From Alphaproteobacteria bacterium (lineage in GTDB: Bacteria; Pseudomonadota; Alphaproteobacteria; MPNO01): a stretch of 64,000 nt of DNA. The notes beneath the pieces are model-generated. The model did not search any database, had not been told where the DNA came from, and worked only from the letters and a program-made list of their open reading frames with translations. The stretch is taken from assembly GCA_963667285.1 (NCBI GenBank), contig OY763326.1:879068-943067 (forward strand), read 5' to 3'. The position numbers and the translations under genes are program-made. Below are positions 1 to 64,000 of this stretch, in pieces. Numbering within the stretch: the stretch's first letter is position 1; each line of letters begins with the position of its first letter.

Positions 1-846
1 GGGCGCTACCGGGCGCTGTGCGAGCACTACGGCATGGAGGCTACCCGCAACAACCGCGGCGTGGCGCATGAGAACGGCTCGATCGAGGGGCCGCACGGCC
101 ACCTCAAGCGCCGCATCGCGGATGCCCTGGCGCTGCGCGGCTCGTCCGACTTCGAGGATCTCGACGCCTATCGGCGCTTTGTCGCCGACGTGGTCGGCCG
201 GGCCAACGCGCACCGTTCCAAGGCGATCGAGGCCGAGGGCGCGGTGCTGCAGGACCTGCCGGTCGGGCGGACCGTCGATTACCAGCCGATCAGCGTCAAT
301 ATCACCTCGTCGTCCGGCTTCACCCTGCGCCGCGTGTTCTACACCGTGCCCTCGCGCCTGATCGGGCACCGGCTCGGTGCGCGCGTCTACGACGACCGGA
401 TCGACCTCTTCCTCTCAGGCAGCCATCTGCTCACCCTGCCGCGCGGCCGCGCCGGCGCCAGCGGTCCGGGCGTCCACGTCGTCAACTACCGCCACGTCAT
501 CCATTCGCTGAAGAAGAAGCCGATGGCGCTCCTGAACCTGGTCTATCGCGACGAGCTGTTCCCGCGCGAGGCCTACCGGCGCTGCTTCGAGAAGGCCCTG
601 GAGCGGCTCACCGAACGCGAGGCCTGCCGGCTCGCCGTCGCCCTCCTGGCGCTCGCCCATGAGGAGAACTGCGAAGCCGAGCTGGCCGCCGAGATCGACC
701 GCGCGCTCAAGGCCGGCCGTCTCCCCGACCCCGGCGAGCTCAAGGCGCGCTTCGCGCCGCGGCGCGGCAAGATGCCCAGCGTCGACGTCACCAGGCCGCC
801 CCTCGTCGGCTATGGCGCATTGCTGAGCGCGGGAGAAGCGGCATGA
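1..846 (+). CDS. istA: IS21-family transposase IstA, C-terminal part (5' end lies outside the window)
   Basis: Frame is open from base 1. It ends at 846 and overlaps by 4 bp the start of a classic IstB gene. The gene order and ATGA overlap are typical of IS21 istA-istB. Confidence 0.75.
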   Translation, partial: GRYRALCEHYGMEATRNNRGVAHENGSIEGPHGHLKRRIADALALRGSSDFEDLDAYRRFVADVVGRANAHRSKAIEAEGAVLQDLPVGRTVDYQPISVNITSSSGFTLRRVFYTVPSRLIGHRLGARVYDDRIDLFLSGSHLLTLPRGRAGASGPGVHVVNYRHVIHSLKKKPMALLNLVYRDELFPREAYRRCFEKALERLTEREACRLAVALLALAHEENCEAELAAEIDRALKAGRLPDPGELKARFAPRRGKMPSVDVTRPPLVGYGALLSAGEAA

Positions 847-1682
847 CCGACAACCAGGACAAGATTGCGACCGACCCCAACAAGGTCGACGCCATGAAGC
901 TCTCCCTGATGCTCACCGAGCTCCGCCTGCCGACGATCGGCCAACTCTGGCAGAGCTTCGCCAAGCGGGCCGACAAGGAGGGATGGACCGCGGCCCGCTT
1001 CCTCGCAGCCCTGACCGAGCACGAGCTCGCCGAACGCGATCGGCGGCGGATCGAACGCCACCTCAGGGAGGCCAAGCTGCTGCCTGGCAAAACCCTCGAC
1101 TCCTTCGACTTCAACGTCGTGCCGATGATCTCCAGGGCCCAGGTCAACGCGCTGGCCGCCGGCGACGCGTGGCTCGACCAGGGCGCCAACTGCCTGATCT
1201 TCGGACCGCCAGGGGCCGGCAAGAGCCATCTCGCCTCCGCCATCGGCCTCGCCCTGGTCGAGAACGGATACCGCGTGCTGTTCACCAAAACCACCGATCT
1301 CGTGCAGCGCATGCAGGTCGCGCGCCGCGAGCTCGCCCTGGAAGCCCTGCTGGCCCGGCTCGACCGCTTCAACCTCCTGATCCTCGACGACCTCGCCTAT
1401 GTGCGGAAGGACCAGGCCGAGACCGGCGTGCTCTTCGAACTCATCTCGGCACGCTACGAGCGGCGATCCCTGCTGATCACCGCAAACCAGCCCTTCGGTG
1501 AGTGGAACAAGGTGTTCCCGGACGAAACAACCGCGGTGGCCGCCGTCGACCGCCTGGTCCACCACGCCACCATCCTCGAGATGAACGTCGAGAGCTATCG
1601 CCGCCGCGCCGCCCTCGACAGAGGCAAGCGAAAGGCCGGCCGGCCGGCAAGCTACGCCACCGGGAAAAACACCGGGGACTGA
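843..1682 (+). CDS. istB: IS21-family helper ATPase IstB
   Basis: Walker A GPPGAGKSHLA and Walker B LLILDDL. The C-terminal stretch ERRSLLITANQPFGEWNKVFPD...DRLVHHA is diagnostic of IstB. Confidence 0.9.
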   Translation: MTDNQDKIATDPNKVDAMKLSLMLTELRLPTIGQLWQSFAKRADKEGWTAARFLAALTEHELAERDRRRIERHLREAKLLPGKTLDSFDFNVVPMISRAQVNALAAGDAWLDQGANCLIFGPPGAGKSHLASAIGLALVENGYRVLFTKTTDLVQRMQVARRELALEALLARLDRFNLLILDDLAYVRKDQAETGVLFELISARYERRSLLITANQPFGEWNKVFPDETTAVAAVDRLVHHATILEMNVESYRRRAALDRGKRKAGRPASYATGKNTGD

Positions 1683-1780
1683 GCTGCCGGCGCCGGATCG
1701 GCAGAGCGCCACGAAACTCACGGCCCGCGGGGATCGCCTCCGCGGGCCGCTTCTTCTCCGACCGACCAACACCGTCCCTC

Positions 1781-1894
1781 CGCGACAATCAAAAACCCCC
1801 TTGCAATCGCCGCCGCGACAGGGAATCATCCTCTCGCCGCTGCCGCCGGGAATCTCATCCTGATTGACGCGCGGCTCTCACCCAGATTGTCGCG
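1781..1894. repeat. Perfect 10-bp inverted repeat pair (cgcgacaatc at 1781-1790, gattgtcgcg at 1885-1894) in the IS tail
   Basis: Read directly from the sequence. The two arms are exact reverse complements about 95 bp apart. They may be IS21 subterminal IstA-binding repeats or mark the terminal IR. Confidence 0.4.
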
Positions 1895-2152
1895 CTATAG
1901 GTGGCTGAACTCGCCGCGCGGATACTTCACCGGCGGCAGGTTGTCGGGCATCGCATCGACGGCGTCATAGGCGTCGAGCGTGCCCTGCATCACGTCGAGG
2001 AAGTCCTGGATACGGTCGTCGGCCATGGTCATGCTCAGATCTGCGACGACTTCCTTGAGCTCGGCGTGTGTCGGTCTCCGTGCTGTCATGTCCGCAACCC
2101 TCCCTTCGAGAACAGAGCCGCCTATCCGGCCAGATTTTCGGTCCGAAGGCAA
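1895..2152 (-). CDS. Small hypothetical protein, GatC/amidase-associated-subunit-like (speculative)
   Basis: 85-aa ORF with an acidic helical pattern, LKEVVADLSMTMADDRIQDFLDVMQGTLDAYDAVDAMPD, reminiscent of GatC-like small subunits. Its 3' end abuts the IS end. Confidence 0.25.
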   Translation of the reverse strand: MPSDRKSGRIGGSVLEGRVADMTARRPTHAELKEVVADLSMTMADDRIQDFLDVMQGTLDAYDAVDAMPDNLPPVKYPRGEFSHL

Positions 2153-2297
2153 ATCGCCACCCGCCGGGCCGGCCCCGGCTTCGGTGGTTGCCCGATCCCC
2201 CGGCCGAAGCGTAGCCCCGCTTCGCGGGCATGGTGTGGGCGCGGGGCGGTTGGCATAGCGGCCGGGCGCGGCGGAAGGTCCGATCCGGCATTCGCCG

Positions 2298-2900
2298 TCA
2301 TTCGATATTCGCCGTTTCTTCGGGCGTCTTGGCGAACCGCATATCCATCAGCCCCGACGGCGTGCGCGCAATGATGACCTTGGCCGGCGACCCGCCGGAA
2401 TTCCGGATCACATGGGCGATCCGGCTGTCCCAGTGAATGCTGTCGCCGGCGGACAACGAATAGGTCTCGTCGCCGTACAAGACCTCGATTTGACCTTCAA
2501 GCACGTGACAGGCCTCCTCGCCCTCGTGCGTGTGGGCCTTGTCCATGGCGGTGGATTGCGCCGGAATCTCGACGATGACCAATTCCAGCTGCCGGCCAGG
2601 GGCGGACATGAACTGGATGACCCGACGATCGTCCTTCGACGCGCTTGGCTCGCCGAAATGAACATGCGGGCGGTCCGCCGCGCGGATAACGGTGCATCCG
2701 GCGTTGTCGTCGACGAACAGCGAGGAGACCGATAGCCCGAGCGTCGCCGCCAGCTTCTGCAGGGTCTGGATCGACGGCGAGGCCTTGCCGGTTTCGACCT
2801 GGCTGATATAGGCGCGCGACAGGCCGCTTCTGCTCGCGACATCGTCGATCACCAGCTCGCGCCGCAATCGGGCCTCGCGCAGCCGTCTACCGAAATTCAA
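2298..2900 (-). CDS. XRE-family HTH transcriptional regulator with C-terminal cupin domain
   Basis: N-terminal HTH LREARLRRELVIDDVASRSGLSRAYISQVETGKASPSIQTLQKLAATLG. The C-terminus is a cupin-type sensor. It is transcribed divergently from a TRAP operon. The start is uncertain: an alternative ATG lies at 2960. Confidence 0.7.
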   Translation of the reverse strand: MNFGRRLREARLRRELVIDDVASRSGLSRAYISQVETGKASPSIQTLQKLAATLGLSVSSLFVDDNAGCTVIRAADRPHVHFGEPSASKDDRRVIQFMSAPGRQLELVIVEIPAQSTAMDKAHTHEGEEACHVLEGQIEVLYGDETYSLSAGDSIHWDSRIAHVIRNSGGSPAKVIIARTPSGLMDMRFAKTPEETANIE

Positions 2901-3038
2901 GCTGTCCCTCCCTTGCGATCTTGCGCCAGACTGGCCCGAACATTTGGAAATATCAAACAAAATTCATTGACATCATATTTGGTGCTGTCTAGCGTCAAAT
3001 CGGAGATGCGAAACGGCAATCCGACGGGAGGTCGGCCC
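2901..3038. promoter_or_regulatory. AT-rich divergent intergenic region with a consensus TTGACA (2967-2972) and the SD GGGAGG ahead of dctP
   Basis: The local AT-rich island catttggaaatatcaaacaaaattcattgacatcatatttgg stands out in a very GC-rich background. It lies between the divergent regulator and dctP. Confidence 0.3.
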
Positions 3039-4037
3039 ATGAAAAGATACGCGTCACTTTCCATAGCCCTGATTGCGGGAATACTCGTTGCGTCAGGCCC
3101 CGGGCGGGCGGCCGACTACACCATGAAGATCGGCATGGTGACGGGCAACGATCAGCAGCACATCTACGCCCAGCGCTACGAGAAGGAACTCGAAAAGGTG
3201 ACGGGCGGCCGGATCGACGTCAAGGTGTTTCCACGCGGCCAGCTGGGCACGCCTGCGCGCCACATCGAAGGCCTCCAGGTGGGCACCGTCGAAGCCTTCA
3301 TCACGCCGTTCGATTTCTTCATCGGCGTCGATGCGCGTTACGGCGTGTTCAGCATCCCGGGCATGTTCAAGGACAAGCAGCACGCCTCGCGAACCATGCG
3401 CGACCCGGCGCTCAACAAGGAAATACTGTCGATCGCCGCGAACAAGGGCATCATCGGCATCACGGCGTTCCCGCACTCGGTGGCGCATTATTTCGGCAAG
3501 ACGCCGATCCTCTCGCTCGACGACTTCAAGGGCAAGAAGTTTCGCGTGAACGCAACGCCGGCGGAGCGCGAGCGGATGAACCGGTTCGGCGCCTCGGCGG
3601 TTCCGATGCCCCTCGGCGAGGTCGTGCCCTCGCTCCAGCGCGGCGTCATCGATGGCACCATGAGCGGGATCGCGATCTACGTGTTCCGCAAGTTCATCGA
3701 CCTGGGCAATGTGGTGACCGTGACCAACGATACGCTGATCATCAGCCAGGTGGCGGTGAGCAAGGCGTGGCTGTCGAGTCTGCCGGCCGATTTGCAAAAG
3801 GCCGTCGTCGACACCGGTCTCGGACTGCAGGACTGGATCAACGAGCATTCGGATGTGATGGAGGCCGGGCTGACCGAGAAGTGGCTTTCCATGGGCGGCA
3901 AGTTGCACAAGTTCAGTGCGTCGGACCAGGCCGAGCTCGAGAAGCGGCTCGCATCGGTGGGTGCCGATGTCACCAAGTCCGATCCGGCGGTCAGCGCGTT
4001 CTTCGAGAGGGTCAAGCAGGTCGGCGAGAAGTACTGA
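3039..4037 (+). CDS. dctP: TRAP transporter substrate-binding protein (DctP family)
   Basis: Signal peptide MKRYASLSIALIAGILVASGPGRA. DctP-like body. GGGAGG SD 8 nt upstream. Followed by dctQ and dctM. Confidence 0.85.
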   Translation: MKRYASLSIALIAGILVASGPGRAADYTMKIGMVTGNDQQHIYAQRYEKELEKVTGGRIDVKVFPRGQLGTPARHIEGLQVGTVEAFITPFDFFIGVDARYGVFSIPGMFKDKQHASRTMRDPALNKEILSIAANKGIIGITAFPHSVAHYFGKTPILSLDDFKGKKFRVNATPAERERMNRFGASAVPMPLGEVVPSLQRGVIDGTMSGIAIYVFRKFIDLGNVVTVTNDTLIISQVAVSKAWLSSLPADLQKAVVDTGLGLQDWINEHSDVMEAGLTEKWLSMGGKLHKFSASDQAELEKRLASVGADVTKSDPAVSAFFERVKQVGEKY

Positions 4038-4044
4038 GGAACGA

Positions 4045-4060
4045 CGGGTCCGCCGACCCG
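4045..4060 (+). terminator. GC-rich stem-loop (cgggtc-cgcc-gacccg) immediately after dctP, in the intercistronic region
   Basis: Perfect 6-bp stem with a 4-nt loop, read from the sequence. A second 8-bp stem (gcgagacc / ggtctcgc) lies at 4076-4106. The dctP-dctQ gap is unusually long (about 250 bp). Confidence 0.3.
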
Positions 4061-4283
4061 GGACGGCACGCGCGTGCGAGACCGGCCGCGTCGGCGCGGG
4101 TCTCGCCGGCGTGCCCGACCGGCGTGAAGAGCGCGGGCGTGGGGGCGCCCCGGGGGCGCCGCCTGCGGCGCGACGCGATTCCCATGTCCGCCACGCCGAT
4201 GCGGATTCGGGAGGCGATCCGGTGCGGAGGTCCCTGATTTCGTGTAGCTTCGCCGAGCCTGCCCACCGGTCGAGCGCTCCGGG

Positions 4284-4790
4284 ATGAACGCTGAAGGGCC
4301 CGAACGACACGTTGCCCGCGATGTGTTGAACGTCGCGCTCGACAAGCTGCCCATGACCGTCATCGGCATCCTGACCCTCGCCGGTCTCGCCATCAACTTC
4401 GCCAACGTCATCGCCCGGTATGTGTTCGGGTTCGCGTTTTTCTGGGCCGAGGAAATTCTCGTCTTCATCGTCGTCTGGAGCGTGTTCGTCGGCGCGATCG
4501 CCATCACCTACAGGGGCGGGCACCTGAAGATGAACCTGTTTTCGGACAATTTCACCGGGCCGTTGCGCGGGATCGTGAACGGGCTCGTCGTCCTCGGCTT
4601 CCTGTTCTCCGGTATCTTCGCCGTGATCCATTCATACCGGTTCGTCGCCATCATGGCGCGAAACGCGACCGTGAGCGTAACGGCCGAGATCCCGATGACG
4701 GTGCCGCACTCGGCCATCATGATCGGATTCGCGTTCATCGTGCTCGCGGTCATCGTCCGCATCCGGGCCTATCTTCGGGGCGACTTTTAG
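4284..4790 (+). CDS. dctQ: TRAP transporter small permease (DctQ family)
   Basis: Four-TM small protein of typical DctQ length and hydrophobic pattern. Sits between dctP and dctM. The true start may be an internal Met near 4353. Confidence 0.8.
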   Translation: MNAEGPERHVARDVLNVALDKLPMTVIGILTLAGLAINFANVIARYVFGFAFFWAEEILVFIVVWSVFVGAIAITYRGGHLKMNLFSDNFTGPLRGIVNGLVVLGFLFSGIFAVIHSYRFVAIMARNATVSVTAEIPMTVPHSAIMIGFAFIVLAVIVRIRAYLRGDF

Positions 4791-4831
4791 CCATGGCCGG
4801 TCGCTCCGGCGGGCGCGGGGGAGGCCGGTAA

Positions 4832-6103
4832 ATGGAGATCGTGATGGTGGGCATGCCCGTCGTCCTGCTCTTCCTGGGCTTTCCCATCTTCATCGTCCTG
4901 CTTGCAACCTCGGCCGTCGTCCTCCTGTTCTTCGCCAGCGTGCCGCCCATGGCGGCGCACCAGGTCATGTTCGGAAGTCTCGACAAGTTCGCGCTTCTGG
5001 CCGTCCCGTTTTTCATATTCACGGGCGAGCTGATGGCGCGGGGCGGCGTCTCCCGGCGGCTCATAGCCTGGGTCACCTCGATCGTCGGCGGCATCCGGGG
5101 CAGCCTGCCGATGACGGCGCTCGGCACGGCGACCATCTTCGGCGCCATCTCGGGAACGACCACGGCCACCGTCGCCGCCATCGGGGCGACCATCTATCAA
5201 CCGCTTCGCGACGCCGGCTATTCGGAGAAGTTCGCGTCCGGCATGCTCACCTCGGCGGGCGCCATCTCCAATATCATCCCGCCCTCCATCGCGATGATCC
5301 TCTACGGCATCGCGTCCGACGTATCCGTCATCCAGTTGTTCGCGGCCGGCATCGTCCCGGGGCTGCTCATGGCCGGCATGTTCGCCGCCTACATCTACTG
5401 GGTGGCCCGCAAGGAGGGCGTGCACGAAAGCGACCGGTTCAGCTGGCGGGGATTCGTCCTGGCGACCTGGCAGGGCGCCTGGGCGCTGGGCGCCCCGGTG
5501 ATCATCCTCGGCGGTATCTACAGCGGCGTCTTCTCGCCCACCGAGGCGGCGGGCGTCGCCGGGGTCTACGCCCTGGTCGTCACGCTTCTCATCTATCGGG
5601 AGGTGACGCTCCGCGAAGTGTTCGAGATCGCGTCCCGCTCGATGTACCTGACCGCCCAGATCTTCATCATCGTGGCGGTCGCGGGTGTCTATTCCTGGTT
5701 GCTGACCATCAGCGGCGGCGCGGCAGCCGCCACCGCGTTCATCGGCGATCTCGATATGCCGCCCTGGGCGGTGCTGTTGGTGATCAACATCTTCCTGCTG
5801 CTCGTGGGGACGGTTCTCGACACCGCGTCGGCGATTCTGGTCTTGACCCCGCTGCTTGCCGTCATCGCCAAGACCCTCGGGGTCGATCTGGTCCATTTCG
5901 GCATCATCGTCGTGGTCAATCTCACCATCGGCACCTTTACGCCGCCTTTCGGGCTCAACATTTTCGTCGGCCAAGCTGTGTTCAAGGTGCCGCTGGCCAA
6001 GCTCTATCCCGGACTCATGCCGTTCATCGTGCTCGCCATCGCGGCGCTGATGGTGATTACCTACGTGCCGTCGCTGTCGCTTTGGATCTTGAAGTTCATC
6101 TGA
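4832..6103 (+). CDS. dctM: TRAP transporter large permease (DctM family)
   Basis: 423-aa polytopic membrane protein with DctM-type motifs (GIYSGVFSPTEAAGV, TPPFGLNIFV). Confidence 0.9.
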   Translation: MEIVMVGMPVVLLFLGFPIFIVLLATSAVVLLFFASVPPMAAHQVMFGSLDKFALLAVPFFIFTGELMARGGVSRRLIAWVTSIVGGIRGSLPMTALGTATIFGAISGTTTATVAAIGATIYQPLRDAGYSEKFASGMLTSAGAISNIIPPSIAMILYGIASDVSVIQLFAAGIVPGLLMAGMFAAYIYWVARKEGVHESDRFSWRGFVLATWQGAWALGAPVIILGGIYSGVFSPTEAAGVAGVYALVVTLLIYREVTLREVFEIASRSMYLTAQIFIIVAVAGVYSWLLTISGGAAAATAFIGDLDMPPWAVLLVINIFLLLVGTVLDTASAILVLTPLLAVIAKTLGVDLVHFGIIVVVNLTIGTFTPPFGLNIFVGQAVFKVPLAKLYPGLMPFIVLAIAALMVITYVPSLSLWILKFI

Positions 6104-6430
6104 GGGAGGCCGGGAATTTGCTCCGCCGGCCAGCCGGACTGGCCGGCAACCCGTCAATGCAATAGCCTTCCCACCGGACCGGTCGCAGGAGGGCGGGTCG
6201 AGGCGGCATCCCATGCCCGCCATTCGCAGCCTCGCCATGGCGCTCGGCATTTTCCTGATGCTGGCGGCGCGTGCTGTGCACTCCCGGGCGGCGATCGCCG
6301 ACCGCGCCGTCGCCCGGGCCGACGATGCCTTCGAGCCCGATGACCGGTTCTTCGAAATCCGGAAGGGACGGCATGGACCGGGGAACCGCGACCCTCGCCG
6401 GAAGCTCATCCGCGCGGAAAGCATGTTCGG

Positions 6431-7579
6431 CTATCGGCACAGGGCGTTTCCGGTTTTCTGTACGGATTGGCGGCGCGGTTCCTTTTCCGTCAGCGTTTCG
6501 AGAAAGGCGACGAGATCGGCCCGTTGGCGCGCGCTCAGGTCCAGGCGGCGCAGAATCCGTTCGCCCGCGGCGTGCAGCCGTTCCTCGTCGATCGTCGAAT
6601 AGTGGCGGGCGACGTCGGCGAGCGTCTCGTGGCTGCCGGCATGCATGTAGGGCGCGGTGAGCGCCGCGTTGCGCAGGCCCGGCACCCGGAACTCGCCGAA
6701 ATTGCTCTGGCGCAGGCGGACATAGCGGGTCTTGGCGGCGGTGGAGCGCCGCGCATCGTCGTTGAAGCGGCCCAGCAGGGTGTAGGGGCTCCGGCGCAGC
6801 TTGCGGATGCCGCCGTGCCGGCCGGGATCGACCCGACCGGGCTCGACGAAATGCGGCACGCCGGCATCGGCGAACTCGCCGTTGGTGAAGGCCGGGCCGA
6901 AATGGCAGAAAGCGCAGTTGCCCCGGCCGACGAACAGGCGCAGGCCGCGCTTGGCGGCGGCGGGATAGCGGGCCCGGCCGGCCGCATCGCCGCGCGCGAG
7001 CGCGTCGCGGAAATCGTCGAACGGCGCGCGGCCGGTGACCCGGGTTTCCAGGAACGCCGCCAGCGCTTTGCCGAGATCGACGAATATCCGCGCGTCGTCC
7101 GCGCCGGGCGCCGCGCCGAAGGCGCGCCGGTATCCGCAGGAAAGCCGCCGGTCGGAGCGGACCAGCCGCGCCGCCCCGCCGGTGCCGACACCCATTTCGC
7201 GCGCATCGAGCAGGGGCCGCAGGTTTTGCGCCCACAGCGAGTCCTGCGCGCCGTCCCAGCCGAACCAGCGGTTGAACCCGAGGTTGAACAGGCCGGGCGC
7301 GTTGCGGTCGACGATCCGCTGCCCGCGGCTGCGCGGCAGGCCGTCGGTCCAGGCCCGGTCCGGCCTGTGGCAGGTCGCGCAGGAGACCGCGCCCGAGGTC
7401 GACAGGCGCGGTTCGAAAAACAGCGCCCGGCCGAAGGCGATGGCGGCGGGCTTGCCGGAAACCCGGTTGCTCGGATCGGGCAGCAAAGCCGGCGGCCACG
7501 GCCCGTGGCGCAGGATCCGGCGCTCTTCCTCGGCCGTGAAGTCGAGCGCCGGCGCCGGCGCGGCGACGCCGGAAAGCAT
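6431..7579 (-). CDS. Di-heme cytochrome c peroxidase / MauG-family protein
   Basis: Two CxxCH heme-binding motifs (CATCH, CAFCH). Size about 380 aa and architecture are typical of bacterial CCP/MauG. N-terminal signal-like segment. The start was chosen at an in-frame ATG; the ORF extends further upstream. Confidence 0.8.
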   Translation of the reverse strand: MLSGVAAPAPALDFTAEEERRILRHGPWPPALLPDPSNRVSGKPAAIAFGRALFFEPRLSTSGAVSCATCHRPDRAWTDGLPRSRGQRIVDRNAPGLFNLGFNRWFGWDGAQDSLWAQNLRPLLDAREMGVGTGGAARLVRSDRRLSCGYRRAFGAAPGADDARIFVDLGKALAAFLETRVTGRAPFDDFRDALARGDAAGRARYPAAAKRGLRLFVGRGNCAFCHFGPAFTNGEFADAGVPHFVEPGRVDPGRHGGIRKLRRSPYTLLGRFNDDARRSTAAKTRYVRLRQSNFGEFRVPGLRNAALTAPYMHAGSHETLADVARHYSTIDEERLHAAGERILRRLDLSARQRADLVAFLETLTEKEPRRQSVQKTGNALCR

Positions 7580-7641
7580 GCAGATTGCGATCGCAAGCTC
7601 CGGCAGCCGGGCGGCGACGGAGGCGCCTGGGCGCCGGGGCG

Positions 7642-8052
7642 TCACTCCGGCACCGTCTCGGCGGTCAGCTTGTCGCGGCCCGCCGCGCCGCGGACATCCA
7701 GAATCAGCTGCCAGCGCCCCGGCATGTGGAACATCAGGCCCTCGGCCTTTCCGGACGGGCCGTCCAGGGTCACCGCGGGCCGGTAGTTCATGCCGTGCCT
7801 GTGGTCCGGCATCCAGCCGCGCACCCCGACCCGGCCGACCGGCGGCCCGCAGAGATGGAAACGGATGGAGAAATGCGCGCCGACCGGGATTGGGGCGGGT
7901 TCCGATCGCCACCATGCGGTCCACGTCTCGCCGGCGATGCTCGCGCCGCCGGTCCAGCCCTCCGGACGGGGGCAGGCCGCCGCCTGGCCGGCCGCGAGCA
8001 CGAGCGCAAGCGCGGCCGCCAGCACCGGTCCGCCGAGGCGCCACCGGGCCAT
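7642..8052 (-). CDS. Small secreted His/Met/Trp-rich protein (possible metal, e.g. copper, chaperone)
   Basis: 136 aa. Signal peptide MARWRLGGPVLAAALALVLAAGQAAA. Mature part with WTAWW, HRHGM and MFHMPG motifs. Sandwiched between the Tat-amidohydrolase and the di-heme CCP. Only the 3' third of the 486-aa track ORF is plausible. Confidence 0.5.
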   Translation of the reverse strand: MARWRLGGPVLAAALALVLAAGQAAACPRPEGWTGGASIAGETWTAWWRSEPAPIPVGAHFSIRFHLCGPPVGRVGVRGWMPDHRHGMNYRPAVTLDGPSGKAEGLMFHMPGRWQLILDVRGAAGRDKLTAETVPE

Positions 8053-8057
8053 CGCGC

Positions 8058-8897
8058 CTAGCGCAGCTGCGCCAGATGCGGCCGGATCATCGCCTCGCCG
8101 TTGCGCCAGGCGATCTTTTCGGCGAGGCCGCGCGGCAGGTCGGTCAGCCATTGCCGGGTCCAGTCGGCGTGCTCGGCGACATAGTGCCAGCGTTCCGGCG
8201 TGAAGGTGTCGGTGCCGACCATGACGCGGTCGGGGAAGGCGGCGAACAGGCCGCGCCAGTCGTCGTCGACCCGGCCGCCATGGGCGTGTTCGCTGCGGAA
8301 GGCCAAATCGGTCCACAGATTCGCGTGCTTCCCGAGCATCGGGCCGACGATGTCCGGATCGACGAAGCCGGCATGGGCCCAGAGCACCCGCGCTTCCGGC
8401 CATTGGGCGAAGATGTCGTCGACCGCGCCGGCGTCCGAATGGGCGTGCAGGAGAAGATTGTGCCGCCGCGCGAGCTCGATCATGCGCCGCGGCACCGCCT
8501 TGTCGGTCTGCGCGGCGTAGAGGTGGAACTCGCCGACCGCGACCCACCTGAAACGCATCAGACGGTCCTCGAGAAAGTCGACCACCGACGGATCGTCGAC
8601 CCAGCTGTTGATCTCGCCGCGCCGGCGGTAGGGGCGCAGGCTGGGCAGGACAAGGCCCGGCGCCGCGGCGTGGAGCGCCCTTGTGCCGGCGTCGCCCGAG
8701 CTCGACACCAGCGCCCGCTTCAGCCCCGCCTTCCGCAGAATGGCGACGGCTTCGCTCGCGGAAAGGCGCTCTGCGGCGTCGTGGCTGAAATGGATATGGG
8801 CGTCGAAGATCGGCATCGGCGCGCCGGCGGCGCGGGCCGCCCCGGGCAGCAGCGCCGCGGCGGTCGAGGTCGCGAGAAAGCGACGGCGCGAAATCAT
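8058..8897 (-). CDS. Tat-exported amidohydrolase-2 family (TIM-barrel metal-dependent hydrolase)
   Basis: Twin-arginine signal MISRRRFLATSTAAALLPGAARAAG. IFDAHIHFSHD metal-binding start typical of the amidohydrolase_2 / ACMSD-like fold. Confidence 0.7.
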   Translation of the reverse strand: MISRRRFLATSTAAALLPGAARAAGAPMPIFDAHIHFSHDAAERLSASEAVAILRKAGLKRALVSSSGDAGTRALHAAAPGLVLPSLRPYRRRGEINSWVDDPSVVDFLEDRLMRFRWVAVGEFHLYAAQTDKAVPRRMIELARRHNLLLHAHSDAGAVDDIFAQWPEARVLWAHAGFVDPDIVGPMLGKHANLWTDLAFRSEHAHGGRVDDDWRGLFAAFPDRVMVGTDTFTPERWHYVAEHADWTRQWLTDLPRGLAEKIAWRNGEAMIRPHLAQLR

Positions 8898-9196
8898 GGC
8901 GTCCAGCCCCCCTTGAGCGGTCCGGATCGAATGTCGGTCGGGCGCTGTCCGGACATGCCCCCGATGCTGGACCACCGGTTCCGGGAAAATCCCGCTCATC
9001 CGCCTCGGGACCGGCATTCCGGCCGATCGAGCCGTGCGGACGAACCTCGTCGCAATCCGTTCGCCGCGCCTCACACCTGGATCGTGCATCCTCCGGGCCC
9101 AAAAGCCAAGAGGCGTTAAGACATTCGGCCGCAGCCGTTCAGCTTTCCAGTGTCAGGACAGGAGCCCGCCCGCGCCGATATGCTAGGCTCCGCCTC

Positions 9197-10642
9197 ATGG
9201 CCTTCGACGACCTCAGGGACTATCTCGCGGTGCTCGAGCAGCGCGGGCTGTTGCGCCGGGTGCGCGAGACGGTCGATCCGGAATGGGAGATCGGCTGTCT
9301 CGTCAAATGGGCGTTCCAGGGCCTGCCCGAGGACGAACGCTTCGGCCTGTTCTTCGAGCACGTCGCGGGCAGCGACATCCCGGCCGTGACCGGCGCGCTC
9401 GGCGCCTCGACCGAGGCCTATGCCACGGCGCTCGGGGTCGAGCCCGACGAGATCAACGCCAAATGGGAGCGCGCGCTGCGCAACCCGGTGCCGCCGGCCC
9501 GCGTCGACGAGGCGCCGTGCCAGGAGGTCGTGCACGAGGGCGGCGCGGTCGATCTGTCCCTGCTGCCGATCCCGGTCTGGACGCCGGGCAAGGACGCCGG
9601 GCGCTACATCACCACGATCGTCGCCACGAGCGACGCCGAGACCGGGGTCCAGAACCACGGCGTCTACCGCACCCTCGTTGCCGGCCGCGACCGGCTGGTC
9701 TGCAACCTCTCGCCGGGACGGCAGGGGCGGCTCTGCTGCGAGAGCCATCACGCGCTCGGCCGACCGGCGCCGATCGCCTTCGTCATCGGCGCCGAGCCCG
9801 CGGTCTATCTCGCGGCGGTCACCAACTTTCCCATCGGCGTCGACGAGGCGACGCTCGCCGGCGGCCTCAAGGAGGCGCCGGTCGAGACGGTGCGCGCGCG
9901 GACCGTCGACCTCGACGTGCCGGCCCGGGCCGAGATCGTGATCGAGGGGCTGGTCTATCCGGGCGAGACGGCGAAGGAGGGGCCGTTCGGCGAGTTCGCC
10001 GGCTATATGGGGCCGGTGTCCGACCGGCCGGTCGTGCGGGTCACCGCGATCACCCACCGCCGGGACCCGATCTTTTACGGCATCGCGAGCCAGATGCCGC
10101 CGAGCGAGAGCACGCTGATGCAGAGCCTCACCAACGCCGGCGCGCTACGCAAGGTGCTGCGCCACGACCTCGGCGAGCGCGGCGTGGAGGACGTCCATAT
10201 CGACCTCACCTTCGGCGGGCTGCTGGCGCATGCGATCGTCGCGATGCGCCCGCGCGTCGCGGGCGATGCGCAGCGGATCGGGCGGATCGTCGCCGCCATC
10301 GCGCCGGTCAAGCGGGTCACCGTGGTCGACCACAATGTCGACATCCGCGATCCGCTGCATCTCGACTGGGCGATGAACGCCCATTTCGACCCGGCGCGCG
10401 ATACCGTCCTGATCGATAACGTATTCGTGCCGATGTATATGGACCCGTCGGTCCGGGTGCGCGGCGGCAACACCGATCCCGGCAGCAAGATCGTCGTCGA
10501 CGCGACCCGCAGCATCGACGCGGGCGAGCTGTCGATCCCCTCGCGCCCGCTGATGGAGAAGGCGCTCGGAAGCTGGCGCAAGGCCGGGCTTCCGGAATTC
10601 GAGATCCCGAAACGGCTGGCCTTCCGTCTCGACGACGCGTGA
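9197..10642 (+). CDS. UbiD-family (prFMN-dependent) decarboxylase
   Basis: N-terminus MAFDDLRDYLAVLEQRGLLRRV is classic for UbiD. Full length 481 aa. No UbiX-like partner in the window. Confidence 0.85.
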   Translation: MAFDDLRDYLAVLEQRGLLRRVRETVDPEWEIGCLVKWAFQGLPEDERFGLFFEHVAGSDIPAVTGALGASTEAYATALGVEPDEINAKWERALRNPVPPARVDEAPCQEVVHEGGAVDLSLLPIPVWTPGKDAGRYITTIVATSDAETGVQNHGVYRTLVAGRDRLVCNLSPGRQGRLCCESHHALGRPAPIAFVIGAEPAVYLAAVTNFPIGVDEATLAGGLKEAPVETVRARTVDLDVPARAEIVIEGLVYPGETAKEGPFGEFAGYMGPVSDRPVVRVTAITHRRDPIFYGIASQMPPSESTLMQSLTNAGALRKVLRHDLGERGVEDVHIDLTFGGLLAHAIVAMRPRVAGDAQRIGRIVAAIAPVKRVTVVDHNVDIRDPLHLDWAMNAHFDPARDTVLIDNVFVPMYMDPSVRVRGGNTDPGSKIVVDATRSIDAGELSIPSRPLMEKALGSWRKAGLPEFEIPKRLAFRLDDA

Positions 10643-10709
10643 GACGCAGTTCCCGGCGCCGGCGCGGTTCTTCCGGTTTCCGCGCGGCGGTGCTCCCCGC
10701 CCCGCCGGT

Positions 10710-12029
10710 TCAGCCGCCGAAGAGCAGGGTCGGCAGGTAGAGCGCGGCAGGCGGGAACAACGCCACGACCGCCAGCACGATGAGCTGGCAGACCACGAAG
10801 GGCACCACCCCGCGGAACATCTCGCCGTAAGTGATTTCCGGCGGCGCAATCGCCCTCAGATAGTAGATGGAAGGGGCCACCGGCGGCGTGAGGTAGGACG
10901 TCTGGATGACGATGCAGACCATGATCCCGAACCATATCGGGTCGATGCCCACGCTCCTGATCAGGGGCGTGAAGATCGGCATGCAGATCAGCACGATCGA
11001 GACCCAGTCGAGGATGAAGCCCAGCACGAAGAACACCGCGAGCATCAGGATCGTCAGCTCGACGGGGCCCGGCTTGAAGGTATCGAGAAAGACGCGGATC
11101 AGGTCGTTGCCGCCATTGACCATGAAGATCGCGGAGAACATCACGCCGCCCAGCACGGTGAACATGACCATCACGTTCACCCGAATGGCGCGTTCGACGA
11201 CCTGCATGGCGACGTCCCAAGACATCCGCCCGTAGGCGACGATCAGCGCGACCGCACCGAACGCCCCGACGGCTGCGGCTTCGGTGGGCGAGGCGATGCC
11301 GGCAAGAATGGATCCGAGGACGGCGACGATCAGGATGATCGCCGGGACCAGCGCGACCACGGTAATGCGCAGCTTTTCGATAGTCGGGACGCGCATCTCT
11401 TCGGCCTCGACCGCCGGGCCATCCTCGGGCCTGAGATGGCAGCGCAGCGCGATGTAGACCATGAACAGAAAGGTCATCAGCAGGCCGGGGATCACGACGC
11501 CGGCGAACAGGTCGCCGATCGATTCCTCCACCACAGACCCGTAGACCACGACCACGACGGTCGGCGGGATGATGGTGCCGAGCGAACCGCCCGCGCAAAT
11601 CGTCCCCGAGATCAGATCGTGCTTGTAGCGCTGCTTGATCATCGGCGGGATGGCCATCATGCCGACAACCGTCTCGACCGCTCCGACGACGCCGGAGCAG
11701 GCGGCGAAAATGCTGCACATGGAAATCGACGTCAGGGCCAGCCCGCCGCGGAGCCTGCCGATCCACAGCTGGATCGCGTGGAACAGCCTGTCGGCGATGC
11801 CCGAGCGCTCCAGCGCGCTGCCCATGAAGACGAACAGGGGCAGTGCCGTCAGCACATAGTTCGACGACACGTCCTTCAGACGGCTGAACATCTGCGGGCC
11901 GAGCGTGTCGCCGAAAAACCAGAACCCGAACGCGAAGGAGAGCCCGATCATGCTGAACGCGACGGGTATGCCCATGAACACGAGAAGGAAGAGCGCGGGG
12001 AACATCCAGATTGCGGGAATGTCCAGCAT
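10710..12029 (-). CDS. dctM: TRAP transporter large permease (DctM family)
   Basis: 439-aa polytopic membrane protein with DctM motifs. Downstream of dctQ and dctP on the same strand. Confidence 0.9.
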   Translation of the reverse strand: MLDIPAIWMFPALFLLVFMGIPVAFSMIGLSFAFGFWFFGDTLGPQMFSRLKDVSSNYVLTALPLFVFMGSALERSGIADRLFHAIQLWIGRLRGGLALTSISMCSIFAACSGVVGAVETVVGMMAIPPMIKQRYKHDLISGTICAGGSLGTIIPPTVVVVVYGSVVEESIGDLFAGVVIPGLLMTFLFMVYIALRCHLRPEDGPAVEAEEMRVPTIEKLRITVVALVPAIILIVAVLGSILAGIASPTEAAAVGAFGAVALIVAYGRMSWDVAMQVVERAIRVNVMVMFTVLGGVMFSAIFMVNGGNDLIRVFLDTFKPGPVELTILMLAVFFVLGFILDWVSIVLICMPIFTPLIRSVGIDPIWFGIMVCIVIQTSYLTPPVAPSIYYLRAIAPPEITYGEMFRGVVPFVVCQLIVLAVVALFPPAALYLPTLLFGG

Positions 12030-12053
12030 GACCGCGCCGCGCCCCGCCGGCCC

Positions 12054-12587
12054 CTATTCCCGTTCGCCGATTGCGCGACGGCGGGCCGCAAGGACGCCGG
12101 CCCCGTGCCGCACGGTCTCCACGCAGGCCTGCAGCCAGAGCGCGAACAGACCGATGGCAAGCGCGGTATAGAACGGCCAGACTATCGGCGCCCACGCGCT
12201 CACGAGCTCTACCTCATCGGTGACGAATGCCGAATAGCTCCGCCGAAACGCGGCGTCGGCGACGATCCAGATCGCCGGAATGAACAGGCAGACATATGAC
12301 AGGATATTGGCGATGTGCTGCACCGGCATCGGCAGGCGGCTCGAAAGGACATCGATGCGGACATGCACATTCTTCTGCAGCCCGTAAGCGCCGGTCAGCA
12401 TGAACAGGGCCCCGTGCACCATGAAGGTGATGTCGAAGGCCCAGATCGTCGGTGCGTTGAACGCGTAGCGGGCGACGACCTCGTACAGCCCGACAAGGAT
12501 AAGCGCCGGGAAGAGAGCGAACCCGGCGTAGCTCGCGAGCCGCGCCGGGGCGTCGGCCCATTTGTCTGCCAGAGAGAGGATCCCCAT
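12054..12587 (-). CDS. dctQ: TRAP transporter small permease (DctQ family)
   Basis: Start taken at MGILSLADKW (ATG at 12585-12587). Four predicted TM segments. The upstream part of the track ORF is a non-coding artefact. Confidence 0.8.
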   Translation of the reverse strand: MGILSLADKWADAPARLASYAGFALFPALILVGLYEVVARYAFNAPTIWAFDITFMVHGALFMLTGAYGLQKNVHVRIDVLSSRLPMPVQHIANILSYVCLFIPAIWIVADAAFRRSYSAFVTDEVELVSAWAPIVWPFYTALAIGLFALWLQACVETVRHGAGVLAARRRAIGERE

Positions 12588-12645
12588 CGGTCGCCCAGGG
12601 GGCGGGCGGGGCTGGCGCCTCACCCGCCCGACCGCGGCCTGGCGG

Positions 12646-13707
12646 CTATTGCCGGTCGATGACGAGATACTTGGAGTTCTTCGACCAGGACTCCTGGAAG
12701 GCGTAGAAGCTCTTGGCAAACTTCTCCATCCATGGATTTCCCTTGGCGTTTTGCTCCTTCACCTTGGCGTCGGCCCATTCCCGTCCGGCCTTGCGCACGG
12801 CGTCGATGAACTCGGGCGACAGTTCGACCAGCTCGTTTGCCGGCGAGGCATCCATCTCGGCCATCGCCCTGGCGTTGTTGACGTTGAGCGTCGCATAGGA
12901 GCGGATCATCACCGAGTCGCAGACCATCTGCATCTTGGCCTGGATATCCCTCGGCAGCGCATCCCAACTCTCTTTTCGCATCAGAATTTCGTAGAGGCCG
13001 CCCGGTGCGTGAATGCCGGGGTAGATGACGTATTTGGCGACCTTCTGAAAGCCGAGGGAGTAGTTTCCGTAGGGATCGAGATATTCGGCGCCGTCCACGG
13101 CCTTGCGCTCGAGCATGGTGAAGACCTCGGGCCCGGGTACCAGCGTCGGCGCGGCGCCCAGCTTGCGCATGACGAACGTGTTCGCCCCCGCCGTGCGGTA
13201 GCGGAACCCCTTGAGGTCGGCGAGCGACTGCACCTTCTTGTGAGAATTCGCAAACAGCTCCGAACCGATGATGCCGCAGAACATGCCGTGATAGCCGAGG
13301 CTGTGGCGATAGTCGGTCCACAATTGCTCGCCGCCGCCGCCCAGCACCCAAAGGAGCTTGGCGTGGGGCCCCATCCCGCCCGGGATGTCGCCGATGAACG
13401 CCGAGGCGGGCAGTTCGTTGATCTCGAAACCGGGGTAATGATAGGCCATGTCGGCCCGGCGATCCTTCACCGCCCGGTGCGCCTCGAAGATGCTCGCCAG
13501 AACGAAGGCGCCGTAAGGCTTGATCACGACGGCGCCGTCGGTCGCGATCCTGACCTTCTCGGTGAACGCTTGCGGATAGAGCTTCCAGGTCACGGTGCCT
13601 TCGGGCACGAAGCTGGTCAATTTGAACTGGAACTTGGACTGCGCGGCAGCGTCCGCCGTCACGGCGAGCGAAAGCGCGCCCGTCAATGCGATCAGTGTCT
13701 TGCGCAT
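12646..13707 (-). CDS. dctP: TRAP transporter substrate-binding protein (DctP family)
   Basis: Start at MRKTLIALTGALSLAVTADAAAQ (signal peptide). DctP-like body. Confidence 0.85.
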   Translation of the reverse strand: MRKTLIALTGALSLAVTADAAAQSKFQFKLTSFVPEGTVTWKLYPQAFTEKVRIATDGAVVIKPYGAFVLASIFEAHRAVKDRRADMAYHYPGFEINELPASAFIGDIPGGMGPHAKLLWVLGGGGEQLWTDYRHSLGYHGMFCGIIGSELFANSHKKVQSLADLKGFRYRTAGANTFVMRKLGAAPTLVPGPEVFTMLERKAVDGAEYLDPYGNYSLGFQKVAKYVIYPGIHAPGGLYEILMRKESWDALPRDIQAKMQMVCDSVMIRSYATLNVNNARAMAEMDASPANELVELSPEFIDAVRKAGREWADAKVKEQNAKGNPWMEKFAKSFYAFQESWSKNSKYLVIDRQ

Positions 13708-13849
13708 GGCCACACCCTCCCCTTCTTGTATCTTGCCGGTCTGACGCCGACTGGCCGGCATCCGGTTGCAAGAATCGGTCGGAACGGGTCCGCGGCCACG
13801 ACGGCGTCCGGGGGATTGTACGGCAGTCGCCGCACCCGGTCGACCGGGA

Positions 13850-15265
13850 TCAGGGGAACAGCTCGGCCATTCGGCCGGCCAGACGGTGGAGCCGCCGATT
13901 GCGCTCGAGGATCCGCGACATCATCGGCGCGGCCTCCCGGAGGATCGCTTCGGCGTCGAAGGCGACGATCCGGCCGTCCGCCACCACCACCCGACCGTCC
14001 ACCAGCACCGTTTCGACGGAGCTCCCGTTCTCGGCGAATACCAGCTGGCTCGACGGATCGTTCACCGGCACCCACCAGGGTGCGTCCAGCCGGTAAAGGA
14101 CGAGGTCGGCCCGCTTGCCGACCTCGATCGAGCCGACGGCCCCGGATTGCAGGATCGCCGCGGCGCCGCCGGCGGTCGCCATGCGCAGGACATCCGTCGC
14201 TCCCGGCCAGCGCGCGCGCTCCGGCAGCGCCGGCCGGTGGAGGATCGCCGCCAGGCGCAACGCCTCGTGCATGATCAGATTGTCGTTGGTCCCCGCGCCG
14301 TCCGTGCCGAGCGCGATCGTCACCCCCCTCGCCATCATCTCGGGGATCGGAGCCGTCCCCGCCCCGATCTTCAGGTTGCTCTCCGGATTGTGTACGACGA
14401 CCGACCCGCCATCCGCGAGACGCCCTATGTCGTCGTCGTCCAGCCATATCGAATGGGCGAGGGAGAGCCTGCGGTCGAGCAAGCCCAGCCGGTCCAGGTG
14501 CTCGACCATCGTGCATCCGTACATGCCCTGCGCGATATCCGCCTGGACACGCGACTCCAGGAGGTGGGTGTGAACGCCGAGATCGTACCGTTCCGCCAGA
14601 TCGCGGCACATGACAAGCGCCGCGTCGGTGCAGCGCTCCGGGTTGGACGGGGCCGGAAACACCGCGAGCCTGCCGTCCACGCCGTGCCAGCGTTGGACCG
14701 CGTCGACCGTCAGCGCGCGCACCTCTTCGAGCGGCACCGGCTTCAGCGGATCGAGCGCGTCGATCTCCGCCGCCACCTCGCGCGGTATCGCGCCGTCTTC
14801 TGGCAGGATGTCGGCGAAAGCCGCGTCGTAGAACCTGAGACCGAGCACCGCCCGCATTCCGGAATCGCGGTAGGCGCCCATCGCCGCATCCACGTCGTCC
14901 ATCGTGCAGGCCTGGCCGGGGAAATGATCGAGCACGGCGGTGGTCCCGCTCAACAGCATCTGGATGCAGCCGAGCATCGCGCTGACATACACTTCGCGCG
15001 GCGTCCTGTTCGCCGTGTAGGCCTGGTTCATCCACATGAACGCCGGGTGGCTCAGGCGATCGCCCGTACCCTGGATCAGGTTGGCCGGGGAATGCGTATG
15101 CGCGTTCACGAAACCGGGCGCGAGCAACCGCCCGCGCCCCTCGATCACCCGATCGTAGTCGTCTGCCCCGGCGCCGGCGTCCGGCCCGATCGCGGAGATT
15201 TCACCCTTGGAGACGACGACATTCGCCGTCTCGTGAACGACATTGTCCCGGCCGAGCGAGAGGAC
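13850..15265 (-). CDS. Amidohydrolase, ATZ/TRZ-like deaminase/chlorohydrolase family
   Basis: GFVNAHTHS metal-ligand motif. Size about 470 aa. Typical of the cytosine/guanine-deaminase-like amidohydrolase subfamily. The start may be an upstream GTG/TTG. Confidence 0.8.
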   Translation of the reverse strand, partial: VLSLGRDNVVHETANVVVSKGEISAIGPDAGAGADDYDRVIEGRGRLLAPGFVNAHTHSPANLIQGTGDRLSHPAFMWMNQAYTANRTPREVYVSAMLGCIQMLLSGTTAVLDHFPGQACTMDDVDAAMGAYRDSGMRAVLGLRFYDAAFADILPEDGAIPREVAAEIDALDPLKPVPLEEVRALTVDAVQRWHGVDGRLAVFPAPSNPERCTDAALVMCRDLAERYDLGVHTHLLESRVQADIAQGMYGCTMVEHLDRLGLLDRRLSLAHSIWLDDDDIGRLADGGSVVVHNPESNLKIGAGTAPIPEMMARGVTIALGTDGAGTNDNLIMHEALRLAAILHRPALPERARWPGATDVLRMATAGGAAAILQSGAVGSIEVGKRADLVLYRLDAPWWVPVNDPSSQLVFAENGSSVETVLVDGRVVVADGRIVAFDAEAILREAAPMMSRILERNRRLHRLAGRMAELFP

Positions 15266-15590
15266 CATCGCGTCACGGATCAGAATGCTCTCCCGGGTGG
15301 CCAAGCCGTTCTCCCTTGTTGCCGAACGAGCTTGTCTTCGCGGGCCGCATACGGCAACCCTGCCGGGGCCGGCGGCCTGCGATCCCGACGGTCGAGGCCT
15401 CACCTGCCGTCTTTACCGAGAGGCGGGGCGGTTTGTCGCGCCCCGCGAACCGGCGGCAGCGGACACGTCCTCCGGCGGTCCCGGCCCACCGCCTTCTGGA
15501 CGGCGCGGCCTGCATCGTTGCCCGCGTTTCGACCGGTGCCTAAACTCGGGCCTTCGTTCGAGCCGCGCATGTTCACCAATTGAGGGCGCG

Positions 15591-16430
15591 ATGGATACCG
15601 TTGTCGAGCCTCGGGACCGGGTCGTCGATGTCGACGGCCTGTCGATGCATTACCTGGACTGGGGCGACCCGGCGAAGCCGGCGATCGTGCTGCTGCACGG
15701 GCTGCGCGGCCATGCCCATTCCTGGGACGACGTCTCGTTGGCGCTGTGCCGCGATCTCCGGGTGCTCGCGCTGGATCAGCGCGGCCGCGGTCTGACCGAC
15801 TGGGCGCGCGACGGCGATTACGGCGTCGATGCCTTCGTCGGCGACCTCGTGGGGTTCCACCGCGCGCTGGGTCTCGAAAAATTCATCCTGATGGGCCATT
15901 CCATGGGCGCGCGCAACGCCATGGCCTTCGCCGGCCGGTACCCGCACATGCTGGAAAAACTCGTGCTCAGCGAGTTCGGCCCCGAGATCAATCCCGTGGG
16001 CGCGCAGCGGATCGGCAAGGAACTGATCGACGTGCCGGAGGAATTCGACACCGTCGACGATGCGATCGCCTATATGGCGCAGCTCAACCGCTTTGCCTCG
16101 GAAGCGGTAATGCGGCGGCGCGAGCTCCACGCCACCCGGGAGCTGCCGAACGGCAGGATCGGCTGGCGCTACGACATCGAGATCCGCGCGGCGCGGCGCC
16201 GGGGCGACCCGGTCGCGCCGCTCGACTTGTGGCCGGCCTTGCCGCAGATCGCCTGCCCCACCCTGGTCGTTCGCGCGACGGAAACCGATATCCTCGACCG
16301 CGACGTCGCCCGGAGGATGATCGAGACCTTGCCCGACGGCCGGCTGGTCGAGATCGAACGCGCCGAGCACATGGTGTTCGAAGACAACCCGGAAGACTTT
16401 ATCGCCACGGTTCGCGACTTCCTCGTCTGA
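15591..16430 (+). CDS. Alpha/beta-fold hydrolase
   Basis: HGLRGHAHSWD oxyanion/HG motif and GHSMGA nucleophile elbow. 279 aa. Confidence 0.8.
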   Translation: MDTVVEPRDRVVDVDGLSMHYLDWGDPAKPAIVLLHGLRGHAHSWDDVSLALCRDLRVLALDQRGRGLTDWARDGDYGVDAFVGDLVGFHRALGLEKFILMGHSMGARNAMAFAGRYPHMLEKLVLSEFGPEINPVGAQRIGKELIDVPEEFDTVDDAIAYMAQLNRFASEAVMRRRELHATRELPNGRIGWRYDIEIRAARRRGDPVAPLDLWPALPQIACPTLVVRATETDILDRDVARRMIETLPDGRLVEIERAEHMVFEDNPEDFIATVRDFLV

Positions 16431-16506
16431 CGACCGTTGCACCGGGCGCCGGGCTATCGTCCGCCCGCTGTAGCCGACGCGCGGTGCGGCCGCGCAGGCT
16501 TCGTTC

Positions 16507-16900
16507 CCGGCTCACCGTCACCGAGGACACCTACGGCATTCACGACATGGAATACGGCATGTGTTCCGCCTGGGTGTACGAGAACATGGGCGACGCCTAT
16601 GACAGCCTCGACGAGGGCTTCACGATCGGAGGCCCGCTCGGCTATCCCTCCTTCGGGTGCTACGAGGTGCTGCAGAAGGCCCTGAGCGGGTATCCCATCG
16701 AACCGGAGAATATTCCCGAGACCTTCAACATATTTCAGACCCTGGCTTTCGAAATGCCCGAAGGGACGTTTCGGACCCAGGAAGGGCGCAGCAAGCCCGG
16801 CGACTTCATCGAATTCGTTGCGCGCATGGATACGCTATGCGCCGTGAGCGCCTGCCCCGCAGCCGGCAGGCCGCTGAGGGTCCAGGTCTACGAACCCTGA
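16507..16900 (+). pseudogene. 5'-truncated remnant of a DUF1989 (urea-carboxylase-associated) family gene
   Basis: About 130 C-terminal codons (TEDTYGIHDMEYGMCSAWVYEN...FVARMDTLCAVSACP...LRVQVYEP). They are about 65% identical by eye to the C-terminal two-thirds of the intact DUF1989 gene at 34751-35377. The N-terminal about 75 codons are absent, and there is no room for them after the preceding gene. Confidence 0.6.
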
Positions 16901-16988
16901 ATTGCGGCCAGGGAAACGGGCGGTATCGGTGCCGCGGCGATCCGTGCTTAGATCGGCGCCGACGGACCATGAAGCGGAGGATCGATCG

Positions 16989-18131
16989 ATGGGCGAGACG
17001 ACCGCGTATCTTTCCCCGAACGGAGACAATTCGAGCCGGGGCGACGGGCCGGCGACCCGTCTTGTGGTGGCGACGGTGGAAGGTGTCGCGACCTTTCGGC
17101 GCGAGGGCCGGGGTGCGCCGTGGCATCTGGCCGATCGCTCGCTGTCGGAGTGCCATGTCGGATCGCTGCTCTTCGAGCCGGTCTCGGGCAAGCTGTTCGC
17201 CGGCGCCCATGCCGATGGCGGGCTGTGGGTCAGGGACGGCGAGGTCGGCGCGTGGCGCCGGCTGACCGACGGGCTCGACCGGCCGCACATATACTGCCTC
17301 GCCGCGCGCCGGATCGGCGACCGGGTGACGCTGTTCGCCGGTACCGAGCCCGCCGCGCTCTACCGCAGCGAGGATTTCGGCGAGACCTGGGGTGAGGTGG
17401 AAAGCCTGCGCGCGGTCCCCGGCACGGACAAATGGACGTTTCCGCCGCCGCCGCATCTGGCGCATGTCAAGTCGGTCGTCTTCCACCCGGCGCGGGAGCG
17501 GACATTCTATGCCCTGGTCGAGCAGGGCGCGCTGCTGCAGACCGACGACGACGGCCGCACCTGGACCGAGCTCGCCGGCTATGCCGGCGCCGGCGATATC
17601 GCCTATCACGACGTCCACCGGCTGGTGATCAGCGCGAACGACCCGCGTCTGTTCTATCTCGCCACCGGTGAGGGGCTCTACCGCAGCGGCGATGGCGGCC
17701 GGAGCTGGGAGCACCTGATGAAGCGGGCCGAGCGGATCGGCTATCCCGACTTCCTGTTCTTCGATCCGCGCGACGACGACACGCTGTTCCTGGGCGGGGC
17801 GCGCAACGATCCGGGCAAGTGGTTCGGCGATCCGATGGCCGATTCGATCATCGCGCGCAGCACCGACGGCGGCCGCACCTGGCTCGAGCTCGATCACGGC
17901 ATGCCGAGCCCGATGGCACCGGCATTCGAGGCGCTCTGCCTGCACCATTGGGACGGCGGCATGATGCTCGCCGTGGGCACCGCGACGGGGGAGGTCTATG
18001 TCAGCGAGGACGACGGCGGGTCGTGGAGCTGCATCGAGGACAACGCGGGACCGGTCTCCAAGGACCACCACCACCTCGCCTGGTACCCGAAGGCCGAGCG
18101 CGAGGCCGCGATGGCGCTGCGCCGCGCCTGA
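16989..18131 (+). CDS. BNR/Asp-box repeat protein (Ycf48-/sialidase-like beta-propeller)
   Basis: Five S-x-D-x-G-x-T/S-W Asp-box motifs (SEDFGETW, TDDDGRTW, SGDGGRSW, STDGGRTW, SEDDGGSW). Paralog of the gene at 25902-26900. Confidence 0.65.
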   Translation: MGETTAYLSPNGDNSSRGDGPATRLVVATVEGVATFRREGRGAPWHLADRSLSECHVGSLLFEPVSGKLFAGAHADGGLWVRDGEVGAWRRLTDGLDRPHIYCLAARRIGDRVTLFAGTEPAALYRSEDFGETWGEVESLRAVPGTDKWTFPPPPHLAHVKSVVFHPARERTFYALVEQGALLQTDDDGRTWTELAGYAGAGDIAYHDVHRLVISANDPRLFYLATGEGLYRSGDGGRSWEHLMKRAERIGYPDFLFFDPRDDDTLFLGGARNDPGKWFGDPMADSIIARSTDGGRTWLELDHGMPSPMAPAFEALCLHHWDGGMMLAVGTATGEVYVSEDDGGSWSCIEDNAGPVSKDHHHLAWYPKAEREAAMALRRA

Positions 18132-18148
18132 ACGGCGCAGGCGGGTCA

Positions 18149-18180
18149 CGCGTCGGTGTGGAAACCCCTGCGCCGACGCG
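18149..18180. terminator. Stem-loop between convergent genes (cgcgtcgg ... ccgacgcg)
   Basis: 8-bp perfect inverted repeat with a 16-nt loop in the 78-bp convergent gap. No U-tract. Confidence 0.2.
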
Positions 18181-18209
18181 ATCCGCGCTTCCGGCCAAGA
18201 CGCATAGGC

Positions 18210-19475
18210 TCAGAAGAAGACGAAGGCGCGGACCACGGCGTTCTTGCGACAGGGCGCGTCGGCGGGCGCGGTGGGGTCGATGCAGGCGGTGTGGAAAGAC
18301 CAGCGCGAGACCGAGCCGTCGGCGATGGAGTCGTAGCATTTGAGCATCGAGACTTCGGTCGGCGTCTGCCGGGGGATCCAGTACCACTCGTGGTCGGGCC
18401 GGTAGGTGAAGCGCGTGGTCTCGCCGACGCGGTCGTCGTAGACGCGATAGTTCGTGATGTAGGGCTGGTCGGCGAAAGAGGGCCAGGCGCAGAGCACGAA
18501 GGGGAACTGGCCCACGGTTTCCATCGGCTTGGCGAGGTTGATCGACACGAACCGGCGCGACATCTTCTCGTCGGCCTCCGCCTCGGTGTATTGCTGCTCG
18601 CGCCCGAAATTGCGCAGGTTCTTCGTCAGCAGCTCGCGGCAGCGCACCCGGCCGCTGTTGTCGTTGAGGTCGTTGTGCACGAGGTTGACGTAGCTGGCGT
18701 TCACGCCCGGGTTCCTGGCCTCCTGGTCTTCCGTGCGGTCGCCCTGGTAGTCCTTGTCGAAGATGTCGTGGTTGTAGACCAGCGCATCGGTCGCATCCGG
18801 GAAGAACGCCAGCAGGAGTTCCTCGATCTCCGGATAGAACACGCGCTGCACCTCCGCCGAATCGTAGAAGTTCCCGCATCTGGACTCGAGATGCGCCAGC
18901 GAGACGCCGAGCCGGTCCATGCATTCGGGGCTCTCGACCGACAGGCCGGGGTAGTACTCCCCGATGCGGCGTGCGTCGCGCATCACCTGCGGGAAGTAGA
19001 GGCTGCGCCGCCCGTTATTCTCTTCCGCCTTGCGCAACGCCTCCGCCTCCACCGCGCGCGCCGGGTCACGCCACAGCGCGTTGGACGAAACGATGGAGTA
19101 GGACGGTTGCTCGTGCGCGGTGTATCGCAGCGGGAGCGCCAGGCTGCCTTCGGGGGCCTCGATGCCGTTCGCCCGGATATGCTCCAGGCATTCCTCGTAC
19201 TCGCGGAACCCGGGGCCCCACTCGGTCTCGATGGGGCCGGGCGGCGCGCTCTCGACCCGATCGATGAATGCCTGCACACGCCCCTCGGCGACCTGGTCGA
19301 GCGCCGCCTGGATCGCCGCGGCGGTTCCCGCATCCCCGTCCCGATCGAACGACATGTACGACAGGCCGCCATTCGCCGCGACCGGCGGCGGCTGTCCCTT
19401 GGTGAGTTGCAGCGACGGCACATAGACCGACGCATCGGGCGCAGCCCGGTTCCCGATCGCTTCATGCCCGTCCAT
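18210..19475 (-). CDS. Hypothetical protein, possibly CmcJ/NvfI-family (AsaB-like) non-heme-iron oxygenase fold with an N-terminal extension
   Basis: The C-terminal half has H-x-D (LVHNDLND), an RRFVSINLAKPME segment and a distal SFHTA His, resembling the CmcJ-like family. This is a weak assignment. Confidence 0.3.
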   Translation of the reverse strand: MDGHEAIGNRAAPDASVYVPSLQLTKGQPPPVAANGGLSYMSFDRDGDAGTAAAIQAALDQVAEGRVQAFIDRVESAPPGPIETEWGPGFREYEECLEHIRANGIEAPEGSLALPLRYTAHEQPSYSIVSSNALWRDPARAVEAEALRKAEENNGRRSLYFPQVMRDARRIGEYYPGLSVESPECMDRLGVSLAHLESRCGNFYDSAEVQRVFYPEIEELLLAFFPDATDALVYNHDIFDKDYQGDRTEDQEARNPGVNASYVNLVHNDLNDNSGRVRCRELLTKNLRNFGREQQYTEAEADEKMSRRFVSINLAKPMETVGQFPFVLCAWPSFADQPYITNYRVYDDRVGETTRFTYRPDHEWYWIPRQTPTEVSMLKCYDSIADGSVSRWSFHTACIDPTAPADAPCRKNAVVRAFVFF

Positions 19476-19737
19476 GACATGCCCTCCGGTTAGAGACCGT
19501 TCGTCGCGCCGCGCCAGGATGCGCGGTTTCCAGGACGCGAGCCCGACCGCGACGATTGTAGCGAACCGGTGCGCCAGGTGACAAATGCGTGATCGCGACA
19601 GCACCGCGCCGAGCGCCGGCCCGCCGGCCGCGCTAAGATCGCGCCTCAGGCAGGTCAGGCGGGAGGGGGCTTACGATGACGACAGGCACGATTCTCGCCG
19701 CGCCGCCCCGCGGCGACAGGCCCGGGAGCGACCCGTC

Positions 19738-19968
19738 ATGACGGCCCCGCCCTGGGTAGAGATCCTCGGCATCGTTGCCATCGCGATGATGGTCACGTGC
19801 TACGCTCTCGAGAGACGCGGCACGTTCTTCATCGCGGCCTTCGCGGCCGGCTGCGCCCTCGCCGCGGTCTACGCATACCTGATCGATTCCTATCCCTTCC
19901 TGATCGCCGAGGGTATCTGGGCGGTCGTCGCCGCGCGCCGCTGGCAGGTCGCGCGGCGCCTCGCCTGA
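19738..19968 (+). CDS. Small membrane protein (2 TM)
   Basis: 76 aa, MTAPPWVEILGIVAIAMMVTCYALERRG..., two hydrophobic helices. Divergent from the preceding gene. Confidence 0.45.
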   Translation: MTAPPWVEILGIVAIAMMVTCYALERRGTFFIAAFAAGCALAAVYAYLIDSYPFLIAEGIWAVVAARRWQVARRLA

Positions 19969-20009
19969 CGCCGGTCGGGCGTCGGGGCGGGTCAACCGAA
20001 GGGGCGCCA

Positions 20010-22136
20010 ATGCCGGAGGCTCGGGAAGACGCGGCGGGACCGGCCGGCGAGACCCCGGGACGATGGATCGCCGGGCTCGATATCGGCGGGACCTTCACCG
20101 ACGTCTTCATGATCGAGCCCGCCACGGCGAAAACCCAACGCTTCAAGTCGCTGACCACGCCGCAAGATCCCGCGCGGGGCGCCATCGACGCCCTGCGACA
20201 GGCCTGCCGGGAGACCGGTGCGGCGGTCGACGACCTCGCGATCGTCATGCACGCGACGACGCTGGTCTCGAACGCCCTGATCGAGCGCAAGGGCGTCAGG
20301 ACCGCGCTGGTCGCGACCGCAGGCTTCGCCGATCTGCTGGAGATTGCGCGCGAGAAGAAATACGACATCTACGATCTCGGCCTGGAAAAACCGCAGCCGC
20401 TGGTGCCGAGGGACGCGTGCTACGAGCTTGCGGAGCGGATCGACGCCGATGGCTCGGTCGTCGAGCCGCTGGACGAAGCGGCGGCGAGCGCGCTGATCGG
20501 GGAGATCGCCCGAAGCGGGGCACAGGCGGTCGCGGTCTGCCTGCTCCATTCCTACGCCAACCCGCGGCATGAGCGTCGTTTCGGCGAACTCCTTGCCACG
20601 CACCTGCCCGGCGTCGCGTGCTCGCTCTCTTCGGACGTCCTGCCGGAGATGCGGGAATACGAGCGCGCCACCACCACGTCCGCGAATGCCTACGTCCTGC
20701 CCCTGGTCGAACGGTATCTCGCACGGATCGAGGAAGGGCTCGCGGCCCGGCTCTTCGTGATGCTGTCCAGCGGCGGAATCACCACCCCGGATATCGCCCG
20801 GAAATTCCCCGTCCGGCTGTGCGAGTCGGGCCCGGCGGCGGGGGCCGTCATGGCGGCCGAGGCGGGCCGCGTTCTCGCCGCCCCCCACATACTGTCCTTC
20901 GACATGGGCGGGACGACGGCCAAGACCTGCCTCATCGAAAACGGCTCCCCCGTCGTGACCACCGAGTTCGAGGTGGCCCGCCACCACCGCTTCAAGAAAG
21001 GCAGCGGGCTGCCGCTGCGCCTGCCGGTCGTCGACATGATCGAGATCGGTGCCGGCGGCGGCTCCATCGCGAGGGTCGACGATCTGGGCCTGCTCAAGGT
21101 CGGGCCCCAAAGCGCCGGCGCCGACCCGGGCCCCGCCTGCTACGGGCGCGGCGGAACCATGCCCACGGTCACGGACGCGGACCTCGTGCTGGGCTATCTC
21201 GCCCCGGACGCGTTTCTCGGCGGCGCCATGGCGCTCGACCGGGAGAAGGCGCATTCCGCGATCGACGATCGCGTCGCCGGGCCGCTGGGTCTCACGGTCG
21301 AGGAGGCGGCGCTCGGGATCCACGCCGTGGTGGACGAGATGATGGCGAACGCCGCGCGGATACATATCGGCGAGCGCGGGCTGGACCCGGCGAGCCATGT
21401 GCTCGTCGCCTTCGGCGGCGCCGGCCCGGTCCACGCGGGCGGCGTCGCGCGGCGGCTCGGCATCGGCAGCTTCGTCGTGCCCGGGTCCGCCGGGGTGGGC
21501 TCGGCGCTCGGGCTGCTGCTGGCGCCCCGCGCCTACCGCCTGTCGCGAACGTCGATCGGGACCGTCGACGCGATCGACTGGACGGCGGTCGAACGGGCCT
21601 TCCGGGAGATGGCCGGGGAAGCGACGGAAGTGCTGAAGCGCGCCGGCGTGGCGGCGGCGGAGATGGCCTTCACGCGAATCGCCGAGATGCGGTATTTGGG
21701 GCAGCGCAAGGAGCTGGCTGTCCGACTCCCCGACGGCAGGCTCGGCGCGGACCGGATGGACGCGATCCGGCGCGCCTTCGAGGTGGAGTACGAACGGGTC
21801 TACCGGCGCATCCATGCCGGGCACCCGGTCGAAACGCGCACATTGCGCCTCGTCGCCGAGGGGGCGCCGGTCGTCGGGTCCGTCCCGGTCCCGCCGGCGG
21901 GCGCGGCCGGGGCCAGGCCGCGCCGGCGAACGATCTGGCTGGAGGGGTCGGATGCTCCGTCCGCCGCGCGGGTCTGGCGGTGCGACGAGGTTCCGGCCGG
22001 CCGCCGCATCCGCGGTCCGGCGATAGTCGAGGATATCCACACCACGATCGTCGTCGACCAGGGGTCGGTGGCTTCGTTCGACACCGGCCGCAATCTCGTC
22101 GTCGAGCTCGGGGGAGGCGGCGATGGCCCGGCGTGA
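20010..22136 (+). CDS. hyuA: Hydantoinase/oxoprolinase family, A subunit (HyuA-like)
   Basis: N-terminus RWIAGLDIGGTFTDVF (ASKHA ATPase fold of HyuA). About 700 aa. 14-bp overlap with hyuB. Confidence 0.85.
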   Translation: MPEAREDAAGPAGETPGRWIAGLDIGGTFTDVFMIEPATAKTQRFKSLTTPQDPARGAIDALRQACRETGAAVDDLAIVMHATTLVSNALIERKGVRTALVATAGFADLLEIAREKKYDIYDLGLEKPQPLVPRDACYELAERIDADGSVVEPLDEAAASALIGEIARSGAQAVAVCLLHSYANPRHERRFGELLATHLPGVACSLSSDVLPEMREYERATTTSANAYVLPLVERYLARIEEGLAARLFVMLSSGGITTPDIARKFPVRLCESGPAAGAVMAAEAGRVLAAPHILSFDMGGTTAKTCLIENGSPVVTTEFEVARHHRFKKGSGLPLRLPVVDMIEIGAGGGSIARVDDLGLLKVGPQSAGADPGPACYGRGGTMPTVTDADLVLGYLAPDAFLGGAMALDREKAHSAIDDRVAGPLGLTVEEAALGIHAVVDEMMANAARIHIGERGLDPASHVLVAFGGAGPVHAGGVARRLGIGSFVVPGSAGVGSALGLLLAPRAYRLSRTSIGTVDAIDWTAVERAFREMAGEATEVLKRAGVAAAEMAFTRIAEMRYLGQRKELAVRLPDGRLGADRMDAIRRAFEVEYERVYRRIHAGHPVETRTLRLVAEGAPVVGSVPVPPAGAAGARPRRRTIWLEGSDAPSAARVWRCDEVPAGRRIRGPAIVEDIHTTIVVDQGSVASFDTGRNLVVELGGGGDGPA

Positions 22137-23712
22137 CGGAAGGCTCGACCCGGTGCGGATCGAGCTGTGCTGGAACCGCCTGGTCTCGATCGCCAGCGAA
22201 CAGGCCGCGACCATGGTCAACAGCGCCTTTTCCACCGTCCTCGGCGAGATGGAAGACCTGTCGGCGGCGGTGTTCGATGCCCGGGGCGTCATGCTGGCGC
22301 AGTCCGTGCAGGGCGCGCCGGGACATCTCGGAACGCTGAGCATCGGCATGGACCACATCGTCGATGCGGTCGGACCGGCGGGCTTCGGGGCGGGCGACGT
22401 CTTCATCACCAACGACCCGTGGCTGGTCTCGGGGCACAAGCACGACATCACCGTCGTCACCCCGGTCCACCGCGGCCGCGATCTCGTCGGGTTCACCGCA
22501 AGCAATTGCCACACCGTCGATATCGGCGGGCGAATCTTCTCGGCGGCGGCGGAGGCGGTCTATGAGGAGGGGCTCCAGATCCCGATCATGAAGCTGTTCG
22601 ACGCCGGCGAGCCCAACGACACGCTGTTCCGCATCATCGAGGACAACGTGCGGTCTCCCGAGCTGGTGCTCGGCGACCTGGCCGCGCAGGTTTCGGCAAA
22701 TCACGTCGCGGGGGACCGGCTGCGCGCCCTCATGGATCTGGAGGGCCTTGCCGATCTCTCGGGAATCGCCGACGAGATCACCGCCCGCACGGAACGGAAG
22801 ATGCGCCAGGCGATCGCGGCGCTTCCCGACGGGACCTATCGCGGCCGGGTCATGCTCGACGGCTTCGGCGAGCCGCTGACGATCGCCGTCGCCATCGCGG
22901 TGGCGGACGACGAGGTCGAGGTTGATTTCGCGGGGACCTCTCCGCAGATCGCAAAGGGCGTCAACTGCGTCCTGAACTACACCAAGGCCTTCGTGTTCTA
23001 CGCGCTCAAATGCGCGCTGAGCCCCGACATCCCGAACAACGACGGCACGCTGCGCCCGATCCGGGTGAGCGCGCCCGAGGGGTCCATTCTGAACGCCCGC
23101 CATCCGGCTCCGGTCGGCGGGCGCCATCTGGTGGGGCTGTTCGTTCCCTTCGCGATCTTCGATGCCCTGGCCCCGGCGATCCCGGACCGCATCGTCGCCG
23201 AAAGCTCGGTCCTCGGCGCGGTCACGCTCGCCGGCGAGGGAGATGACGACGCGCCATACGTGTTCACGTTCTTCTGCTCGGGCGGGATGGGCGCGCGGGC
23301 GGACCGGGACGGGCTCGACGCGACCGCCTTCCCGAGCAACGTCGCCAACGCTCCGGTCGAGGTGATCGAACAGGTCGCGCCGATACGCTTCACCGGGCGC
23401 GCGCTGATCCCGGACTCTCCGGGCGCCGGCAGGTTCCGCGGCGGGGCGGGACAGCGCATCGGGCTCACATTGCGCAGCCGGAATGCGGCGACGGTCTCGA
23501 CCATGTTCGAGCGCGCGCACTTCCCGCCTCGCGGTGTGCAGGGCGGCGGCGATGGCGGGCCGACGCGGCTCAGCCTCGACGGCAGACCGATCGACCCCAA
23601 GCGGGGTTTTCGCCTGGAACCCGGATCGGAGTTCGTGATCGAGACCCCGGGCGGCGGCGGCTACGGGCCGGCCGGCCGCCGGGAGCCGCGGGGCGCCGGC
23701 GGGTCCGGTTGA
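22123..23712 (+). CDS. hyuB: Hydantoinase/oxoprolinase family, B subunit (HyuB-like)
   Basis: N-terminus DPVRIELCWNRLVSIASEQAATMVNSAFS is typical of HyuB. 529 aa. Confidence 0.85.
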   Translation: MARRDGRLDPVRIELCWNRLVSIASEQAATMVNSAFSTVLGEMEDLSAAVFDARGVMLAQSVQGAPGHLGTLSIGMDHIVDAVGPAGFGAGDVFITNDPWLVSGHKHDITVVTPVHRGRDLVGFTASNCHTVDIGGRIFSAAAEAVYEEGLQIPIMKLFDAGEPNDTLFRIIEDNVRSPELVLGDLAAQVSANHVAGDRLRALMDLEGLADLSGIADEITARTERKMRQAIAALPDGTYRGRVMLDGFGEPLTIAVAIAVADDEVEVDFAGTSPQIAKGVNCVLNYTKAFVFYALKCALSPDIPNNDGTLRPIRVSAPEGSILNARHPAPVGGRHLVGLFVPFAIFDALAPAIPDRIVAESSVLGAVTLAGEGDDDAPYVFTFFCSGGMGARADRDGLDATAFPSNVANAPVEVIEQVAPIRFTGRALIPDSPGAGRFRGGAGQRIGLTLRSRNAATVSTMFERAHFPPRGVQGGGDGGPTRLSLDGRPIDPKRGFRLEPGSEFVIETPGGGGYGPAGRREPRGAGGSG

Positions 23713-23783
23713 AGCGGTACCGCCCGCTGGTATCATCGGTGCGCGGCAGGAGCGTCGAGCGGACGACCCACGGGAGAACGGGA

Positions 23784-24923
23784 ATGGAGGACCCTCGACC
23801 GGCCGGCGTCGAACTCGACAGCCGGTGGCCGCGCTACGATCGGGCCGCTCTCGGATTCCGCCATTACTGGTACCCGGTGCTGGAGTCGCGAAAGCTCCGC
23901 AAGCGTCCCCGCCCGCTGACGCTTCTGGGCGAGAAGATCGTCCTGGTCCGCGATCGCGGCAGGGCCTACGCGCTCGGCGACCGCTGTCCTCACCGCGGCG
24001 TTCCGCTTTCCATGGGACGGCGCGAATTTCCCGGTAGGCTCACCTGCTGCTATCACGGGTGGACCTTCGACCTGGCCAGTGGCGAGCTGGTTGCCGCGCT
24101 GACCGACGGGCCGGATTCGCCGGTCTGCGGCGACCCGCGGCTGAGAGTGCGGACCTACCCGGTCGAGGAACGGGCCGGGCTGATCTGGATATATGTCGGC
24201 GACGAGCCGCGGCCGCCGGTCGACGACGACATTCCGGCGTCCCTGCTGCGAGCCGACGCGGTGGTCGAGCCGATGGTCGATCTGCGCGACGGCAACTGGC
24301 GCTACGCGATGGAGAACGCGGTCGACGACGCCCATGCCAAGTGTCTGCACCGCTACAATCTGTGGTTTTTCTTCACCAGGCTTCCGGGTTACGGGACCGG
24401 AGCGCGCATGGCGACGTCGGAGGACGGCAAATGGCTCCGCCGCGAGAGCACGCCCGAGTTCCGCCCGGCCGACTATCCGGGCGTCGGCACCTGGCCGAGA
24501 CACGATTTCTGGCGCTGGCGCGGCGGTCGCCCGAAGGCCGGCAAGGGCACCGGCAGCAACATCCTCGGGGGCGCGTGCCTGCCCGGGATCTTTTCCGTCG
24601 GCCATGAGAGCTGGGAGGATTTCCAGATCTTCGTGCCGGTCGACGAGGACCGCCACCTGATGCTTCAGGTGTCGGTGCGCCACACCGCGGGGCTGGGGGC
24701 CTGGCTGTGGCGGCTGCGCTACTGGACCTATATCCGGCTCATCCATCACATCATGTTCAACCGCTGGGAGGACGGACGGGTGGTCCCGGCGATGAGCGAG
24801 CCCGAGCATCTGTTCCGGCCCGATATGGCGGTCGTCCACTGGCGGCGATGGTGCCACGAGAACGCCCGGCGCTCGCCCGCAGAGCCGGCCGGGGCTGCAC
24901 CCGCGGAGCGCCAGGCAGGTTGA
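23784..24923 (+). CDS. Rieske [2Fe-2S] non-heme-iron oxygenase, alpha subunit (alpha-only type)
   Basis: Rieske motif CPHRG...CCYHGW. Catalytic-domain His/Asp region DAVVEPMVDLRDGNWRYAMENAVDDAHAKCLH. No beta-subunit or reductase gene adjacent. Confidence 0.8.
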   Translation: MEDPRPAGVELDSRWPRYDRAALGFRHYWYPVLESRKLRKRPRPLTLLGEKIVLVRDRGRAYALGDRCPHRGVPLSMGRREFPGRLTCCYHGWTFDLASGELVAALTDGPDSPVCGDPRLRVRTYPVEERAGLIWIYVGDEPRPPVDDDIPASLLRADAVVEPMVDLRDGNWRYAMENAVDDAHAKCLHRYNLWFFFTRLPGYGTGARMATSEDGKWLRRESTPEFRPADYPGVGTWPRHDFWRWRGGRPKAGKGTGSNILGGACLPGIFSVGHESWEDFQIFVPVDEDRHLMLQVSVRHTAGLGAWLWRLRYWTYIRLIHHIMFNRWEDGRVVPAMSEPEHLFRPDMAVVHWRRWCHENARRSPAEPAGAAPAERQAG

Positions 24924-25780
24924 GAGTCGTGGTAACCGGAGGATCCGGGAAGGCGGGCCGGCCGCTGGTCGAAGAGCTGGCCTCGGACGGCGCCGGAAGA
25001 TCGCGCCATGAGGTGCTGGTCTTCGACAGGGCGCCGATGCCCGAACGGCAGGGGGCGCGCTATCTCGCGGGCGACGTCGAGGATCTCGGGCAGGTCCATG
25101 GCGCGCTGGCCGGTGCCGACGCGGTCATCCATCTCGCCGGCATCCACACCCACGGCATCGCGGCGAACGAGAAGACCTTCCGGGTCAACGCAATGGGCAC
25201 GTTCAACGTGCATGAAGCGGCCTGGCGGCTCGGCATCCGGCGCGTGGTCACGATGAGCAGCGAGGCGGTGCTGGGCTGGGCGCCGGGGTCGTGGGAGAGA
25301 GAGCACGTCCCCGCGTATTTGCCGCTCGACGAGGACCACCCGGTCGGCGCGCAGGACGCCTATGGCCTCTCGAAGGTGGCCTGCGAAGCGATCGCCCGGT
25401 CCTACACCGCCAAGTGCGGCATGGTTACGGTCGTCCTGCGGCCGCCCTGGATCGTCTCGCCGGAGGAGCTGGACGGCCTGCGCGACACTGGCGGCGTGAC
25501 TCCGGCGCGGTTCGGCCTCTTCCACTACATCGACTCCCGCGATCTTGCGGCGGCGTGCCGCGCGGCGATCGAACGGCCCCTGGCGGGGTCCCATACGCTG
25601 TTCGTCGGATCGGAAGAAACCACCGTGGCGGAGCCCCTGTGCTCGCTCTATCCCAGGCTGATGCCGGCGCTCGGCGACAAGGCGGAGTCCCTCACCGGCG
25701 CGCGCGGGCCGGTCTCGACGGAGCGCGCGCGGATGCTCCTCGACTGGACGCCCACGCGCTCCTGGCGGCAGGAGCGCTGA
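24920..25780 (+). CDS. NAD-dependent epimerase/dehydratase (extended SDR) family protein
   Basis: VVVTGGSGKAGRPL Rossmann motif. YGLSK active-site Tyr/Lys. TTG/GTG start overlapping the upstream stop. Confidence 0.75.
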   Translation: MRVVVTGGSGKAGRPLVEELASDGAGRSRHEVLVFDRAPMPERQGARYLAGDVEDLGQVHGALAGADAVIHLAGIHTHGIAANEKTFRVNAMGTFNVHEAAWRLGIRRVVTMSSEAVLGWAPGSWEREHVPAYLPLDEDHPVGAQDAYGLSKVACEAIARSYTAKCGMVTVVLRPPWIVSPEELDGLRDTGGVTPARFGLFHYIDSRDLAAACRAAIERPLAGSHTLFVGSEETTVAEPLCSLYPRLMPALGDKAESLTGARGPVSTERARMLLDWTPTRSWRQER

Positions 25781-25901
25781 TCCGGGGATCGCGCCCGTCC
25801 CTCGCGGAACCTGGTGAGAAATGCGGGCTTGCCGGTCGGACGGGTGTGGACGGGCGGGTCGGGATCGTGCTTGCATTCGATGACGGGAGCGGGAGGTACG
25901 G

Positions 25902-26900
25902 ATGGCCACGTCTCTATTCGTCGCGACGGGGAACGGGGTCTTCCTCGCGGAGCCGAACGGCGCCGGCCGCGAGACCCGGCCTCTGGGGCTGCAAGGCAAG
26001 GGCATGGTGCGCTGGATCCTGGCCGACCCGTCTTGCGCCGGGCGGGTGTGGGCGGCGACGGAGCGCTCGGGCGTCTGGCGGACCGATGACGGCGGTGCGA
26101 CCTGGACGGAGAAGAACGAGGGGCTGGTCTACAAGCACACCCTGTCGCTCGCCCTTCATCCGGCGACCGGCACGCTCTATGCCGGCACGGAGCCCGCCTG
26201 CATCTTCAGATCGAGCGATGCCGGGGACAGCTGGGTCGAGCTCGAGACCCTGCGGCGACTCGGGACGCGCAAGGACTGGACCTTCCCGGGGCCGCCCTAT
26301 GTCGCCCATGTGCGCGGCATCGGGCTGTCGCCATCCGACCCCGAAATCATCTTCGGCGCGGTCGAGGAGGGTTGGCTGGTGCGCTCGCGCGACGGCGGCG
26401 AGAGCTGGGTCAACATCAAGGACGGCACCGAGTTCGACTCGCACACCGTCACCGTGCTTCCGGATGGCGAAACCGTGATCTCGGCGTCGGGCAAGGGCCT
26501 GTACCGGAGCACCGACGGAGGCGAGACATTTGCCGCCGCCTATGCCGGGATCGCACACCCCTATCTGATAAACGTCGCGGTTCATCCCGGCCGGCCCGAC
26601 ATGCTGTTCACCGCCGGCGCGGAGGTGCCGCCGCCGGGCTGGCGTCGGCCGGAAGGCGCCGGGGCGGGGTTCTACCGGAGCGAGGACGGCGGGGAGAGCT
26701 GGTCCCGCCTGACCGGCGGGCTGCCGGAGCGCATCGGGCCGGCGCCGCGCTCGATCGCGATCGACCCCGCGTCGCCCGAGACCGTGTTCGTCGGGCTCAA
26801 CGACGGCGAAATCTGGGCCAGCCGGGACGGTGGGGAGGCGTTCGACCGTATCGTCGCCGGCCTGCCCCCCGTGCTGGGGATCGCACCGGTCCCCGCCTGA
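25902..26900 (+). CDS. BNR/Asp-box repeat protein (paralog of 16989-18131)
   Basis: Asp-boxes TDDGGATW, SSDAGDSW, SRDGGESW, STDGGETF, SEDGGESW, SRDGGEAF. Same domain order as its paralog. Confidence 0.65.
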   Translation: MATSLFVATGNGVFLAEPNGAGRETRPLGLQGKGMVRWILADPSCAGRVWAATERSGVWRTDDGGATWTEKNEGLVYKHTLSLALHPATGTLYAGTEPACIFRSSDAGDSWVELETLRRLGTRKDWTFPGPPYVAHVRGIGLSPSDPEIIFGAVEEGWLVRSRDGGESWVNIKDGTEFDSHTVTVLPDGETVISASGKGLYRSTDGGETFAAAYAGIAHPYLINVAVHPGRPDMLFTAGAEVPPPGWRRPEGAGAGFYRSEDGGESWSRLTGGLPERIGPAPRSIAIDPASPETVFVGLNDGEIWASRDGGEAFDRIVAGLPPVLGIAPVPA

Positions 26901-26907
26901 ACCCGAC

Positions 26908-27861
26908 ATGGGCGGAGCGGAAAGGCGGGACAGCTTCGACGGCATCGCCATCTTCGTCCGCGTGGCGCAAAGCGCCAGCTTCTCGGAAGCGGCGCGCCAT
27001 CTCGGCTTGTCGGCATCCGGTGTCAGCCGGGCGATCGCGCGGCTCGAATCGAGGCTCGGAACCCGGCTGGTCGACCGGACGACGCGGCGCCTGTCGCTGA
27101 CCGCCGAGGGCGGCGCCTATTTCGAGCGGTGCCGGCACATCCTCGCCGAACTCGAAGCCGCCGAGAACGCCCTGGCCGAGGCGCGCGGCGTGCCGCGAGG
27201 ACCTCTGCGGATCCAGGTGCCGCGCGGATTCGGCCGCACGGTGGTCGTGCCGGCGCTCGCCGGTTTCCTTTCGCGCCACCCCGAGGTGACCGTCGACGTT
27301 ACCGTCAACGACGGCGCCATCGATCCGAGCGAAGAAGGGGTGGACGCCTCCTTCATTCTGGGCGAGCCGGCGACCGGCCGCTTTGTCGCCCGCAGGATCT
27401 GCACCATCGGCTATGCCGTCTGTGCCGCGCCCGGCTACCTCGAGGCTCATGGCAGGCCGATGGGCCTCGACGATCTGGCCCGGCACCGATGTCTCAACTA
27501 CCTCCGTCCGCGTTCCGGGCGCCGACGCGACTGGACGCTGTGCAGCCACGGCAAGGAAGTCTCGGTGCCGGTCGCGTCGGTGCTCGACGCCAACGATATC
27601 CAGGCAGTTCACCAGGCGGCCCTGTCGGGTGCCGGGCTCGCCTATCTGATGGATTTCCTGATCGCGGGCGACGTTGCGGCCGGACGGCTGGAAATCGTCC
27701 TGCCGGGCCATGTCCTGCGTGGCGTACCGGTGTTCCTGTGCTATCCGCGGAACCCGCATCGCACGCCGCGCCTGACCGCCTTCGTCGACTATCTCGGCGA
27801 GACCCTGCCCGCCGGCGCGGACTGGTCGATCGACCGGCTGGTCGGCTCGACTATTGACTGA
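26908..27861 (+). CDS. LysR-family transcriptional regulator
   Basis: N-terminal wHTH FDGIAIFVRVAQSASFSEAARHLGLSASGVSRAIARLE. LysR substrate-binding domain. About 317 aa. Confidence 0.85.
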   Translation: MGGAERRDSFDGIAIFVRVAQSASFSEAARHLGLSASGVSRAIARLESRLGTRLVDRTTRRLSLTAEGGAYFERCRHILAELEAAENALAEARGVPRGPLRIQVPRGFGRTVVVPALAGFLSRHPEVTVDVTVNDGAIDPSEEGVDASFILGEPATGRFVARRICTIGYAVCAAPGYLEAHGRPMGLDDLARHRCLNYLRPRSGRRRDWTLCSHGKEVSVPVASVLDANDIQAVHQAALSGAGLAYLMDFLIAGDVAAGRLEIVLPGHVLRGVPVFLCYPRNPHRTPRLTAFVDYLGETLPAGADWSIDRLVGSTID

Positions 27862-27940
27862 GTATCAAAGCAGTTTCTCCCATTTGGACCTTTGAGGCAT
27901 CAATAGCGAGCGCTACCATCGGCCCGCATCGCATTGCCAT

Positions 27941-28759
27941 TTGCGCACGGTGAAACGGATGACCGGCGAATTCGAGCGCGAAACCGTCGACCTGCCCACC
28001 GGGCCTGTGACGTATTTCGCAGCCGGGGCGGGGCACGATGTGGTCTATCTCCACCCCGCCGCCGGGATGCGCATTTCCGACCCGCTCCGTCGCCTGGCCC
28101 GACGATTTCGCGTCTGGGCGCCGGTCGTGCCGGGTTTCGACGACACCTTGGCGCACGAAACGGTCGATACGATGCCGGCGCTCGCCGATCTGCTCGCGGC
28201 GTTCATCGCAGCCGGGCCCGGCCGCGCGGTCGATGTCGTGGGCAGCTCGCTGGGCGGCTGGCTCGGCGCCTGGCTCGCGGTTCGCCACCCGGATCTGGTG
28301 GAACATCTCGTGCTCGCGGCGCCCGCCGGATTCAGACCGGTCGACGCGCCGCCGCTCAGCTTCGATCCCGACATCATGCGCGCCCAGCTCTACGCCCATC
28401 CCGAACGGGTGCCGCCCGACGACAAGCCGCCGGAGATGCGCGAGGCCAATGCCAGGGCGGTCGCCCGATACGGGCTGGGCAACTCCCACGACGCCGGACT
28501 CCAGGCGAAGGTAGCGGCGATCGCCTGCCAGACCCTGATCCTCCACGGTACGCTCGACGTGCGGGTTCCGGCGTCGGGCGTGCAGATGCTCAAGGAGCGA
28601 ATTCCCAATTCGCAGCTGGTCTATGTCTACGACGCCGCCCACAGCCTGGAGCTCGACCAGCCCGGGCGCGTGGGCGCCCTGATCGAGGATTTCCTCGTCA
28701 GGGGCGAGGCCTTCATCGTCAACCAGGCGCTGCCCGAAGCGGTGGAGACCGTTCCATGA
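27941..28759 (+). CDS. Alpha/beta-fold hydrolase
   Basis: GSSLGGW nucleophile elbow. HGTLD and AAHSLE catalytic-triad context. 4-bp overlap with the downstream LLM gene. Confidence 0.75.
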   Translation: MRTVKRMTGEFERETVDLPTGPVTYFAAGAGHDVVYLHPAAGMRISDPLRRLARRFRVWAPVVPGFDDTLAHETVDTMPALADLLAAFIAAGPGRAVDVVGSSLGGWLGAWLAVRHPDLVEHLVLAAPAGFRPVDAPPLSFDPDIMRAQLYAHPERVPPDDKPPEMREANARAVARYGLGNSHDAGLQAKVAAIACQTLILHGTLDVRVPASGVQMLKERIPNSQLVYVYDAAHSLELDQPGRVGALIEDFLVRGEAFIVNQALPEAVETVP

Positions 28760-29907
28760 GATTCTCGCAAACCCACCACATGCCCTATACGGATATCGAC
28801 GAGGCCGGGCTGGGTTGGCCGATCTCGAACAGCCGGTTCGATTCCGGGCGCGCGATCGAAATGTTCCGCGCCTACACCCACGCCAAGGTGTATGCCGAAG
28901 AGTGCGGGTTCGACGCGATCGGCTGCAACGAGCACCACATGAGCCCGTTCGGCATGATGCCGAACCCCAACCTGATCGCCGCCGCGGTGACGGAACGCAC
29001 GTCGAGCGCCGAGATCCAGCTCAGCGGCAACATCGTGCCCCTCACCAACCCGATCCGGATCGCCGAAGAATACGCGATGATCGACGTGATGAGCGGCGGA
29101 CGGCTGATGGCGGGCTTCATGCGCGGCATCCCGCACGAATATGTCGCCTACAACGTCGCGCCGGACGAATCCTGGAGCCGCATGCGCGAAGCCGTGCAGC
29201 TGATCCTCAAGGCCTGGACCGAGCCGGAGCCGTTCGGCTGGGAAGGCGAGCATTACCGCTTCCGCGCCGTCTCGATCTGGCCCAAGCCGGTCCAGCGGCC
29301 GCACCCGCCGATCCTGATGTCGGGTGGCAGCCCGACATCGGCGCGCTTCGCCGCCGAACACCGGGCGATCATGGGCATCCTGCGCGTGCTCAATTTCGAC
29401 CAGGCGCTGCAGCTCATCGACATCTACAGGCAGAAGGCCCGCGAGGACGGGTGGGAGCCCGGCCCCGACCGGTTCATGGTCGGCGTGCCGACGGCGGTCG
29501 CCGAGACCGTCGAGGAGGCGAAGCGGGCGCTGCATGACGGCACCCAGTATTTCTTCGATGTCCTGCAAGGCGGCATAAACCGGGCCCAGCTCCTGGTGCT
29601 CCAGAAGACGCGCTTCAACGCCGACGACACCCTGGTGCGCCCGGTCGACAAGGACCAGCGGATGAAGGCGACGCCGGTCGAGCAGCGCATCGAGAACGGC
29701 CAGGTGCTCTGCGGCACGCCCGACATGGTGGTCGACCAGATCGAGCGCATGCACGCCGCGCTGAATCACGGGCACATGAATCTGATCGTCAAGGTCGGCA
29801 ATATGCCGGACGATTTCGTCCTTCGGAGCATGAAGCTGCTCGGCGACCATGTGTTCCCGGAGGTCAAGCATCTCGGCCGGGCGACCGAAACCGTCGCCGC
29901 CGAGTAG
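28756..29907 (+). CDS. Luciferase-like (LLM-class) flavin-dependent monooxygenase/oxidoreductase
   Basis: 383 aa TIM-barrel LLM pattern (AEECGFDAIGCNEHH..., LSGGRLMAGF). Translationally coupled to the upstream hydrolase. Confidence 0.8.
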   Translation: MRFSQTHHMPYTDIDEAGLGWPISNSRFDSGRAIEMFRAYTHAKVYAEECGFDAIGCNEHHMSPFGMMPNPNLIAAAVTERTSSAEIQLSGNIVPLTNPIRIAEEYAMIDVMSGGRLMAGFMRGIPHEYVAYNVAPDESWSRMREAVQLILKAWTEPEPFGWEGEHYRFRAVSIWPKPVQRPHPPILMSGGSPTSARFAAEHRAIMGILRVLNFDQALQLIDIYRQKAREDGWEPGPDRFMVGVPTAVAETVEEAKRALHDGTQYFFDVLQGGINRAQLLVLQKTRFNADDTLVRPVDKDQRMKATPVEQRIENGQVLCGTPDMVVDQIERMHAALNHGHMNLIVKVGNMPDDFVLRSMKLLGDHVFPEVKHLGRATETVAAE

Positions 29908-29936
29908 CCCGGCCCGGGGCACGCAGGAGCGAATCG

Positions 29937-30293
29937 ATGCCGAGCGTCACCGTCGTCAACCGGGGCAACCGGTCTTTCGAGGTCAGGCAGGGCCGCGCGC
30001 TGCTGACCGGCGCGCGCGAAGCCGGGCTGCCCTGGCGCTGGTATTGCGGCGGCGAGGCGCTCTGCGGAACCTGCTGCATGCTGGTGGTCGACGGCGCGCT
30101 CGACGAGCCCAACGAGATCGAGCGCTATTTCATCGAGGGCTGGGGCTACCATCCCGGCTTTCGCCTCGCCTGTCAGGCGCGTGTCGTCGAGCCGGTCGCG
30201 GTAATATCCTGCGCCGAGGAAGGCTATGACAGGGATGCGGTGCTCGCCGCCTACGACGCGGCGGTGGAGCAGAGAAAAGGGGATCGACCATGA
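29937..30293 (+). CDS. [2Fe-2S] ferredoxin
   Basis: 118 aa with a CGGEALCGTCC ... C cysteine cluster typical of 2Fe-2S ferredoxins. Overlaps the next gene by 4 bp. Confidence 0.7.
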   Translation: MPSVTVVNRGNRSFEVRQGRALLTGAREAGLPWRWYCGGEALCGTCCMLVVDGALDEPNEIERYFIEGWGYHPGFRLACQARVVEPVAVISCAEEGYDRDAVLAAYDAAVEQRKGDRP

Positions 30294-30943
30294 CGGAGAC
30301 CGACACCGCATCCGCGCTGACACCCGAATCCTTCGCCCTGATGAAGGACCTGGTCGGCAAGGAAGCGGCGCTGCTGACGATGGACCTGATGAGCGAGGAA
30401 TCGAAGCTCCGCTACCGCAGCTTCTACCCCTGCGGCGACATGCTGATCGGGCTGCGCTATGCCGAGCCGCGACCCGACGGCAAGGGGTTCAAGCCCGGCC
30501 GGTCGCTAAAGATCATGAACGGCAGGATCGTCTCCGAGCCGCGCCGGGACGTCCAGTTCACCCCGCCGCTGGTGCCGCATCATGCCGAGCATGTCTACGG
30601 CTTCTGGCACATCAACGACCAGCAGGAGATGGTCATGAACCTGAAGCTCGGCGACGACCGCCGGCTGACGGTGCTGATCGAGGGCTATCCCGAGCGCGGG
30701 CGGATCGACCGCTTCGCCTGGTTCTGCCTCGAATGCCTGAACCCGCTCTACATGGTCGAGGTGGAGACCGCCAGGGTCGGGCTGGGCGGCTACTACGCCG
30801 TCCAGGAGGACGGGTTCGCGGCGTTCAACGGCGACGAAAAGCTGCGGACATGCGCGTCATGCGGCGCCGTCCACCCGGTCGCCTATTCGATCTTTCCGTG
30901 GAACGATACGCCGGAAGAACGCGCGGCCCGCGAGCTCTGGTAG
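30290..30943 (+). CDS. Cupin protein with C-terminal Cys4 rubredoxin-like ribbon, 3-hydroxyanthranilate-3,4-dioxygenase (HAAO)-like
   Basis: WFCLECLNPLY...(about 35 aa)...RTCASCGAVHPV: two CxxC pairs spaced as in bacterial HAAO (W-Y-C-x2-C...R-C-x2-C-G-x-H). Cupin core upstream. One of three paralogs in the window. Confidence 0.5.
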   Translation: MTETDTASALTPESFALMKDLVGKEAALLTMDLMSEESKLRYRSFYPCGDMLIGLRYAEPRPDGKGFKPGRSLKIMNGRIVSEPRRDVQFTPPLVPHHAEHVYGFWHINDQQEMVMNLKLGDDRRLTVLIEGYPERGRIDRFAWFCLECLNPLYMVEVETARVGLGGYYAVQEDGFAAFNGDEKLRTCASCGAVHPVAYSIFPWNDTPEERAARELW

Positions 30944-30983
30944 GGTCGCCCGGCGGCCCGAGAACAAGGACAGGGAGAAGGAC

Positions 30984-32009
30984 ATGAGACTGCTGAAGAC
31001 CCGGCATCCGGCGGCCGTGCTCATCGCGGCGGGCGCGATTGCCCTCGCCGGCGGGACGCAGACCGCCCAGGCCCAGCTGTCGCTCGCCAAGGTCAAGGTC
31101 GCGATGCCGTTGACCGTCCTGGTCCAGCGCGCGGCGCTCGAAGGCGCGATCGCGTCCGGCGCGTTCAAGCGCGAGGGTCTCGCGGTCGAGGTCATCTCAT
31201 TCCGCTCCTGGACGGAGCCGGTGCAGTCGCTCGCCGCGGACGCGGCGCAGTTCGCGCTCGGCGGCGGAAGCTTCATCCGTGCCTCGCTCGGCGGCAAGGC
31301 GCCGGTGCGCGCCATCGCGCTGGTCTCCAGCCGCTACCCCTACGCCTTCTGGGTCAAGAAATCGAGCGGCATCAAGTCGTTCGAGGACCTCCGGGGCAAG
31401 ACGATCCAGACCGTGCGGGCGGGCGAGACGCTCGACAACGTCTGGCAGCAGATCCTGGCGACCGCCGGCCTCGGGATCACCGACGTCAAGCGGTTCGAAT
31501 CCTTCAACGGCTTCGGCTCGCTGATGAGCGGCAACGCCGATATCGCCAATATCTCCAGCAACTGGATCGGAAAGTCCCGAAAGGCCGGGCTGGTTCTCCT
31601 GCTGGACTACAACGACTGGCGCAAGGAGCAGGGGCTGCCGACGAACGAGGCCCAGAATCTCGGCTGGGGCACGTCGCTGAAGATGCTCAAGCAGCACCCG
31701 GATACCGTGCGCGCCTTCCTCCGCGCGCTCGCCAGGGCGACCGTCCGGCTGCGCGAGGACCGCGACTTCGCCGTCTCGGTGCTCACCGCCAAGCCCTATT
31801 CCCAGACCGAGGAAACGGCGAAGGAGGTGTGGGAGATGCACCGCAACGCGTGGATGCTCCGCCTCGACCCGTCCAAGGGCGACTATTCGTTCGACGCCGC
31901 GATGTCGGAAGTCGCGCTGCGGCGGCCGAAAGGGTCGATCGACGTGCGTCAGGCGAGCGCGCTGGAGCCGATCGCCGAGGTGTTGAAGGAGCTGAAGATC
32001 TCCTTCTGA
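30984..32009 (+). CDS. ABC transporter substrate-binding protein, NitT/TauT (SsuA/NMT1-like) family
   Basis: Signal peptide MRLLKTRHPAAVLIAAGAIALAGGTQTAQA. NMT1/SsuA-type periplasmic-binding fold by composition and length (341 aa). Confidence 0.8.
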   Translation: MRLLKTRHPAAVLIAAGAIALAGGTQTAQAQLSLAKVKVAMPLTVLVQRAALEGAIASGAFKREGLAVEVISFRSWTEPVQSLAADAAQFALGGGSFIRASLGGKAPVRAIALVSSRYPYAFWVKKSSGIKSFEDLRGKTIQTVRAGETLDNVWQQILATAGLGITDVKRFESFNGFGSLMSGNADIANISSNWIGKSRKAGLVLLLDYNDWRKEQGLPTNEAQNLGWGTSLKMLKQHPDTVRAFLRALARATVRLREDRDFAVSVLTAKPYSQTEETAKEVWEMHRNAWMLRLDPSKGDYSFDAAMSEVALRRPKGSIDVRQASALEPIAEVLKELKISF

Positions 32010-32029
32010 CCGGCGGCGGTGCCGGGAGC

Positions 32030-32794
32030 ATGGAGGAGCCGAGCCTCGAGGTGATCGGGGTCACCAAGTCGTTCCCGACCGCACAGGGCCGGCTCCAGGT
32101 GCTCGATGGGATCGACATGACCCAGGCCCGCGGCGAGGTGGTCTCCATCGTCGGCGCGAGCGGATCGGGCAAGACCACATTCCTCAGGCTCGTCGCCGGG
32201 CTCGATACGCCTGACAGCGGCGCGCTCAGGCTCGACGGGCGGGAGATCGACGGACCGACTCCCGAACGGTCGCTGATCTTCCAGCAGTTCGGCCTGATGC
32301 CGTGGCTCAGCGTGCTGGAGAACGTCCTGTTCGGGCTGGCGACGAGCGGCCTCTCGAAGACCGAGCAGCGCGACCGCGCCAACGACGTCATCGGGCGCGT
32401 GGGACTGCAGGGGTTCGAGGACTTCCACCCCAAGGCGCTGTCCGGCGGCATGCAGCAGAGGGTCGGGATCGCGCGGGCGCTCGCGGTCGAACCGCGGCTC
32501 CTGCTGTGCGACGAGCCCTTCGCATCGGTCGACGCGATGACCCGCCAGACCATGCAGACCGACCTTCTCGACATCGTGACCCAGCACAGGGCGACCGTGC
32601 TGCTGGTGACCCACGACATCGAGGAGGCGCTGTTCCTCGGCGACCGGGTGCTGGTGTTCTCGTCGCGCCCGGCTCGGGTGATCGAGGAGATCGACGTGGC
32701 GATCGCCAAGCCGCGCGAGCATTCGGTCAGAATGTCGGCCGCGTTCCAGGAACAAAGGGCGATGCTTTGGGAACTCCTCCAGGCAGCCGCCTAG
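32030..32794 (+). CDS. ABC transporter ATP-binding protein (NitT/TauT family)
   Basis: Walker A GASGSGKTT. Signature LSGGMQQRVGIARAL. Walker B LLLCDEPFASVD. The start coordinate is good to plus or minus 1-2 nt. Confidence 0.85.
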   Translation: MEEPSLEVIGVTKSFPTAQGRLQVLDGIDMTQARGEVVSIVGASGSGKTTFLRLVAGLDTPDSGALRLDGREIDGPTPERSLIFQQFGLMPWLSVLENVLFGLATSGLSKTEQRDRANDVIGRVGLQGFEDFHPKALSGGMQQRVGIARALAVEPRLLLCDEPFASVDAMTRQTMQTDLLDIVTQHRATVLLVTHDIEEALFLGDRVLVFSSRPARVIEEIDVAIAKPREHSVRMSAAFQEQRAMLWELLQAAA

Positions 32795-32814
32795 AGAACG
32801 GCGAACCCGCCCGG

Positions 32815-33570
32815 TTGCGCGCGCTTGCGGCGCGGCCGGGCACGCTCTCGCTGCTCATCCTCCTGGCCATCCTCGCCGGCTGGGAGGCCGGCGGGAGGAC
32901 CGGCGTGCTCGACACGTTTTTCTTCAGCACCCCCGGTGCGATCGCGGTCAAGGCCTGGGCGATGCTGATCGACGGCAACCTCCTGTTCCATAGCCTGCGC
33001 ACGGGCTACGCCTATGTCGCCGGGGTGGTCGCGGCGATCGCGGTGGGGGCGGTGGCGGGGCTCGCCATGGGCTGGTGGCGGCGCTTCGGCGATGTGGTCG
33101 ATCCCTACGTCGTCTTCTTCTCGGCGATGCCGCGCATCGCCCTGTTCCCGGTCATCATCCTGATTTTCGGCATCGGCGACCTGTCGCGGACGATCATCGT
33201 CTTCCTCGGCGTGGTCTTTCCGGTCCTGTTCAACGCCTATATCGGCGCCAAGCAGACGCCGCGGCTCCTGATCGATGTGGGACGGGTTTTCGGCTACTCG
33301 CACAACCGGCTGTTTACCGCCGTGGTCCTGCCGGCGGCGCTGCCCTATCTGATCGCGGGGTTCCGCATCGGGGTGACGCTCGGGATCATCATGATCGTGG
33401 TCGCCGAGTTCCTCGCCGCGTCGGCCGGGCTCGGGCAGCAGATCGCGGTCACCGCGCAGAATTACCAGATCGCCGAGATGTGGGCCTGGGTGCTCTACAC
33501 CTCGTTCTACGCCCTGCTGATCGTCCGCGGCATGGACCGCTTCGAGCGCTGGGCGATGCGCTGGGCCTGA
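32815..33570 (+). CDS. ABC transporter permease (NitT/TauT family)
   Basis: Six-TM BPD-type permease. The start was guessed at a TTG just after the ATPase stop. The upstream part of the track ORF is an artefact. Confidence 0.7.
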   Translation: MRALAARPGTLSLLILLAILAGWEAGGRTGVLDTFFFSTPGAIAVKAWAMLIDGNLLFHSLRTGYAYVAGVVAAIAVGAVAGLAMGWWRRFGDVVDPYVVFFSAMPRIALFPVIILIFGIGDLSRTIIVFLGVVFPVLFNAYIGAKQTPRLLIDVGRVFGYSHNRLFTAVVLPAALPYLIAGFRIGVTLGIIMIVVAEFLAASAGLGQQIAVTAQNYQIAEMWAWVLYTSFYALLIVRGMDRFERWAMRWA

Positions 33571-33581
33571 GGAGGGTCGTC

Positions 33582-34730
33582 ATGAGCGAACAAATCGTCT
33601 CCATCGACGTGCGTCCGGCGGAGTTCGGGGACCGGAGCCCGCGCCAGGGGGTGCAGGATTTGGTGAGACCGCGTATCTACGGCCGGCTCGCCGAGGAAGG
33701 CTGCGGCAAGGACGTCGCCCATCTCGTCCTCCACCCCGCCGTCAACTTCATGCACCACTACCTGATCGAGCCGATGCAGGCGCGCGGGCGGGCGATCCTC
33801 GGGCTCAACACGCGCTACGCGAACAACGACTCGACCCTGCTGGTCGAGCGCGTCATCCAGGATATCGGCGCGGGCGTAAAGTTCCTGCGCGACCGGGGCT
33901 ACCGGCGGATCGTCTATATCGGCAACTCGGGCGGCGGTTCGGTCGGCACGCTCTACCAGGCGCAGGCGGAACGGCTCACGATCGACACCACGCCGGACGG
34001 GCTTGCCATCGACCTCTACCCGGAGGACCTGCCGCCGGTCGACGCGATCGTGCTCGCGTCCTGCCATATCGGACGGGGCCGGCATTTCGGCATGTCGCTC
34101 GATCCTTCGGTGCTCGACGAGCGCGAGCTCACCCGTACCGATCCCGAGCTCGACATGTTCAACCCCGCCAACGGCCCGCCTTACGACCGCGCTTGGCTCG
34201 AGCGCTACGCCGAGGCGCAATCGGCGCGGCACCGGCGGATCACCGGCTGGGTCCTCGGGCGGCTGCGCGAGATCGACGCGATGCCGCAAGAGGCCGGGCT
34301 CGCCGACGAGCCGTTCCTGATCCACCGCACCTACGCCCGGCCGCAGATCCTCGATCCGACGATCGACCCCAACGACAGGCCCGTCGCGTCCTCGATATGG
34401 GGCGGGGCCAGGGCGACCAACTACGCCGCCACGGTTCTCGGGCGGTTCACCACGCTCCGGTCCTATCTCAGCCAGTGGAGCCTGCTCGGCCGCGCGGCGG
34501 ACGGCCCGGCGCGTCTCGCCGAAACCTCGGTGCCGGCGATCAACATCCGGTTCTCCGCCGACGAGGGCACCTATCCGAGCCTGTCGCAGGAATATTCCGA
34601 CGCCGCGGACGGACGCTGCGAGGATTACACCCTCGTCGGCGCGCGGCACTTCCCCTACAAGCAGGAGAACGGCCCGGCGCTGATTTCCGAGCTCGCCGAC
34701 GTGATCGCCGAATGGGGCGACCAGGGCTGA
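33582..34730 (+). CDS. Alpha/beta-hydrolase-fold protein with G-N-S-G-G nucleophile elbow (unknown specificity)
   Basis: IVYIGNSGGGSVGTLYQ (Ser nucleophile) and a C-terminal GARHFPY His. 382 aa. About 60% identical by eye to the minus-strand gene at 35385-36527. Confidence 0.6.
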   Translation: MSEQIVSIDVRPAEFGDRSPRQGVQDLVRPRIYGRLAEEGCGKDVAHLVLHPAVNFMHHYLIEPMQARGRAILGLNTRYANNDSTLLVERVIQDIGAGVKFLRDRGYRRIVYIGNSGGGSVGTLYQAQAERLTIDTTPDGLAIDLYPEDLPPVDAIVLASCHIGRGRHFGMSLDPSVLDERELTRTDPELDMFNPANGPPYDRAWLERYAEAQSARHRRITGWVLGRLREIDAMPQEAGLADEPFLIHRTYARPQILDPTIDPNDRPVASSIWGGARATNYAATVLGRFTTLRSYLSQWSLLGRAADGPARLAETSVPAINIRFSADEGTYPSLSQEYSDAADGRCEDYTLVGARHFPYKQENGPALISELADVIAEWGDQG

Positions 34731-34750
34731 CCTGCGCCGGAGGCGAACCA

Positions 34751-35377
34751 ATGAACATTCTGGAAGACGTGACACTCCCCGGCCGGCAAGGCGGCGCCTG
34801 GATCGTGCGGAAGGGACAGCATGTTCGGGTCATCGACGTCGAAGGCGGCCCGATCGGCGATTTCGTCTGCTTCAACGCCGACGACCTCACCGAGCGGTTC
34901 AGCCAGACGCGCACCCGGACGAACCACGGCAAGTTTCTCCTGTCCGAGGGAGACCATCTCTACTCCCGCGCAAACAACCCGATGCTGACGATCGTGGAGG
35001 ACAGCTACGGCATCCACGACCTGCAATACGGAATGTGCTCGGCCTGGGTCTACGAGAATTTCAGGAACGACGAGTATCGCGGCTTCGCGGCGGACGCGTT
35101 GACACTGGGCGGACCGCTCGGAATGCCGACTTTCGGCTGCTACGAAGTGCTGCAGCGGGCGCTCGCGGACTGGCCCATCGAGCCGCACGACATTCCGGAC
35201 CCGATCAACCTGTTCCAGACCGTCGACTACGATGCGGACAGGGGAACCTTCACCCTTGTCGACGGGCGCAGCAAGCCGGGCGATTACATCGACTTCGTCG
35301 CCCGCATGGACACGCTGTGCGCCCTCAGCGCCTGCCCGTCGATGGGGCGGGCGCTCCGCGTCCAGATCCACGAATAG
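34751..35377 (+). CDS. DUF1989 family protein (urea-carboxylase-associated protein family)
   Basis: 208 aa. Conserved GIHDLQYGMCSAWVYEN and FVARMDTLCALSACP blocks of DUF1989. Intact copy of the remnant at 16507-16900. Confidence 0.7.
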   Translation: MNILEDVTLPGRQGGAWIVRKGQHVRVIDVEGGPIGDFVCFNADDLTERFSQTRTRTNHGKFLLSEGDHLYSRANNPMLTIVEDSYGIHDLQYGMCSAWVYENFRNDEYRGFAADALTLGGPLGMPTFGCYEVLQRALADWPIEPHDIPDPINLFQTVDYDADRGTFTLVDGRSKPGDYIDFVARMDTLCALSACPSMGRALRVQIHE

Positions 35378-35384
35378 GAACGGA

Positions 35385-36527
35385 TCAGGCGGACCACCCG
35401 GCAAGCAAGTCGGCGAGCTCGGCGATCAGCTCGTCCCCGTCCGGCTGGGTGAAGGGGAAGTGCATCGCGCCCTTGAGTAGATAGGTCTCGCAGCGCGATC
35501 CCACGGCCTCGGTGTACCGGCCGGTCTCCGAAGGAAAACAGCCCTCGTCGGCCGAGTACTCGACATTCAGCACCGGCACCGAGGTTTCCGCCAGGCGCGC
35601 CGGGCCATCGGCGACGCTGAGCGGGCTCCACTGGCTGAGATAGGACCGGAGCGTGGTGAAGCGGCCGAACACGCCGGCGGAGTAGTTCACCGCCCGCGCC
35701 TTGCCGAAGATCGTCGCATCGCCCGCCGGCCGGTCGTTGGGATCGATCGAGCGGTCGAGCGTGGCCGGCTTCGCGCAAGTACGGTGGATGACGAAGCCTT
35801 GGTCGTCGGCACGGGGATGGGCCTCCAGCTGACGCAGCCGCGCCAGTACCCACCCGGTGATCCGGTCGTGCCGCGCGGCCTGTGCCGCCTCGTAGCGCGC
35901 GAGCCAGTCGCGATCGTAGGGCGGCCCGTTGTCGGGATCGTACATGTCGAGTGCCGGGTCGGCCGAAAGCGCATCCGCCTCGTCGATCACCGACGGATCG
36001 AGCGCCGAGCGGAACTGCTGGTGGCGCCCCGGATGGGCGCTCAGCAGGACCACCGCGTCCGCCGGTGGGAGGTCTTCGGGTACGATGTCGAAGGGCCGGC
36101 CGTCGGGCGTCGTCTCGATGGTGAGGGTCTCGGCCTGCGCCTGATAGAGCGACATCACCGGACCGCCGCCCGAGTTGCCCACCAGAACGACGCGCCGGTA
36201 ACCGCGCTCCCGCAGCCAGCGTACGCCTCCGCCGACATCCTGGATCAGCCGCTCCATCAGCAGCGCGCTGTCGTTGTGGAGATGGCGGCTGGTGAGGGTG
36301 AGCACGGCGCGGCCGCGCGCGGCCAGCGGCGCCTGGGCGTAGTGGTGCAAGAAGCTCACCGCCGGGTGCATGAAGAGGAACGCGACATTCTTGCCGCAGC
36401 CCGCATCGGCGATCTTGCCGAGGATTCGGGGGCGCACCCGGTCGGCGATCCCCTGCCCGACGGGCGGGGTATTGCTCGGCCGCAGGTCTATCGAGACGAG
36501 CTCGCCGCGCTCGGCGGGGTGGGTCAT
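35385..36527 (-). CDS. Alpha/beta-hydrolase-fold protein with G-N-S-G-G elbow (paralog of 33582-34730)
   Basis: VVLVGNSGGGPVMSLYQ and KGAMHFPF. Collinear similarity to its paralog over the full length. Start ATG overlaps the stop of the upstream HAAO-like gene (ATGA). Confidence 0.6.
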   Translation of the reverse strand: MTHPAERGELVSIDLRPSNTPPVGQGIADRVRPRILGKIADAGCGKNVAFLFMHPAVSFLHHYAQAPLAARGRAVLTLTSRHLHNDSALLMERLIQDVGGGVRWLRERGYRRVVLVGNSGGGPVMSLYQAQAETLTIETTPDGRPFDIVPEDLPPADAVVLLSAHPGRHQQFRSALDPSVIDEADALSADPALDMYDPDNGPPYDRDWLARYEAAQAARHDRITGWVLARLRQLEAHPRADDQGFVIHRTCAKPATLDRSIDPNDRPAGDATIFGKARAVNYSAGVFGRFTTLRSYLSQWSPLSVADGPARLAETSVPVLNVEYSADEGCFPSETGRYTEAVGSRCETYLLKGAMHFPFTQPDGDELIAELADLLAGWSA

Positions 36528-37087
36528 GCGCCCCTGGCCATGTCCTCGCGCAGCTCGGCCGCCACCGCCCCCCATCCATAGGGAGCGAGATCGATCTCGT
36601 CATGCGTCCGGCCGCAGGACGGGCAGGTCCGGCGCGCCGCGTCGGCGTTGAACGCGCGGCAGGCGCGGAGATAGCCCTCCTGCGGGATCTCCTCCGCCGT
36701 GTCCCAGACATCGCGGGCGATCTCCGCGCCGCAGCCCTCGCAATACCAGGCGACCGCCTCGAGGCCGGGGTGCTCGGCCTTGTAGCGAAGCTGGACGCAT
36801 TCGCCGTCGGGGACGATGCGATGCGGCGTGCCGGAGGGCACGTAGACGAAATCGCCCGGAACCACCGGGTGGAAACGGACCGGGCCGTCGGGGAATTCGA
36901 CCCGGCCCTCGCCCGACATGTTGACCAGCACCGTGTCGTGCTCGCAGATCAGGAAGAAGGGCTGGGGCGTGTCGTTGCGGCTGAGGCAGATCTGCGGGTC
37001 CACGCCCGCCGGCAGCATGGGGTACTCGTCGTAAGGGCCGCGCTTCGCGGCCTCGTCGAAGGCGGCGAAGCGCTGCTTGCGTGCCAT
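36524..37087 (-). CDS. HAAO-like cupin dioxygenase with C-terminal Cys4 ribbon
   Basis: VAWYCEGCGAEIARDVWD...ARRTCPSCGRTHDE closely mirrors the bacterial 3-hydroxyanthranilate 3,4-dioxygenase C-terminus (FEWYCDACG...RRCPHCG.VHP). Cupin block PFFLICEHDTV...VPSGTPHRIVP. 187 aa, matching HAAO size. Confidence 0.55.
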   Translation of the reverse strand: MARKQRFAAFDEAAKRGPYDEYPMLPAGVDPQICLSRNDTPQPFFLICEHDTVLVNMSGEGRVEFPDGPVRFHPVVPGDFVYVPSGTPHRIVPDGECVQLRYKAEHPGLEAVAWYCEGCGAEIARDVWDTAEEIPQEGYLRACRAFNADAARRTCPSCGRTHDEIDLAPYGWGAVAAELREDMARGA

Positions 37088-37102
37088 TGCGGGCTCCTCC
37101 GC

Positions 37103-37828
37103 CTAGCCGGCCGCGGCCGCCGTCTCGCTCAGGCTCTGATGCGCCTCGCGGATGATGTCGGTCATGTCGCGGTAGCGGTCCCAGCCCCAGCGCCCGAGCG
37201 GGAACGGCGGGTTGACGTTGCCGCATTTGGGGCAGGTCCGGTTGCGCTCATCGGCGTTGTAGTTGAGCGCCGCCTGAGCGCTGCCATAGATCGTGTGCAG
37301 GTGGCCGACGGGACCGACCTCGTCCTTCTGCTTTCCCCGTCTGGGCGGCGTCGAATCGAATTCTTCCCGGTAGATTTCGGTCGAGCAGGCGGCGCAGGTG
37401 AAGGCAACGGCCTCTCTTTGCGGGACGCCGGTGGACTGGCGCTGGGTGACCGAGACCAGCGAGAAGCTTTCGGGACTGTCCGGTTCGCTCAACAGGTTTC
37501 CGACGCCGTGGCTGCGCGCGCTGGCGCGCACCAGCCCGGCCTTGCCGCGCCCCGTGGTGGCGCCCGAACCGAAGACGATCGCCACCTCGTCGACCGTGTT
37601 CTCATGCTCGAAATAGCCGTAATCGCCGCCCGACTGGCCGTAGAACAGCGCGATGGTGGGCACCATCGCGCCTTCATCCACATAGGGGAACATCGGCGTC
37701 AGCGTGCTGACCAGGGTGCGCGCGTAGTCGTAGACATTGCACTTCAGCGGCTGCTTGTCCGTCGCCGGCGGCGGCATGGAGACCGTCTTTCCCGCCCTGT
37801 CGTTCACATCCCCCTCCTCACCTTCCAT
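37103..37828 (-). CDS. HAAO-like cupin with C-terminal Cys4 ribbon (more divergent paralog)
   Basis: VAFTCAACSTEIYREEFD...RNRTCPKCGNVNPP. Putative metal ligands in FEHENTVDE (H...E spaced by 6, as in HAAO). The start is uncertain; an internal Met lies at about 37777. Confidence 0.45.
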   Translation of the reverse strand: MEGEEGDVNDRAGKTVSMPPPATDKQPLKCNVYDYARTLVSTLTPMFPYVDEGAMVPTIALFYGQSGGDYGYFEHENTVDEVAIVFGSGATTGRGKAGLVRASARSHGVGNLLSEPDSPESFSLVSVTQRQSTGVPQREAVAFTCAACSTEIYREEFDSTPPRRGKQKDEVGPVGHLHTIYGSAQAALNYNADERNRTCPKCGNVNPPFPLGRWGWDRYRDMTDIIREAHQSLSETAAAAG

Positions 37829-37939
37829 GCCGTCAGGCGCGACAGCGAGCCCTCGATTATAGGCGCGGCGCGGCTCGCGCCAAAGCCGGCCGACACCGAC
37901 TGAAGGTCGAGGCCCGGGCGCGCCGGATCAACTTTCGCG

Positions 37940-38704
37940 CTAGCTGTTCCACCACGGCACGTCGCTGAACGAGCGCAGATCGAGCTCGTTCGTCCAGGTC
38001 GAGCGGTGCTGGCGCGCGAGGTGGAGATAGGTGTCGGCGATCTTCTCGGGCAGCATGAGCCCATCATGCTCCATGCCCCGGCTCTCGCGCAGCGCCCGGA
38101 ATTTCTCCGGGCCGAGCATCTTGCCCAGCGTATCCGGGGCATCGACCGCGCCGTCGACCAGTATGTGGACGATGTGAATCCCGCTGGGGCCGAATTCGGC
38201 ATTCAGCGTCTGGCACAGCATGCGCCGTCCGGCCATCGACGCGGCGTGCGAATGCTGGCCCTCGTTGCCGCGCACGGCCGCCGTGGAGGAGGTGACGAGC
38301 ACGGTGCCGCGGCCGCGTTCCGCCATCCGGGGGCAGAGCGCGGACGCGGCGCGGAACAGGCCGAAGGTCGCCATGCGCCAGCCGAGTTCGAAGACCTTGT
38401 AGCTGGTCTCCTCCAGGCTTCTGCCGCCGACCTGCGAGCCGAGATTGTAGAGCGCCACCTCGATCGGCCCGATCTCCTCCTCGACCGCGGCGATGCGCGC
38501 CTCGATGCTGTCCGGCTGCACGGCGTTCAGCAGATAGCCCGTGGCGTCGCCGCCCTCGCTCCGGATGGCCTCGACCAGCCGGTTGAGGCCGTCCTCGTCG
38601 GAGCGGCGGCAAAGCACCGCATGGTAGCCCTCTCTCGCGAACCGCATTCCCACCGTGCCGCCGATGCCGGCGCCGGCGCCGATGACGAGACAAACCGGTT
38701 TCAT
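37940..38704 (-). CDS. Short-chain dehydrogenase/reductase (SDR)
   Basis: Start MKPVCLVIGAGAGIGG (TGxxxGIG Rossmann) with a GGAGAGGAG SD. Catalytic tetrad region. 254 aa. The 5' two-fifths of the track ORF is an artefact. Confidence 0.8.
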   Translation of the reverse strand: MKPVCLVIGAGAGIGGTVGMRFAREGYHAVLCRRSDEDGLNRLVEAIRSEGGDATGYLLNAVQPDSIEARIAAVEEEIGPIEVALYNLGSQVGGRSLEETSYKVFELGWRMATFGLFRAASALCPRMAERGRGTVLVTSSTAAVRGNEGQHSHAASMAGRRMLCQTLNAEFGPSGIHIVHILVDGAVDAPDTLGKMLGPEKFRALRESRGMEHDGLMLPEKIADTYLHLARQHRSTWTNELDLRSFSDVPWWNS

Positions 38705-38823
38705 CGCAATCTCCTCTCCCATGCTTTCCGCCGTGGCGGCCCGAATGTCCCGGCCCCACCCGCCGGATACCGCGACGGACGCCGGGCTCCCGCACCGCGC
38801 GGCGGGACACGACGGGGCCGCGT

Positions 38824-39357
38824 TCAGCCTCCGGCCGCGGATGGATGAATGGCGACGAAGCGCTCCTCGGTCCAGCCCTTGTCGTAAGGGGTGCAGAAAA
38901 TACCCTCGTACTGCACGGTACGGACCTTCCACTCTCCGTCGACGCGGCGGAACTCGCAGCTGTACCGACCCATGATCCAGACCGCTTCGCGGCTGTCGCC
39001 CGGCCCTTGCAGGGTCGCCGGTTCGAAGCACAGCCAGCTGCCATCCGCCGAATCTCCGTCGACTTCGATGGCCTCCGTGCCGAGCAGATGGCTGGATTCG
39101 CGGATTCTCGTGCCTGCGGAGAATTTCTTCCTGAGCGCCGCGCGCCCGCGCTCGTCCATCGCGACATCGGCGAAGCCGGATGCACTGGTCCACTTCCCGT
39201 CGTCGGTATAGAAGGCGACCATTCGCTCCCCGTAGCCCGGATGCTCGCGGTCGTCGGCCTTGTGCATCATGTCGGTCATCAGCCGGCGTATGGCGGATTC
39301 GTCCTCCAGCCGCCGCAGCCTGCCGCGCAATTCCTCGATCGTCTTCTCGACGTCCAC
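38824..39357 (-). CDS. NTF2/SnoaL-like protein, putative small (beta) subunit of the upstream Rieske dioxygenase
   Basis: About 177-aa C-terminal portion of a long track ORF. NTF2-like composition. Lies 44 bp downstream of a Rieske alpha gene, in the position and size expected for a beta subunit. GTG start inferred, with a GGGGAG SD. Confidence 0.5.
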   Translation of the reverse strand: MDVEKTIEELRGRLRRLEDESAIRRLMTDMMHKADDREHPGYGERMVAFYTDDGKWTSASGFADVAMDERGRAALRKKFSAGTRIRESSHLLGTEAIEVDGDSADGSWLCFEPATLQGPGDSREAVWIMGRYSCEFRRVDGEWKVRTVQYEGIFCTPYDKGWTEERFVAIHPSAAGG

Positions 39358-39401
39358 CGCGTCGCTCCCCGCCCTGTCCGGCCTGCCGTCCCGGCGCGAA
39401 T

Positions 39402-40685
39402 CTAGGCTTCGGCCAGCGCGGCCTCGCCCCATTTCCATTCGCGGCGCGCCAACACCTGATCGACCGAGGTGTCGGCAGGCACGATTACCATTCGGCTGTC
39501 GATGTCCGGGAAGGCGACCGTCCCGTCGAGCGCGGGCAATGTCTCGCCGGCCATCTGCTTGCGGACCAGATCCAGCAGGTAGCGGCGCAAATGCATCACC
39601 AGGACGTCGCGGGAACCGATCTGCTCGAGGCTGCGGTCGACGATCGGCCCCATGCTCTGCAGGATCGCGACATCCTGCGCGGCGATGCCGCGGATGCCGG
39701 AGAAGTTCTCGTGTTTCTGCCGTTCGCGGTCGAGCAGATGCATGTTCTCGAGATTGCCGCGCGAGCGGTACTCGATCTCGGGATCGATCAGGTCGTGGCC
39801 GAAATTGTGTTCGAGGGTCCGCCGCTCTTCCTCGTCCGCCGGCGTGTCGGGATCGTAGTGGACGTAGTAGAGCCAGTGATGCTCGTCGTCGATCGGTACC
39901 CAGGCGTGCCAGATGTAGCGCAGCTTGGTGCGCCCGGCGGGGACGATGGTGTGGCAGGGAACGACGAAGGGATCGACCCAGTAGAGCGCCCTGGCGGGAT
40001 CGGGCGTGTTCCAGCGCCAGATCGTCTGGAAGCCGAACGCCTCGTCCCGGGTGAATCCCCTGGGCCGCGGATCGACCCCCATCGCCTCGCGGGTCTTGTC
40101 GATCGGCGCCTCTCCGATCGGACTGTGCAGGAAGGAGGGGTGCGAGATGTCGATATCGGCTTCGAGGCCCTGCAGGTAATTGCATTCCTGGCGGTAGTGG
40201 TAGCCCAGCACGTGGCTTGCCGGCAGCCTGGTGAACAGGAAATCCGGGAAGGGCGGCGGCACCGGCTCGCGCCCCATATAGGTCCAGACGATGCCCCCCG
40301 CCTCATGCGTCGGATAGGCGGTGACCTCGATGGTCTTGCCGAAATCGGGGTTGAGCTCGGTCGGCGTATCGACGACCCGCCCCTCCACGTCGAACTTCCA
40401 GCCGTGATAGACGCAGCGCAGGCCGCACTCTTCGTTGCGACCGTAGAGCAGCGACACGCGGCGGTGCGGGCAGAACTCGTCGAGCAGGCCGACCCGACCG
40501 TCGGTGTCGCGAAACGCGACCAGCCGTTCGCCCAAGAGCTTGATGGCGACCGGCGCGCCGTCCGGCTCCGGCAGCCGTTCGGCGAGCATGGCCGGCAGCC
40601 AGTAGCTGCGGAATATCTCGCCCATCGGCGTTCCGGCGTCGGTACGCACCAGGAGCTCGTTCTCTTCCCGCGTTATGGCTGCCAA
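39402..40685 (-). CDS. Rieske non-heme-iron ring-hydroxylating oxygenase, alpha subunit
   Basis: Rieske CPHRRVSLLYG...CVYHGWKF. Catalytic-domain mononuclear-Fe region. 427 aa. Confidence 0.8.
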   Translation of the reverse strand: MAAITREENELLVRTDAGTPMGEIFRSYWLPAMLAERLPEPDGAPVAIKLLGERLVAFRDTDGRVGLLDEFCPHRRVSLLYGRNEECGLRCVYHGWKFDVEGRVVDTPTELNPDFGKTIEVTAYPTHEAGGIVWTYMGREPVPPPFPDFLFTRLPASHVLGYHYRQECNYLQGLEADIDISHPSFLHSPIGEAPIDKTREAMGVDPRPRGFTRDEAFGFQTIWRWNTPDPARALYWVDPFVVPCHTIVPAGRTKLRYIWHAWVPIDDEHHWLYYVHYDPDTPADEEERRTLEHNFGHDLIDPEIEYRSRGNLENMHLLDRERQKHENFSGIRGIAAQDVAILQSMGPIVDRSLEQIGSRDVLVMHLRRYLLDLVRKQMAGETLPALDGTVAFPDIDSRMVIVPADTSVDQVLARREWKWGEAALAEA

Positions 40686-40938
40686 GACGCTTTCCCCGCG
40701 CTGATGGATCGAGGTGGACCGGGTGCCACGCTCCCGCCGGCTACCGAAACGCTGGACCTGCCGTCAAGCTCCGGCGGCTCGCCGCCGCTTCGGTGACCGC
40801 GCCGTCCCGGCCTCACGGGCCGATGCCCGGGACGCCGGACGAAGACCGAGTATCACAAAGGGTGCAGAGCGCGGCAAGTTGGCCGCGGGCGGACGCGGTA
40901 ACGGTTTCATGGCGCGGGCGCCCGGACATGTCCCGATT

Positions 40939-41439
40939 TCAGAACGGCGCCAGCAGGGCGCCGTGCGGCGCATCGCAGTTGAGGAGGTCGACGCGCTTGC
41001 TGGCTATACGCCACTCGCCTGCCACGCGCCGAAGCCTGTAGTCGTAGGCGCCGGCGAAGACCCGCTGGTCGTCGGCGCGATAGTCGAGCATCACGAAGTT
41101 CGCGGTGACGCGACAGGCGTCATCGCCGTTCCTTTCGCGTATTGCAACGTTGCCGACGACATGGCGGGTGCGAACGGGCGGGATGTTCGCGAATGCCTTG
41201 TCGTGCCGCAGCCGACGCGCCCGCGCCCGCAACAGGGTGACGCCCTCGTGGATCAGCGACGCGGTATCCGAGGCGCTGGACTGGTCCGGTTGCGACGGCA
41301 CCCAGTAGAGTCCGTCTTCGCAGAACAGGTCGACCCATTCGTCGTAGCGTCCGCCGTCGATCGACGCGCATTCACGAAACAGGAAGTCCTCGATCTCCCT
41401 CTGCAGCAGCAAACCCTCCAGGGACGGGCTGTCGTCCAT
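40939..41439 (-). CDS. Ring-hydroxylating dioxygenase beta (small) subunit
   Basis: 166 aa. N-terminal LQREIEDFLFRECASIDGGRYDEWVDLFCEDGLYWVP is the hallmark beta-subunit motif. Overlaps the upstream alpha gene by 8 bp. Confidence 0.8.
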   Translation of the reverse strand: MDDSPSLEGLLLQREIEDFLFRECASIDGGRYDEWVDLFCEDGLYWVPSQPDQSSASDTASLIHEGVTLLRARARRLRHDKAFANIPPVRTRHVVGNVAIRERNGDDACRVTANFVMLDYRADDQRVFAGAYDYRLRRVAGEWRIASKRVDLLNCDAPHGALLAPF

Positions 41440-41445
41440 CGGCGC

Positions 41446-42756
41446 TCACCCCGACCGCATATAGTCGAGCCAGGCGCGATATTGCGTCCGAATCGGCAGC
41501 TCGCTGGTGCCGGACCCCGCGTAGCCACCCCCGTCGAGCGGTCGGTCGCATCCCTCCTCCCGCTCCAGGTTGATCCATTCGGGCTCGGCGGCGGCAAACC
41601 CGGCCTGGCACCCCTTGTAGATCTCCAGATCGTCCGTGGCGATCAGCGAGGCCGGAGAGTTGAGCGTGGTGAGAAAGCGCACCGCGCTCTCGTAAAGCCA
41701 CTCCGGCGCGCCCTTCAGACGGAAACAGAAACTGTGCGCGATCGTGCGGTCGACCGCGACCGGTTCCACGAAGCGCATCGACTGGAACCGCGGGTTGATC
41801 ACGAAATTGGGATAGATCAGGTGGTTGTACGTGTCCCAGCCGAGTACCGCATCGGCCTGCCCGGTACCGAGGCGGGCGGCGAGAAGCTCGCGATAAGCGT
41901 TGAATTCGGGGGTGTCGGGCATGGCCGAAATCATGCCGCTTTCATAGAACCCGCCGATATAGCTGTGGCCGCGAGCGAAGCCGCAGGTTCCCGCATTGGA
42001 CATGCCCGACAGCGGGATCCCGTTGGCTGCATACATTTGCAACGCCTGCTGTGTCGCGGGATCCGGCGGCGCGCCTGTCTCGAGATCGCGGCCCACGCTG
42101 ATCGACGAATCGTGGACGAAGGTGGGATGGACCAGATCGTTGGCGTTTTCCATGTGCAGCTTCCAGTTGCCCGGGTAGTCCTGGCGAAAGCCGCCGCCCG
42201 CGAGCTCGACCTCGCCGTCGGGCGCGCGGTCGACGAGGTTGTCGAGGGCCTTCGCAGCCGGGCCGAGAAAGCTGGGGAGATCGGGACCGTCCGTGGCAAG
42301 GCTGGCGAACACGAAGCCGCGGTAGTCCGCGGTACGCGGCACCGGGGCAAGCCCGGCATGGGCACCGCCCGGGGAATCGGGGCGGGCATACCCGTCCGGC
42401 TGGGGAACCCCGAGCAGGCGCCCGTCCCGACCGTAGACCCAGCCATGGTAGGGGCACGCAAACCGGTCGGCGGTGCCGCGGTCGGCAATGCACACCAGCA
42501 TGCCGCGATGCAGGCACCGGTTGCGCAGAACGCGGATTTCGCCATCTTCGCCTCGGACGACGAGCAGCGGCTCGCGTCCAATCCTGGCGCGCAGGAAATC
42601 GCCCGGCCGGCGAAGCTGGCTTTGGTGCGCCACGAAGATCCAGGCACGCCCGAATATCCGCTCCATCTCCAATTCGAAGATGGCGGGATCGGCGTAGACG
42701 CGTCGATGGACACGGCCGGGCTCGACCAGGGCTTCCACCGAGGACAGGCCAGTCAT
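41446..42756 (-). CDS. Rieske non-heme-iron ring-hydroxylating oxygenase, alpha subunit
   Basis: Rieske CLHRGMLVC...CPYHGWVYG. 436 aa. Followed by its beta subunit. Confidence 0.8.
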   Translation of the reverse strand: MTGLSSVEALVEPGRVHRRVYADPAIFELEMERIFGRAWIFVAHQSQLRRPGDFLRARIGREPLLVVRGEDGEIRVLRNRCLHRGMLVCIADRGTADRFACPYHGWVYGRDGRLLGVPQPDGYARPDSPGGAHAGLAPVPRTADYRGFVFASLATDGPDLPSFLGPAAKALDNLVDRAPDGEVELAGGGFRQDYPGNWKLHMENANDLVHPTFVHDSSISVGRDLETGAPPDPATQQALQMYAANGIPLSGMSNAGTCGFARGHSYIGGFYESGMISAMPDTPEFNAYRELLAARLGTGQADAVLGWDTYNHLIYPNFVINPRFQSMRFVEPVAVDRTIAHSFCFRLKGAPEWLYESAVRFLTTLNSPASLIATDDLEIYKGCQAGFAAAEPEWINLEREEGCDRPLDGGGYAGSGTSELPIRTQYRAWLDYMRSG

Positions 42757-42821
42757 ATCGGGGCTCCCCGCTGGTTCGGTATCCTAAGCGCCGGGCATGC
42801 GGGTAGGAAACCCCGCCGCCC

Positions 42822-44123
42822 TTATCCCATCGTATCGGGCAGGAACAGAACGATGGATGGGAACGCGACCAGTAGCAGAATTCGCAGGACGTCGGTGACG
42901 ATGAATGGCGCCACACCGCGGTAGATGGTCGACAGCCTGACGTCCCTGGCGACACCGCGGATCACGAACACGTTGAGACCGAATGGCGGCGTGATCAAGC
43001 CCAGCTCCACCGTCATGACCACCACCACGCCGAACCAGATGGGGTCGAAGCCGAGATCGACGATCGCCGGGAATATGATCGGCACGGTCAGGATGATCAT
43101 TGCCAGCGAATCCATCAGGCAGCCGAGTATCAGGTAGAACAACAACAACAGCAGCAGGATGCCGTAAGGTCCGATCGGCAGCGCAAGCAGCAGGTCGGTC
43201 AGTTTCTGCGGCGTCTGGGTAATGGCAAGAAAGACGCCGAACAGCAGGGCCCCGATCAGGATGGTGAATACCGCCCCGGTGGTGCGGACGCTCTCGATCA
43301 GACAGTCGAGCGTTTGCCGCAGGGTCAGGCTGCGCCGAATGACGGCGATCAGGAAAGCGCCGGCCGCGCCCATGCCCGCGGCCTCGGTCGGCGTGAACAC
43401 GCCGCCGTAAATCCCGCCGATCACGAAGAAGAACACCAGCGCGACCGCCCACACATTGCGCAGCGACGCGATCCGTTCGCGCCACGACGCCCGGACCCCG
43501 GCCGGCACCGCATCGGGGTTGAACCAGGCAATGATCTGCACTGTGGTCATGTACATCGCGACCGCCAGCAGGCCCGGAATGAAGGCGGCGATGAACAGGC
43601 GACCGATATCCTGTTGGGTGATGATGCCGTACACCGCCAGCACCACCGACGGCGGAATCAGAATGCCGAGCGTGCCGCCCGCGGCGATAACGCCGGTCGA
43701 AATGCTGCTGCTATAGCCGTAGTCGCGCATTTCCGGCAGGGCGACCTTGGCCATCGTCGCTGAGGTCGCGACCGAGGAGCCGCAGATCGCCGCGAAACCG
43801 GAGCAGGCCGCGAGCGTCGCCAGCGACAAGCCGCCGCGGCGGTGGCCGAGCCAGGCGTTGCCGGCGCGGAACAGCTCGCGGCTCATACCGGACGCGCTGG
43901 CGAACGCGCCCATGAGGATGAACAGCGGGATCAGCCCGAACGCGAAGTCGGTGGCGTTGCGGATCGGCGACAGCGCCACCAGGCGCAGCGCCGGGTCGAT
44001 GCCGCTCAGGCTGGCGAAGCCGCCGATGCCGACGATCGCCATGGCGATACCGACGGGAACGCGCAGCAACATCAGCACGAGCAGGACGACGAAGCCGAGC
44101 CCTGCGATGAGGTCGTTGTCCAC
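42822..44123 (-). CDS. dctM: TRAP transporter large permease (DctM family)
   Basis: DctM motifs (GGIYGGVFTPTEAAGMG, TPPFGLNVFV). Start inferred at a GTG near 44123. The upstream part of the track ORF is an artefact. Confidence 0.85.
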   Translation of the reverse strand: MDNDLIAGLGFVVLLVLMLLRVPVGIAMAIVGIGGFASLSGIDPALRLVALSPIRNATDFAFGLIPLFILMGAFASASGMSRELFRAGNAWLGHRRGGLSLATLAACSGFAAICGSSVATSATMAKVALPEMRDYGYSSSISTGVIAAGGTLGILIPPSVVLAVYGIITQQDIGRLFIAAFIPGLLAVAMYMTTVQIIAWFNPDAVPAGVRASWRERIASLRNVWAVALVFFFVIGGIYGGVFTPTEAAGMGAAGAFLIAVIRRSLTLRQTLDCLIESVRTTGAVFTILIGALLFGVFLAITQTPQKLTDLLLALPIGPYGILLLLLLFYLILGCLMDSLAMIILTVPIIFPAIVDLGFDPIWFGVVVVMTVELGLITPPFGLNVFVIRGVARDVRLSTIYRGVAPFIVTDVLRILLLVAFPSIVLFLPDTMG

Positions 44124-44134
44124 CCGCGCCGCCG

Positions 44135-44629
44135 CTATTCGTGTGGCAGGCGCGCGCCGGTGCCGACCGCGCGGCGGCGCAGCAGCCGCCACAGGCGGAT
44201 CGCCATCAGGATCGTCGCCGCGACGATACCGACCCACGCCAGGGCGTAGAACGGCCAGATGTCGAGGCGCAAGTCGAAGGTCTGCGAGGTCGTCTCGTAG
44301 GTCACGACGATCTTGCGCACCAGCATCCGCGCGAACACCGCCATCGCCACGAGCGAGCAGGCGGTGGCGAAGATATCGATCAGGCGCTTGCCGCGAAGGC
44401 CGACCAGGGTCCACAGCACGTCCATCTGGATGTGCTCGTCGCGATAGCCGGCAACGGCGATGCCCCAGAACACCACAACGCCGATCATCAGCCGACCGAT
44501 ATCGAAACTGTCGGGGACCGGAAAGTTGAACAGGTAGCGCAGAAGGACCGAGGCGAAGGTCAGCGCGGCAACGAAGGCAAGGAATAACCCGGCCAGCGTT
44601 TCGATGCCGGAGATTGCTTTCTGGACCAC
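44135..44629 (-). CDS. dctQ: TRAP transporter small permease (DctQ family)
   Basis: 164 aa, four TM segments, between dctP and dctM. Confidence 0.8.
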   Translation of the reverse strand: MVQKAISGIETLAGLFLAFVAALTFASVLLRYLFNFPVPDSFDIGRLMIGVVVFWGIAVAGYRDEHIQMDVLWTLVGLRGKRLIDIFATACSLVAMAVFARMLVRKIVVTYETTSQTFDLRLDIWPFYALAWVGIVAATILMAIRLWRLLRRRAVGTGARLPHE

Positions 44630-44709
44630 GGCTGAAGACGCAAGCGCCGACGAATGGGCAAGTCGGGTGGGGCGCGGGTCGGCCCCGCCCGATGGTCGCG
44701 GCCGGCGCC

Positions 44710-45738
44710 CTACTGGAGCAGCGCGTTGTGCTTCTTCAACGCGGCTATCAACTCGTCATAGGCCTTGTCGGCGTCGATACCCTTCTTGGTCGCCCCTTCC
44801 GCCCAATGGGCGCGAATCGGCTTCGCCGCCGCATGCCATGCGTCCTGGGCTTCCCGCGGGATCGTGTAAACCTCATGCCCCTTCATGTTCTGCAGCTTGG
44901 TGCGGCCGAGGAATTCCCATTCGGTGAACGCCTCGGTCACCTTGCGCGCCCAATCCGGGGTGCAATGCGCATCGACCGCCTGCTTCTGGGCCGACGAGAA
45001 CTTGGCGTAGGTGCCCTTGTTCATGACCCAGATGAACGCGGTGGACGCGATCGGAAAGTCCATGTGGTATTTGAGAGGCTTGTGGATGCCCCAGATCTGC
45101 ATCGAGTTCCACGAGAAGAACACCGCGTCGGCAATGCCCCGCTCGACAAGGTCACGGGTATCGCCGCCCGGCGCGTAGACGCTGCTGCCCCCGAGGTTCT
45201 TGACCAGCTGGGCGATGGTGCCGTTCATCGGCCGGATCTTCAGGCCCTTGAGGTCCTGCGGCATCACGATCTTCCTGGGCTTGCTGGAGATGACACCCGG
45301 CTCCAGCGCATGCGCCAGGCAGAAATGGACGTCGTTCATCTCGTACTGAGCGTATTTCCGATACCACTCGGTCAAGGCCGTCGACGCGGGCCGGCTGTCC
45401 GACACCAGCAATGGCAGCTCGATCGCCGAGATTATCGGCCATCGACCGGGGATGAAGCCGGGGTTGTACCAGGCGATATCGACGATGCCGTCCTTCGCCA
45501 TGTCGTATTGATCCTTGGCCTTGCCAAGCTGCTGCGACGGGAAAATGGTGATCTTGATCGTCCCGCCTGACGCGTCCTCGACCGACTTGGCCCACGGCAC
45601 CATTCCCTTGGTGTGCAGCGGAAACTTTGCCGGCAGATGATGCGCATAGCGCAGATTGAAAGTCTTCTCGGCGGCCTTGGCGCCGGACAGCGCGAACGCG
45701 GCGACCAAACAGATAGCCAGAGCCGTCTTGGACCACAT
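44710..45738 (-). CDS. dctP: TRAP transporter substrate-binding protein (DctP family)
   Basis: Start MWSKTALAICLVAAFALSGAKAA (signal peptide). DctP-like body. The first about 140 codons of the track ORF are an artefact. Confidence 0.8.
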   Translation of the reverse strand: MWSKTALAICLVAAFALSGAKAAEKTFNLRYAHHLPAKFPLHTKGMVPWAKSVEDASGGTIKITIFPSQQLGKAKDQYDMAKDGIVDIAWYNPGFIPGRWPIISAIELPLLVSDSRPASTALTEWYRKYAQYEMNDVHFCLAHALEPGVISSKPRKIVMPQDLKGLKIRPMNGTIAQLVKNLGGSSVYAPGGDTRDLVERGIADAVFFSWNSMQIWGIHKPLKYHMDFPIASTAFIWVMNKGTYAKFSSAQKQAVDAHCTPDWARKVTEAFTEWEFLGRTKLQNMKGHEVYTIPREAQDAWHAAAKPIRAHWAEGATKKGIDADKAYDELIAALKKHNALLQ

Positions 45739-45794
45739 GGTAGCTGTCCTCCCCTTTTTTCTGGGATGAATTAGATGGAGCCGGGCGAGGGGGG

Positions 45795-46520
45795 TCAAGG
45801 TCGGTGCGCAGACCGGAAGGGATCGCCCCCGGGCACGACAAGCGTCTCCATCGGCACGTGGACGCTGCCGCCGGTATGGGCGGGGAAGAACCCGACATCG
45901 GCGCGCAGCGTCTCCCGGGCAGGCGAGGACAGCGCGGTCGACAGCGCCCGGGCGGAATCGAAAACCGCCTTGTTGCGCAGCAACGCCTCGGCGAACCGGA
46001 ACGGCAATCCGGAGACGACGACGGCCGGCGTGTCGACCGCGACCGCCCGGACGCCCGGCAACGCGGCGATCAGCGGCGCGTGTGTGGCCGTGTAGTGGTC
46101 GAGCCAGGCCTGCTCGTCTTCCGCCGGGCCGGGGTAATGGACAAGGTAGGAGCACAAGCGCGTCGCCCCGTCGGGGGCGGGATCGGGGACGGCGTAGAGG
46201 CGGCGAAGCATACCCTGTTGCGACACCGTCGCTCCGGCGAGGCCCGGCAGGAAACCGGGATCGGCGAGCCGCCGCAGGCCGGTGTCTTGCCGGAGAGCGC
46301 GTTCACAGCCCGCGACGTCCGCGAACTCCAGCTCGAGGGCCAACAGGGGCGCGTCGTCATCGCCGGTATGGGGATGAGGCGCGGGCAACGGCGTGTGGAC
46401 ATACGCGGTCTGGAGATCGGGAGCGCCGCCGACCGCCTCCACCACCCTTCCGCGCTCCGCGTCGGACAGGCCGCCGGTCGGCCCGCCACGATGAAAGAAG
46501 CAATACCAGGTCACAGGCAT
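45795..46520 (-). CDS. Hypothetical protein, possible tandem EthD-like / dimeric alpha+beta-barrel domains
   Basis: Two about 100-aa repeats with a similar pattern (YCFFHRGG...AYVHTP and CSYLVHYPGP...HYTATHAPL). Weak family assignment. Confidence 0.3.
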   Translation of the reverse strand: MPVTWYCFFHRGGPTGGLSDAERGRVVEAVGGAPDLQTAYVHTPLPAPHPHTGDDDAPLLALELEFADVAGCERALRQDTGLRRLADPGFLPGLAGATVSQQGMLRRLYAVPDPAPDGATRLCSYLVHYPGPAEDEQAWLDHYTATHAPLIAALPGVRAVAVDTPAVVVSGLPFRFAEALLRNKAVFDSARALSTALSSPARETLRADVGFFPAHTGGSVHVPMETLVVPGGDPFRSAHRP

Positions 46521-46569
46521 GGGTTCTCGACCTCCGCGCCCGAGCTGCCGGGTCGAAACGGCGCGCGGC

Positions 46570-47520
46570 TCAGGCGGCCGCCGTCTCCGCCCGCATGATC
46601 CCCATGCCGGTCAGCCATTCGGGGACCGCGAAGTAGCAGTCGACGGTCGCCTCGTAGGGGCCGGCCGCCCGCATCGCCGCGAAGGCGGCCGTCCAGGCCC
46701 GGACCTCGTGGACGCCGACCCCTCCCACCGCGGACAGCGCGTCGTCGTCGGCCTCGTCGTAGGCCTCGAGGTCGCCGCTCCGCAGCGACTCCATGAAGCC
46801 GGCGTCCCACGCAGGGTCCGGCGGGAGGCAGGGGCGCAGGCCGGCGGCGAGGTCGCGCCCCGCCTGGACGACCCGTGCCTGGCGCTTCTCGTAGTCGGCC
46901 GCGCTGGCCTCCCCGCCCTCGATCAGCCGTTCGGACAGGCCTTGCGCGAACATCGCCGGCCCGGCATTGGGCGGATCGTGGGAGAGCCCGCCCGAGCCCA
47001 CGACCAGGACCCGCTTCCCCAGCCCCGCAAGGAAGCGCCCGACGGCCTCGCCGAACAGGCGCACGCGCTCGAAACCCGGATAGGGCGGCGCGTTGCCGTT
47101 GACCATGATGGGCAGGCATGGCCGCGCCGCCAGGCCGCCGCAGAACGCGTTGAGCGGCAGCGTCACGCCGTGGTCGACCAGCATCCGGTGCGACACGGCG
47201 ACATCGATGCCGGCTTTCCGAACCGCTGCGATGCAATCGCGCGCGATTTCCCCGGGAACGTCGAGCGGTCCCGGCTGGGTGCCCCAGTCGATGCCGCCAC
47301 GCGCTTCGGTCGCGATGCAGAAGGACGGCATGGCCCGGTAGAAGAAGGCGTTGAAGTGGTCTGGATAGAAGACCGCGACCAGCTCGGGATCGTAGTCCCG
47401 GACCCATGCCGCGAGCGCCGCCATCGAGCGCTCCCATCCCTCGCGCGCGGTCCGGTCGGCGGGGACCGCGTAGCCGAGTTGGAGCGGGCTGTGCGAAAAG
47501 CAGGCCACCGCCAGCGACAT
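46570..47520 (-). CDS. Class III extradiol ring-cleavage dioxygenase (LigB/MhpB-type catalytic subunit)
   Basis: N-terminus MSLAVACFSHSPL matches the LigB/MhpB start (LHCLSHSPL). 316 aa. Confidence 0.7.
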   Translation of the reverse strand: MSLAVACFSHSPLQLGYAVPADRTAREGWERSMAALAAWVRDYDPELVAVFYPDHFNAFFYRAMPSFCIATEARGGIDWGTQPGPLDVPGEIARDCIAAVRKAGIDVAVSHRMLVDHGVTLPLNAFCGGLAARPCLPIMVNGNAPPYPGFERVRLFGEAVGRFLAGLGKRVLVVGSGGLSHDPPNAGPAMFAQGLSERLIEGGEASAADYEKRQARVVQAGRDLAAGLRPCLPPDPAWDAGFMESLRSGDLEAYDEADDDALSAVGGVGVHEVRAWTAAFAAMRAAGPYEATVDCYFAVPEWLTGMGIMRAETAAA

Positions 47521-47784
47521 TGCCGGTCTCCCCTTCCTGAACGACGGCGCATCGCCGACGAGATCGAACAGTGTAGGCGCATGCTCGCCGCCGTCGAGGG
47601 CTACGAGGCCATCGCCTGGAAGAACGCCGGGGCGCACCCGGCTCCCCGCTCCGTTTGTGGACGCCCGGTACGAGTCCGGGCACGGCGCAAGAGTAACCCC
47701 TCATGCCCAGCGGGCGCGAAGGTAGCCTGTCCCGAGCTTGTCGAAGGGCCGTATCGCGGGGCGGCGACCCGGTTCCGGCGGCGG

Positions 47785-49221
47785 TCAGCGGGGGAGTTCG
47801 GAGGGGCGGCCGGTCAGCCAGGCATCGACCGCATGGGCGCATTGGCGGCCCTCGCGGATCGCCCAGACGACCAGGGACTGACCGCGGCGCATGTCGCCCG
47901 CGACGAAGACCTTGTCGCGCGAGGTCCGGTAGCTCTCGGTGTCGGCCTGCACATTGCCGCGCCCGTCGAGGGCAACGCCCAGCGCTTCGATCATGCCGTC
48001 CCGCACCGGTCCGGCGAAGCCCATGGCGAGCAGCACGAGATCCGCCTCGATCTCGCCTTCGGAACCGGGAACCGGGACGAAGCCCTCGCCGGGCCGGAAG
48101 CGCACCTGCCGGGTCGCGAGCGCGCGCACCCGGCCGGCCTCGTCGCCCAGGAAGGCCGTGGTCTCGATCTCGTAGAGCTGCTCGGAGCCTTCCTGCTGCG
48201 ACGGCGAAATGCGGAGCCGGCGGGGCCAGTAGGGCCAAACCAGGCTCAGATCCGGGTTCTCTTCCGGCTCGTCGAAGATTTCGAGCTGCACGATCCTCGC
48301 CGCGCCCTGGCGGGTTGCGGTGCCGATGCAGTCCGAGCCCGTGTCTCCGCCGCCGATCACGACGATATTGCGGCCGGCGGCGTCGATCCTGCCCGCCGGG
48401 GCGGGGTCGCGGGCATTGATGCGGTTCTGCTGCGGCAGGAACTCCATCGCGAAACGGATACCGCCCAGCTCCCGGCCGGGCGTTCCGGCCAGATCGCGCG
48501 GCGCCTCGGCCCCGCCCGCCAGCACCACGGCGTCGTGGGTCGCGACCAGCTCCTCGACATCGACGTTGACGCCGACATGCGCGCCGGTGCGGAAGACGAC
48601 GCCTTCCGCCGCCATCTGCGTCATGCGCCGGTCGATGAGGTGCTTCTCCATCTTGAAGTCGGGAATGCCGTAGCGGAGCAGGCCGCCGATGCGGTCCTCC
48701 TTCTCCATCAGCACGACATCGTGGCCGGCGCGGGCCAGCTGCTGCGCCGCGGCCATGCCGGCCGGCCCCGAGCCCACGACGGCGACGCGCTTTTCGCTGC
48801 GCTCCGCCGCTGGCTGCGGCTGGACCCAGCCCTCCTCGAAGCCCTTGTCGACGATCGCGCATTCGATGGTCTTGATGGTGACCGGATCGTCGTTGATGGT
48901 GAGGACGCAGGCTTCCTCGCAGGGGGCGGGGCAGATGCGGCCGGTAAACTCGGGGAAGTTGTTGGTCGAGTGCAGGTTGTCCAGCGCTTCCCGCCAGTCG
49001 TCGCGGTAGACTAGGTCGTTCCAGTCCGGGATCTGGTTGTTGACCGGACAGCCGTTGTGACAGAACGGGATGCCGCAATCCATGCAGCGCGCCGCCTGCT
49101 TGCGGTTGGCCTCGTCGCCGAGCGGCTCGACGAATTCCCGCCAGTGCCCGACGCGCTCCTCGACCGGGCGGTAGGGGCGTTCGCTGCGCCCGAATTCGAG
49201 GAAGCCGGTGACCTTACCCAT
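47785..49221 (-). CDS. gltD: Glutamate synthase (NADPH) small subunit
   Basis: 4Fe-4S region [20 protein letters not shown] Rossmann [14 protein letters not shown]. 478 aa. 8-bp overlap with gltB. Confidence 0.9.
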
Positions 49222-52200
49222 GCGCCTCGATCTTCCGGTCGGCGGCGGCCATTTCGGTCAGCGCGCGGCGGTATTCCACGGGCGTGACCTTGACGAACCG
49301 GTCCCGCGCGGCCTCCCAGTCCGCGAGCATGGCGGCGGCCACGGCGCTTCCGGTGTAGCGGCGGTGGCGCTCGACCATGCCGTAGAGCCGCGCCTCGTCA
49401 TGCCGCATCATGTCCTGCAGGTCGCGGGCTTCCCGTCCGCTGGCGGGGACCGCCTCCAGCATCACCCCCGCCAGGTTGCACCGCTCCTCGAACGTCCCGT
49501 CGGGGTCGTAGACATAGGCGATGCCGCCGCTCATGCCCGCGGCGAAGTTCCGCCCGGTGGAGCCCAGCACCGCGACGCAGCCCCCGGTCATGTATTCGCA
49601 GCCATGGTCCCCCACCCCCTCGACGACCGCCCAGGCGCCCGAATTGCGCACCGCGAAGCGCTCCCCCGCGACGCCGGAGAAATAGCATTCGCCCTCGATC
49701 GCCCCGTAGAGAACCGTATTGCCGACGACGATGTTCTCGCTCGGCACGTAGGGCGATGCGGCAGGCGGGCGGATGACCAGCCGGCCGCCGGAAAGCCCCT
49801 TCCCGACATAGTCGTTGGCGACGCCCTCGAGATGGATCGCCATGCCGCGCGTGGCCCACGCGCCGAAACTCTGCCCGCCGACCCCCTTCGCCTCGATGAC
49901 GATGCTGTCCTCGTCCAGACCCGCATGGCCGCGCCGCCTGGCGACCTCGCCCGCCAGCATGGCGCCGACCGTGCGGTTCACGTTGCGCACCTCCGTGCGG
50001 ATCCTGACCGGGCGGCCTTCCTCCAGCGCCGGCGCGGCGTCGGCGATCAGGCGGTTGTCGAGCGCGCGGTCGAGACCGTGGTCCTGCCCCTCGCTGTTGT
50101 GGATGTCGACGCCGGGACCGACCTCCGGTTTGAACAGCAGCCGGTTCAGGTCCACGCCATGCGCCTTCCAGTGGTCTTCCGCGCGGCGCATGTCGAGCCG
50201 GTCCGAGCGGCCGATCATCTCGTCGAAGCGCCGGAAGCCCAGCCGCGCCATGATCCGGCGCACTTCCTCGGCGACCAGGAAGAAGTAGTTGATCACATGC
50301 TCGGGCGTGCCGGCGAAGCGCCGCCGGAGCTCCTCGTCCTGGGTGGCGATGCCGACCGGGCAGGTGTTCAGATGGCACTTGCGCATCATGATGCAGCCGA
50401 TCGCGACCAGGGGCGCGGTGGAGAAGCCGAACTCGTCCGCCCCGAGCAGCGCGCCGATGGCGACGTCGCGCCCGGTGCGCAGCCCGCCGTCGACCTGCAC
50501 GGCGATGCGGGTGCGCAGATCGTTGAGCACCAGGGTCTGGTGGGTCTCGGAGAGGCCGATCTCCCAGGGCGAGCCGGCATGGGTGAGCGAGGTGACCGGC
50601 GAGGCCCCGGTGCCGCCCTCGAATCCCGAGATCGTGACATGGTCGGCCTTGGCCTTGGAGACGCCGGCGGCGACCGTGCCGACGCCGACCTCCGAGACCA
50701 GCTTGACGCTGATCCGCGCCGCCGGGTTCACGTTCTTCAGGTCGTGGATGAGCTGGGCCAGATCCTCGATGGAATAGATATCGTGATGCGGGGGCGGCGA
50801 GATCAGGCCGACGCCGGGGGTCGAGTGCCGCACCCGCGCGATGTTGCGGTCCACCTTGTGGCCGGGGAGCTGGCCGCCCTCGCCGGGCTTGGCGCCCTGC
50901 GCCATCTTGATCTGGATGTCGTCGGCGTTGACGAGGTATTCCGTGGTGACCCCGAAACGGCCGGAGGCGACCTGCTTGATCGCCGAGCGCATGTTGTCGC
51001 CGTTCGTCATCGGCGCGAAGCGATCGGCTTCCTCGCCGCCTTCTCCGGTGTTCGACTTGCCGCCGATGCGGTTCATGGCGATCGCCAGCGTGGTGTGCGC
51101 CTCGCGCGAGATCGAGCCGAAGGACATGGCGCCGGTCGCGAAGCGCCTCACGATCACGGATGCCGGCTCGACCTCCTCCAGCTTTACGCCGTTGCCGTCC
51201 TCGCGGAACTCGAACAGGCCGCGCAGCGTCATCAGCCTGCGGCTCTGGTCGTTCAGGATGGCGGCGAAGTCCTCGTAGCTCGCCGCGTCGTTGGCGCGCG
51301 CGGCATGCTGGAGCTTGGCGACCGTGTCCGGCTCCCACTGGTGGCGTTCGCCGCGCAGCCGGTAGGTGTATTCGCCGCCGACATCGAGCATGTCGCGGTA
51401 GATCGGCGCGTCGCCCCAGGCGGCGCGGTGGCGGGCCGCCGTTTCGGCCGCGATCTCGGCGAGCGAGGCGCCTTCCACCGTGGTGGCCGTGCCGGTGAAA
51501 TAGCGCTCGACGAGCTCGCTCGCCAGGCCGACCGCATCGAAGATCTGCGCGCCGCAATAGGACTGGTAGGTCGAGATGCCCATCTTGGACATGACCTTCA
51601 GCAAGCCCTTGCAGACGGCCCTTATGTAGTCCCGATGGACCTTCTCGCGGGTGAAGTCCGCCGGGAAGGCGCCGTCCTCGTGGAGCGCGTCGAGCGTCTC
51701 GAACGCGAGATAGGGGTTGACCGCCTCCGCCCCGTAGCCGGCAAGCACGCAGAAGTGATGCACCTCGCGGGCTTCGCCGGTCTCGAGCACGAGGCCCACC
51801 TCGGTGCGCGAGCCTTCGCGGATCAGGCGGTGGTGCACCGCCGAGCAGGCCAGCAATGCCGGCAGGGCGATCCGGTCCGGTCCGATCGCGCGATCGGACA
51901 GGATGAGGATGTTGAAGCCCCGTTCGACCGCCCGGCTGGCTTCGTCGCACAGCCGTTCGACGGCGGGCCCCAGGCCCGCCCCGCCCTCGGCGGCGTCCCA
52001 GGTGGCGTCCAGCGTCTCGGTCACGAACGCCCCGCCGACCAGATCGGCCACATGGCGGATCTTGTGGAGGTCGCTGTCGGTCAGGATCGGTTGCGACACT
52101 TCGAGACGGCGATGCGTGCCGCCGCTGTCCAGGTCGAGCAGGTTGGGGTGGGGTCCCACCATCGAGACCAGCGACATCACCAGCTCTTCCCGGATCGAAT

Positions 52201-53800
52201 CGATGGGCGGGTTGGTCACCTGGGCGAACAGCTGCTTGAAATAGGTGTAGAGCAGCTTCGGTCGTTCGGAGAGGACGGAGAGCGGCGTGTCGGTGCCCAT
52301 CGACCCGACCGGGTCGTCGCCGTGCTCGCCCATCGGCCGCAGGAAGACCTCGAGATCCTCCTTGGTGTATCCGAAGGCCTGCTGGCGGTCGAGCAGATCG
52401 CCCGCCCGGGACCGGTTGCTCGCCGCGAGCGGCGGCGCCTCCAGCTCGTCGAGCTGGAAGGCGGTGTCGGCGAGCCACTGGCCGTAGGGGTGCGAGCGCG
52501 CGAGCTCGGTCTTGAGCTCGCCGTCGTCGACGATGCGGCCCTGTTCCAGGTCGATCAGGAACATCTTGCCGGGCTGCAACCGCCATTGCTGGGCGATGCG
52601 CTCCGGCGGGATGTCGAGCACGCCCACCTCCGACGCCATCACCACGAGACCGTCCGTGGTCACCAGATAGCGCGCCGGGCGCAGGCCGTTGCGGTCCAGC
52701 GTGGCGCCGATCTGCCGTCCGTCGGTGAAGGCCACCGCCGCCGGCCCGTCCCACGGCTCCATCAGCGCCGCGTGGTACTCGTAGAAGGCGCGTCGTTCCG
52801 CGTCCATCAGCGGGTTGCCGGCCCAGGCCTCGGGAATCAGCAGCATCATCGCATGGGCGAGCGAATAGCCGCCCCGGACCAGCAGCTCCAGCGCATTGTC
52901 GAAGCAGGCGGTGTCCGACTGTCCGGGCGGGATCAGCGGCCACAGCTTCTCCAGATCCTCGCCGAACAGCTTCGAGCTGGTCGCGTGCCGGCGCGCCGCC
53001 ATCCAGTTGAAGTTGCCGCGCACGGTGTTGATCTCGCCGTTGTGGCAGATCATCCGGTAGGGATGCGCCAGCCGCCATGAAGGGAAGGTGTTGGTCGAAA
53101 ACCGCTGGTGCACGAGCGCCAGCGCGGACGCCATCCGTTCGTCCTGAAGGTCGAGGTAGTAGTCGCCCAGCTGCGGCGCGAGCAGCATGCCCTTGTAGAC
53201 GATGGTGCGGCAGGAGAGAGAGGCGATGTAGAAGTCGTCGAGGCCGGGCGTGTCCTCTTCCGCGGCCCCGTTCTCGATCCGCTTGCGGATGACGAACAGC
53301 TTGCGCTCGAAGGCATCGCCCGGAGCGGTGTCGCTGCCCCGTCCGACGAAGATCTGGCGCACCACCGGCTCTGTGGTCGCCACCGTCGGCCCCAGGATTG
53401 CGCTCGCGACGGGGACCGTGCGCCAGCCGGCGACGCGCTGGCCTTCCTCGCCCACGATGCGCTCGACCAGCGCCTCGCAGGCGAGGCGCGCCGCTTCGGA
53501 GCGCGGCAGGAAGACGGCGCCGACCGCATAGTCGGCCTCGTCCGGCAGGTCGATGCCGGCCTCCGGCGCGACGGCGCGGAAGAGCGCGTCGGGCTTTTGC
53601 AGCAGGATGCCGGAGCCGTCCCCGGCCAGCGGATCGGCGCCGACCGCGCCCCGGTGGTCCAGGTTCAGCAGGATTTCGAGGCCCTGCCGGACAATGCGAT
53701 GGGACTTGCGGTTCCCAATATCGACCACGAAGCCGACGCCGCAGCTGTCGTGCTCGTTACGCGGATCGTAGAGTCCCTGCTTGGGCGGCAACGCAGACAA
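49214..53800 (-). CDS. gltB: Glutamate synthase large subunit
   Basis: 1528 aa. N-terminal amidotransferase Cys in [13 protein letters not shown] and 3Fe-4S domains. GXXDGG C-terminal domain. Confidence 0.95.
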
Positions 53801-53986
53801 GGGGTATCGTCTCCACAGGTTTCGTCCAGAAAGAACCGCCGCCTCCGGGACCGGTTCGGGCGACGCTCAAAAGACCAACCATATAGAGCATCGCGGGGTC
53901 TGGTAGAAGACAAGCGGGACGATTGCCTCGGCCGCTCAGGCAAACTCAAGGTGGCCGAACCGATGGCCGACCCACCCCCGGCGCGA

Positions 53987-55060
53987 TCAGCTTTCGACCG
54001 GATGGTTCCAGCCGTGGCGGTCCTCGATGCGGCCGTACTGGATGCCGGTAAGCTCGTCGTGGAGGGATTTGGTGAGCGGCGCTTCGCCCGCCCGCCGGGG
54101 AATCAGGTCGCGCCGCCTGAAGTTCAGCCGGCCGACCGGGAGCACGACCGCGGCGGTTCCGGTGACGAACACCTCTTCGAGCGCGCCGCCGTCGCACGCA
54201 CCGACGATTTCGTCGATCGCAACTTCCCGCTCCTCGACGGCGATGCCGCGGTCGGCCAGCAGGGCGATGATGCTCTCCCGGGTCACGCCGGGAAGGATCG
54301 CGCCGTTCAGCGCCGGCGTGACGACGCGGTCGCCGAGCTTGAAGAACACGTTCATCAACCCGGCCTCCTCGACATAGCGGTGCTCGCTGCCGTCGAGCCA
54401 GAGAACCTGGTCGAACCCGTCAGCGCGCGCCAGCCGGCCGGCGGAAAACGTCGTCGCGTAGTTGGCCGAGGTCTTGGCCTCGCCCACCCCGCCATGCGGG
54501 GCGGTCCGCGCGAAACGATCCTCGACCTTGAGCGACAGGCCGCTATCGCCGCTCCTGAAATACGCCCCGACCGGACAGGTCATGACGATGAACCGGTAGG
54601 CGTTCGACGGCCGGACCTCGAGATGCGATTCCGCGCTGAAAACGATCGGCCGGATATACAGCCCGTGGCCCGGCCGGTCGGAAATCCAGCCGCGGTCGAT
54701 AGCGACCAGCCGGGTCACCGCCGCGACGAAGTCGTCCTCGTCGATCTCGGGAATGCACATGCGCCGGCACGAAAGCCGCAGCCGCCTGGCGTTGCGGTCG
54801 GGACGGAAGACGCGGACCCTTCCGTCGACGCCGACAAACGCCTTCAGCCCCTCGAACGCCATCTGGGCGTAGTGCAGCGTCATCGCGCCCGGTTCGATGG
54901 GGATCGGGCCGTAGGGGACGATCTCCGGATCGCGCCACGCGCCGTCCCGCCACGCCATGGCGAACATGTGGTCGGAAAAGACCTCGCCGAATACCAGCCG
55001 GTCGAGATCGAGATCCCCCAGCCGGCTCCGTTCGGTCAGGCGGACAACCAACCCGTCCAT
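53987..55060 (-). CDS. ilvE: Class IV aminotransferase (branched-chain amino-acid aminotransferase-like)
   Basis: FSDHMF...LHYAQMAFEGLKAF BCAT signature. 357 aa. The gene symbol is tentative. Confidence 0.8.
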   Translation of the reverse strand: MDGLVVRLTERSRLGDLDLDRLVFGEVFSDHMFAMAWRDGAWRDPEIVPYGPIPIEPGAMTLHYAQMAFEGLKAFVGVDGRVRVFRPDRNARRLRLSCRRMCIPEIDEDDFVAAVTRLVAIDRGWISDRPGHGLYIRPIVFSAESHLEVRPSNAYRFIVMTCPVGAYFRSGDSGLSLKVEDRFARTAPHGGVGEAKTSANYATTFSAGRLARADGFDQVLWLDGSEHRYVEEAGLMNVFFKLGDRVVTPALNGAILPGVTRESIIALLADRGIAVEEREVAIDEIVGACDGGALEEVFVTGTAAVVLPVGRLNFRRRDLIPRRAGEAPLTKSLHDELTGIQYGRIEDRHGWNHPVES

Positions 55061-55099
55061 CTCTGTTCCCCGTGCTGCCGCGGGCCCGAAATCCGGGCG

Positions 55100-56089
55100 T
55101 CAGGACAGCAAGTCTATCGTTTTCCCCACCCCGGCCGCCCGGGCCCGCCGGTAAATCGACCACGCGAGCGGCATGTCGACACTCCCGAGGCCGGTCGGTA
55201 TCGCCATGATGCGGTCCCGATCGCCATGGCGGCCGGGGCGGTTCCCGAGGACGATATCGCCGAAGGAGGTGAAATCGTCCGGCAGCTCCAGATCGGGGCG
55301 CCGCTGCGCCGCGGCGGCCCGCAGCCCCGCGTCGTTGTCGGCGACCAGCAGGTCGAGGACTTCGAACGCCTCGTCTTCCCAGGCGGTCAGCACATCGAGC
55401 GGTATGGCCAGCATGCCGGGCGTCCACCAGCCGGCCTTGAGCGGCCGTTCCGATCCTTGCGGTATCGACGAGACGACGATGTCCATGCCGCGAACCGCAT
55501 CCTCGGCGGTGTCCACCGGGGTCAGGGTCCAGCTCCCCTCCTCCGCCATGACGGCGCAGAATTTCTCGCGGCTCGCCGGCGTGCGCGATGCGACGAAGAC
55601 GTCCTTGAGGGTGGGGAACAGGGCCGACAGCACCCTGAGAGACCACATTCCGAGGCCGCCGCACCCGACCAGGCCGAGACGCACCGGGTCGCGGCGCGCG
55701 CAGTGCCTGGCGGCGACCGCGCCGCAGGCCGCCGTCCGCACGAAGGTGATCCACATGCCTTCCATGATCGCCACGGGCAGCCCGTGTTCGGGATCGTTGA
55801 GGACGATCAGCCCGGAGGAGTCGGGAAACCCGCGCTCGGTGTTGCCGGGGTAGTAGGAGATCCACTTCATCCCGAGCGCCTTTTCCCCGGCGACCCAGGC
55901 CGGCATGGCGTGCAGGAAGCTGTGCGGACGATCGGGATGCACGCCCGCCTTCACCGGCACCTCGACCTCGCCCCTCCCGTCCATGCGGTAGGTGTGTTCG
56001 ACCATCTCGACGATGTCCGCGAGCGGCGGCGCCACCGCCGCGATATCGGCGCTGTCGAGCAGGAGCTGTTCGGGGAACCGCGCTGTCAT
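55100..56089 (-). CDS. Ornithine cyclodeaminase / mu-crystallin family protein
   Basis: 329 aa. Rossmann LGLVGCGGLGMW. OCD-family N-terminal pattern. Confidence 0.85.
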   Translation of the reverse strand: MTARFPEQLLLDSADIAAVAPPLADIVEMVEHTYRMDGRGEVEVPVKAGVHPDRPHSFLHAMPAWVAGEKALGMKWISYYPGNTERGFPDSSGLIVLNDPEHGLPVAIMEGMWITFVRTAACGAVAARHCARRDPVRLGLVGCGGLGMWSLRVLSALFPTLKDVFVASRTPASREKFCAVMAEEGSWTLTPVDTAEDAVRGMDIVVSSIPQGSERPLKAGWWTPGMLAIPLDVLTAWEDEAFEVLDLLVADNDAGLRAAAAQRRPDLELPDDFTSFGDIVLGNRPGRHGDRDRIMAIPTGLGSVDMPLAWSIYRRARAAGVGKTIDLLS

Positions 56090-56104
56090 CCTCTCAGGCT
56101 CCCG

Positions 56105-57421
56105 TCACCGGGTCATCAGGCCCGGCAGGGACAGGGAAATCTCCGGGAAGGCCATGATCAGGGCCATGGCGATGACGTCGCAGATCAGGAAGGGAACCGC
56201 CGCCCGGATGATGTGGCCCATGGTCGTGTCGGGCGGCGACACGCCCTTCATGACGTAGAGCAGGATGCCGTAAGGCGGGGTGGTCTGCGCCATCTCGATG
56301 TTGATCAGGAACAGGACGAGGAACCAGATCGGGTCGTAGCCCAGCTGCTTCACCACGGGCAGGAAGACCGGCAGGGTGATCAACATCAGGGGCACGCCCG
56401 AGATGAAGCCGCCGAGGATCAGGATCACGAACTGCATCATGACGATGAGCACCAGCGGCGCCACCGGGAGCCCGACGGCCCATTGCACGAGATACCGGTT
56501 CGCGCCGGTGAACGCGAGCACCTGGGAATAGGCCTGGGCGGCGGCGAGGATGATCAGCACCATCACCGAAATTCGCAGCGTGCTCTCGATCGCCTCGCGC
56601 GTGACCTTCCGGTTGAGCCCGCCATAGCAGGCGGCGAGGACGAATGAGCCGGCGGTGCCGAGCGCCGCCGCTTCGGTCGGCGTGGCGACGCCGAGAAAGA
56701 TCAGCCCGACGACGAGGAACACGATGAGCCCGAGCGGCAGGACGTATTTGACGGTGAGCGAAATCTTCAGCCCGAGCGGCACCCTCTCGATCGCGTAGCG
56801 GGGCGCGAGGTCGGGCTGCAGATAGCAGCGGACGATGATGTAGGAGGCATAGAGCACCGCCATCAGAATGCCCGGCAGGACGATCGCGATCAGCAGCTTG
56901 CCGACCGACACCTCGGCCAGCACCGCCAGGATCACGCCGAGCCCGCTCGGCGGGATCATGATCGCGAGCCCGCCGCTGCCGAGCAGCGGGCCGATGCTCA
57001 TGGGTTTCTTGTAGCCCCGCGATTCGAGCTCGGGCGCGAGCGTCGCGCCGAGCATCGCGGTGGTCCCGATGCTGGCGCCGCTGAGCGAGGCGAGCACCGT
57101 CCCCGACGCCACGGCGAGCAGCGACAGGCGCCCGGGCAGGTTTCCGAGCCATTTGTCGAGCGCGTCGATCATGCGCGCCGCCACACCCGCCCGGAACATC
57201 ACCTCGCCCATCAGCACAAACAGCGTTATCGGCAGCAGGACGAAGACCGTCAGGCTGCCATAGGCGCTGTTGACCATCTGTTCGAGACCGGCCTCGCCGC
57301 CCATCAGCAGGAACATGCCCACGATGTTGACCGCGAAGAACGCGAAGACCACCGGAACCCCGACGAACAGCAGGGTGAAGAGCGCCCCCAGGATCAGCGC
57401 GATGGACCAGTACCATTCCAC
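56105..57421 (-). CDS. dctM: TRAP transporter large permease (DctM family)
   Basis: 438 aa. DctM motifs (TPTEAAALGTAG, TPPYGILLYV). Confidence 0.9.
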   Translation of the reverse strand: MEWYWSIALILGALFTLLFVGVPVVFAFFAVNIVGMFLLMGGEAGLEQMVNSAYGSLTVFVLLPITLFVLMGEVMFRAGVAARMIDALDKWLGNLPGRLSLLAVASGTVLASLSGASIGTTAMLGATLAPELESRGYKKPMSIGPLLGSGGLAIMIPPSGLGVILAVLAEVSVGKLLIAIVLPGILMAVLYASYIIVRCYLQPDLAPRYAIERVPLGLKISLTVKYVLPLGLIVFLVVGLIFLGVATPTEAAALGTAGSFVLAACYGGLNRKVTREAIESTLRISVMVLIILAAAQAYSQVLAFTGANRYLVQWAVGLPVAPLVLIVMMQFVILILGGFISGVPLMLITLPVFLPVVKQLGYDPIWFLVLFLINIEMAQTTPPYGILLYVMKGVSPPDTTMGHIIRAAVPFLICDVIAMALIMAFPEISLSLPGLMTR

Positions 57422-57445
57422 GCCGGTTTCCTCCCGCTGCGCGCG

Positions 57446-57958
57446 CTAGAGGTCGACTTGCATGTCGCCGGACCGCTGCTCGGCGGGGGACCGTATCAGC
57501 CTCCAGGAATCCCTCACCAATTGCACCAGGAAGACGGCGCTTCCCAGGGGGATAACCGCAAGCACGATGAAGATGGGAACTTCCTCGACCTTGAAATAGT
57601 CGTATTCGTTGGTCAGGAATTTCTCCCACGTGACCTTGCTGCCCTGCCAGACCAGCACCAGGCAGACGCAGATCCCGAGCAGCAGTCCGAAGAGCTCGGA
57701 GGCGAGGCGGGTCCGCTTCCCGAACCGCGTCACCAGGATGTCGAGGCGGACATGGCCGCCCCGCTGCTGCAGCCAGGCGGCGCCGAGGAACGCGATGAAG
57801 AGCAGGCTCCACTCGTTGAGCGCGATCACCCAGCGGATGGACTCGCCGAAGAAATAGCGCGAGCCGACATCGGCGGACACGCTGACGACCTGGAAGATCA
57901 GCAGCGCGCCGGCGATCCAGGCGAAGGCGTTGACGATCCTGTCGAATACCGCCCCCAA
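57446..57958 (-). CDS. dctQ: TRAP transporter small permease (DctQ family)
   Basis: 170 aa, four TM segments. Confidence 0.8.
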   Translation of the reverse strand: MGAVFDRIVNAFAWIAGALLIFQVVSVSADVGSRYFFGESIRWVIALNEWSLLFIAFLGAAWLQQRGGHVRLDILVTRFGKRTRLASELFGLLLGICVCLVLVWQGSKVTWEKFLTNEYDYFKVEEVPIFIVLAVIPLGSAVFLVQLVRDSWRLIRSPAEQRSGDMQVDL

Positions 57959-58016
57959 ACGGTGCCTCCGCCCGAGCGTTGCCTGGATTGCCGGAAAGCC
58001 CCGCGATGACGGGGCG

Positions 58017-59009
58017 TCAGCGCGTGATCATCTTGCGGATCTTCGCGTACTGCTCGGGCGCCAGTCGCTTCTTCATGACCGCCCAGCGCGATTCGTTGGC
58101 TACGTCCACCCATTTCTTCGCTTCGTCGGCGGGCAGGCCGATGAACTTCACGCCGCTTTTCTGCAACTTGGCCATCTCGGCCGCCTTCAGCTCCTTGCCC
58201 TTCGGAACCATGAAGCGTTCCATCTCGGCCTGTTCGTCGAGCATCAACTTCTGCGCGGCGGCGGACAGCTTGTTCCACTTGCCGCGGTTGATGAAGCTGA
58301 ACACCGTGTGCGCCGGCCAGAACGCGTCGGCCATCGCGCAGCAGATGACTTCGTGAATGCCGATATTCGTTGCCGCCAGCGGAAACGGCGCCGCCTGCAC
58401 GACGCCGCGCTCGAGCCCGGGATAGATCTCGGAAATCTTCATGTGGATCGGCGACGCGCCGATCGCCTTCATGAAGGGATCGTAACCCGAGTGGGACCGG
58501 ATCTTGACGTTCTTCAGATCCGCCATCCGGTTGATCGGCTTCTTGGAGAAAATATGGAAACCCACATCGGTCGCGGTGCGTCCCATGACCTTGATGCCGA
58601 TCTTCTTGTGCGCTTCGTCGAGAAGATCGATGTATCCGACCTCGCGCTCTTCCTTCGGCGATATCTCCGACATGCCCACGGTACCGATCTCCGGCACCAG
58701 CGCCTGATGGATGGTGAAGGTCATCACCATGTCGGAGATGCCCTTGCTCGTCGCGTTCATCTGGTCGCGCAGCGGGACGACCGACGGCCCGCCGATATAG
58801 TCGAGCTTGAGGACGCCCTTGCCGGCCTCGTTCACCCGCTCGATGAAGCGCCTGAACATCACCATGCTGGGGTAGTTTCGATCCGGCTGCGAGAATGTGA
58901 CGACGCGCAGCGTCGTCTCGGCCGCCGTGGCCGGGAGAGCGAAACAGACCGCCGCCGCCGCACATGCGGAAAGCGCCGCTATACGCATCGTGAGGTAAGC
59001 CGATTTCAT
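58017..59009 (-). CDS. dctP: TRAP transporter substrate-binding protein (DctP family)
   Basis: Start likely MKSAYLTMRIAALSACAAAAVCFALPATAAE (signal peptide). An alternative start lies at 59042. Confidence 0.75.
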   Translation of the reverse strand: MKSAYLTMRIAALSACAAAAVCFALPATAAETTLRVVTFSQPDRNYPSMVMFRRFIERVNEAGKGVLKLDYIGGPSVVPLRDQMNATSKGISDMVMTFTIHQALVPEIGTVGMSEISPKEEREVGYIDLLDEAHKKIGIKVMGRTATDVGFHIFSKKPINRMADLKNVKIRSHSGYDPFMKAIGASPIHMKISEIYPGLERGVVQAAPFPLAATNIGIHEVICCAMADAFWPAHTVFSFINRGKWNKLSAAAQKLMLDEQAEMERFMVPKGKELKAAEMAKLQKSGVKFIGLPADEAKKWVDVANESRWAVMKKRLAPEQYAKIRKMITR

Positions 59010-59235
59010 GGGTTTTCCTCCCCTGTAACGAGCCCCCGGCATTGCGCGAGGCGGTCGGGTGTCTGCTGCGAATGAACCGGTCGGCGCGCCCCGCCGTCGG
59101 CCTCACCGCGTATGCGGAGGGACGCGGCTCACTCCGCTGAGGAAGTCATGGTAGCGCCGATTCGCCGGCCGGAGCAAATTGCCGGTTATCCGGACGCGCG
59201 CGCCGCGCTCGATCCGGTTCGACCCATTCCCCGGG

Positions 59236-60387
59236 TCAATCGACCACGAAGAGCTCCCAGCCCGGATCGGTCGAGAGTATTTCGCAGCCGTGCTCGCGGA
59301 TGACCACGTGCTCTTCCGGGTTCACCAGCCCGTCCGGGCTCTCGATCTTGGGCTCCGGGGTGAGCGTCATGCCGACCTGGAGAACGGTCGGGTCGAACCG
59401 GTTGATCGACGGCGGTTCGGTCTCCAGTCCGATGCCGTGCCCGATGCGCTTCGCCGGGTGATCCGAATAGTTGACGAAATCGGTCCTGGCCAGCAGGGAC
59501 TGGGAATACTCGAAAATTTCCGACATGCCGGTTCCCGGGGTCATGCGGTCCATCACCTTGAACAGGATTTCCCACATACCGTCATGCTCGCGGCGCTGCC
59601 GGTCGCTCGGCGGGCCGAACACCGCCCGGCGGGTAAAATCCATGTGATAGCCCTCGAAATGGCAGCCGCCGTCGAGATAGAGCACGTCGCCCGCCTGAAA
59701 CGCGCCGCCGGGCCCGGTCGCGCCCAGCGCGGTCGGCGGTCCGGAATCCAGATCCGCCCCCTCCTCGAAGTAATAGGCGATGATGCGCTTCTGGATTTCG
59801 GCGGACGTGATGCCGGGGTGGAGCTCCTCGATGCAGCGTTTCCACGCCCGGCCGCCGATCGCACAAGCCTCGCGCTGCGCCTCGATCTCCCACTCCGACT
59901 TTATCATCCGGCAGCCCCAGACGACGGGACCGGACTCGACGAAACGGACGCCGGGCAGATCGTCCTGCAAGCGAATGAAATCGCCATGCGGGATACCGAG
60001 CCATGTCTCGCGCCCGAGCTCGATCCCGATCGTGGCATCCAGCAGCCCGCGATCCTCGAGGACGCCGCGTATGCCCCAGTCCACCCGTTGGTCGGTGTTG
60101 AACGGCACCTCGGGATAGATGCGGCGGTCCTCGACCCAGGATGGGTAAGGCCGGTCGTAGAGGCGCGCGAACATTCCCGGGCCCGACCAGCTTATGACCG
60201 CGGCCTCCCCCTCCAGGGGAAGGATGAAAATATTCGGCCGCTGCCTCATCCATGCCGGCGCCCGCTGACCGCTGAAATAGTAAAAGGTCGTCGGGTCGGT
60301 CACCACGAGACCGTCCATGCCGCGCTCGCTCATGAGCGAGCGCGCGTGTGTTTTCCGGGTTTCGTACTCGCTCGCCGGGACGGCCAT
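59236..60387 (-). CDS. M24-family metallopeptidase (creatinase/prolidase/ectoine-hydrolase-like)
   Basis: Pita-bread C-terminal domain with metal ligands (HGIGLETEPP, DGGCHFEGYHMDFTR). Creatinase-type N-terminal domain. 383 aa. Confidence 0.8.
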   Translation of the reverse strand: MAVPASEYETRKTHARSLMSERGMDGLVVTDPTTFYYFSGQRAPAWMRQRPNIFILPLEGEAAVISWSGPGMFARLYDRPYPSWVEDRRIYPEVPFNTDQRVDWGIRGVLEDRGLLDATIGIELGRETWLGIPHGDFIRLQDDLPGVRFVESGPVVWGCRMIKSEWEIEAQREACAIGGRAWKRCIEELHPGITSAEIQKRIIAYYFEEGADLDSGPPTALGATGPGGAFQAGDVLYLDGGCHFEGYHMDFTRRAVFGPPSDRQRREHDGMWEILFKVMDRMTPGTGMSEIFEYSQSLLARTDFVNYSDHPAKRIGHGIGLETEPPSINRFDPTVLQVGMTLTPEPKIESPDGLVNPEEHVVIREHGCEILSTDPGWELFVVD

Positions 60388-60518
60388 CGAACACCTCTTT
60401 GGAAATACCGGCTGTCGCGCAACAATGAGCTTATGCGACCGCCATCCCGGCTTCAACTCAGGACGCCACCGGTTCCCGCCTGTTGCCCGGACGGCGGCCC
60501 GATGATATGGGGTCGGTC

Positions 60519-61772
60519 ATGAAGACCGTGTTCAGCAACGCGAACGTCATCGACGGAAAGGGCGGCGCGTTCCACGGTTTCGTCGTGGTCGAGGGCAGGG
60601 AAATCGTTCGTGTCGGCCACGGCGAACCCCGCCTGTCCACCACCGGGTACGAGGTCGTGGACCTCGGAAACAAGTGCCTGCTGCCCGGGTTCTTCGACTG
60701 CCACGTCCATCTGCGCTCGGACGGGCTCGCCGATCCGCGCGCCCAGGTGCTGTCCGACACGGATGCGCTCTGCGCCTTGCGGTCCGCGCGCAATGCCAGG
60801 CGCACGATCGAAGCGGGGATCACCACGATACGGGATTGCGGGTCGACCAACTTCGTCGATTTCTCGGTGCGCCGGGCGGTGGAACAGGGGCTGGTTCCCG
60901 GCCCCCGCATGGTGCTGTCGGGCAAGATCATCTGCATGACCGGCGGTCACGGGTGGAACGTGGGGCAGCAGGCGGACGGTCCGGACGGGGTTCGCAGGGC
61001 GGCGCGCGAGCAGCTGCGCGCCGGGGCGGACAACGTCAAGCTGATCGCGACCGGCGGCATCCTCACGCCGGGCACCGAAATCGGCAGCGCCCAGCTCACC
61101 GTCGACGAGCTGCGCGCCGGTGTCGAAGAGGCGAAGAAGGCCGGCGCCATCTCGGCCGCGCACGCGCATGGCGCGACCGGCATAAGGAATGCGGTGCGGG
61201 CGGGCATCGACTCGATCGAGCATGGCTATTTCCTCGATGACGAGGGTATCGAGCTGATGCTCGAACGCGGCACCTATCTGGTGGCCACGTCGGCCGCGGT
61301 GAGGAATGTCGCGACGCGGGGCGTCGAGGACGGCTTGCTGCCCGATGTTCACAGAAAGGCCTGCGAGGCCGTCGACAGCCATATCGAGAGCTTCGGCAGG
61401 GCCTGGCGCGCCGGCGTCAAGCTGGCGATGGGAACCGATTCCGGCGTTCCCTTCACGCGCCACGGACGAAATCTCGAAGAACTCGCGCATCTGGTGGAGA
61501 TGGGTCTCGGCCCCATGGAGGCGATCCAGGTCTCGACGCTCGGCAGCGCGCGGCTGCTGCGGCTCGACGACCGTCTTGGCAGCATCGAGGAAGGCAAGCT
61601 GGCCGACCTGGTCGTGTGCGACGGAGATCCGCTGCGCGATATCGCGGTCCTTCAGGACAAGGACCGCATCGAGTGGGTGGTCAAGGACGGCGAGGTCGTG
61701 ATTCGCCGCGGCGGCGCCCGCGCCACCGGGGACGCACCGGCGTGCGACACATTCTCTCCAACGCCCGCATAA
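60519..61772 (+). CDS. Amidohydrolase-family metal-dependent hydrolase
   Basis: NANVIDGKGG start. FFDCHVHL metal ligands. Internal HAHGA/HG motif. 417 aa. Confidence 0.75.
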   Translation: MKTVFSNANVIDGKGGAFHGFVVVEGREIVRVGHGEPRLSTTGYEVVDLGNKCLLPGFFDCHVHLRSDGLADPRAQVLSDTDALCALRSARNARRTIEAGITTIRDCGSTNFVDFSVRRAVEQGLVPGPRMVLSGKIICMTGGHGWNVGQQADGPDGVRRAAREQLRAGADNVKLIATGGILTPGTEIGSAQLTVDELRAGVEEAKKAGAISAAHAHGATGIRNAVRAGIDSIEHGYFLDDEGIELMLERGTYLVATSAAVRNVATRGVEDGLLPDVHRKACEAVDSHIESFGRAWRAGVKLAMGTDSGVPFTRHGRNLEELAHLVEMGLGPMEAIQVSTLGSARLLRLDDRLGSIEEGKLADLVVCDGDPLRDIAVLQDKDRIEWVVKDGEVVIRRGGARATGDAPACDTFSPTPA

Positions 61773-62965
61773 TCGACGGCACCGGAGAGGTCCTCGCGGA
61801 CCGTTTCATCGTCGTCGAGGACCGGACGATCGCCGACATCGCTCCGATGTCCCGCTTCCCCGAAACGCCCGCGGGCGAGGTCTTGGACGTTTCCGGCCTC
61901 TCCGTGATGCCGGGGATGATCGACTGCCATGTGCATCTGTCCATCGACGGCGACGCCGACCCCATCGCCCAGGTGGTGGGCGACACCGCGGCGATGTCAG
62001 TCCTTCGCATGGCCCGCAACGCCGAGCGCACGATCTCCGCCGGCGTGACGACGGTGCGCGATCTGGGCGCCAGGGACCATATCGACATGTCCTTCCGGCG
62101 TGCCCTCGCCGAGGGCTTGCCGATGGCGGCGCCGCGGCTGGTCCTGAGCGGCCGGCCGGTCACCATGACGGGCGGCCATTGCTGGCAGTTCGGCCGTCAG
62201 GCCGACGGGGTCGACGACGCGAGGCGGGCGGCGCGGGAACAGATTCGCGCCGGCGCGGACTGCATCAAGCTCATGGCGACCGGCGGTATCCTGACCCAGG
62301 GCAACGAGATCGGCGCGGCGCAGCTCGAGGAAGCGGAGATGCGCGCCGCCATCGAGGAGGCCGACAAGGCGGGAAAGCTGAGCGCCGTCCACGCGCATGG
62401 CGCGTCGGGGATCAAGAACGGCATCCGGGCCGGCGTGCAGAGCGTCGAACATGCCTATTTTCTCGACGACGACGGCATCGACATGATGCTGAAGCGCGGC
62501 GTGTGGCTGGTCCCCACCGCGGCCGCGGTCGACCTCGTGGTGAAGAACGGGATCGGATCCGGGATACCGCCCGATGTGGTGGAGAAGGCCGGGTCCGCGG
62601 TGGAAAGCCAGCGCGCGTCCTGCGCCAGGGCGCTCAAATCCGGCGTCAGGATCGCGATGGGCACCGATGCGGGCACGCCCTACAACCGGCACGGCGAGAA
62701 TGCCCAGGAACTCGCCGCGCTCGTATCGCTCGGCATGACGCCCATGGATGCCATCCGCGCGACCACGATCCGGGGGGCGGAACTCCTCGGTCTGTCGGAC
62801 CGGCTGGGAACCGTGCAGGTCGGAAAGACGGCGGACATCCTGGTCGTCGACGGGGACCCGCTGGCGGATATATCCATCCTCCGCGCCCGCAAGCGCATCG
62901 CGATGGTGTTCCAGGACGGCGAAATCGTGGCGCGTCGCGGAGAGATCGTGGCGTCGGGATCCTGA
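61741..62965 (+). CDS. Amidohydrolase-family metal-dependent hydrolase (tandem paralog)
   Basis: Collinear with the upstream gene (NARIIDGTGE, MIDCHVHL, AVHAHGASG). GTG start inferred. Overlaps the 3' end of the upstream paralog by about 30 bp in another frame. Confidence 0.7.
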
Positions 62966-63046
62966 CCCGGGCCGGTCTCGGCGAGGGCGACGGGCGTAAC
63001 GCTCCCACTTGAAACGGGTAGGCGCCAGGAGCCTTCGGCTTCGCCG

Positions 63047-64000
63047 TCAGCCGCCATCCACCAGCGGCATCACCCTGGAGGCGAAGGTCTCCAGCCCTTC
63101 CATCATCGGGTAGAAATGCACCAGCGGGCAGTCGATGCCGATCGATTCCAGGTAGCGCAGCCGATCGGCGATCTGGCGGGGCGTGCCGACCAGGCCGGCG
63201 CCGAGACCCTTGGCGGCGACCGCGGAGACCGGGTCGCGGCCGCCATACTCCTCGAGCTCCCGGACGCGCTCCTCGGCCTCGCCGGCGCTCTCGGTGCAGA
63301 TGACATGCGCGCTGACGCCGTAGGACAGCGACCGGCCGCACTCCACGGCCCGCCGGTCGAGCTCGTCGATGTCGCGGGCGAAGTTGGCCAGGTTGGCGTC
63401 GGCGTTGGCATAGCCCGGATCGTAGGCGACGAACCACGCGTCGCAGGCCCGCGCCACCACCTCCCTGCCCGCCTCGGAGCGGCTGGCGGCATAGATCGGC
63501 GGGTTGGGAAGCTGGACCGGCCTGATCGGCAGCCGCCCCGACTCGCAGCGGTAGAACTCGCCCTCCAGGGTGAAAGTCTCCTCGGTCCAGAGCCCCTTCA
63601 TCACGTCGACGAACTCCCCCATCCGGCGGTAGCGGGCGTCCGACTGGTCGAGCCAGCCGCCGTTGCCGAAGACGTCGAACTCTTCCTCGTACCAGCCGTT
63701 GACGACGTTGACCGCGAACCGCCCGCCGCTGATGCGGTCGAGCGAGGCCCCCATCTTGGCGGCAAGCTGGGGCGGGACGATGCCGGGGTGGACCGCGCAC
63801 ATAAGCTCGATCCGCCGCGTATGCGCGATCAGTGCGGAAGTCAGCATCCAGGCCTCGAGATCGGGGCCCAGATGGCGCTCGGCGATCAGCGTGGTCTCGA
63901 AGCCCAGCGCCTCGGCGCGCCTGACGACATCGACCGCTATGCGGAACGACTTGTCGACATCGCCGCCGGCGCCGGGCGTGCGCAGATCGGAAACCGCGTC
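63047..64000 (-). CDS. LLM-class flavin-dependent oxidoreductase (N-terminus beyond the window end)
   Basis: Luciferase-like TIM-barrel pattern. The reading frame stays open to the window edge (AEALGFETTLIAERHLGPDLEAW) upstream of the first listed Met. Confidence 0.7.
   Translation of the reverse strand, partial: DAVSDLRTPGAGGDVDKSFRIAVDVVRRAEALGFETTLIAERHLGPDLEAWMLTSALIAHTRRIELMCAVHPGIVPPQLAAKMGASLDRISGGRFAVNVVNGWYEEEFDVFGNGGWLDQSDARYRRMGEFVDVMKGLWTEETFTLEGEFYRCESGRLPIRPVQLPNPPIYAASRSEAGREVVARACDAWFVAYDPGYANADANLANFARDIDELDRRAVECGRSLSYGVSAHVICTESAGEAEERVRELEEYGGRDPVSAVAAKGLGAGLVGTPRQIADRLRYLESIGIDCPLVHFYPMMEGLETFASRVMPLVDGG

Follow-up and report, generated by a model that had tools for sequence, protein, structure and literature searches.

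The mechanistic reference for TRAP transporters is SiaPQM of Haemophilus influenzae, in which the Q and M subunits are fused. TarPQM of Rhodopseudomonas palustris mediates TRAP uptake of lignin-derived phenylpropanoids and is located in an aromatic-acid degradation operon (PMC3610893), and in the ectoine/hydroxyectoine cluster UehABC or TeaABC is found with DoeA/EutD and EutC (PMC3187862). Desal_2161 (PDB 4NN3) is a TRAP binding protein with orotate bound (PMC11668362).

The window, meaning the whole 64-kb stretch of DNA that was analysed, contains four complete DctP/DctQ/DctM triplets of the same tripartite architecture as SiaPQM, with Q and M encoded by separate genes, unlike the H. influenzae fusion. 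Gene models were taken from GC3 frame analysis, ribosome-binding sites, and gene calls on a near-identical public contig. All 12 genes scored above the gathering thresholds of the Pfam models DctP (PF03480), DctQ (PF04290), and DctM (PF06808), with E-values over the four sets of 8e-26 to 5e-50 for DctP and 7e-72 to 4e-109 for DctM, in agreement with the original prediction, whose outer limits matched in all four sets. Every set has the canonical P-Q-M gene order, each DctP carries a signal-peptide-like hydrophobic N-terminus with an AxA-type motif, and the 12 reading frames are intact, with the high third-position G+C typical of local coding sequence. We believe that the window belongs to the chromosome of an uncultivated alphaproteobacterium and forms a catabolic neighbourhood there, and that its four TRAP transporters are most probably independent and anciently diverged. 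Each would be the uptake step for its own separate gene module, with DctP passing an acidic solute to the DctQM membrane pair, powered by an ion gradient. The prediction that each set has different neighbours also held, as its own regulator or degradative enzymes lie beside each one.

Pocket residues were compared by alignment to a SiaP reference sequence confirmed to be identical to 2CEX. All four DctPs keep an arginine at the position of SiaP R147 (motifs GKKFR, in DctP1, GFRYR, GLKIR, and NVKIR), which fits acidic ligands. Of the pocket positions checked it is the only one in common: those equivalent to SiaP N10, D49, R127, F170, and N187 vary among the four, and none of the four conserves the SiaP residues. 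The closest solved structures differ as well, namely 4NN3 for DctP1, the TakP/ketoacid/lactate group for DctP2, 7NQG for DctP3, and 4MNC for DctP4, so that a distinct ligand for each DctP, as originally proposed, is reasonable. The description of the region as carboxylate-scavenging fared less well, since the conserved arginine suits acidic ligands but the label hangs on that one residue. The ligands suggested below are inferred from gene context and from 25-52% identity to solved proteins.

Set 3 (42822-45738, minus strand) resembles TarPQM. DctP3 (44710-45738) is a TarP-type binding protein that matches 7NQG at 1.4e-90, with ~52% identity over 318 aa covering the whole mature protein, and 7NSW, 7NRR, and 7NR2 at ~1e-34. 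We take 7NQG to be R. palustris TarP with its ligand, reportedly described by Bisson et al. in 2022. Like TarPQM and its Sagittula and Chromohalobacter homologues (7NQG, 7NSW, 7NRR, 7NR2), set 3 lies inside an aromatic-acid degradation operon. The first gene encodes an MhpB-like, LigB-type extradiol dioxygenase (46570-47520), which scored 327.6 bits against NCBIfam NF009910 (3-carboxyethylcatechol 2,3-dioxygenase; cut-off 291). It is followed by genes for an EthD-domain protein (45795-46520; Pfam EthD and NCBIfam TIGR02118; 79% identical in contig L003), DctP3, DctQ3 (44135-44629; Pfam DctQ 8.6e-23), and DctM3 (42822-44123; Pfam DctM 4.1e-109; a 433-aa gene call from contig L001). The Rieske dioxygenases originally reported beside this set are present downstream on the same strand, in a block spanning 37940-42756 whose Pfam assignments are Rieske oxygenase alpha (41446-42756) and beta (40939-41439), a LigXa-type Rieske oxygenase (39402-40625), a SnoaL-like protein (38824-39357), and an SDR (37940-38704). 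The alpha and beta proteins are nearest to the NCBIfam benzoate, 3-phenylpropionate, and anthranilate dioxygenases, at scores below the cut-offs. Intergenic gaps from the LigB gene through the Rieske beta gene are 6-80 nt. The entire operon is syntenic in a different species at 79-96% amino-acid identity, the downstream enzyme block being 88-95% conserved in L003, and the synteny of this set, like that of set 4, extends across genera. The closest plasmid-borne homologues are found in Bosea, with MarR, a LigM-like enzyme, and PobA, and in Sulfitobacter, with MarR and a Rieske alpha/beta pair. Set 3 is thus a likely TarP-type importer for phenylpropanoid-like aromatic acids, which would be delivered to an operon of MhpB-like and Rieske dioxygenases and an SDR. 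About half of the DctP3 residues differ from 7NQG, and the two proteins may also prefer different aromatic acids. The set-3 enzymes are oxygenolytic (Rieske, MhpB-like extradiol), whereas R. palustris uses a CoA-dependent side-chain shortening route.

The module around set 4 (56105-59009, minus strand) unites the gene families known from the ectoine cluster, namely a TRAP transporter, a creatinase-fold hydrolase of family M24, and an ornithine cyclodeaminase (OCD) family enzyme. DctP4 (58017-59009; Pfam DctP 8.1e-26; best PDB match 4MNC, 2.5e-27) has a strong ribosome-binding site ahead of its start at 59009, and is followed by DctQ4 (57446-57958; 1.6e-26) and DctM4 (56105-57421; 7.4e-72). Upstream on the same strand is the M24 (creatinase/prolidase-fold) hydrolase gene (59236-60387; Peptidase_M24 and Creatinase_N), whose product scores far under the DoeA and PepQ cut-offs and is 63-69% identical in contigs L014 and L016. 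The gene for the ornithine cyclodeaminase/mu-crystallin family enzyme (55100-56089, minus strand; Pfam OCD_Mu_crystall 2.1e-43) starts 15 nt past dctM4; its product reached none of the NCBIfam equivalog cut-offs, and 50-56% identical proteins are encoded at the adjacent position in L014 and L016. A class IV aminotransferase gene (53987-55060, minus strand) follows 39 nt past the OCD gene, with the glutamate synthase genes gltBD next; the gaps from dctP4 to this gene are 58, 24, 15, and 39 nt. Thus the M24, OCD, and aminotransferase genes originally listed for set 4 are all there, but the aminotransferase is of IlvE type (406.7 bits against a branched-chain aminotransferase cut-off of 307), and two tandem amidohydrolases (60519-61772 and 61742-62965, plus strand), divergent from the M24 gene, had been overlooked. 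The best NCBIfam match of both is NF051886, a Caulobacter-type Xaa-Pro dipeptidase, with scores of 353 and 344 bits where the cut-off is 500. Unlike UbiD beside set 2, they are conserved partners of their transporter, as L014 and L016 each have orthologues of 56-74% identity within the corresponding operon.

The same families occur in one operon around DctP4 homologues of 58% and 50% identity, in an Alphaproteobacteria MAG and in Rhodoplanes, so the module, judged by sequence, has been conserved in two further lineages within the Alphaproteobacteria. A 60% identical class IV aminotransferase gene is adjacent in L014 on the opposite strand, and L016 has a different one, 26% identical, inside the operon; the window's gene may be co-transcribed with set 4 or may be plain housekeeping beside gltBD. 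Set 4 would import the substrate of a conserved module of M24 hydrolase, OCD enzyme, two prolidase-like amidohydrolases, and, less certainly, the aminotransferase. This substrate is predicted to be a small amide-bonded or cyclic amino-acid derivative, for example an Xaa-Pro or N-acyl-proline-like compound or a cyclic amidine. The module differs from the ectoine cluster in its scores for DoeA (83 bits against a cut-off of 575), EutD (66 against 613), and EutC (88 against 472). The two prolidase-like amidohydrolases stand where the ectoine cluster has Doe/Eut families, and no DoeB, DoeC, DoeD, EutA, or EutB was found near set 4. The UehA structure 3FXB was not among the PDB matches of DctP4 at E<=1e-5, although it was found for DctP1. 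A full-text literature search for the combination of TRAP, M24, and OCD returned ectoine papers only.

Set 2 (10710-13707, minus strand) consists of DctP2 (12646-13707; Pfam DctP 2.8e-30; TakP/ketoacid/lactate subfamily), DctQ2 (12054-12587; 5.4e-19; a 177-aa gene call from contig L010), and DctM2 (10710-12029; 2.6e-77). Immediately ahead of dctP2, in the same orientation, lies the gene for an ATZ/TRZ or deaminase-type amidohydrolase (13850-15304; Amidohydro_1 2.4e-49; a 484-aa call from L010), with best NCBIfam matches to 5'-deoxyadenosine, 8-oxoguanine, and guanine deaminases or chlorohydrolases, all under the cut-off. The promoter region, the amidohydrolase gene, and the three transporter genes together form a 4.8-kb cassette (10668-15475) that is not in the sister contig L011, which aligns to the window at 2273-10668 and then at 15475-20939 with 98-99% identity. 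The junctions show ~10 nt of microhomology, and an imperfect 26-nt inverted repeat lies near the cassette ends at 10681-10706 and 15422-15447. Set 2 and its co-oriented amidohydrolase are a self-contained unit gained or lost between strains. The original prediction had wired set 2 to this amidohydrolase and also to UbiD; the former is in the cassette, but the ubiD gene runs in the other direction, converging on dctM2, and is retained in the sister strain when the cassette is absent, so it is not wired to set 2.

The best solved relatives of DctP2 (7UG8, 4YZZ, 2ZZV, 2HZK; 3e-29 to 2e-25) all belong, at low identity, to the TakP or 2-oxoacid- and lactate-binding subfamily (2HZK/2HZL, 7UG8, 2ZZV), but unlike in that subfamily the partner is a deaminase/chlorohydrolase-type amidohydrolase and not an oxo-acid enzyme. 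The amidohydrolase beside a 77% identical DctP2 homologue is only 33% identical to that of the window, and homologues of 54-69% have transposases around them and amidases or Rieske genes as neighbours; the link between DctP2 and its amidohydrolase is not conserved. The ligand may be an amino- or N-substituted organic acid, possibly of the 2-oxo/2-hydroxy acid type. JGI labels DctP2 homologues as the 'mannitol/chloroaromatic compound' type.

Set 1 (3039-6103, plus strand) comprises DctP1 (3039-4037; Pfam DctP 4.6e-50; PDB 4NN3 2.4e-30), DctQ1 (4284-4790; 1.6e-23), and DctM1 (4832-6103; 1.6e-106), with a gap of 246 nt between dctP1 and dctQ1. Divergent from dctP1 is a gene for an XRE-type regulator with HTH and cupin domains (2298-2900, minus strand; Pfam HTH_3 and Cupin_2), with a ribosome-binding site upstream of its start at 2900; this protein is likely the sensor and regulator that would control set 1. 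The regulator originally placed beside set 1 is therefore there, but the neighbourhood is the scar of an IS21-family element. The right part of this element occupies 1-1682 on the plus strand, with the IstA C-terminus at 1-846 (64% identical to annotated Mesorhizobium/Bradyrhizobium istA) and IstB at 843-1682 (Pfam IstB_IS21 3.9e-64). It stops before ~1900, where alignment to a sister contig starts, and 1901-2089 on the minus strand holds what is left of an amidase gene, its first 63 codons (98.4% identical to residues 1-63 of the L010 amidase by tblastn). In L010 and L011 the XRE-cupin gene has as neighbours a complete gene for the 504-aa amidase and a nitrile hydratase cluster, so in the window strain IS21 has replaced the amidase and nitrile hydratase neighbours, and set 1 has no remaining enzyme partner.

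A 57% identical DctP1 homologue occurs in contigs L022-L024 with a 42% identical XRE-cupin gene, and DctQ (59%) and DctM (74%) homologues in L022-L025 are linked to molybdenum hydroxylase, glyoxalase-fold, and FAA-hydrolase genes. Because the DctP1 family travels with molybdenum hydroxylases and ring-cleavage enzymes, its ligand is putatively an N-heteroaromatic or aromatic carboxylate. Desal_2161, although distant, is the closest solved relative of DctP1, and its N-heterocyclic carboxylate ligand fits this molybdenum hydroxylase context. The SiaP R127 position is A/H in DctP1, while in 4NN3 a lysine takes the place of the second arginine (PMC11668362).

Could at least one of the four import a non-carboxylate (a sulfonate, a phosphate ester, or a non-acid), or no longer function? 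NMT1-type ABC and luciferase-like monooxygenase genes, from families often tied to sulfonate use, lie nearby. Moreover, other TRAP binding proteins use this arginine pair to bind sulfonates and phosphates, among them isethionate and glycerol phosphate (PMC11668362). Set 1, having lost its amidase neighbour, could be a remnant decaying since the IS21 event. We consider this reading unlikely, however, as the solved relatives nearest the four DctPs bind mostly carboxylates, all 12 frames are intact with high third-position G+C, and three independent assemblies share set 1 at 98-99% identity.

The original prediction had also drawn the region as one carboxylate-scavenging island, which would have been horizontally acquired or functionally coordinated as a whole. 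The region is indeed locally enriched in TRAP systems: the density is ~3 times the densest plasmid averages, the left edge carries an IS21 element, and the gaps hold other catabolic genes and an ABC importer. Yet there is precedent, as DctM homologues number 4-5 on Sulfitobacter plasmids of ~200 kb, 9 on a 690-kb Tistrella plasmid, and 15 on a 1.8-Mb Halomonas replicon, and one Sulfitobacter plasmid has two triplets inside 18 kb. At the densest plasmid average (one per ~48 kb), 1.3 systems are expected per 64 kb and the Poisson probability of at least four is ~0.05; at one TRAP system per ~160 kb, the rate in TRAP-rich genomes, it is ~7e-4 per window. Such a layout of TRAP sets beside catabolic genes is ordinary in TRAP-rich bacteria. 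The single-island reading is quite improbable, since no tRNA was found in a search of the window and no integrase in its Pfam scans, G+C is even at 63-72% without a composition shift, the core genes gltB, gltD, and ilvE are located between set 3 and set 4, another species keeps the gltBD and set-3 block in synteny, strains vary cassette by cassette and not as a single block, and the four sets have different regulators or operon structures. Partial data suggest that each module has its own phylogenetic history.

That the four are redundant paralogues of overlapping specificity from amplification within the lineage has a precedent in aromatic-acid uptake by CouPSTU and TarPQM in R. palustris (PMC3610893), but is hardly credible here, since pocket residues differ everywhere except the arginine, pairwise local identity is 20-39% for DctP and 27-33% for DctM, and each DctP has much closer relatives (50-77%) in other organisms than within the window. 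Independent, anciently diverged transporters are what the requisite identity matrix points to: at 20-39% the DctPs are clearly divergent with no recent duplication, as the original prediction had stated, and DctQ proteins are 23-38% identical.

The original prediction of four complete TRAP triplets was reproduced by our gene models, the outer limits of which equal the predicted ones in every set. Pfam assigned the DctP, DctQ, and DctM genes of set 1 to the forward strand (dctP1 3039-4037, dctQ1 4284-4790, dctM1 4832-6103), and those of set 2 (dctP2 13707-12646, dctQ2 12587-12054, dctM2 12029-10710), set 3 (dctP3 45738-44710, dctQ3 44629-44135, dctM3 44123-42822), and set 4 (dctP4 59009-58017, dctQ4 57958-57446, dctM4 57421-56105) to the reverse strand. 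The family-7 solute-binding protein model PF03480 scored far above its Pfam gathering score in all four DctP proteins, the N-termini of which show by eye a hydrophobic leader with an AxA-like site, and PF04290 (DctQ) and PF06808 (DctM) scored above theirs in 8 of the 8 adjoining genes. Gene order was P-Q-M in every set, with 11-41 nt between Q and M. The sets belong to the TRAP class (TC 2.A.56) and would perform ion-gradient-driven, binding-protein-dependent unidirectional uptake. The family is well known and its arrangement here familiar, and the understanding of TRAP transporters is left unchanged by these findings.

Local pairwise identities among the sets were 20-39% for DctP, 23-38% for DctQ, and 27-33% for DctM, which rules out recent duplication, as had been predicted. 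Far closer relatives of each DctP (50-77% identity) were found in other organisms, and the four sets are thus ancient paralogues. For the binding site, the reference was Haemophilus influenzae SiaP, the sequence of which is 100% identical to PDB 2CEX. SiaP R147, which forms the salt bridge to the acid group of the ligand, aligned with an arginine in all four proteins, within a motif of the GxKxR type (GKKFR, GFRYR, GLKIR, NVKIR), and GLKIRP of DctP3 aligned with GLKVRP of 7NQG. R127, N187, F170, N10, and D49 of SiaP were kept in none of the four, and the residues at these positions mostly differed among them; the pockets are therefore not near-identical, in line with the predicted distinct ligands. 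The nearest solved structure to DctP1 was 4NN3 (2.4e-30), which is orotate-bound (PMC11668362), and that to DctP4 was 4MNC (2.5e-27). DctP2 was nearest to 7UG8 (a 'ketoacid-binding protein'), 4YZZ/4YIC, the lactate-binding protein 2ZZV of Thermus, and 2HZK, which is TakP (3e-29 to 2e-25).

Because G+C content is 63-72% throughout the window, raw ORF lists were dominated by spurious frames. Genes were selected by third-position G+C plus GC1>GC2, about 55 of them were annotated with Pfam and NCBIfam, and start codons were refined using ribosome-binding sites and the gene calls of near-identical public contigs. A long-read metagenome contig of 337 kb (ENA ERZ18545484 ptg000855l) matched the window with 99.0-99.4%, and so not complete, identity; several further metagenome contigs, as well as MAG contig GCA_001753035.1, matched it with 98-99%. 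The closest species-level genome in the GTDB set was OZ219866.1 ('MAG: Alphaproteobacteria bacterium'; locus L003), with 88-93% nucleotide identity. Megablast of window 40-60 kb against plasmids matched only gltB (74-78%), and the window therefore corresponds to no known plasmid. Plasmid matches to DctP1, DctP2, and DctP4 by tblastn were remote (36% identity or less) and too distant for use, and the genomic context of these three proteins was drawn from metagenome and genome homologues.

Set 3 received the best-supported assignment: it is predicted to take up a phenylpropanoid-like aromatic acid, which would feed an oxygenolytic, Hca/Mhp-like route. All genes from 47520 to 37940 or beyond are on the reverse strand, in the order MhpB-like extradiol dioxygenase, EthD-domain protein, dctP3, dctQ3, dctM3, Rieske alpha, Rieske beta, LigXa-type Rieske oxygenase, SnoaL-like protein, SDR, and further small genes, with gaps of 6-80 nt as far as the Rieske beta gene. 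The predicted neighbourhood of Rieske dioxygenases is thus present within a same-strand block, which is syntenic in L003 with 79-96% amino-acid identity. The MhpB-like enzyme passed the NCBIfam cut-off for 3-carboxyethylcatechol 2,3-dioxygenase (327.6 bits vs 291), and the Rieske alpha and beta subunits were nearest to benzoate, 3-phenylpropionate/cinnamate, and anthranilate dioxygenases, at scores well below the equivalog cut-offs. DctP3 matched 7NQG with 1.4e-90 and 307 bits (query 23-340 vs chain 5-320, with about half of 318 residues identical); 7NSW, 7NRR, and 7NR2 came next, at about 1e-34. We take the 7NQG/7NSW structure series to be the phenylpropanoid-binding TarP proteins of Bisson et al. 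2022; DctP3 shares close full-length similarity with 7NQG as a structurally characterised member of the TarP type. The TarPQM system is described in PMC3610893. The surrounding MhpB-like and Rieske dioxygenase genes lead us to predict that DctP3 would bind ligands of the cinnamate/hydroxycinnamate type with high affinity. The closest DctM3 homologues on plasmids were likewise found in aromatic clusters: in Bosea among genes for MarR, a LigM-like aminomethyltransferase, MetF, and 4-hydroxybenzoate 3-monooxygenase, and in Sulfitobacter among genes for MarR, a reductase of the VanB type, and a Rieske alpha/beta pair. Set 3 is a plausible importer for engineering the uptake of lignin-derived aromatics.

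Set 4 had been linked to an M24/OCD/aminotransferase set, which stood in part. An M24 hydrolase gene (59236-60387) lies upstream of dctP4, and an OCD gene (55100-56089) and a class IV aminotransferase gene (53987-55060) follow dctM4, all on the reverse strand; gaps from M24 through the aminotransferase are 226, 58, 24, 15, and 39 nt, with gltB 186 nt further. Two amidohydrolase genes (60519-61772 and 61742-62965), divergent from M24, had been missed; their best model was the Caulobacter-type Xaa-Pro dipeptidase (353 and 344 bits vs a cut-off of 500). In an Alphaproteobacteria MAG (DctP4 58% identical), genes for MarR, two amidohydrolases, M24, DctPQM, and OCD are co-directional, with an IlvE-like gene (60%) on the opposite strand. 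In Rhodoplanes sp. Z2-YC6860 (DctP4 50%), a divergent LysR gene is followed in one direction by amidohydrolase, class IV aminotransferase, M24, OCD, DctPQM, and amidohydrolase genes. Orthologous partners across these loci were the amidohydrolases (56-74%), M24 (63-69%), and OCD (50-56%), so that M24 and OCD were upheld as conserved partners. The Rhodoplanes aminotransferase was only 26% identical to that of the window. The window enzyme passed the NCBIfam cut-off for branched-chain aminotransferase (406.7 bits vs 307), and its role in the module is therefore uncertain.

The sole described match for a module of TRAP, M24 creatinase-fold hydrolase, and OCD in our literature search was ectoine degradation (PMC3187862), which shares this combination of families with set 4. 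An ectoine/hydroxyectoine cluster was ruled out by NCBIfam cut-offs and by PDB neighbours: the M24 protein reached 82.9 bits for NF038259 (cut-off 575) and 65.9 for TIGR02993 (613) as DoeA/EutD, the OCD protein reached 88 bits vs 471.65 for TIGR02992 as EutC, and the UehA structure 3FXB was absent among the PDB matches of DctP4 at E<=1e-5. The DoeB/C/D and EutA/B families were also absent from the set-4 neighbours (Pfam) and from both homologous loci. Built like an ectoine cluster without being orthologous to it, set 4 presumably handles another compound. This substrate may be a small amide-bonded or cyclic amino-acid derivative; candidates would presumably be Xaa-Pro or N-acyl-proline compounds, D-amino-acid dipeptides, or another compatible-solute-like molecule. 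Three or more alphaproteobacterial lineages share the conserved module, a reasonable candidate for ligand screening.

The enzymes predicted beside set 2, a UbiD plus an amidohydrolase, had to be divided. An amidohydrolase gene (13850-15304, reverse strand) is first in the order amidohydrolase, dctP2, dctQ2, dctM2, in which successive genes are 142, 58, and 24 nt apart. The 114-kb sister-strain contig (L011) is 98-99% identical on both flanks, and its alignment jumps from window 10668 to 15475; it thus lacks exactly the amidohydrolase gene, dctPQM, and the upstream region, a 4.8-kb cassette, at the site 15793-15812 of that contig. The UbiD gene (9197-10642) is on the opposite strand, converges on dctM2, and is retained in the cassette-less contig, where it adjoins an alpha/beta hydrolase gene. 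Strand and retention rule out a link of UbiD to set 2. Because the contig lacks only these genes, the functional unit of set 2 is amidohydrolase plus TRAP, without UbiD. The cassette junctions share about 10 nt of microhomology. Just inside both of them is a 26-nt inverted repeat (10681-10706 and 15422-15447, 73% complementary), which is possibly due to chance and is not claimed as a mobile-element end, similar pairs being common (32 in 5.4 kb of G+C-rich DNA).

The closest NCBIfam models for the set-2 amidohydrolase were deaminases (of 5'-deoxyadenosine, 8-oxoguanine, and guanine) and chlorohydrolases, with scores below every cut-off. A DctP2 homologue at 77% identity has a divergent amidohydrolase gene, the product of which is only 33% identical to that of the window; homologues at 69% have an IS21 IstB gene on one side and DUF1989 plus amidase genes on the other, with a TrwC relaxase gene nearby; and those at 54% are orphan dctP genes that adjoin a Rieske alpha subunit gene among transposases. 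The pairing of the amidohydrolase with DctP2 is thus evolutionarily unstable. DctP2-type TRAP genes are directly beside IS21 istB, other transposases, and TrwC relaxase in other metagenome contigs (L017/L018 5018-8991 and L019/L020). These variable partners and the transposase and relaxase neighbours place DctP2-type systems in a mobile, flexible gene pool, and suggest that this TRAP subfamily may travel on mobile elements.

The XRE-cupin regulator predicted beside set 1 was found as an XRE-HTH/cupin gene at 2298-2900 (reverse strand, Pfam), divergent from dctP1. In the near-identical metagenome contig (L010) and the sister-strain contig, this gene is followed on the same strand by a gene for a 504-aa amidase and, beyond it, by nitrile hydratase (alpha, beta) and cobalt-transporter (cbtAB) genes. 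Homology of the window to the sister contigs ends at 1900. Positions 1901-2089 (reverse strand) retain the first 63 residues of the amidase with 98% identity (tblastn), and an IS21 element (1-1682; IstA C-terminus 1-846, IstB 843-1682) abuts this remnant. The homology stop, the remnant, and the adjoining element together indicate that the enzyme neighbours of set 1 were lost via an IS21 event, and a nitrile-to-acid pathway is lost, or moved, in the window strain. More distant homologues of DctP1 (55-57% identity) still have an XRE-cupin gene, 42% identical to that of the window. Linked to their loci are genes for molybdenum hydroxylases of the xanthine-dehydrogenase family, for a dioxygenase of the glyoxalase fold, and for an FAA-family hydrolase; in the 57%-identical ones (L022-L024), dctP and dctQ are separated by a gene for the large subunit (772 aa) of a molybdenum hydroxylase. 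The homologue context and the orotate-bound nearest structure suggest that the ligand of set 1 may be an N-heteroaromatic or aromatic carboxylate. The window has an unusually long gap of 246 nt between dctP1 and dctQ1 (4038-4283), in which tblastn gave no gene remnant.

The original prediction also read the region as a carboxylate-scavenging island, which was not borne out. The window has no tRNA and no integrase domain by Pfam, its composition is even, sets 3 and 4 have core genes (gltB, gltD, and ilvE) between them, and part of it is syntenic in another species (L003); flanks were seen for 5 kb on each side. Variable among the relatives are one IS21 and the 4.8-kb set-2 cassette. Between gltD and a LigB-type gene, L003 has an extra cassette of 5.6 kb (L003 3309-8900) with genes for Amidohydro_2, Rieske alpha, DctP, DctQ, and DctM, so that the lineage has five TRAP modules; the corresponding site in the window is about 150 bp of intergenic DNA (about 47637-47785). 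With the set-2 cassette, this makes two independent cases of an 'enzyme plus DctPQM' cassette. A better description of the region is a catabolic neighbourhood on the chromosome, which appears to accumulate and shed self-contained 'enzyme plus TRAP' cassettes. Such strain-level gain and loss illustrates the adjustment of catabolic breadth in these bacteria. Among Alphaproteobacteria, TRAP-dense replicons are common, as are adjacent triplets under separate regulators, and the TRAP density of the window is a moderate local enrichment.

A joint reading, offered tentatively and in our view somewhat improbable as a whole, is that set 4 would be the uptake arm of an undescribed cross-genus pathway and that the lineage gains and loses self-contained 'enzyme plus DctPQM' cassettes at intergenic sites. 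The parts of this putative pathway would be DctPQM, M24, the OCD/mu-crystallin enzyme, two cog1228-type prolidase-like amidohydrolases, and the class IV aminotransferase. Overall, the observation of the original prediction was confirmed, but its interpretation was supported only in part. For annotation, the window contributes four uncharacterised binding proteins of TRAP systems, whose contexts each give a usable hint of the ligand, and three corrected contexts: UbiD unlinked, the set 1 enzyme partners lost to IS21, and two amidohydrolases added to set 4.

Other catabolic genes were observed between and beside the sets. A block at 6431-10642, conserved with or without the set-2 cassette, contains genes for a MauG/MbnH-like di-haem peroxidase (6431-7579, reverse strand), a 140-aa protein, an Amidohydro_2 protein with the ACMSD-type decarboxylase fold (8058-9089, reverse strand), and, divergently, UbiD (9197-10642, forward strand); no UbiX-like domain was found among the Pfam-scanned window genes. 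A Rieske oxygenase gene of the 'homotrimeric ring hydroxylase' type (23709-24923) is translationally coupled to hydantoinase/oxoprolinase A and B genes (19797-23712), and after it comes a gene of the NAD-dependent epimerase/dehydratase family (extended SDR). The whole cluster (19797-25780) is probably a separate, uncharacterised catabolic cluster, and a CmcJ/NvfI-family oxidoreductase gene (18210-19475, reverse strand) lies upstream of the hydantoinase genes. Because two NMT1-type ABC importers are also present, one within 28756-33570 and one past the right edge (L005 1492-5963, on the near-identical metagenome contig), the region is importer-rich generally and not in TRAP alone. Each of them has a luciferase-like flavin monooxygenase gene beside it (at 28756-29907, and from 63047 to past 64000), a combination typical of the use of sulfonates or similar organosulfur/organonitrogen compounds.

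What the first reader, a model, noticed from the sequence alone, without database searches (positions are those of the whole stretch)
6431..8897. Periplasmic three-gene unit: Tat-exported amidohydrolase-2, small His/Met/Trp-rich secreted protein, di-heme CCP/MauG-like peroxidase
The three genes are co-directional and tightly spaced (5-bp and 62-bp gaps). A Tat signal on an amidohydrolase-2 (ACMSD-like) enzyme is unusual, because that family is typically cytoplasmic. The small protein has a cleavable signal peptide and HRHGM ... MFHMPG motifs suggestive of copper or other metal binding. MauG-like di-heme enzymes often modify a partner protein post-translationally, for example tryptophan-derived cofactors and kynurenine formation in MbnP. 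The small Trp-rich protein (WTAWW) could be such a substrate.
Basis: partly seen in the sequence, partly recalled or inferred. Interest (0 to 1): 0.55.

Follow-up and report, generated by a model that had tools for sequence, protein, structure and literature searches.

The report
Conserved periplasmic MauG-like copper-protein operon
Three tightly linked genes for exported proteins (a metal-dependent hydrolase-fold enzyme, a small copper-chaperone-like protein and a MauG-type two-haem protein-oxidising enzyme) form a cassette conserved across many proteobacteria, and its function has not been described, so it is a good lead for a new protein-maturation or copper-handling system.

Summary
Three co-directional minus-strand genes encode an exported amidohydrolase-fold protein (8897-8058), a 136-aa secreted protein (8052-7642) and a di-haem CCP_MauG protein. 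The third gene most likely starts at GTG 7645, overlapping the small gene's stop by 4 bp, not after a 62-bp gap.

The trio keeps its order in about 77 of 80 genome loci from Alpha-, Beta- and Gammaproteobacteria. It also does so in 63 of 64 (small gene) and 51 of 53 (CCP gene) metagenome loci anchored on the hydrolase. Flanking genes are not conserved.

The di-haem enzyme has an invariant Tyr349 aligned with MauG Tyr294, where canonical peroxidases have Met. Its best solved relative is MbnH. It is therefore a MauG/MbnH-type enzyme, not an H2O2 scavenger.

The hydrolase carries a binuclear TatD/PHP-like ligand set. Its Tat motif is specific to the alphaproteobacterial clade.

Which partner the haem enzyme modifies is unresolved. 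I favour the hydrolase as the client, with the small protein as copper chaperone.

The parts
8058..8897 (-). Exported amidohydrolase-fold protein (279 aa). Conserved putative metal ligands are H34/H36 (with H39), E123 (with H125), H151/H153, H175 and D230. It also has an Arg-rich beta3 loop (R88, Y90, R91, R93) and many invariant Trp.
8829..8897 (-). Signal peptide of the amidohydrolase with the twin-arginine motif SRRRFL and an ARA|A cleavage-like site.
   Evidence: Read from the sequence. Pfam TAT_signal E 0.03, below cutoff. The motif is in 38 of 39 alphaproteobacterial orthologues and 14 of 120 betaproteobacterial-type ones.
7642..8052 (-). Small secreted CrdA/YtkA(CtaK)-like beta-sandwich protein (136 aa). 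It is a putative copper-binding protein or chaperone.
7975..8052 (-). Sec-type signal peptide of the small protein (residues 1-26, ...AGQAAA|C). The invariant Cys27 lies at or near the mature N-terminus.
   Evidence: Read from the sequence. AF2 predicts helix 8-20 followed by coil. C27 and C68 are invariant in 59 diverse homologues. A C27-C68 disulfide is inferred, not shown.
7786..7812 (-). Metal-binding motif 1: M81-P-D-H84-R-H86-G-M88-N89, in the loop after beta-strand 72-81.
   Evidence: Invariant or nearly invariant across the family. It aligns with the Met-rich MPEMPGM Cu(I) motif of CrdA (PMC9182242).
7711..7740 (-). Metal-binding motif 2: G105-L-M-F-H109-M110-P-G112-R-W114.
   Evidence: G105, H109, M110, G112 and W114 are invariant. 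It aligns with CrdA 'sMnGtW', in which Met99 belongs to the predicted Met cluster (PMC9182242).
7642..7645 (-). GTGA overlap: the GTG start of the di-haem gene overlaps the TGA stop of the small gene, which suggests translational coupling.
   Evidence: for the sequence. Orthologue N-termini. Independently called genes overlap by 4 bp in L081 and L082.
6431..7645 (-). MauG/MbnH-type di-haem enzyme (404 aa from GTG 7645). It has a signal peptide, and the mature N-terminus is LDFTAEEERRILRHGPWPP.
   Evidence: Pfam CCP_MauG E 5e-37. NCBIfam MauG 158 bits and MbnH 147 bits, both below cutoffs. Best PDB match is 6e1c, a 'Di-heme enzyme' I recognise as MbnH, at E 7e-30.
7367..7381 (-). Haem-binding motif 1, C89-A-T-C92-H93 (peroxide-binding haem).
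   Evidence: Read from the sequence. C89, C92 and H93 are invariant in 68 orthologues. Distal-pocket residues Q140 (63 of 68), P144 and E150 (68 of 68) are conserved.
6902..6916 (-). Haem-binding motif 2, C244-A-F-C247-H248 (six-coordinate haem).
   Evidence: Read from the sequence. Invariant in orthologues.
6599..6601 (-). Tyr349 codon. Predicted axial ligand of the second haem and equivalent of MauG Tyr294.
   Evidence: The phmmer alignment to 3l4m (chain residues 260-296) puts Y294 opposite this Tyr. Canonical peroxidases 3o5c, 2c1u and 1iqc have Met at this position. H348-Y349-S350 is invariant in 68 of 68 orthologues.

Best explanation
This is a self-contained periplasmic operon built like 'enzyme - copper chaperone - MauG-type maturase'.

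Shown:
- All three products carry export signals.
- The genes are contiguous or overlapping, and they travel together across proteobacterial classes while the flanks change.
- The third protein has the His/Tyr haem-ligand signature of MauG, MbnH and BthA and an intact peroxide-binding pocket.
- The second protein is a CrdA/YtkA(CtaK)-family beta-sandwich whose invariant residues are a His3/Met3 cluster at the positions of CrdA's predicted Cu(I) site.
- The first protein is an amidohydrolase-superfamily barrel with a complete binuclear-metal ligand set plus extra invariant His, Arg and Trp.

Inferred mechanism:
1. H2O2 (or O2 plus reductant) converts the di-haem enzyme to a bis-Fe(IV) state.
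2. That state oxidises, at long range, an aromatic residue or the metal centre of a co-encoded partner protein.
3. The small protein binds periplasmic copper through its His/Met loops and hands it on.

My committed assignment is that the amidohydrolase-fold protein is the client matured by the other two. This follows mtoX-SCO1/senC-mauG (same gene order) and phosA-bthA. Its catalytic activity remains unknown. The Arg-rich loop suggests an anionic, possibly phospho- or carboxy-ester or amide, substrate.
For: - Synteny. Amidohydrolase-small-CCP order in about 77 of 80 genome loci from Alpha- and Betaproteobacteria and in Reinekea thalattae, a gammaproteobacterium. In 80 hydrolase-anchored metagenome loci the small gene follows in 63 of 64 and the CCP in 51 of 53. 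Independently called genes agree. No flanking family is widely shared.
- MauG type. Tyr349 aligns with MauG Y294 and is invariant in 68 of 68. His/Tyr ligation is the feature that separates bis-Fe(IV) enzymes from Met/His peroxidases (PMC6405878).
- Copper protein. CrdA is the top hit by three methods. The family belongs to YtkA. CtaK/YtkA has conserved His/Met and acts in CuA assembly (PMC9145763, PMC13344008).
- Precedents for an enzyme client. mtoX-SCO1/senC-mauG operons have the chaperone and MauG sometimes fused (PMC5739008). BthA is always next to an exported purple acid phosphatase (PMC6405878).
- The hydrolase is the most conserved of the three between clades (55-67% versus 50-62% for the CCP and 35-52% for the small protein).
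- The small protein has no family-specific aromatic residue beyond W114, which CrdA shares.
Against: - There are no experimental data for any of the three families.
- No amidohydrolase-fold enzyme is known to use copper or a Trp-derived cofactor.
- The hydrolase keeps a full hydrolytic ligand set, so it needs no obvious maturation.
- The CCP's closest solved relative is MbnH, whose substrate is a copper-binding protein, not an enzyme (PMC11951088).
- Small plus CCP occur without an adjacent hydrolase in 3 of 80 loci.
- Tat export in the alphaproteobacterial clade suggests the hydrolase can be metallated in the cytoplasm.
- I could not inspect model coordinates or run a complex prediction, so no interface or target residue is identified.
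Confidence: 0.38

Rival explanations
1. MbnH/MbnP-like logic. The small copper protein is itself the substrate. The di-haem enzyme oxidises a residue at its metal site, most plausibly the invariant W114 next to H109/M110, for example to N-formylkynurenine. The periplasmic amidohydrolase finishes the job, for example by deformylation to kynurenine. The result is a mature high-affinity copper-binding protein.
For: - The CCP is closest to MbnH, especially in the C-terminal haem domain (50 bits versus 28 for the next hit).
- Three known kynurenine-copper proteins (MbnP, MopE*, CorA) are listed together in PMC11951088. MbnH is shown there to form the kynurenine of MbnP. That CorA and MopE are also encoded next to MauG-like genes is my recollection.
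- Their Cu sites are His/Met/Kyn or His2/Kyn (PMC11951088), which resembles the His/Met/Trp invariants here.
- The small gene sits between the two enzymes and is translationally coupled to the CCP.
- Oxidative ring opening followed by formamide hydrolysis is chemically coherent for an oxidase plus an amidohydrolase.
- Small plus CCP persist without the hydrolase in 3 loci.
Against: - The small protein is not homologous to MbnP (no NCBIfam hit; not among the top structural matches).
- W114 is also conserved in CrdA, and the papers read here report no MauG partner or modification for CrdA or CtaK (PMC9182242, PMC9145763).
- MbnP was obtained in its kynurenine form by co-expression with MbnH (PMC11951088). 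As I recall no hydrolase was involved.
- WTAWW is not conserved.
- Hydrolase plus small occur without a CCP in 2 of 53 loci.
Confidence: 0.3
2. A periplasmic small-molecule pathway. The hydrolase and the di-haem enzyme act in sequence on a diffusible substrate, for example an aromatic, lactone or ester compound. The small protein serves as a redox or metal cofactor donor.
For: - The window neighbourhood is catabolic and transport-rich: TRAP transporters, a UbiD decarboxylase, and other hydrolases.
Against: - The flanking genes are not conserved with the cassette in other genomes.
- As far as I know, His/Tyr di-haem enzymes characterised so far act on proteins or have no known small-molecule substrate (PMC6405878).
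- The small protein's invariant Cys residues (C27, C68) lie far from the His/Met loops. This does not fit the Cys-His-Met C-terminal loop of type-1 electron-transfer copper sites as I recall it.
Confidence: 0.12
3. Peroxide and copper stress defence. The di-haem protein works as a peroxidase. It draws electrons from Cu(I) held by the small protein or from another donor, removing both Fenton reagents. The hydrolase has an unrelated function.
For: - The peroxide-binding pocket (Q140, P144, E150, five-coordinate-type loop without a distal His) is intact.
- BthA retains peroxidase activity with artificial donors (PMC6405878).
- CrdA is a copper-resistance determinant (PMC9182242).
- A CutA1-domain ORF lies upstream in 7 betaproteobacterial loci.
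Against: - Tyr replaces the Met ligand, and with a Tyr-ligated haem BthA could not reach the semi-reduced state that canonical peroxidases form (PMC6405878).
- This reading does not explain the near-obligate linkage to the hydrolase.
- No copper- or peroxide-responsive regulator is conserved nearby.
Confidence: 0.1

Closest known systems
MbnH-MbnP (methanobactin-operon di-haem enzyme and its kynurenine-containing copper protein)
   Same: MbnH (PDB 6e1c, as I recognise the entry) is the best solved relative of the CCP. Both have Tyr at the MauG-Y294 position. Both are encoded next to a secreted copper-binding protein whose site uses His and Met with a Trp-derived or Trp residue nearby (PMC11951088).
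   Different: The CCP scores 147 bits against the MbnH model, whose cutoff is 363. The small protein is unrelated to MbnP in sequence and is not among its structural neighbours. It has no WxW motif. A third gene, the amidohydrolase, is near-obligate here.
mtoX - SCO1/senC - mauG operon (methanethiol oxidase)
   Same: The gene order is the same: periplasmic enzyme, copper chaperone, MauG-like di-haem protein. The chaperone and MauG are tightly coupled or fused (PMC5739008).
   Different: The enzyme there is an SBP56 beta-propeller, not a TIM barrel. The chaperone is a thioredoxin-fold SCO protein, not a CrdA/YtkA beta-sandwich. Copper use by the enzyme here is unproven.
BthA-PhosA (Burkholderia)
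   Same: A His/Tyr di-haem enzyme of unknown substrate is conserved next to an exported binuclear metallohydrolase (PMC6405878).
   Different: BthA is a distant relative (E 4e-14) and has Ser in place of the inter-haem Trp. The partner is a purple acid phosphatase. No copper protein is involved.
MauG (TTQ biosynthesis in methylamine dehydrogenase)
   Same: Two CxxCH motifs, the Tyr axial-ligand position, the inter-haem Trp (W130 in the window), and the distal Gln/Pro/Glu residues.
   Different: 158 bits against a cutoff of 444 for TIGR03791. None of the other gene families detected in the cassette loci is a mau gene.
CrdA (H. pylori), YtkA/CtaK and the YcnJ C-terminal domain (B. subtilis)
   Same: The fold and motif positions match: MP..GM and M.G.W. 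The family reaches Pfam YtkA. All are extracytoplasmic copper handlers (PMC9182242, PMC9145763, PMC13344008).
   Different: This family adds three invariant His and two invariant Cys. It is the only one found coupled to a MauG-like gene and an amidohydrolase. The window copy itself is below the YtkA threshold (14.8 versus 25.9 bits).
Canonical bacterial di-haem cytochrome c peroxidases (Pa, Ne, So CcpA)
   Same: Overall fold family (CCP_MauG), the calcium/Trp bridge region and the peroxide pocket. Overall phmmer scores are similar to the MbnH score.
   Different: The Met ligand of the electron-transfer haem is replaced by an invariant Tyr. There is no distal His loop. The gene has dedicated conserved neighbours.

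Membership tests
CCP_MauG superfamily (PF03150) | Pfam domain above the gathering score and two CxxCH haem motifs | tested here: met
   128.4 bits against a cutoff of 25.6. CATCH at residues 89-93 and CAFCH at 244-248 are invariant in 68 orthologues.
MauG/MbnH/BthA-type (bis-Fe(IV)-forming) di-haem enzymes | Tyr, not Met, as the axial ligand of the six-coordinate haem | tested here: met
   Tyr349 aligns with MauG Tyr294. Canonical CCPs have Met at the aligned position. Invariant in 68 of 68 orthologues. This is a sequence-level inference, and ligation itself was not observed.
MauG/MbnH/BthA-type (bis-Fe(IV)-forming) di-haem enzymes | Formation of a bis-Fe(IV) state (near-infrared band) with H2O2 | not testable with these tools
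   Needs purified protein with UV-vis/NIR and Mossbauer spectroscopy.
MauG equivalog (TIGR03791) | Score above the curated cutoff, and a mau gene context | tested here: not met
   158.1 bits against a cutoff of 443.85. No mau-type gene family appears among the neighbours that were examined.
MbnH family (TIGR04039) | Score above the curated cutoff, and an adjacent MbnP | tested here: not met
   147.3 bits against a cutoff of 362.85. The small protein has no NCBIfam match of any kind at E<=0.1, so no MbnP-model hit.
YtkA-like domain (PF13115; CtaK, YcnJ C-terminus) | Pfam score above the gathering threshold | tested here: inconclusive
   The window protein scores 14.8 bits against 25.9 (E 0.046). 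However, 44 of 59 family members match at E<=0.01 (best 4.6e-10), and some pass the cutoff (P0147 at 32.0 bits, P0253 at 30.2 bits). The window copy is therefore a divergent member of a YtkA-related subfamily.
CrdA/CopC-like periplasmic copper-binding beta-sandwich | Fold match and metal-ligand motif at homologous positions | tested here: met
CrdA/CopC-like periplasmic copper-binding beta-sandwich | Actual Cu(I)/Cu(II) binding | not testable with these tools
   Needs metal titration or ICP-MS on purified protein.
Amidohydrolase superfamily (Amidohydro_2, PF04909) | Pfam above cutoff, (beta/alpha)8 barrel, HxH at strand 1 and Asp at strand 8 | tested here: met
Tat substrates | Conserved twin-arginine S/T-R-R-x-F-L motif in the leader | tested here: inconclusive
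   SRRRFL is present in the window and in 38 of 39 alphaproteobacterial orthologues, but in only 14 of 120 betaproteobacterial-type orthologues. Pfam TAT_signal is below cutoff.

The most novel reading that the evidence does not exclude
The amidohydrolase-fold protein is a new kind of periplasmic enzyme. Its active form would depend on copper delivered by the CrdA/YtkA-like protein and on a protein-derived (Trp/Tyr-based) cofactor or oxidised metal centre installed by the MauG-type enzyme. That would be the first cupro- or quino-enzyme built on a TIM-barrel amidohydrolase scaffold.
Probability: 0.2. Interest if true: 0.85.

Novelty: new variant of a known kind. Interest (0 to 1): 0.6.

Why it matters
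To my knowledge only two MauG-type enzymes have known substrates: MauG itself and MbnH. BthA and the methanethiol-oxidase MauG are still orphans.

This cassette offers a third, very widespread system. At least 6465 hydrolase homologues and 1884 clusters of the small protein were detected. It occurs in metagenome-assembled genomes whose names point to sponge hosts, in environmental metagenome contigs of many samples, and in Alpha-, Beta- and Gammaproteobacteria.

Both candidate substrates are encoded next to the oxidase, and at least one cultured carrier exists (Reinekea thalattae). That makes the question 'what do orphan His/Tyr di-haem enzymes modify?' directly testable.

It also extends the CrdA/CtaK copper-chaperone family to a His-rich proteobacterial branch, and it defines an amidohydrolase family with no solved or characterised relative.

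Tried and rejected
- Canonical H2O2-scavenging CCP. Rejected because of the invariant Tyr at the Met-ligand position and the conserved dedicated neighbours.
- Small ORF as an artefact. Rejected.
- Type-1 cupredoxin electron carrier. The invariant Cys positions do not fit.
- Rosetta-stone fusions. The long family members P0123 and P0132 look like frameshift or assembly artefacts, and P0253 like a chimera.
- A conserved fourth gene or regulator. All-against-all clustering of ORFs in 80 loci found none beyond the trio. TctC, NIPSNAP, CutA1 and DUF6152 neighbours are clade-limited.
- A conserved upstream operator. A block of about 75 nt is shared by many alphaproteobacterial loci but not by the window. 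The promoter/terminator scan was uninformative.
- Plasmid-borne annotated copies. None found.
It was solved by a profile search.
- Sequence-profile search of the hydrolase against the PDB found nothing.
- Literature searches for the trio ('MauG-like' with amidohydrolase, and TruffO) returned nothing useful.
- No paper on the 2025 CrdA crystal structure was in the library.
Full report
**Anatomy**

The region holds three minus-strand genes.

Gene 1 runs 8897-8058 and encodes 279 aa. It begins MISRRRFLATSTAAALLPGAARA|A, followed directly by PIFDAHIHF, the first strand of a TIM barrel.

Gene 2 runs 8052-7642 and encodes 136 aa. It starts 5 bp after the stop of gene 1 and begins with a Sec-type leader ending AGQAAA|C.

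Gene 3 ends at 6431. Three observations argue for an earlier start:
- That Met is I/T/L/F in orthologues.
- Orthologues are called at 408 aa with a conserved MTPRRSGASVAARL... leader.
- tblastn alignments to alphaproteobacterial loci begin at residue 1 of the long form, exactly where the small gene ends.

I therefore place the start at GTG 7645, overlapping the small gene's TGA (GTGA). Independently called genes in other contigs show the same 4-bp overlap.

GC3 is 0.88-0.90 in all three frames. The exact 136-aa and 279-aa products are in the public protein collection.

**Conservation**

The small protein has 493 word-indexed homologues. An exhaustive profile search found 1884 50%-identity clusters at E<=1e-3 and 510 at E<=1e-10.

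Eighty genome loci were fetched with the small protein. They fall into an alphaproteobacterial group and a betaproteobacterial group:
- The alphaproteobacterial group comprises Rhodospirillales, Defluviicoccus and Thalassobaculaceae genomes assembled from metagenomes, some named after sponges, at 68-90% identity.
- The betaproteobacterial group comprises Burkholderiales and Nitrosomonadales, at 35-52% identity.

The order hydrolase-small-CCP holds in about 77 of these 80 loci. The window's own neighbours (UbiD, TRAP transporters) do not travel with it.

ORF clustering found no further widely shared gene.

Eighty metagenome loci were anchored instead on the hydrolase. The small gene lies directly downstream in 63 of 64 loci with enough sequence, and the CCP in 51 of 53.

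The exceptions are few:
- Three loci have small plus CCP but no hydrolase.
- Two have hydrolase plus small but no CCP.
- One has the small gene deleted.

A cultured gammaproteobacterium, Reinekea thalattae, carries the trio. Its small protein is annotated 'FixH family protein'.

**The di-haem enzyme**

Pfam CCP_MauG gives E 5e-37. The NCBIfam MauG and MbnH models score 158 and 147 bits, both far below their cutoffs.

The best solved relative is 6e1c, deposited as 'Di-heme enzyme', which I recognise as MbnH (E 7e-30). Canonical peroxidases follow closely, and MauG and BthA lie further away.

Searching with the C-terminal half alone, MbnH is clearly best. The alignment to MauG (3l4m, residues 260-296) places MauG Tyr294 opposite Tyr349 here. 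Three canonical peroxidases have their Met ligand at that position.

Residue conservation across 68 orthologues:

| Residue(s) | Role | Conserved |
|---|---|---|
| H348-Y349-S350 | Tyr ligand region | 68 of 68 |
| E150, P144 | distal pocket | 68 of 68 |
| Q140 | distal pocket | 63 of 68 |
| W130 | inter-haem Trp equivalent | 54 of 68 |

His/Tyr ligation is the feature that distinguishes bis-Fe(IV)-forming MauG and BthA from Met/His peroxidases (PMC6405878).

**The small protein**

Diverse homologues share very few residues:
- C27 and C68.
- F61.
- M81-P-x-H84-x-H86-G-M88-N.
- G105, then H109-M110-P-G112-x-W114.

WTAWW is confined to the alphaproteobacterial clade.

The AF2 model (pLDDT 91.5) is an eight-strand beta-sandwich with both motifs in loops.

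H. pylori CrdA is the top match by three methods:
- Foldseek, E 4e-5.
- Profile hmmsearch, E 8e-4.

In the hmmsearch alignment, CrdA's MPEMPGM and sMnGtW align to the two motifs. Those CrdA methionines form its predicted Cu(I) cluster (PMC9182242).

Forty-four of 59 family members match Pfam YtkA. YtkA is CtaK, which has conserved His/Met and supports CuA assembly (PMC9145763, PMC13344008).

CopC, PmoD, P19/FetP and FixH are weaker structural neighbours. MbnP and PCuAC do not appear.

**The hydrolase**

Pfam Amidohydro_2 is just above cutoff. No solved structure is detectable by sequence or by profile.

Mapped onto the predicted strands, the invariant residues give:
- HxH at strand 1 (H34, H36), plus H39.
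- E123 and H125 at strand 4.
- H151 and H153 at strand 5.
- H175 at strand 6.
- D230 at strand 8.

This is a binuclear TatD/PHP-like set with extra histidines. There is also an Arg-rich loop (R88, Y90, R91, R93) and many invariant Trp.

The twin-arginine leader is nearly universal in the alphaproteobacterial clade but rare in the betaproteobacterial type. Export is therefore the constant, not the route.

**Interpretation**

The literature offers two kinds of precedent.

In the first kind, a MauG-like enzyme acts on a neighbouring copper-binding protein. The cases are MbnH/MbnP, and by implication CorA and MopE (PMC11951088).

In the second kind, the MauG-like enzyme sits beside an exported enzyme:
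- MADH.
- mtoX-SCO1/senC-mauG, which has the same enzyme-chaperone-MauG order (PMC5739008).
- phosA-bthA, which pairs a binuclear metallohydrolase with a MauG-like enzyme (PMC6405878).

This cassette contains both kinds of candidate partner. I marginally favour the enzyme-client model (0.38) over the MbnP-like model (0.30), for three reasons:
- The small protein's relatives, as described in the papers read here, work as copper handlers with no reported modification.
- Its only invariant Trp is shared with CrdA.
- The gene order mirrors the methanethiol-oxidase operon.

Against this, the CCP's nearest relative is MbnH. An oxidase plus an amidohydrolase acting in turn on a Trp (ring opening, then deformylation) would also be chemically neat.

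Neither model could be tested further here.

**Verdict**

The unit is a real, widely distributed and apparently undescribed variant of MauG-type partner systems. The component identities rest on solid sequence and structure evidence. The mechanism is inferred.

Noticed in passing
window 34-1682 (+): An IS21-type element lies at the left edge of the window. An IstB-like ATPase gene (843-1682, Pfam IstB_IS21) is preceded by an ORF (34-846, possibly the tail of an istA-like gene cut by the window edge) that has no Pfam hit at E<=1e-5.
   Followed up: partly
window 4832-6103 (+), 10710-12029 (-), ~42828-43955 (-), ~56114-57385 (-): At least four TRAP-transporter DctM paralogues lie in one 64-kb window, with DctP and DctQ partners beside the first two.
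   Followed up: partly
window 9197-10642 (+): A UbiD-family decarboxylase is transcribed divergently from the cassette. It is not conserved next to the cassette in other genomes.
   Followed up: yes
L101:4795-5005: This metagenome copy of the cassette has most of the small gene deleted. Its signal peptide and first strands remain as a remnant in front of the CCP gene.
   Followed up: partly
L001-L044, about 75 nt upstream of the hydrolase start: A conserved upstream block (GGGCTTGCCTTGCAG...GGGAGTGACAGGATT...CAGCAGGAAGGAGCC) is shared by many alphaproteobacterial loci. It is absent from the window and from L009, which share a different leader. It could be a promoter or operator, or simply reflect recent common ancestry.
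   Followed up: partly
L050:4011-4958 and six other betaproteobacterial loci: A CutA1 (divalent-ion tolerance) domain ORF lies immediately upstream of the cassette in 7 betaproteobacterial loci. This is a weak extra hint of a metal link.
   Followed up: no
window 7579 vs 7645: The public gene call for this genome's CCP (382 aa, from ATG 7579) appears to be truncated at the N-terminus compared with its 408-aa cluster mates. As called, it would lack a signal peptide.
   Followed up: yes
PDB 8sm6 residues 269-284: A solved 'amidohydrolase family protein' contains GLmwHMdGdW, which resembles the small protein's GLxFHMPGrW motif. At E 2.7 this is most likely chance.
   Followed up: no

Follow-up and report, generated by a model that had tools for sequence, protein, structure and literature searches.

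A conserved LysR-linked uptake and degradation locus encoding a ferredoxin-paired protein family of HAAO fold

Gene content and layout of the locus

We analyzed a 64,000-nucleotide stretch of an alphaproteobacterial contig (the window), in which a plus-strand cluster headed by a LysR-type regulator converges on a three-gene minus-strand operon (Table 1). The ten plus-strand genes named in an earlier note on this DNA were all present and belonged to the families given there; the extent that it had assigned to the cluster, 26908–35377, proved too short, as the conserved unit also takes in a BNR/Asp-box beta-propeller gene 8 bp upstream of the regulator and the convergent operon (35385–37828), which abuts the DUF1989 gene. 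Two further HAAO-like paralogues and a second GNSGG hydrolase thus lie just outside the limits drawn earlier and had been missed. The plus-strand genes are tightly spaced and preceded by ribosome-binding sites, and no internal terminator was found outside coding sequence in the cluster. Four genes at 27941–30943 had been described as coupled by 4-bp overlaps, which holds for two of the three junctions, hydrolase/LLM (luciferase-like monooxygenase) and ferredoxin/H217, both of them ATGA overlaps, and fails for the LLM and ferredoxin genes, which are separated by 29 bp. For the hydrolase, the start is more probably the ATG at 27959, which the public gene call also uses, than the TTG at 27941; the TTG start of the permease likewise agrees with that call. 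The propeller protein has no signal peptide and resembles the NCBIfam family F510_1955 at 106 bits, below the cut-off.

Table 1 Features of the locus, with positions counted from the first letter of the window
Feature	Position	Strand	Evidence
BNR/Asp-box beta-propeller protein (332 aa)	25902–26900	+	Pfam Sortilin-Vps10/BNR matches
LysR-type transcriptional regulator (317 aa)	26908–27861	+	Pfam HTH_1 and LysR_substrate
Candidate LysR box TTGA-N7-TCAA (T-N11-A type), overlapping the LysR stop codon	27854–27868	+	Intergenic alignment, seven loci
Conserved intergenic block GCATCAATAGCGAGCGCTACCATCG, candidate promoter/operator of the plus-strand operon	27897–27921	+	
Alpha/beta hydrolase (266 aa, GSSLGG nucleophile motif)	27959–28759	+	Pfam Abhydrolase_1/6
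LLM (383 aa)	28756–29907	+	Pfam Bac_luciferase, E 7.5e-50
[2Fe-2S] ferredoxin (118 aa)	29937–30293	+	Pfam Fer2
H217, HAAO-fold protein (217 aa), undescribed family	30290–30943	+	
NMT1/THI5-type periplasmic substrate-binding protein (341 aa, signal peptide)	30984–32009	+	Pfam NMT1
NitT/TauT-family ABC ATPase (254 aa)	32030–32794	+	Pfam ABC_tran
NitT/TauT-family ABC permease (251 aa, TTG start)	32815–33570	+	Pfam BPD_transp_1
GNSGG alpha/beta hydrolase 1 (382 aa)	33582–34730	+	
DUF1989 protein (208 aa)	34751–35377	+	Pfam DUF1989, E 2e-46
GNSGG alpha/beta hydrolase 2 (380 aa), last gene of the convergent operon	35385–36527	-	BLASTP, synteny
C187, cupin	36524–37087	-	Cupin_2, 23 bits
H241, HAAO-C-terminus-like protein	37103–37828	-	BLASTP to H217 across the Cys4 region
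Sigma-70-like promoter match TTGGCG-16-TATAAT, upstream of H241	37856–37883	-	Consensus match only

The regulator is closest to YafC-like proteins in NCBIfam, below the cut-off, and is not CysB/Cbl-like. The LysR-box-like dyad between its gene and that of the hydrolase is a candidate regulator site, and in the alignment of this intergenic region the conserved block downstream of it is kept in the window and three related loci (L010, L011, and L006) and partly in L013–L015. The match upstream of H241 was the only promoter-like site in 25500–39500. Other catabolic genes surround the cluster and make the window a catabolic island; they encode Rieske oxygenases, a LigB dioxygenase, UbiD, amidohydrolases, TRAP transporters, hydantoinase A/B, and a creatinase-like M24 protein. 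No gene for a ferredoxin reductase or flavin reductase was found in the cluster or in those parts of the window that were scanned.

Conservation across genomes

The cluster is more than a chance assembly: its gene order recurs, at 57–95% protein identity, in many independent metagenome-assembled genomes and metagenome contigs; it is a real, conserved uptake-and-degradation locus of uncultured soil and water bacteria. The propeller gene is kept upstream of LysR in L003, L005, L006, L010, and L013–L015, and the H241–C187 pair in L003, L005, L010–L016, and L038. Contigs of Burkholderiales and Beijerinckiaceae carry a reduced core in the order alpha/beta hydrolase, ferredoxin, H217, substrate-binding protein, ATPase, permease, LLM, and alpha/beta hydrolase. 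Among the proteins of the cluster, conservation is highest for the LLM (87–95% identity in close loci), which is retained together with an alpha/beta hydrolase in distant loci, where the LLMs are only 36–40% identical to that of the window and may not be orthologues. The earlier statement that the gene combination fits no nameable pathway stands, no matching pathway having been found in profile libraries or the searchable literature.

DUF1989, which the earlier note had counted as a partner, behaves differently. Within the cluster it occurs only in the window and its closest relatives (L010 and L011), and it is absent from the otherwise syntenic L003/L014, L005/L015, and L013. A co-occurrence of DUF1989, GNSGG hydrolase, and LLM was likewise not borne out: among 80 metagenome loci of DUF1989 orthologues the three were never together, and none had the gene beside a GNSGG hydrolase, an LLM, or H217, the orthologues elsewhere lying in unrelated gene contexts. 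DUF1989 is a late, lineage- or clade-specific accessory addition.

The ferredoxin–H217 pair

H217 has no Pfam match, including to PF06052, and scores 36.9 bits against the NCBIfam model of HAAO, 3-hydroxyanthranilate 3,4-dioxygenase (cut-off 220). HAAO is its only strong structural neighbor; the earlier label of an HAAO-like cupin is apt at the level of the fold and for the C-terminal ~75 residues, and not elsewhere. Its structural model is of modest confidence in the N-terminal half (pLDDT 58–72). The protein carries a Cys4 site (C146, C149, C188, and C191) and the signature P-H97-x3-H101-xxGFW-H107-xN-D110-xx-E113, whose His, Asp, and Glu residues are metal ligands proposed from sequence conservation; across the whole superfamily no His, Asp, or Glu is invariant.

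In nearly every locus of an H217 orthologue that covers the upstream region, a ferredoxin gene lies directly upstream; the ferredoxin of the window has its cysteines in the arrangement Cys37-X5-Cys43-X2-Cys46-X32-Cys79. Of 44 genome loci with an H217-family gene, 33 had a small ferredoxin no more than 1.5 kb away from it (22 with a plant-type and 13 with a Rieske-type ferredoxin), 35 had an NMT1-like protein nearby, and 17 had an LLM at no more than 1.5 kb. The two partners also occur as fusions, with a Rieske domain followed by an H217-like domain in a protein of the isolate Brevibacillus sp. NRS-1366 (P0210) and with the opposite domain order in a single metagenomic sequence (P0279); another apparent fusion, P0317, looked like a frameshift artifact. 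In L138–L140 a LigXa-type Rieske oxygenase comes next after the pair, and the ferredoxin of these loci could therefore serve that oxygenase instead. Ferredoxin and H217 form an evolutionarily fixed pair, overlooked in the earlier note, and the H217 family is rare and undescribed.

Accompanying enzymes and importer

The LLM had its best NCBIfam matches, at about 100 bits and all below cut-offs, in Atu2307, MupA, and Rv2161c-type families, and its best PDB match was 7BIP, an LLM linked to rishirilide biosynthesis. The alpha/beta hydrolase coupled to it is PcaD/esterase-like, with best NCBIfam matches to PcaDC and PcaD (75 and 59 bits, below cut-off) and only 34 and 17 bits to the meta-cleavage-product hydrolases HsaD and BphD. 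The only PDB match of the substrate-binding protein was 3QSL, a structure without a known ligand; the ATPase is TauB/SaoA/NtrCD-like and the permease SaoP/SsuC/TauC-like, in each case below the equivalog cut-offs.

The Ser/Asp/His triad is intact in both GNSGG hydrolases (predicted as Ser116/Asp327/His356 in hydrolase 1), which have esterase-like structural neighbors and share 60% identity (BLASTP, E 1e-164). Inverted repeats I1–I3 were also recorded as evidence for hydrolase 2. C187, whose gene overlaps that of hydrolase 2 by 4 bp, is related to H217 and has a canonical motif-2 His and an HAAO-type Cys4 C-terminus; it scored 33 and 30 bits against NCBIfam HAAO models, below their cut-offs, and matched HAAO in the PDB at E 0.002. 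In alignment, H241 keeps the Cys4 site and lacks the His-rich motif and is therefore probably a non-catalytic partner of C187.

Proposed function and alternatives

With middling confidence, we propose that the two convergent operons, under LysR control, serve to take up an organic compound and break it down oxidatively, and that the locus is built around a redox enzyme of a new family that depends on ferredoxin. The NitT/TauT-type ABC importer with its NMT1-fold binding protein would bring the compound in, and H217, with its diverged HAAO fold, would act on it. We infer that electrons would pass from the co-translated [2Fe-2S] ferredoxin to the rubredoxin-like Cys4 site and on to the His/Asp/Glu metal site, in which case H217 would most likely be an oxygenase working like the terminal component of a Rieske oxygenase. 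The flavin-type LLM and the PcaD/esterase-like hydrolase would then insert oxygen and hydrolyze an ester, lactone, or amide, and the two feruloyl-esterase-like GNSGG hydrolases and the H241/C187 pair may carry out further steps. The substrate may be an ester, lactone, or amide of aromatic or heterocyclic type, as suggested by the esterase-like folds and the surrounding genes of aromatic and nitrogen-compound catabolism.

The XylT ferredoxin reactivates the catechol 2,3-dioxygenase XylE, and its gene lies upstream of that of the dioxygenase. H217 could by analogy be an electron-independent extradiol-type dioxygenase whose ferredoxin only re-reduces oxidized active-site iron, with the hydrolase cleaving the ring-fission product, and HAAO as the only strong structural neighbor, the retention of a counterpart of HAAO E110 (E131) in the H217 core family, the translationally coupled small ferredoxin of plant-type fold directly upstream, and the hydrolase gene in the same operon all agree with this. 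We nevertheless consider it rather unlikely, given that the HAAO motif-1 ligands H51 and E57 lack counterparts in H217, that the ferredoxin spacing is C-X5-C-X2-C where XylT has C-X4-C-X2-C, and that the hydrolase is nearer to PcaD and esterases than to meta-cleavage-product hydrolases. Paralogous systems moreover use Rieske-type ferredoxins, sometimes fused to the H217-like domain, as would be expected of an obligatory electron donor more than of a factor that makes occasional repairs. It is quite improbable that ferredoxin and H217, the latter without a substrate of its own, deliver reductant to the LLM in place of the missing NAD(P)H:flavin reductase: the lack of such a gene in the cluster, the adjacency of the LLM and ferredoxin genes in the window, and the LLM near H217-family genes in 17 of 44 loci speak for it, but ferredoxin–H217 pairs occur without a nearby LLM (e.g., L019, L027–L031, and L138–L140), transporter genes separate the LLM from the pair in L135–L137, an NMT1-like protein accompanies H217-family genes more constantly (35 of 44), and to our knowledge no cupin or HAAO-fold flavin reductase has been described.

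Two further readings involve the importer. DUF1989 proteins occur with NitT/TauT importers in guanidine operons, and here DUF1989 matches the UAAP2, UAAP1, and TMAO-demethylase N-terminal domain models (the first two below cut-offs) in a window that also encodes hydantoinase A/B, a creatinase-like M24 protein, and amidohydrolases. That DUF1989 is the key C–N-cleaving enzyme of a guanidine-, urea-, or amidine-type pathway is nonetheless very improbable in view of its absence from most syntenic clusters and its separation from the other cluster genes at all 80 orthologue loci; no carboxylase, allophanate hydrolase, guanidine riboswitch, or other Rfam family was found, and urea carboxylase, whose absence had been remarked on earlier, was indeed missing within 10 kb on either side and among the scanned open reading frames of the window. 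LLMs are also the oxygenases of ssu, sfn, and msu systems, and the transporter is of the NitT/TauT family (TauB-like at 227 bits, SsuC-like at 86, and SsuA_fam at 60), as would suit an LLM that desulfonates an imported organosulfur compound. This sulfur-scavenging explanation is extremely improbable and largely refuted: the ssu, tau, and sfn models lie far below their cut-offs (SsuD 29 against 518 bits, SfnG 51 against 383, and SsuA_fam 60 against 163), the regulator is of another type, no SsuE-type reductase is present, and ssu has no place for the conserved hydrolases and HAAO-like proteins. Cys and Met make up 5.7–6.0% of the LLM, ferredoxin, and H217, a high share where proteins of sulfur starvation would be expected to spare sulfur. 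Profile searches place the LLM outside the SsuD-like group, and the cluster is not the bona fide ssuD/ssuABC system that would have spoken against the earlier note.

Comparison with known systems

Among described proteins, HAAO/NbaC (PF06052) is the nearest to H217, with a homologous last barrel strand that carries the E110 equivalent and a homologous C-terminal rubredoxin-like CxxC...CxxC site (hhalign 98.9%). H217 departs from it in the motif-1 ligands, in an insert of ~20 residues with H101, H107, N109, D110, and E113, in three extra N-terminal helices, in its nearly constant ferredoxin neighbor or fusion, and in a cluster without kynurenine or nitrobenzoate pathway partners. The SsuEADCB/TauABCD systems share the combination of an LLM with a NitT/TauT-family importer and NMT1-fold binding protein, to which the window adds hydrolases, ferredoxin, and HAAO-like proteins. 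The guanidine and urea carboxylase operons (UAAP1/UAAP2, carboxyguanidine deiminase) share DUF1989 and the importer, but here a single DUF1989 protein stands in place of a pair, without the carboxylase, allophanate hydrolase, and riboswitch, and is not conserved with the cluster. RutA/RutD, or an LLM-type Baeyer-Villiger monooxygenase with a lactone hydrolase, resembles the LLM translationally coupled to a PcaD/esterase-like hydrolase, although RutB, RutC, and RutF genes are lacking in the window and the hydrolase matches RutD weakly (37 bits, cut-off 238). With XylT–XylE the locus has in common a small ferredoxin gene immediately upstream of, and co-translated with, that of a ring-cleavage-dioxygenase-like protein, but H217 differs in fold from XylE, and its paralogues have Rieske-type partners and fusions. 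The Rieske non-heme iron oxygenases (e.g., LigXa/LigXc/LigXd or biphenyl dioxygenase with BphF) share the catabolic gene cluster setting and the proposed arrangement of a small [2Fe-2S] ferredoxin, Rieske-type or plant-type and interchangeable between systems, feeding an Fe–S site beside a mononuclear metal site; no reductase gene is linked to the cluster here, and where they combine a Rieske cluster with a START-like domain, H217 has an HAAO-type cupin fold whose electron-entry site would be FeCys4.

Gene organization of the locus

A 337-kb contig from a long-read metagenome (ERZ18545484 ptg000855l) contains the window sequence without a difference, and the public gene calls on it match the coordinates found here for the ten genes from LysR to DUF1989. 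An earlier note on this DNA had named these ten genes, and all were confirmed by translation, inspection of start codons and ribosome-binding sites, and profile searches. The note's observation was essentially right, although its bounds for the cluster were too narrow: a gene for a BNR/Asp-box propeller protein upstream and a convergent minus-strand operon of three genes, which ends 7 bases past the DUF1989 stop codon, also belong to it. Translational coupling of the four enzyme genes, which the note had described for the whole series, was seen as ATGA overlaps at two of the three junctions; the luciferase-like monooxygenase (LLM) and ferredoxin genes are separated by a 29-bp gap. The gaps between the genes that follow measure 11–40 bp and contain Shine-Dalgarno-like sequences.

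The terminator scan gave no terminator-like sites outside coding sequence in the locus region, and the repeat and terminator scans together showed nothing beyond consensus matches inside genes and the relationship of the paralogous GNSGG hydrolases (two alpha/beta hydrolases bearing that motif). A single sigma-70-like consensus match was present in the region, immediately upstream of the gene for H241, one of two further proteins resembling 3-hydroxyanthranilate 3,4-dioxygenase (HAAO). The spacer between LysR and ABH266, a 266-aa alpha/beta hydrolase, holds a conserved TTGA-N7-TCAA dyad (27854–27868) and a conserved block from position 27897, candidate sites that are consistent with LysR control of the operon. 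No Rfam family reached its gathering score in the window, including the guanidine riboswitch.

Coordinates of the cluster genes and of single genes in the flanking region, with the basis of assignment or position in the operon
Feature	Position	Strand	Remarks
Di-haem cytochrome c peroxidase/MauG-like protein	6431–8044		
Amidohydro_2 protein	8058–9089		
UbiD-family decarboxylase	9197–10642		
Amidohydro_1 protein	13850–15403		
BNR/Asp-box propeller gene	25902–26900	+	ends 8 bp 5' of LysR
LysR	26908–27861	+	profile search
ABH266, alpha/beta hydrolase	27959–28759	+	profile search
LLM	28756–29907	+	profile search
2Fe-2S ferredoxin	29937–30293	+	profile search
H217, 217 aa	30290–30943	+	no Pfam match
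NMT1-type binding protein	30984–32009	+	profile search
ABC ATPase	32030–32794	+	profile search
Permease	32815–33570	+	profile search
GNSGG protein 1, 382 aa	33582–34730	+	no Pfam match
DUF1989	34751–35377	+	profile search
Second GNSGG hydrolase	35385–36527	-	last gene of convergent operon; 4-bp overlap with C187
C187, HAAO-like	36524–37087	-	second gene of convergent operon
H241, HAAO-like	37103–37828	-	first gene of convergent operon

The GNSGG hydrolases are 60% identical and visible as long inverted repeats (34138–34568 and 35541–35962, 77–79% complementary), whose source is the convergent paralogues flanking DUF1989; it looks as if the DUF1989 gene was inserted between the halves of an inverted gene duplication. 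Both proteins have the alpha/beta hydrolase fold with its nucleophile elbow, and the predicted triad residues follow the canonical order Ser-Asp-His. A sequence-only search of the PDB gave no significant match for the GNSGG hydrolase, and a profile search matched the nucleophile-elbow region only. By profile scores, ABH266 is nearer to PcaD-type enol-lactonases/esterases than to meta-cleavage-product hydrolases. Solved structures matching ABH266 and the binding protein were remote and uninformative as to ligand.

Flanking genes

The cluster is surrounded by a catabolic island with Rieske oxygenases, a LigB dioxygenase, UbiD, amidohydrolases, hydantoinase, and four TRAP systems. A mobile element of the IS21 type marks the left edge of the island (34–1682, +), its IstB ATPase (843–1682) preceded by a 270-aa ORF without a Pfam match, perhaps the last part of IstA. 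Several TRAP sets (DctP/Q/M, 2913–6103 and 10710–13761) lie within 2913–15403, interleaved with the MauG-like, Amidohydro_2, UbiD, and Amidohydro_1 genes of the table. A second propeller paralogue of the BNR/Sortilin type (16902–18131, +) adjoins a 463-aa protein for which no Pfam match was found (18210–19604, -). Directly 5' of the BNR gene (19797–25780, +) are hydantoinase/oxoprolinase A and B, a homotrimeric-type Rieske oxygenase (Aromatic_hydrox), and an NAD-dependent epimerase/dehydratase, none of which is kept alongside the cluster in the related loci L003 or L005.

Upstream of the H241 operon in the minus sense (38824–42756, -) are an SDR, a SnoaL_4 protein, a LigXa-type Rieske oxygenase, and a two-subunit ring-hydroxylating dioxygenase, the alpha subunit of which is BenA/HcaE-like (211 and 199 bits) and is accompanied by a beta subunit; no dedicated reductase was seen in this stretch. 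Farther along, a LigB-type extradiol dioxygenase (46570–47637) adjoins the small (47785–49221) and large (49214–53800) glutamate synthase genes, all on the minus strand. The M24 hydrolase (creatinase-N/M24), ornithine cyclodeaminase/mu-crystallin, and TRAP set (DctM/DctQ/DctP) at 53987–60456 (-), which also includes a class-IV aminotransferase, recall clusters for utilisation of cyclic amino-acid derivatives of the ectoine/hydroxyectoine type. An Amidohydro_1 gene (60483–61772) diverges from this set, and a second LLM gene (63047–64000, -) is cut by the right window edge. The G+C content of the 64-kb window is approximately 68%.

Classification of the LLM, importer, and DUF1989 protein

In the earlier note the cupin, ferredoxin, and DUF1989 partners did not fit the alkanesulfonate-sulfur (ssu) paradigm, and the NCBIfam scores place the LLM and importer outside it as well. 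Sub-classification by profile placed the LLM far below the SsuD models (TIGR03565, 29 bits against a cut-off of 518; PRK00719, 29.5 against 510) and SfnG (51 against 383). Its best matches, at 99–104 bits, were to Atu2307, MupA, and Rv2161c-type families, all under their cut-offs; the best F420-dependent model (TIGR03619) scored 99 bits against a cut-off of 167 and the FMN-type models TIGR03858 and TIGR04020 scored 104 and 101, and, given such nearly equal sub-threshold scores, the profiles do not discriminate between flavin and deazaflavin as cofactor. Among solved structures the nearest is that of an LLM associated with the biosynthesis of rishirilide (7BIP). The importer belongs to NitT/TauT at the family level and is not an orthologue of SsuA/B/C (SsuA_fam, 60 bits against 163; SsuB, 171 against 395; SsuC, 86 against 347), its components missing every Ssu/Tau equivalog model widely. 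No SsuE-like flavin reductase gene was found in the cluster, the LysR regulator is YafC-like rather than CysB/Cbl-like, and the LLM, ferredoxin, and H217, with 5.7–6.0% Cys plus Met, are not sulfur-poor in the way that sulfur-starvation proteins should be. An ssu, tau, or sfn assignment of the cluster was rejected because of the NCBIfam scores and this sulfur content.

DUF1989, which the earlier note had counted among the cluster's partners, is an accessory gene. Among clusters of the same gene order it was found only in the window and in loci L010 and L011. The metagenome scan recovered DUF1989 orthologues at 80 loci (41–79% identity), at none of which were genes for a GNSGG hydrolase, LLM related to that of the window, H217, ferredoxin, or NMT1 protein found; instead, an unrelated LLM, molybdenum hydroxylases, and ABC transporters of the Liv type recur beside the orthologues. 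On synteny and these 80 loci, DUF1989 was rejected as a core member. The note's statement that urea carboxylase is missing agrees with the searches: no carboxylase lies near DUF1989 in the window, and neither a biotin carboxylase nor an allophanate hydrolase is among the recurrent gene families around the orthologous loci.

H217 and its relation to HAAO

The main interest of the locus is the pair formed by the ferredoxin and H217, instead of DUF1989 and the ssu analogy. A profile search matched no Pfam family to H217, and at the sequence level only residues 126–199 give a hit, a weak one to the HAAO C-terminus. HAAO membership was defined as a match to Pfam PF06052, or to NCBIfam PRK13264 or TIGR03037, above the curated cut-off; against the two NCBIfam models (cut-offs 220 and 146) H217 scored 36.9 and 22.2 bits and C187 scored 33 and 30. 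The iron site of bacterial HAAO is a 2-His-1-Glu site (H51, E57, H95). H95, the motif-2 His, is the only ligand with a plausible H217 counterpart (H97, conserved in 84%), and the motif-1 ligands H51 and E57 are without one, their region aligning to LRY..RSFYPC, which has neither His nor Glu; hhalign did not align the half bearing them at all. The profile scores and ligand alignment ruled out H217 as a bona fide HAAO. H217 combines an HAAO-type cupin barrel with a C-terminal rubredoxin-like Cys4 site, the four cysteines being invariant in family alignments. The motif-2 His is mostly retained. From the alignments, H217 clearly descends from the same fold as HAAO, although it falls outside HAAO itself. 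The family also carries an insert of approximately 20 residues, P-H97-x3-H101-xxG[FY]W-H107-xN-D110-xx-E113, each residue being 73–87% conserved among 63 members. Genes of the kynurenine/2-nitrobenzoate pathway (ACMSD, AMS dehydrogenase) are absent from the conserved cluster in every locus.

H241 and C187 share the CxxC...CxxC C-terminus of H217, and with the second GNSGG gene they bring the window to three HAAO-like proteins and two GNSGG hydrolases. C187 has the canonical motif-2 His and lacks the H217-type insert, and H241 lacks the entire His-rich region; the pair may thus consist of one catalytic and one structural subunit, respectively.

A word-indexed search yielded just 86 clusters of H217 homologues, every one labelled 'hypothetical'. 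When 1.84 billion representatives were searched exhaustively with the profile, 203 proteins came up at E ≤ 1e-3 (103 at E ≤ 1e-10), with true HAAOs in the tail of the list, and a family-pattern search of 185,579 species genomes found 44 loci, by title essentially all from MAGs or uncultured isolates. Uncultured bacteria of soil, peat, and freshwater, and possibly host-associated ones, account for nearly the whole family. On plasmids of cultured bacteria, tblastn found true HAAO genes only, and an unannotated stretch of an Ensifer plasmid was rejected as a relative, having no intact H217-like ORF.

Conservation of the cluster and partners of the H217 family

The closest genome relatives of the window are Defluviicoccus and Rhodospirillaceae MAGs (93–94% identity in the 217-aa protein). 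The order BNR-LysR-ABH-LLM-ferredoxin-H217-binding protein-ATPase-permease-GNSGG, followed by convergent GNSGG-like, C187, and H241 genes, is kept in two complete MAG chromosomes; loci L010, L011, and L013–L015 keep the full gene order at 57–95% protein identity, and in one 6.9-Mb genome the two halves of the cluster lie 8 kb apart. A reduced unit (ABH-ferredoxin-H217-binding protein-ATPase-permease-LLM-ABH) occurs in Burkholderiales, Beijerinckiaceae, and other contigs. Elsewhere the ferredoxin and H217 persist alone, in one case adjoining a LigXa-type Rieske oxygenase that the ferredoxin could serve instead. The reduced and minimal loci define a fixed evolutionary core of ferredoxin, H217, and NMT1-type protein, of which the LLM/ABH pair is a frequent companion. 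On chromosome OZ257155.1 (L054, 13334–16685), the genes after a ferredoxin-H217-importer unit encode a LigXa-type Rieske oxygenase, a PdxA-family dehydrogenase, and, between them, an NMT1-like cytoplasmic protein resembling 4,5-dihydroxyphthalate decarboxylases, neighbours that hint at a phthalate-type substrate.

The 44 loci contain 98 H217-family genes by tblastn. A small ferredoxin gene lies within 1.5 kb of a family gene in 33 of them (plant-type in 22, Rieske-type in 13) and an NMT1-like gene in 35; LLMs are present in 17 and M24 hydrolases in 16. Tandem family genes, typically encoding a 'large' form of ~214 aa and a 'small' form of ~192 aa, occur in 21 loci, and one chromosome has three modules inside 20 kb. 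Diversification of the family into arrays with several copies is seen in uncultured Stellaceae and Eremiobacterota and in soil lineages related to these. Arrays of large/small pairs were observed in Stellaceae-like Alphaproteobacteria and Eremiobacterota MAGs (L040/L053 on OZ257155.1, L043, L049, L033–L036), with a separate Rieske ferredoxin and NMT1-type protein for every pair and, in many cases, M24 hydrolases and an LLM.

A Rieske domain and an H217-like domain are joined in two fusion proteins that differ in domain order. The Rieske domain is N-terminal in P0210 (RefSeq WP_429835249.1; L141 9015–10984, JBITPN010000025.1), from the cultured Firmicute isolate Brevibacillus sp. NRS-1366, and C-terminal in P0279. 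Upstream of the Brevibacillus fusion is a gene for a 314-aa cytoplasmic protein with a weak match to the Phosphonate-bd/NMT1 clan (periplasmic-binding fold). An apparent H217-NMT1 fusion, P0317, was set aside as a probable frameshift artefact.

Discussion

The locus is a conserved, tightly packed, LysR-headed cluster that joins an importer, an LLM/hydrolase pair, esterase-like hydrolases, and ferredoxin-linked HAAO-fold proteins. The earlier judgement that it matches no named pathway stands, and literature searches on the gene combination, DUF1989, and a cupin/rubredoxin/ferredoxin oxygenase turned up no relevant work. In the mechanism that we consider most likely from gene content, the ferredoxin would reduce H217 via its Cys4 site, and H217 would carry out an electron-requiring oxygenation at a relocated, predicted His/Asp/Glu metal site; the LLM would insert oxygen, ABH266 would hydrolyse the resulting product, and the GNSGG enzymes would take off ester or amide substituents. 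No reductase gene linked to the cluster was found. Because of the esterase-like folds and the surrounding island of catabolic genes, our guess for the substrate class is an aromatic or heterocyclic ester, lactone, or amide.

Our tentative reading, which we put forward as a possibility rather than a probability, is that H217 and its relatives form an unrecognised class of ferredoxin-dependent non-heme-metal oxygenases on the HAAO scaffold. The role of the rubredoxin-like FeCys4 site is a matter of debate for HAAO itself; in this family it would have been turned into the electron-entry site, the catalytic metal would have shifted to the His/Asp/Glu motif on the inserted hairpin, and the enzymes would act as single subunits or large/small heteromers, each paired with its own NMT1-fold binding protein. 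If they are oxygenases, they would add a new architecture to the few electron-dependent non-heme iron oxygenases and assign a definite role to the rubredoxin-like site of bacterial HAAOs. The family occurs mainly in uncultured hosts, in arrays together with esterases, M24 hydrolases, LLMs, and binding proteins dedicated to them, and may therefore mark pathways that break down compounds beyond the reach of cultured model organisms; the Brevibacillus fusion offers an experimental entry point. For annotation, the cluster should not be filed under ssu-type sulfonate or urea/guanidine systems.

Four rival readings were weighed. Sulfur scavenging of the ssu kind, which the LLM beside a NitT/TauT-family importer brings to mind, is scarcely credible at the scores obtained. 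A guanidine-type nitrogen pathway would account for DUF1989 and is highly improbable: DUF1989 scores 108 and 82 bits against the equivalogs of the carboxylase-associated UAAP1/UAAP2 type (cut-offs 285 and 206), and no guanidine riboswitch was detected in the window. Whereas urea/guanidine carboxylase systems (UAAP1/UAAP2, CgdAB) combine paired DUF1989 genes with a biotin carboxylase and allophanate hydrolase, the window has a single DUF1989 gene. A relay of reductant from the ferredoxin and H217 to the LLM, which would tie together neighbouring genes of the cluster, is improbable; the core recurs at loci with and without an LLM.

An arrangement in which the ferredoxin only repairs H217 is unlikely, though it deserves more weight than these. 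XylT-type reactivating ferredoxins are plant-type, have C-X4-C-X2-C spacing, are encoded 5' of an extradiol dioxygenase, and are needed only for its reactivation. Interchangeable ferredoxin types and the existence of fusions are what one would expect if the electron donor is obligatory, as in the oxygenase reading. Compared with the XylT systems, the order of the ferredoxin and H217 genes in the window is analogous, whereas the cysteine spacing is C-X5-C-X2-C (in full, C-X5-C-X2-C-X32-C) instead of C-X4-C-X2-C.
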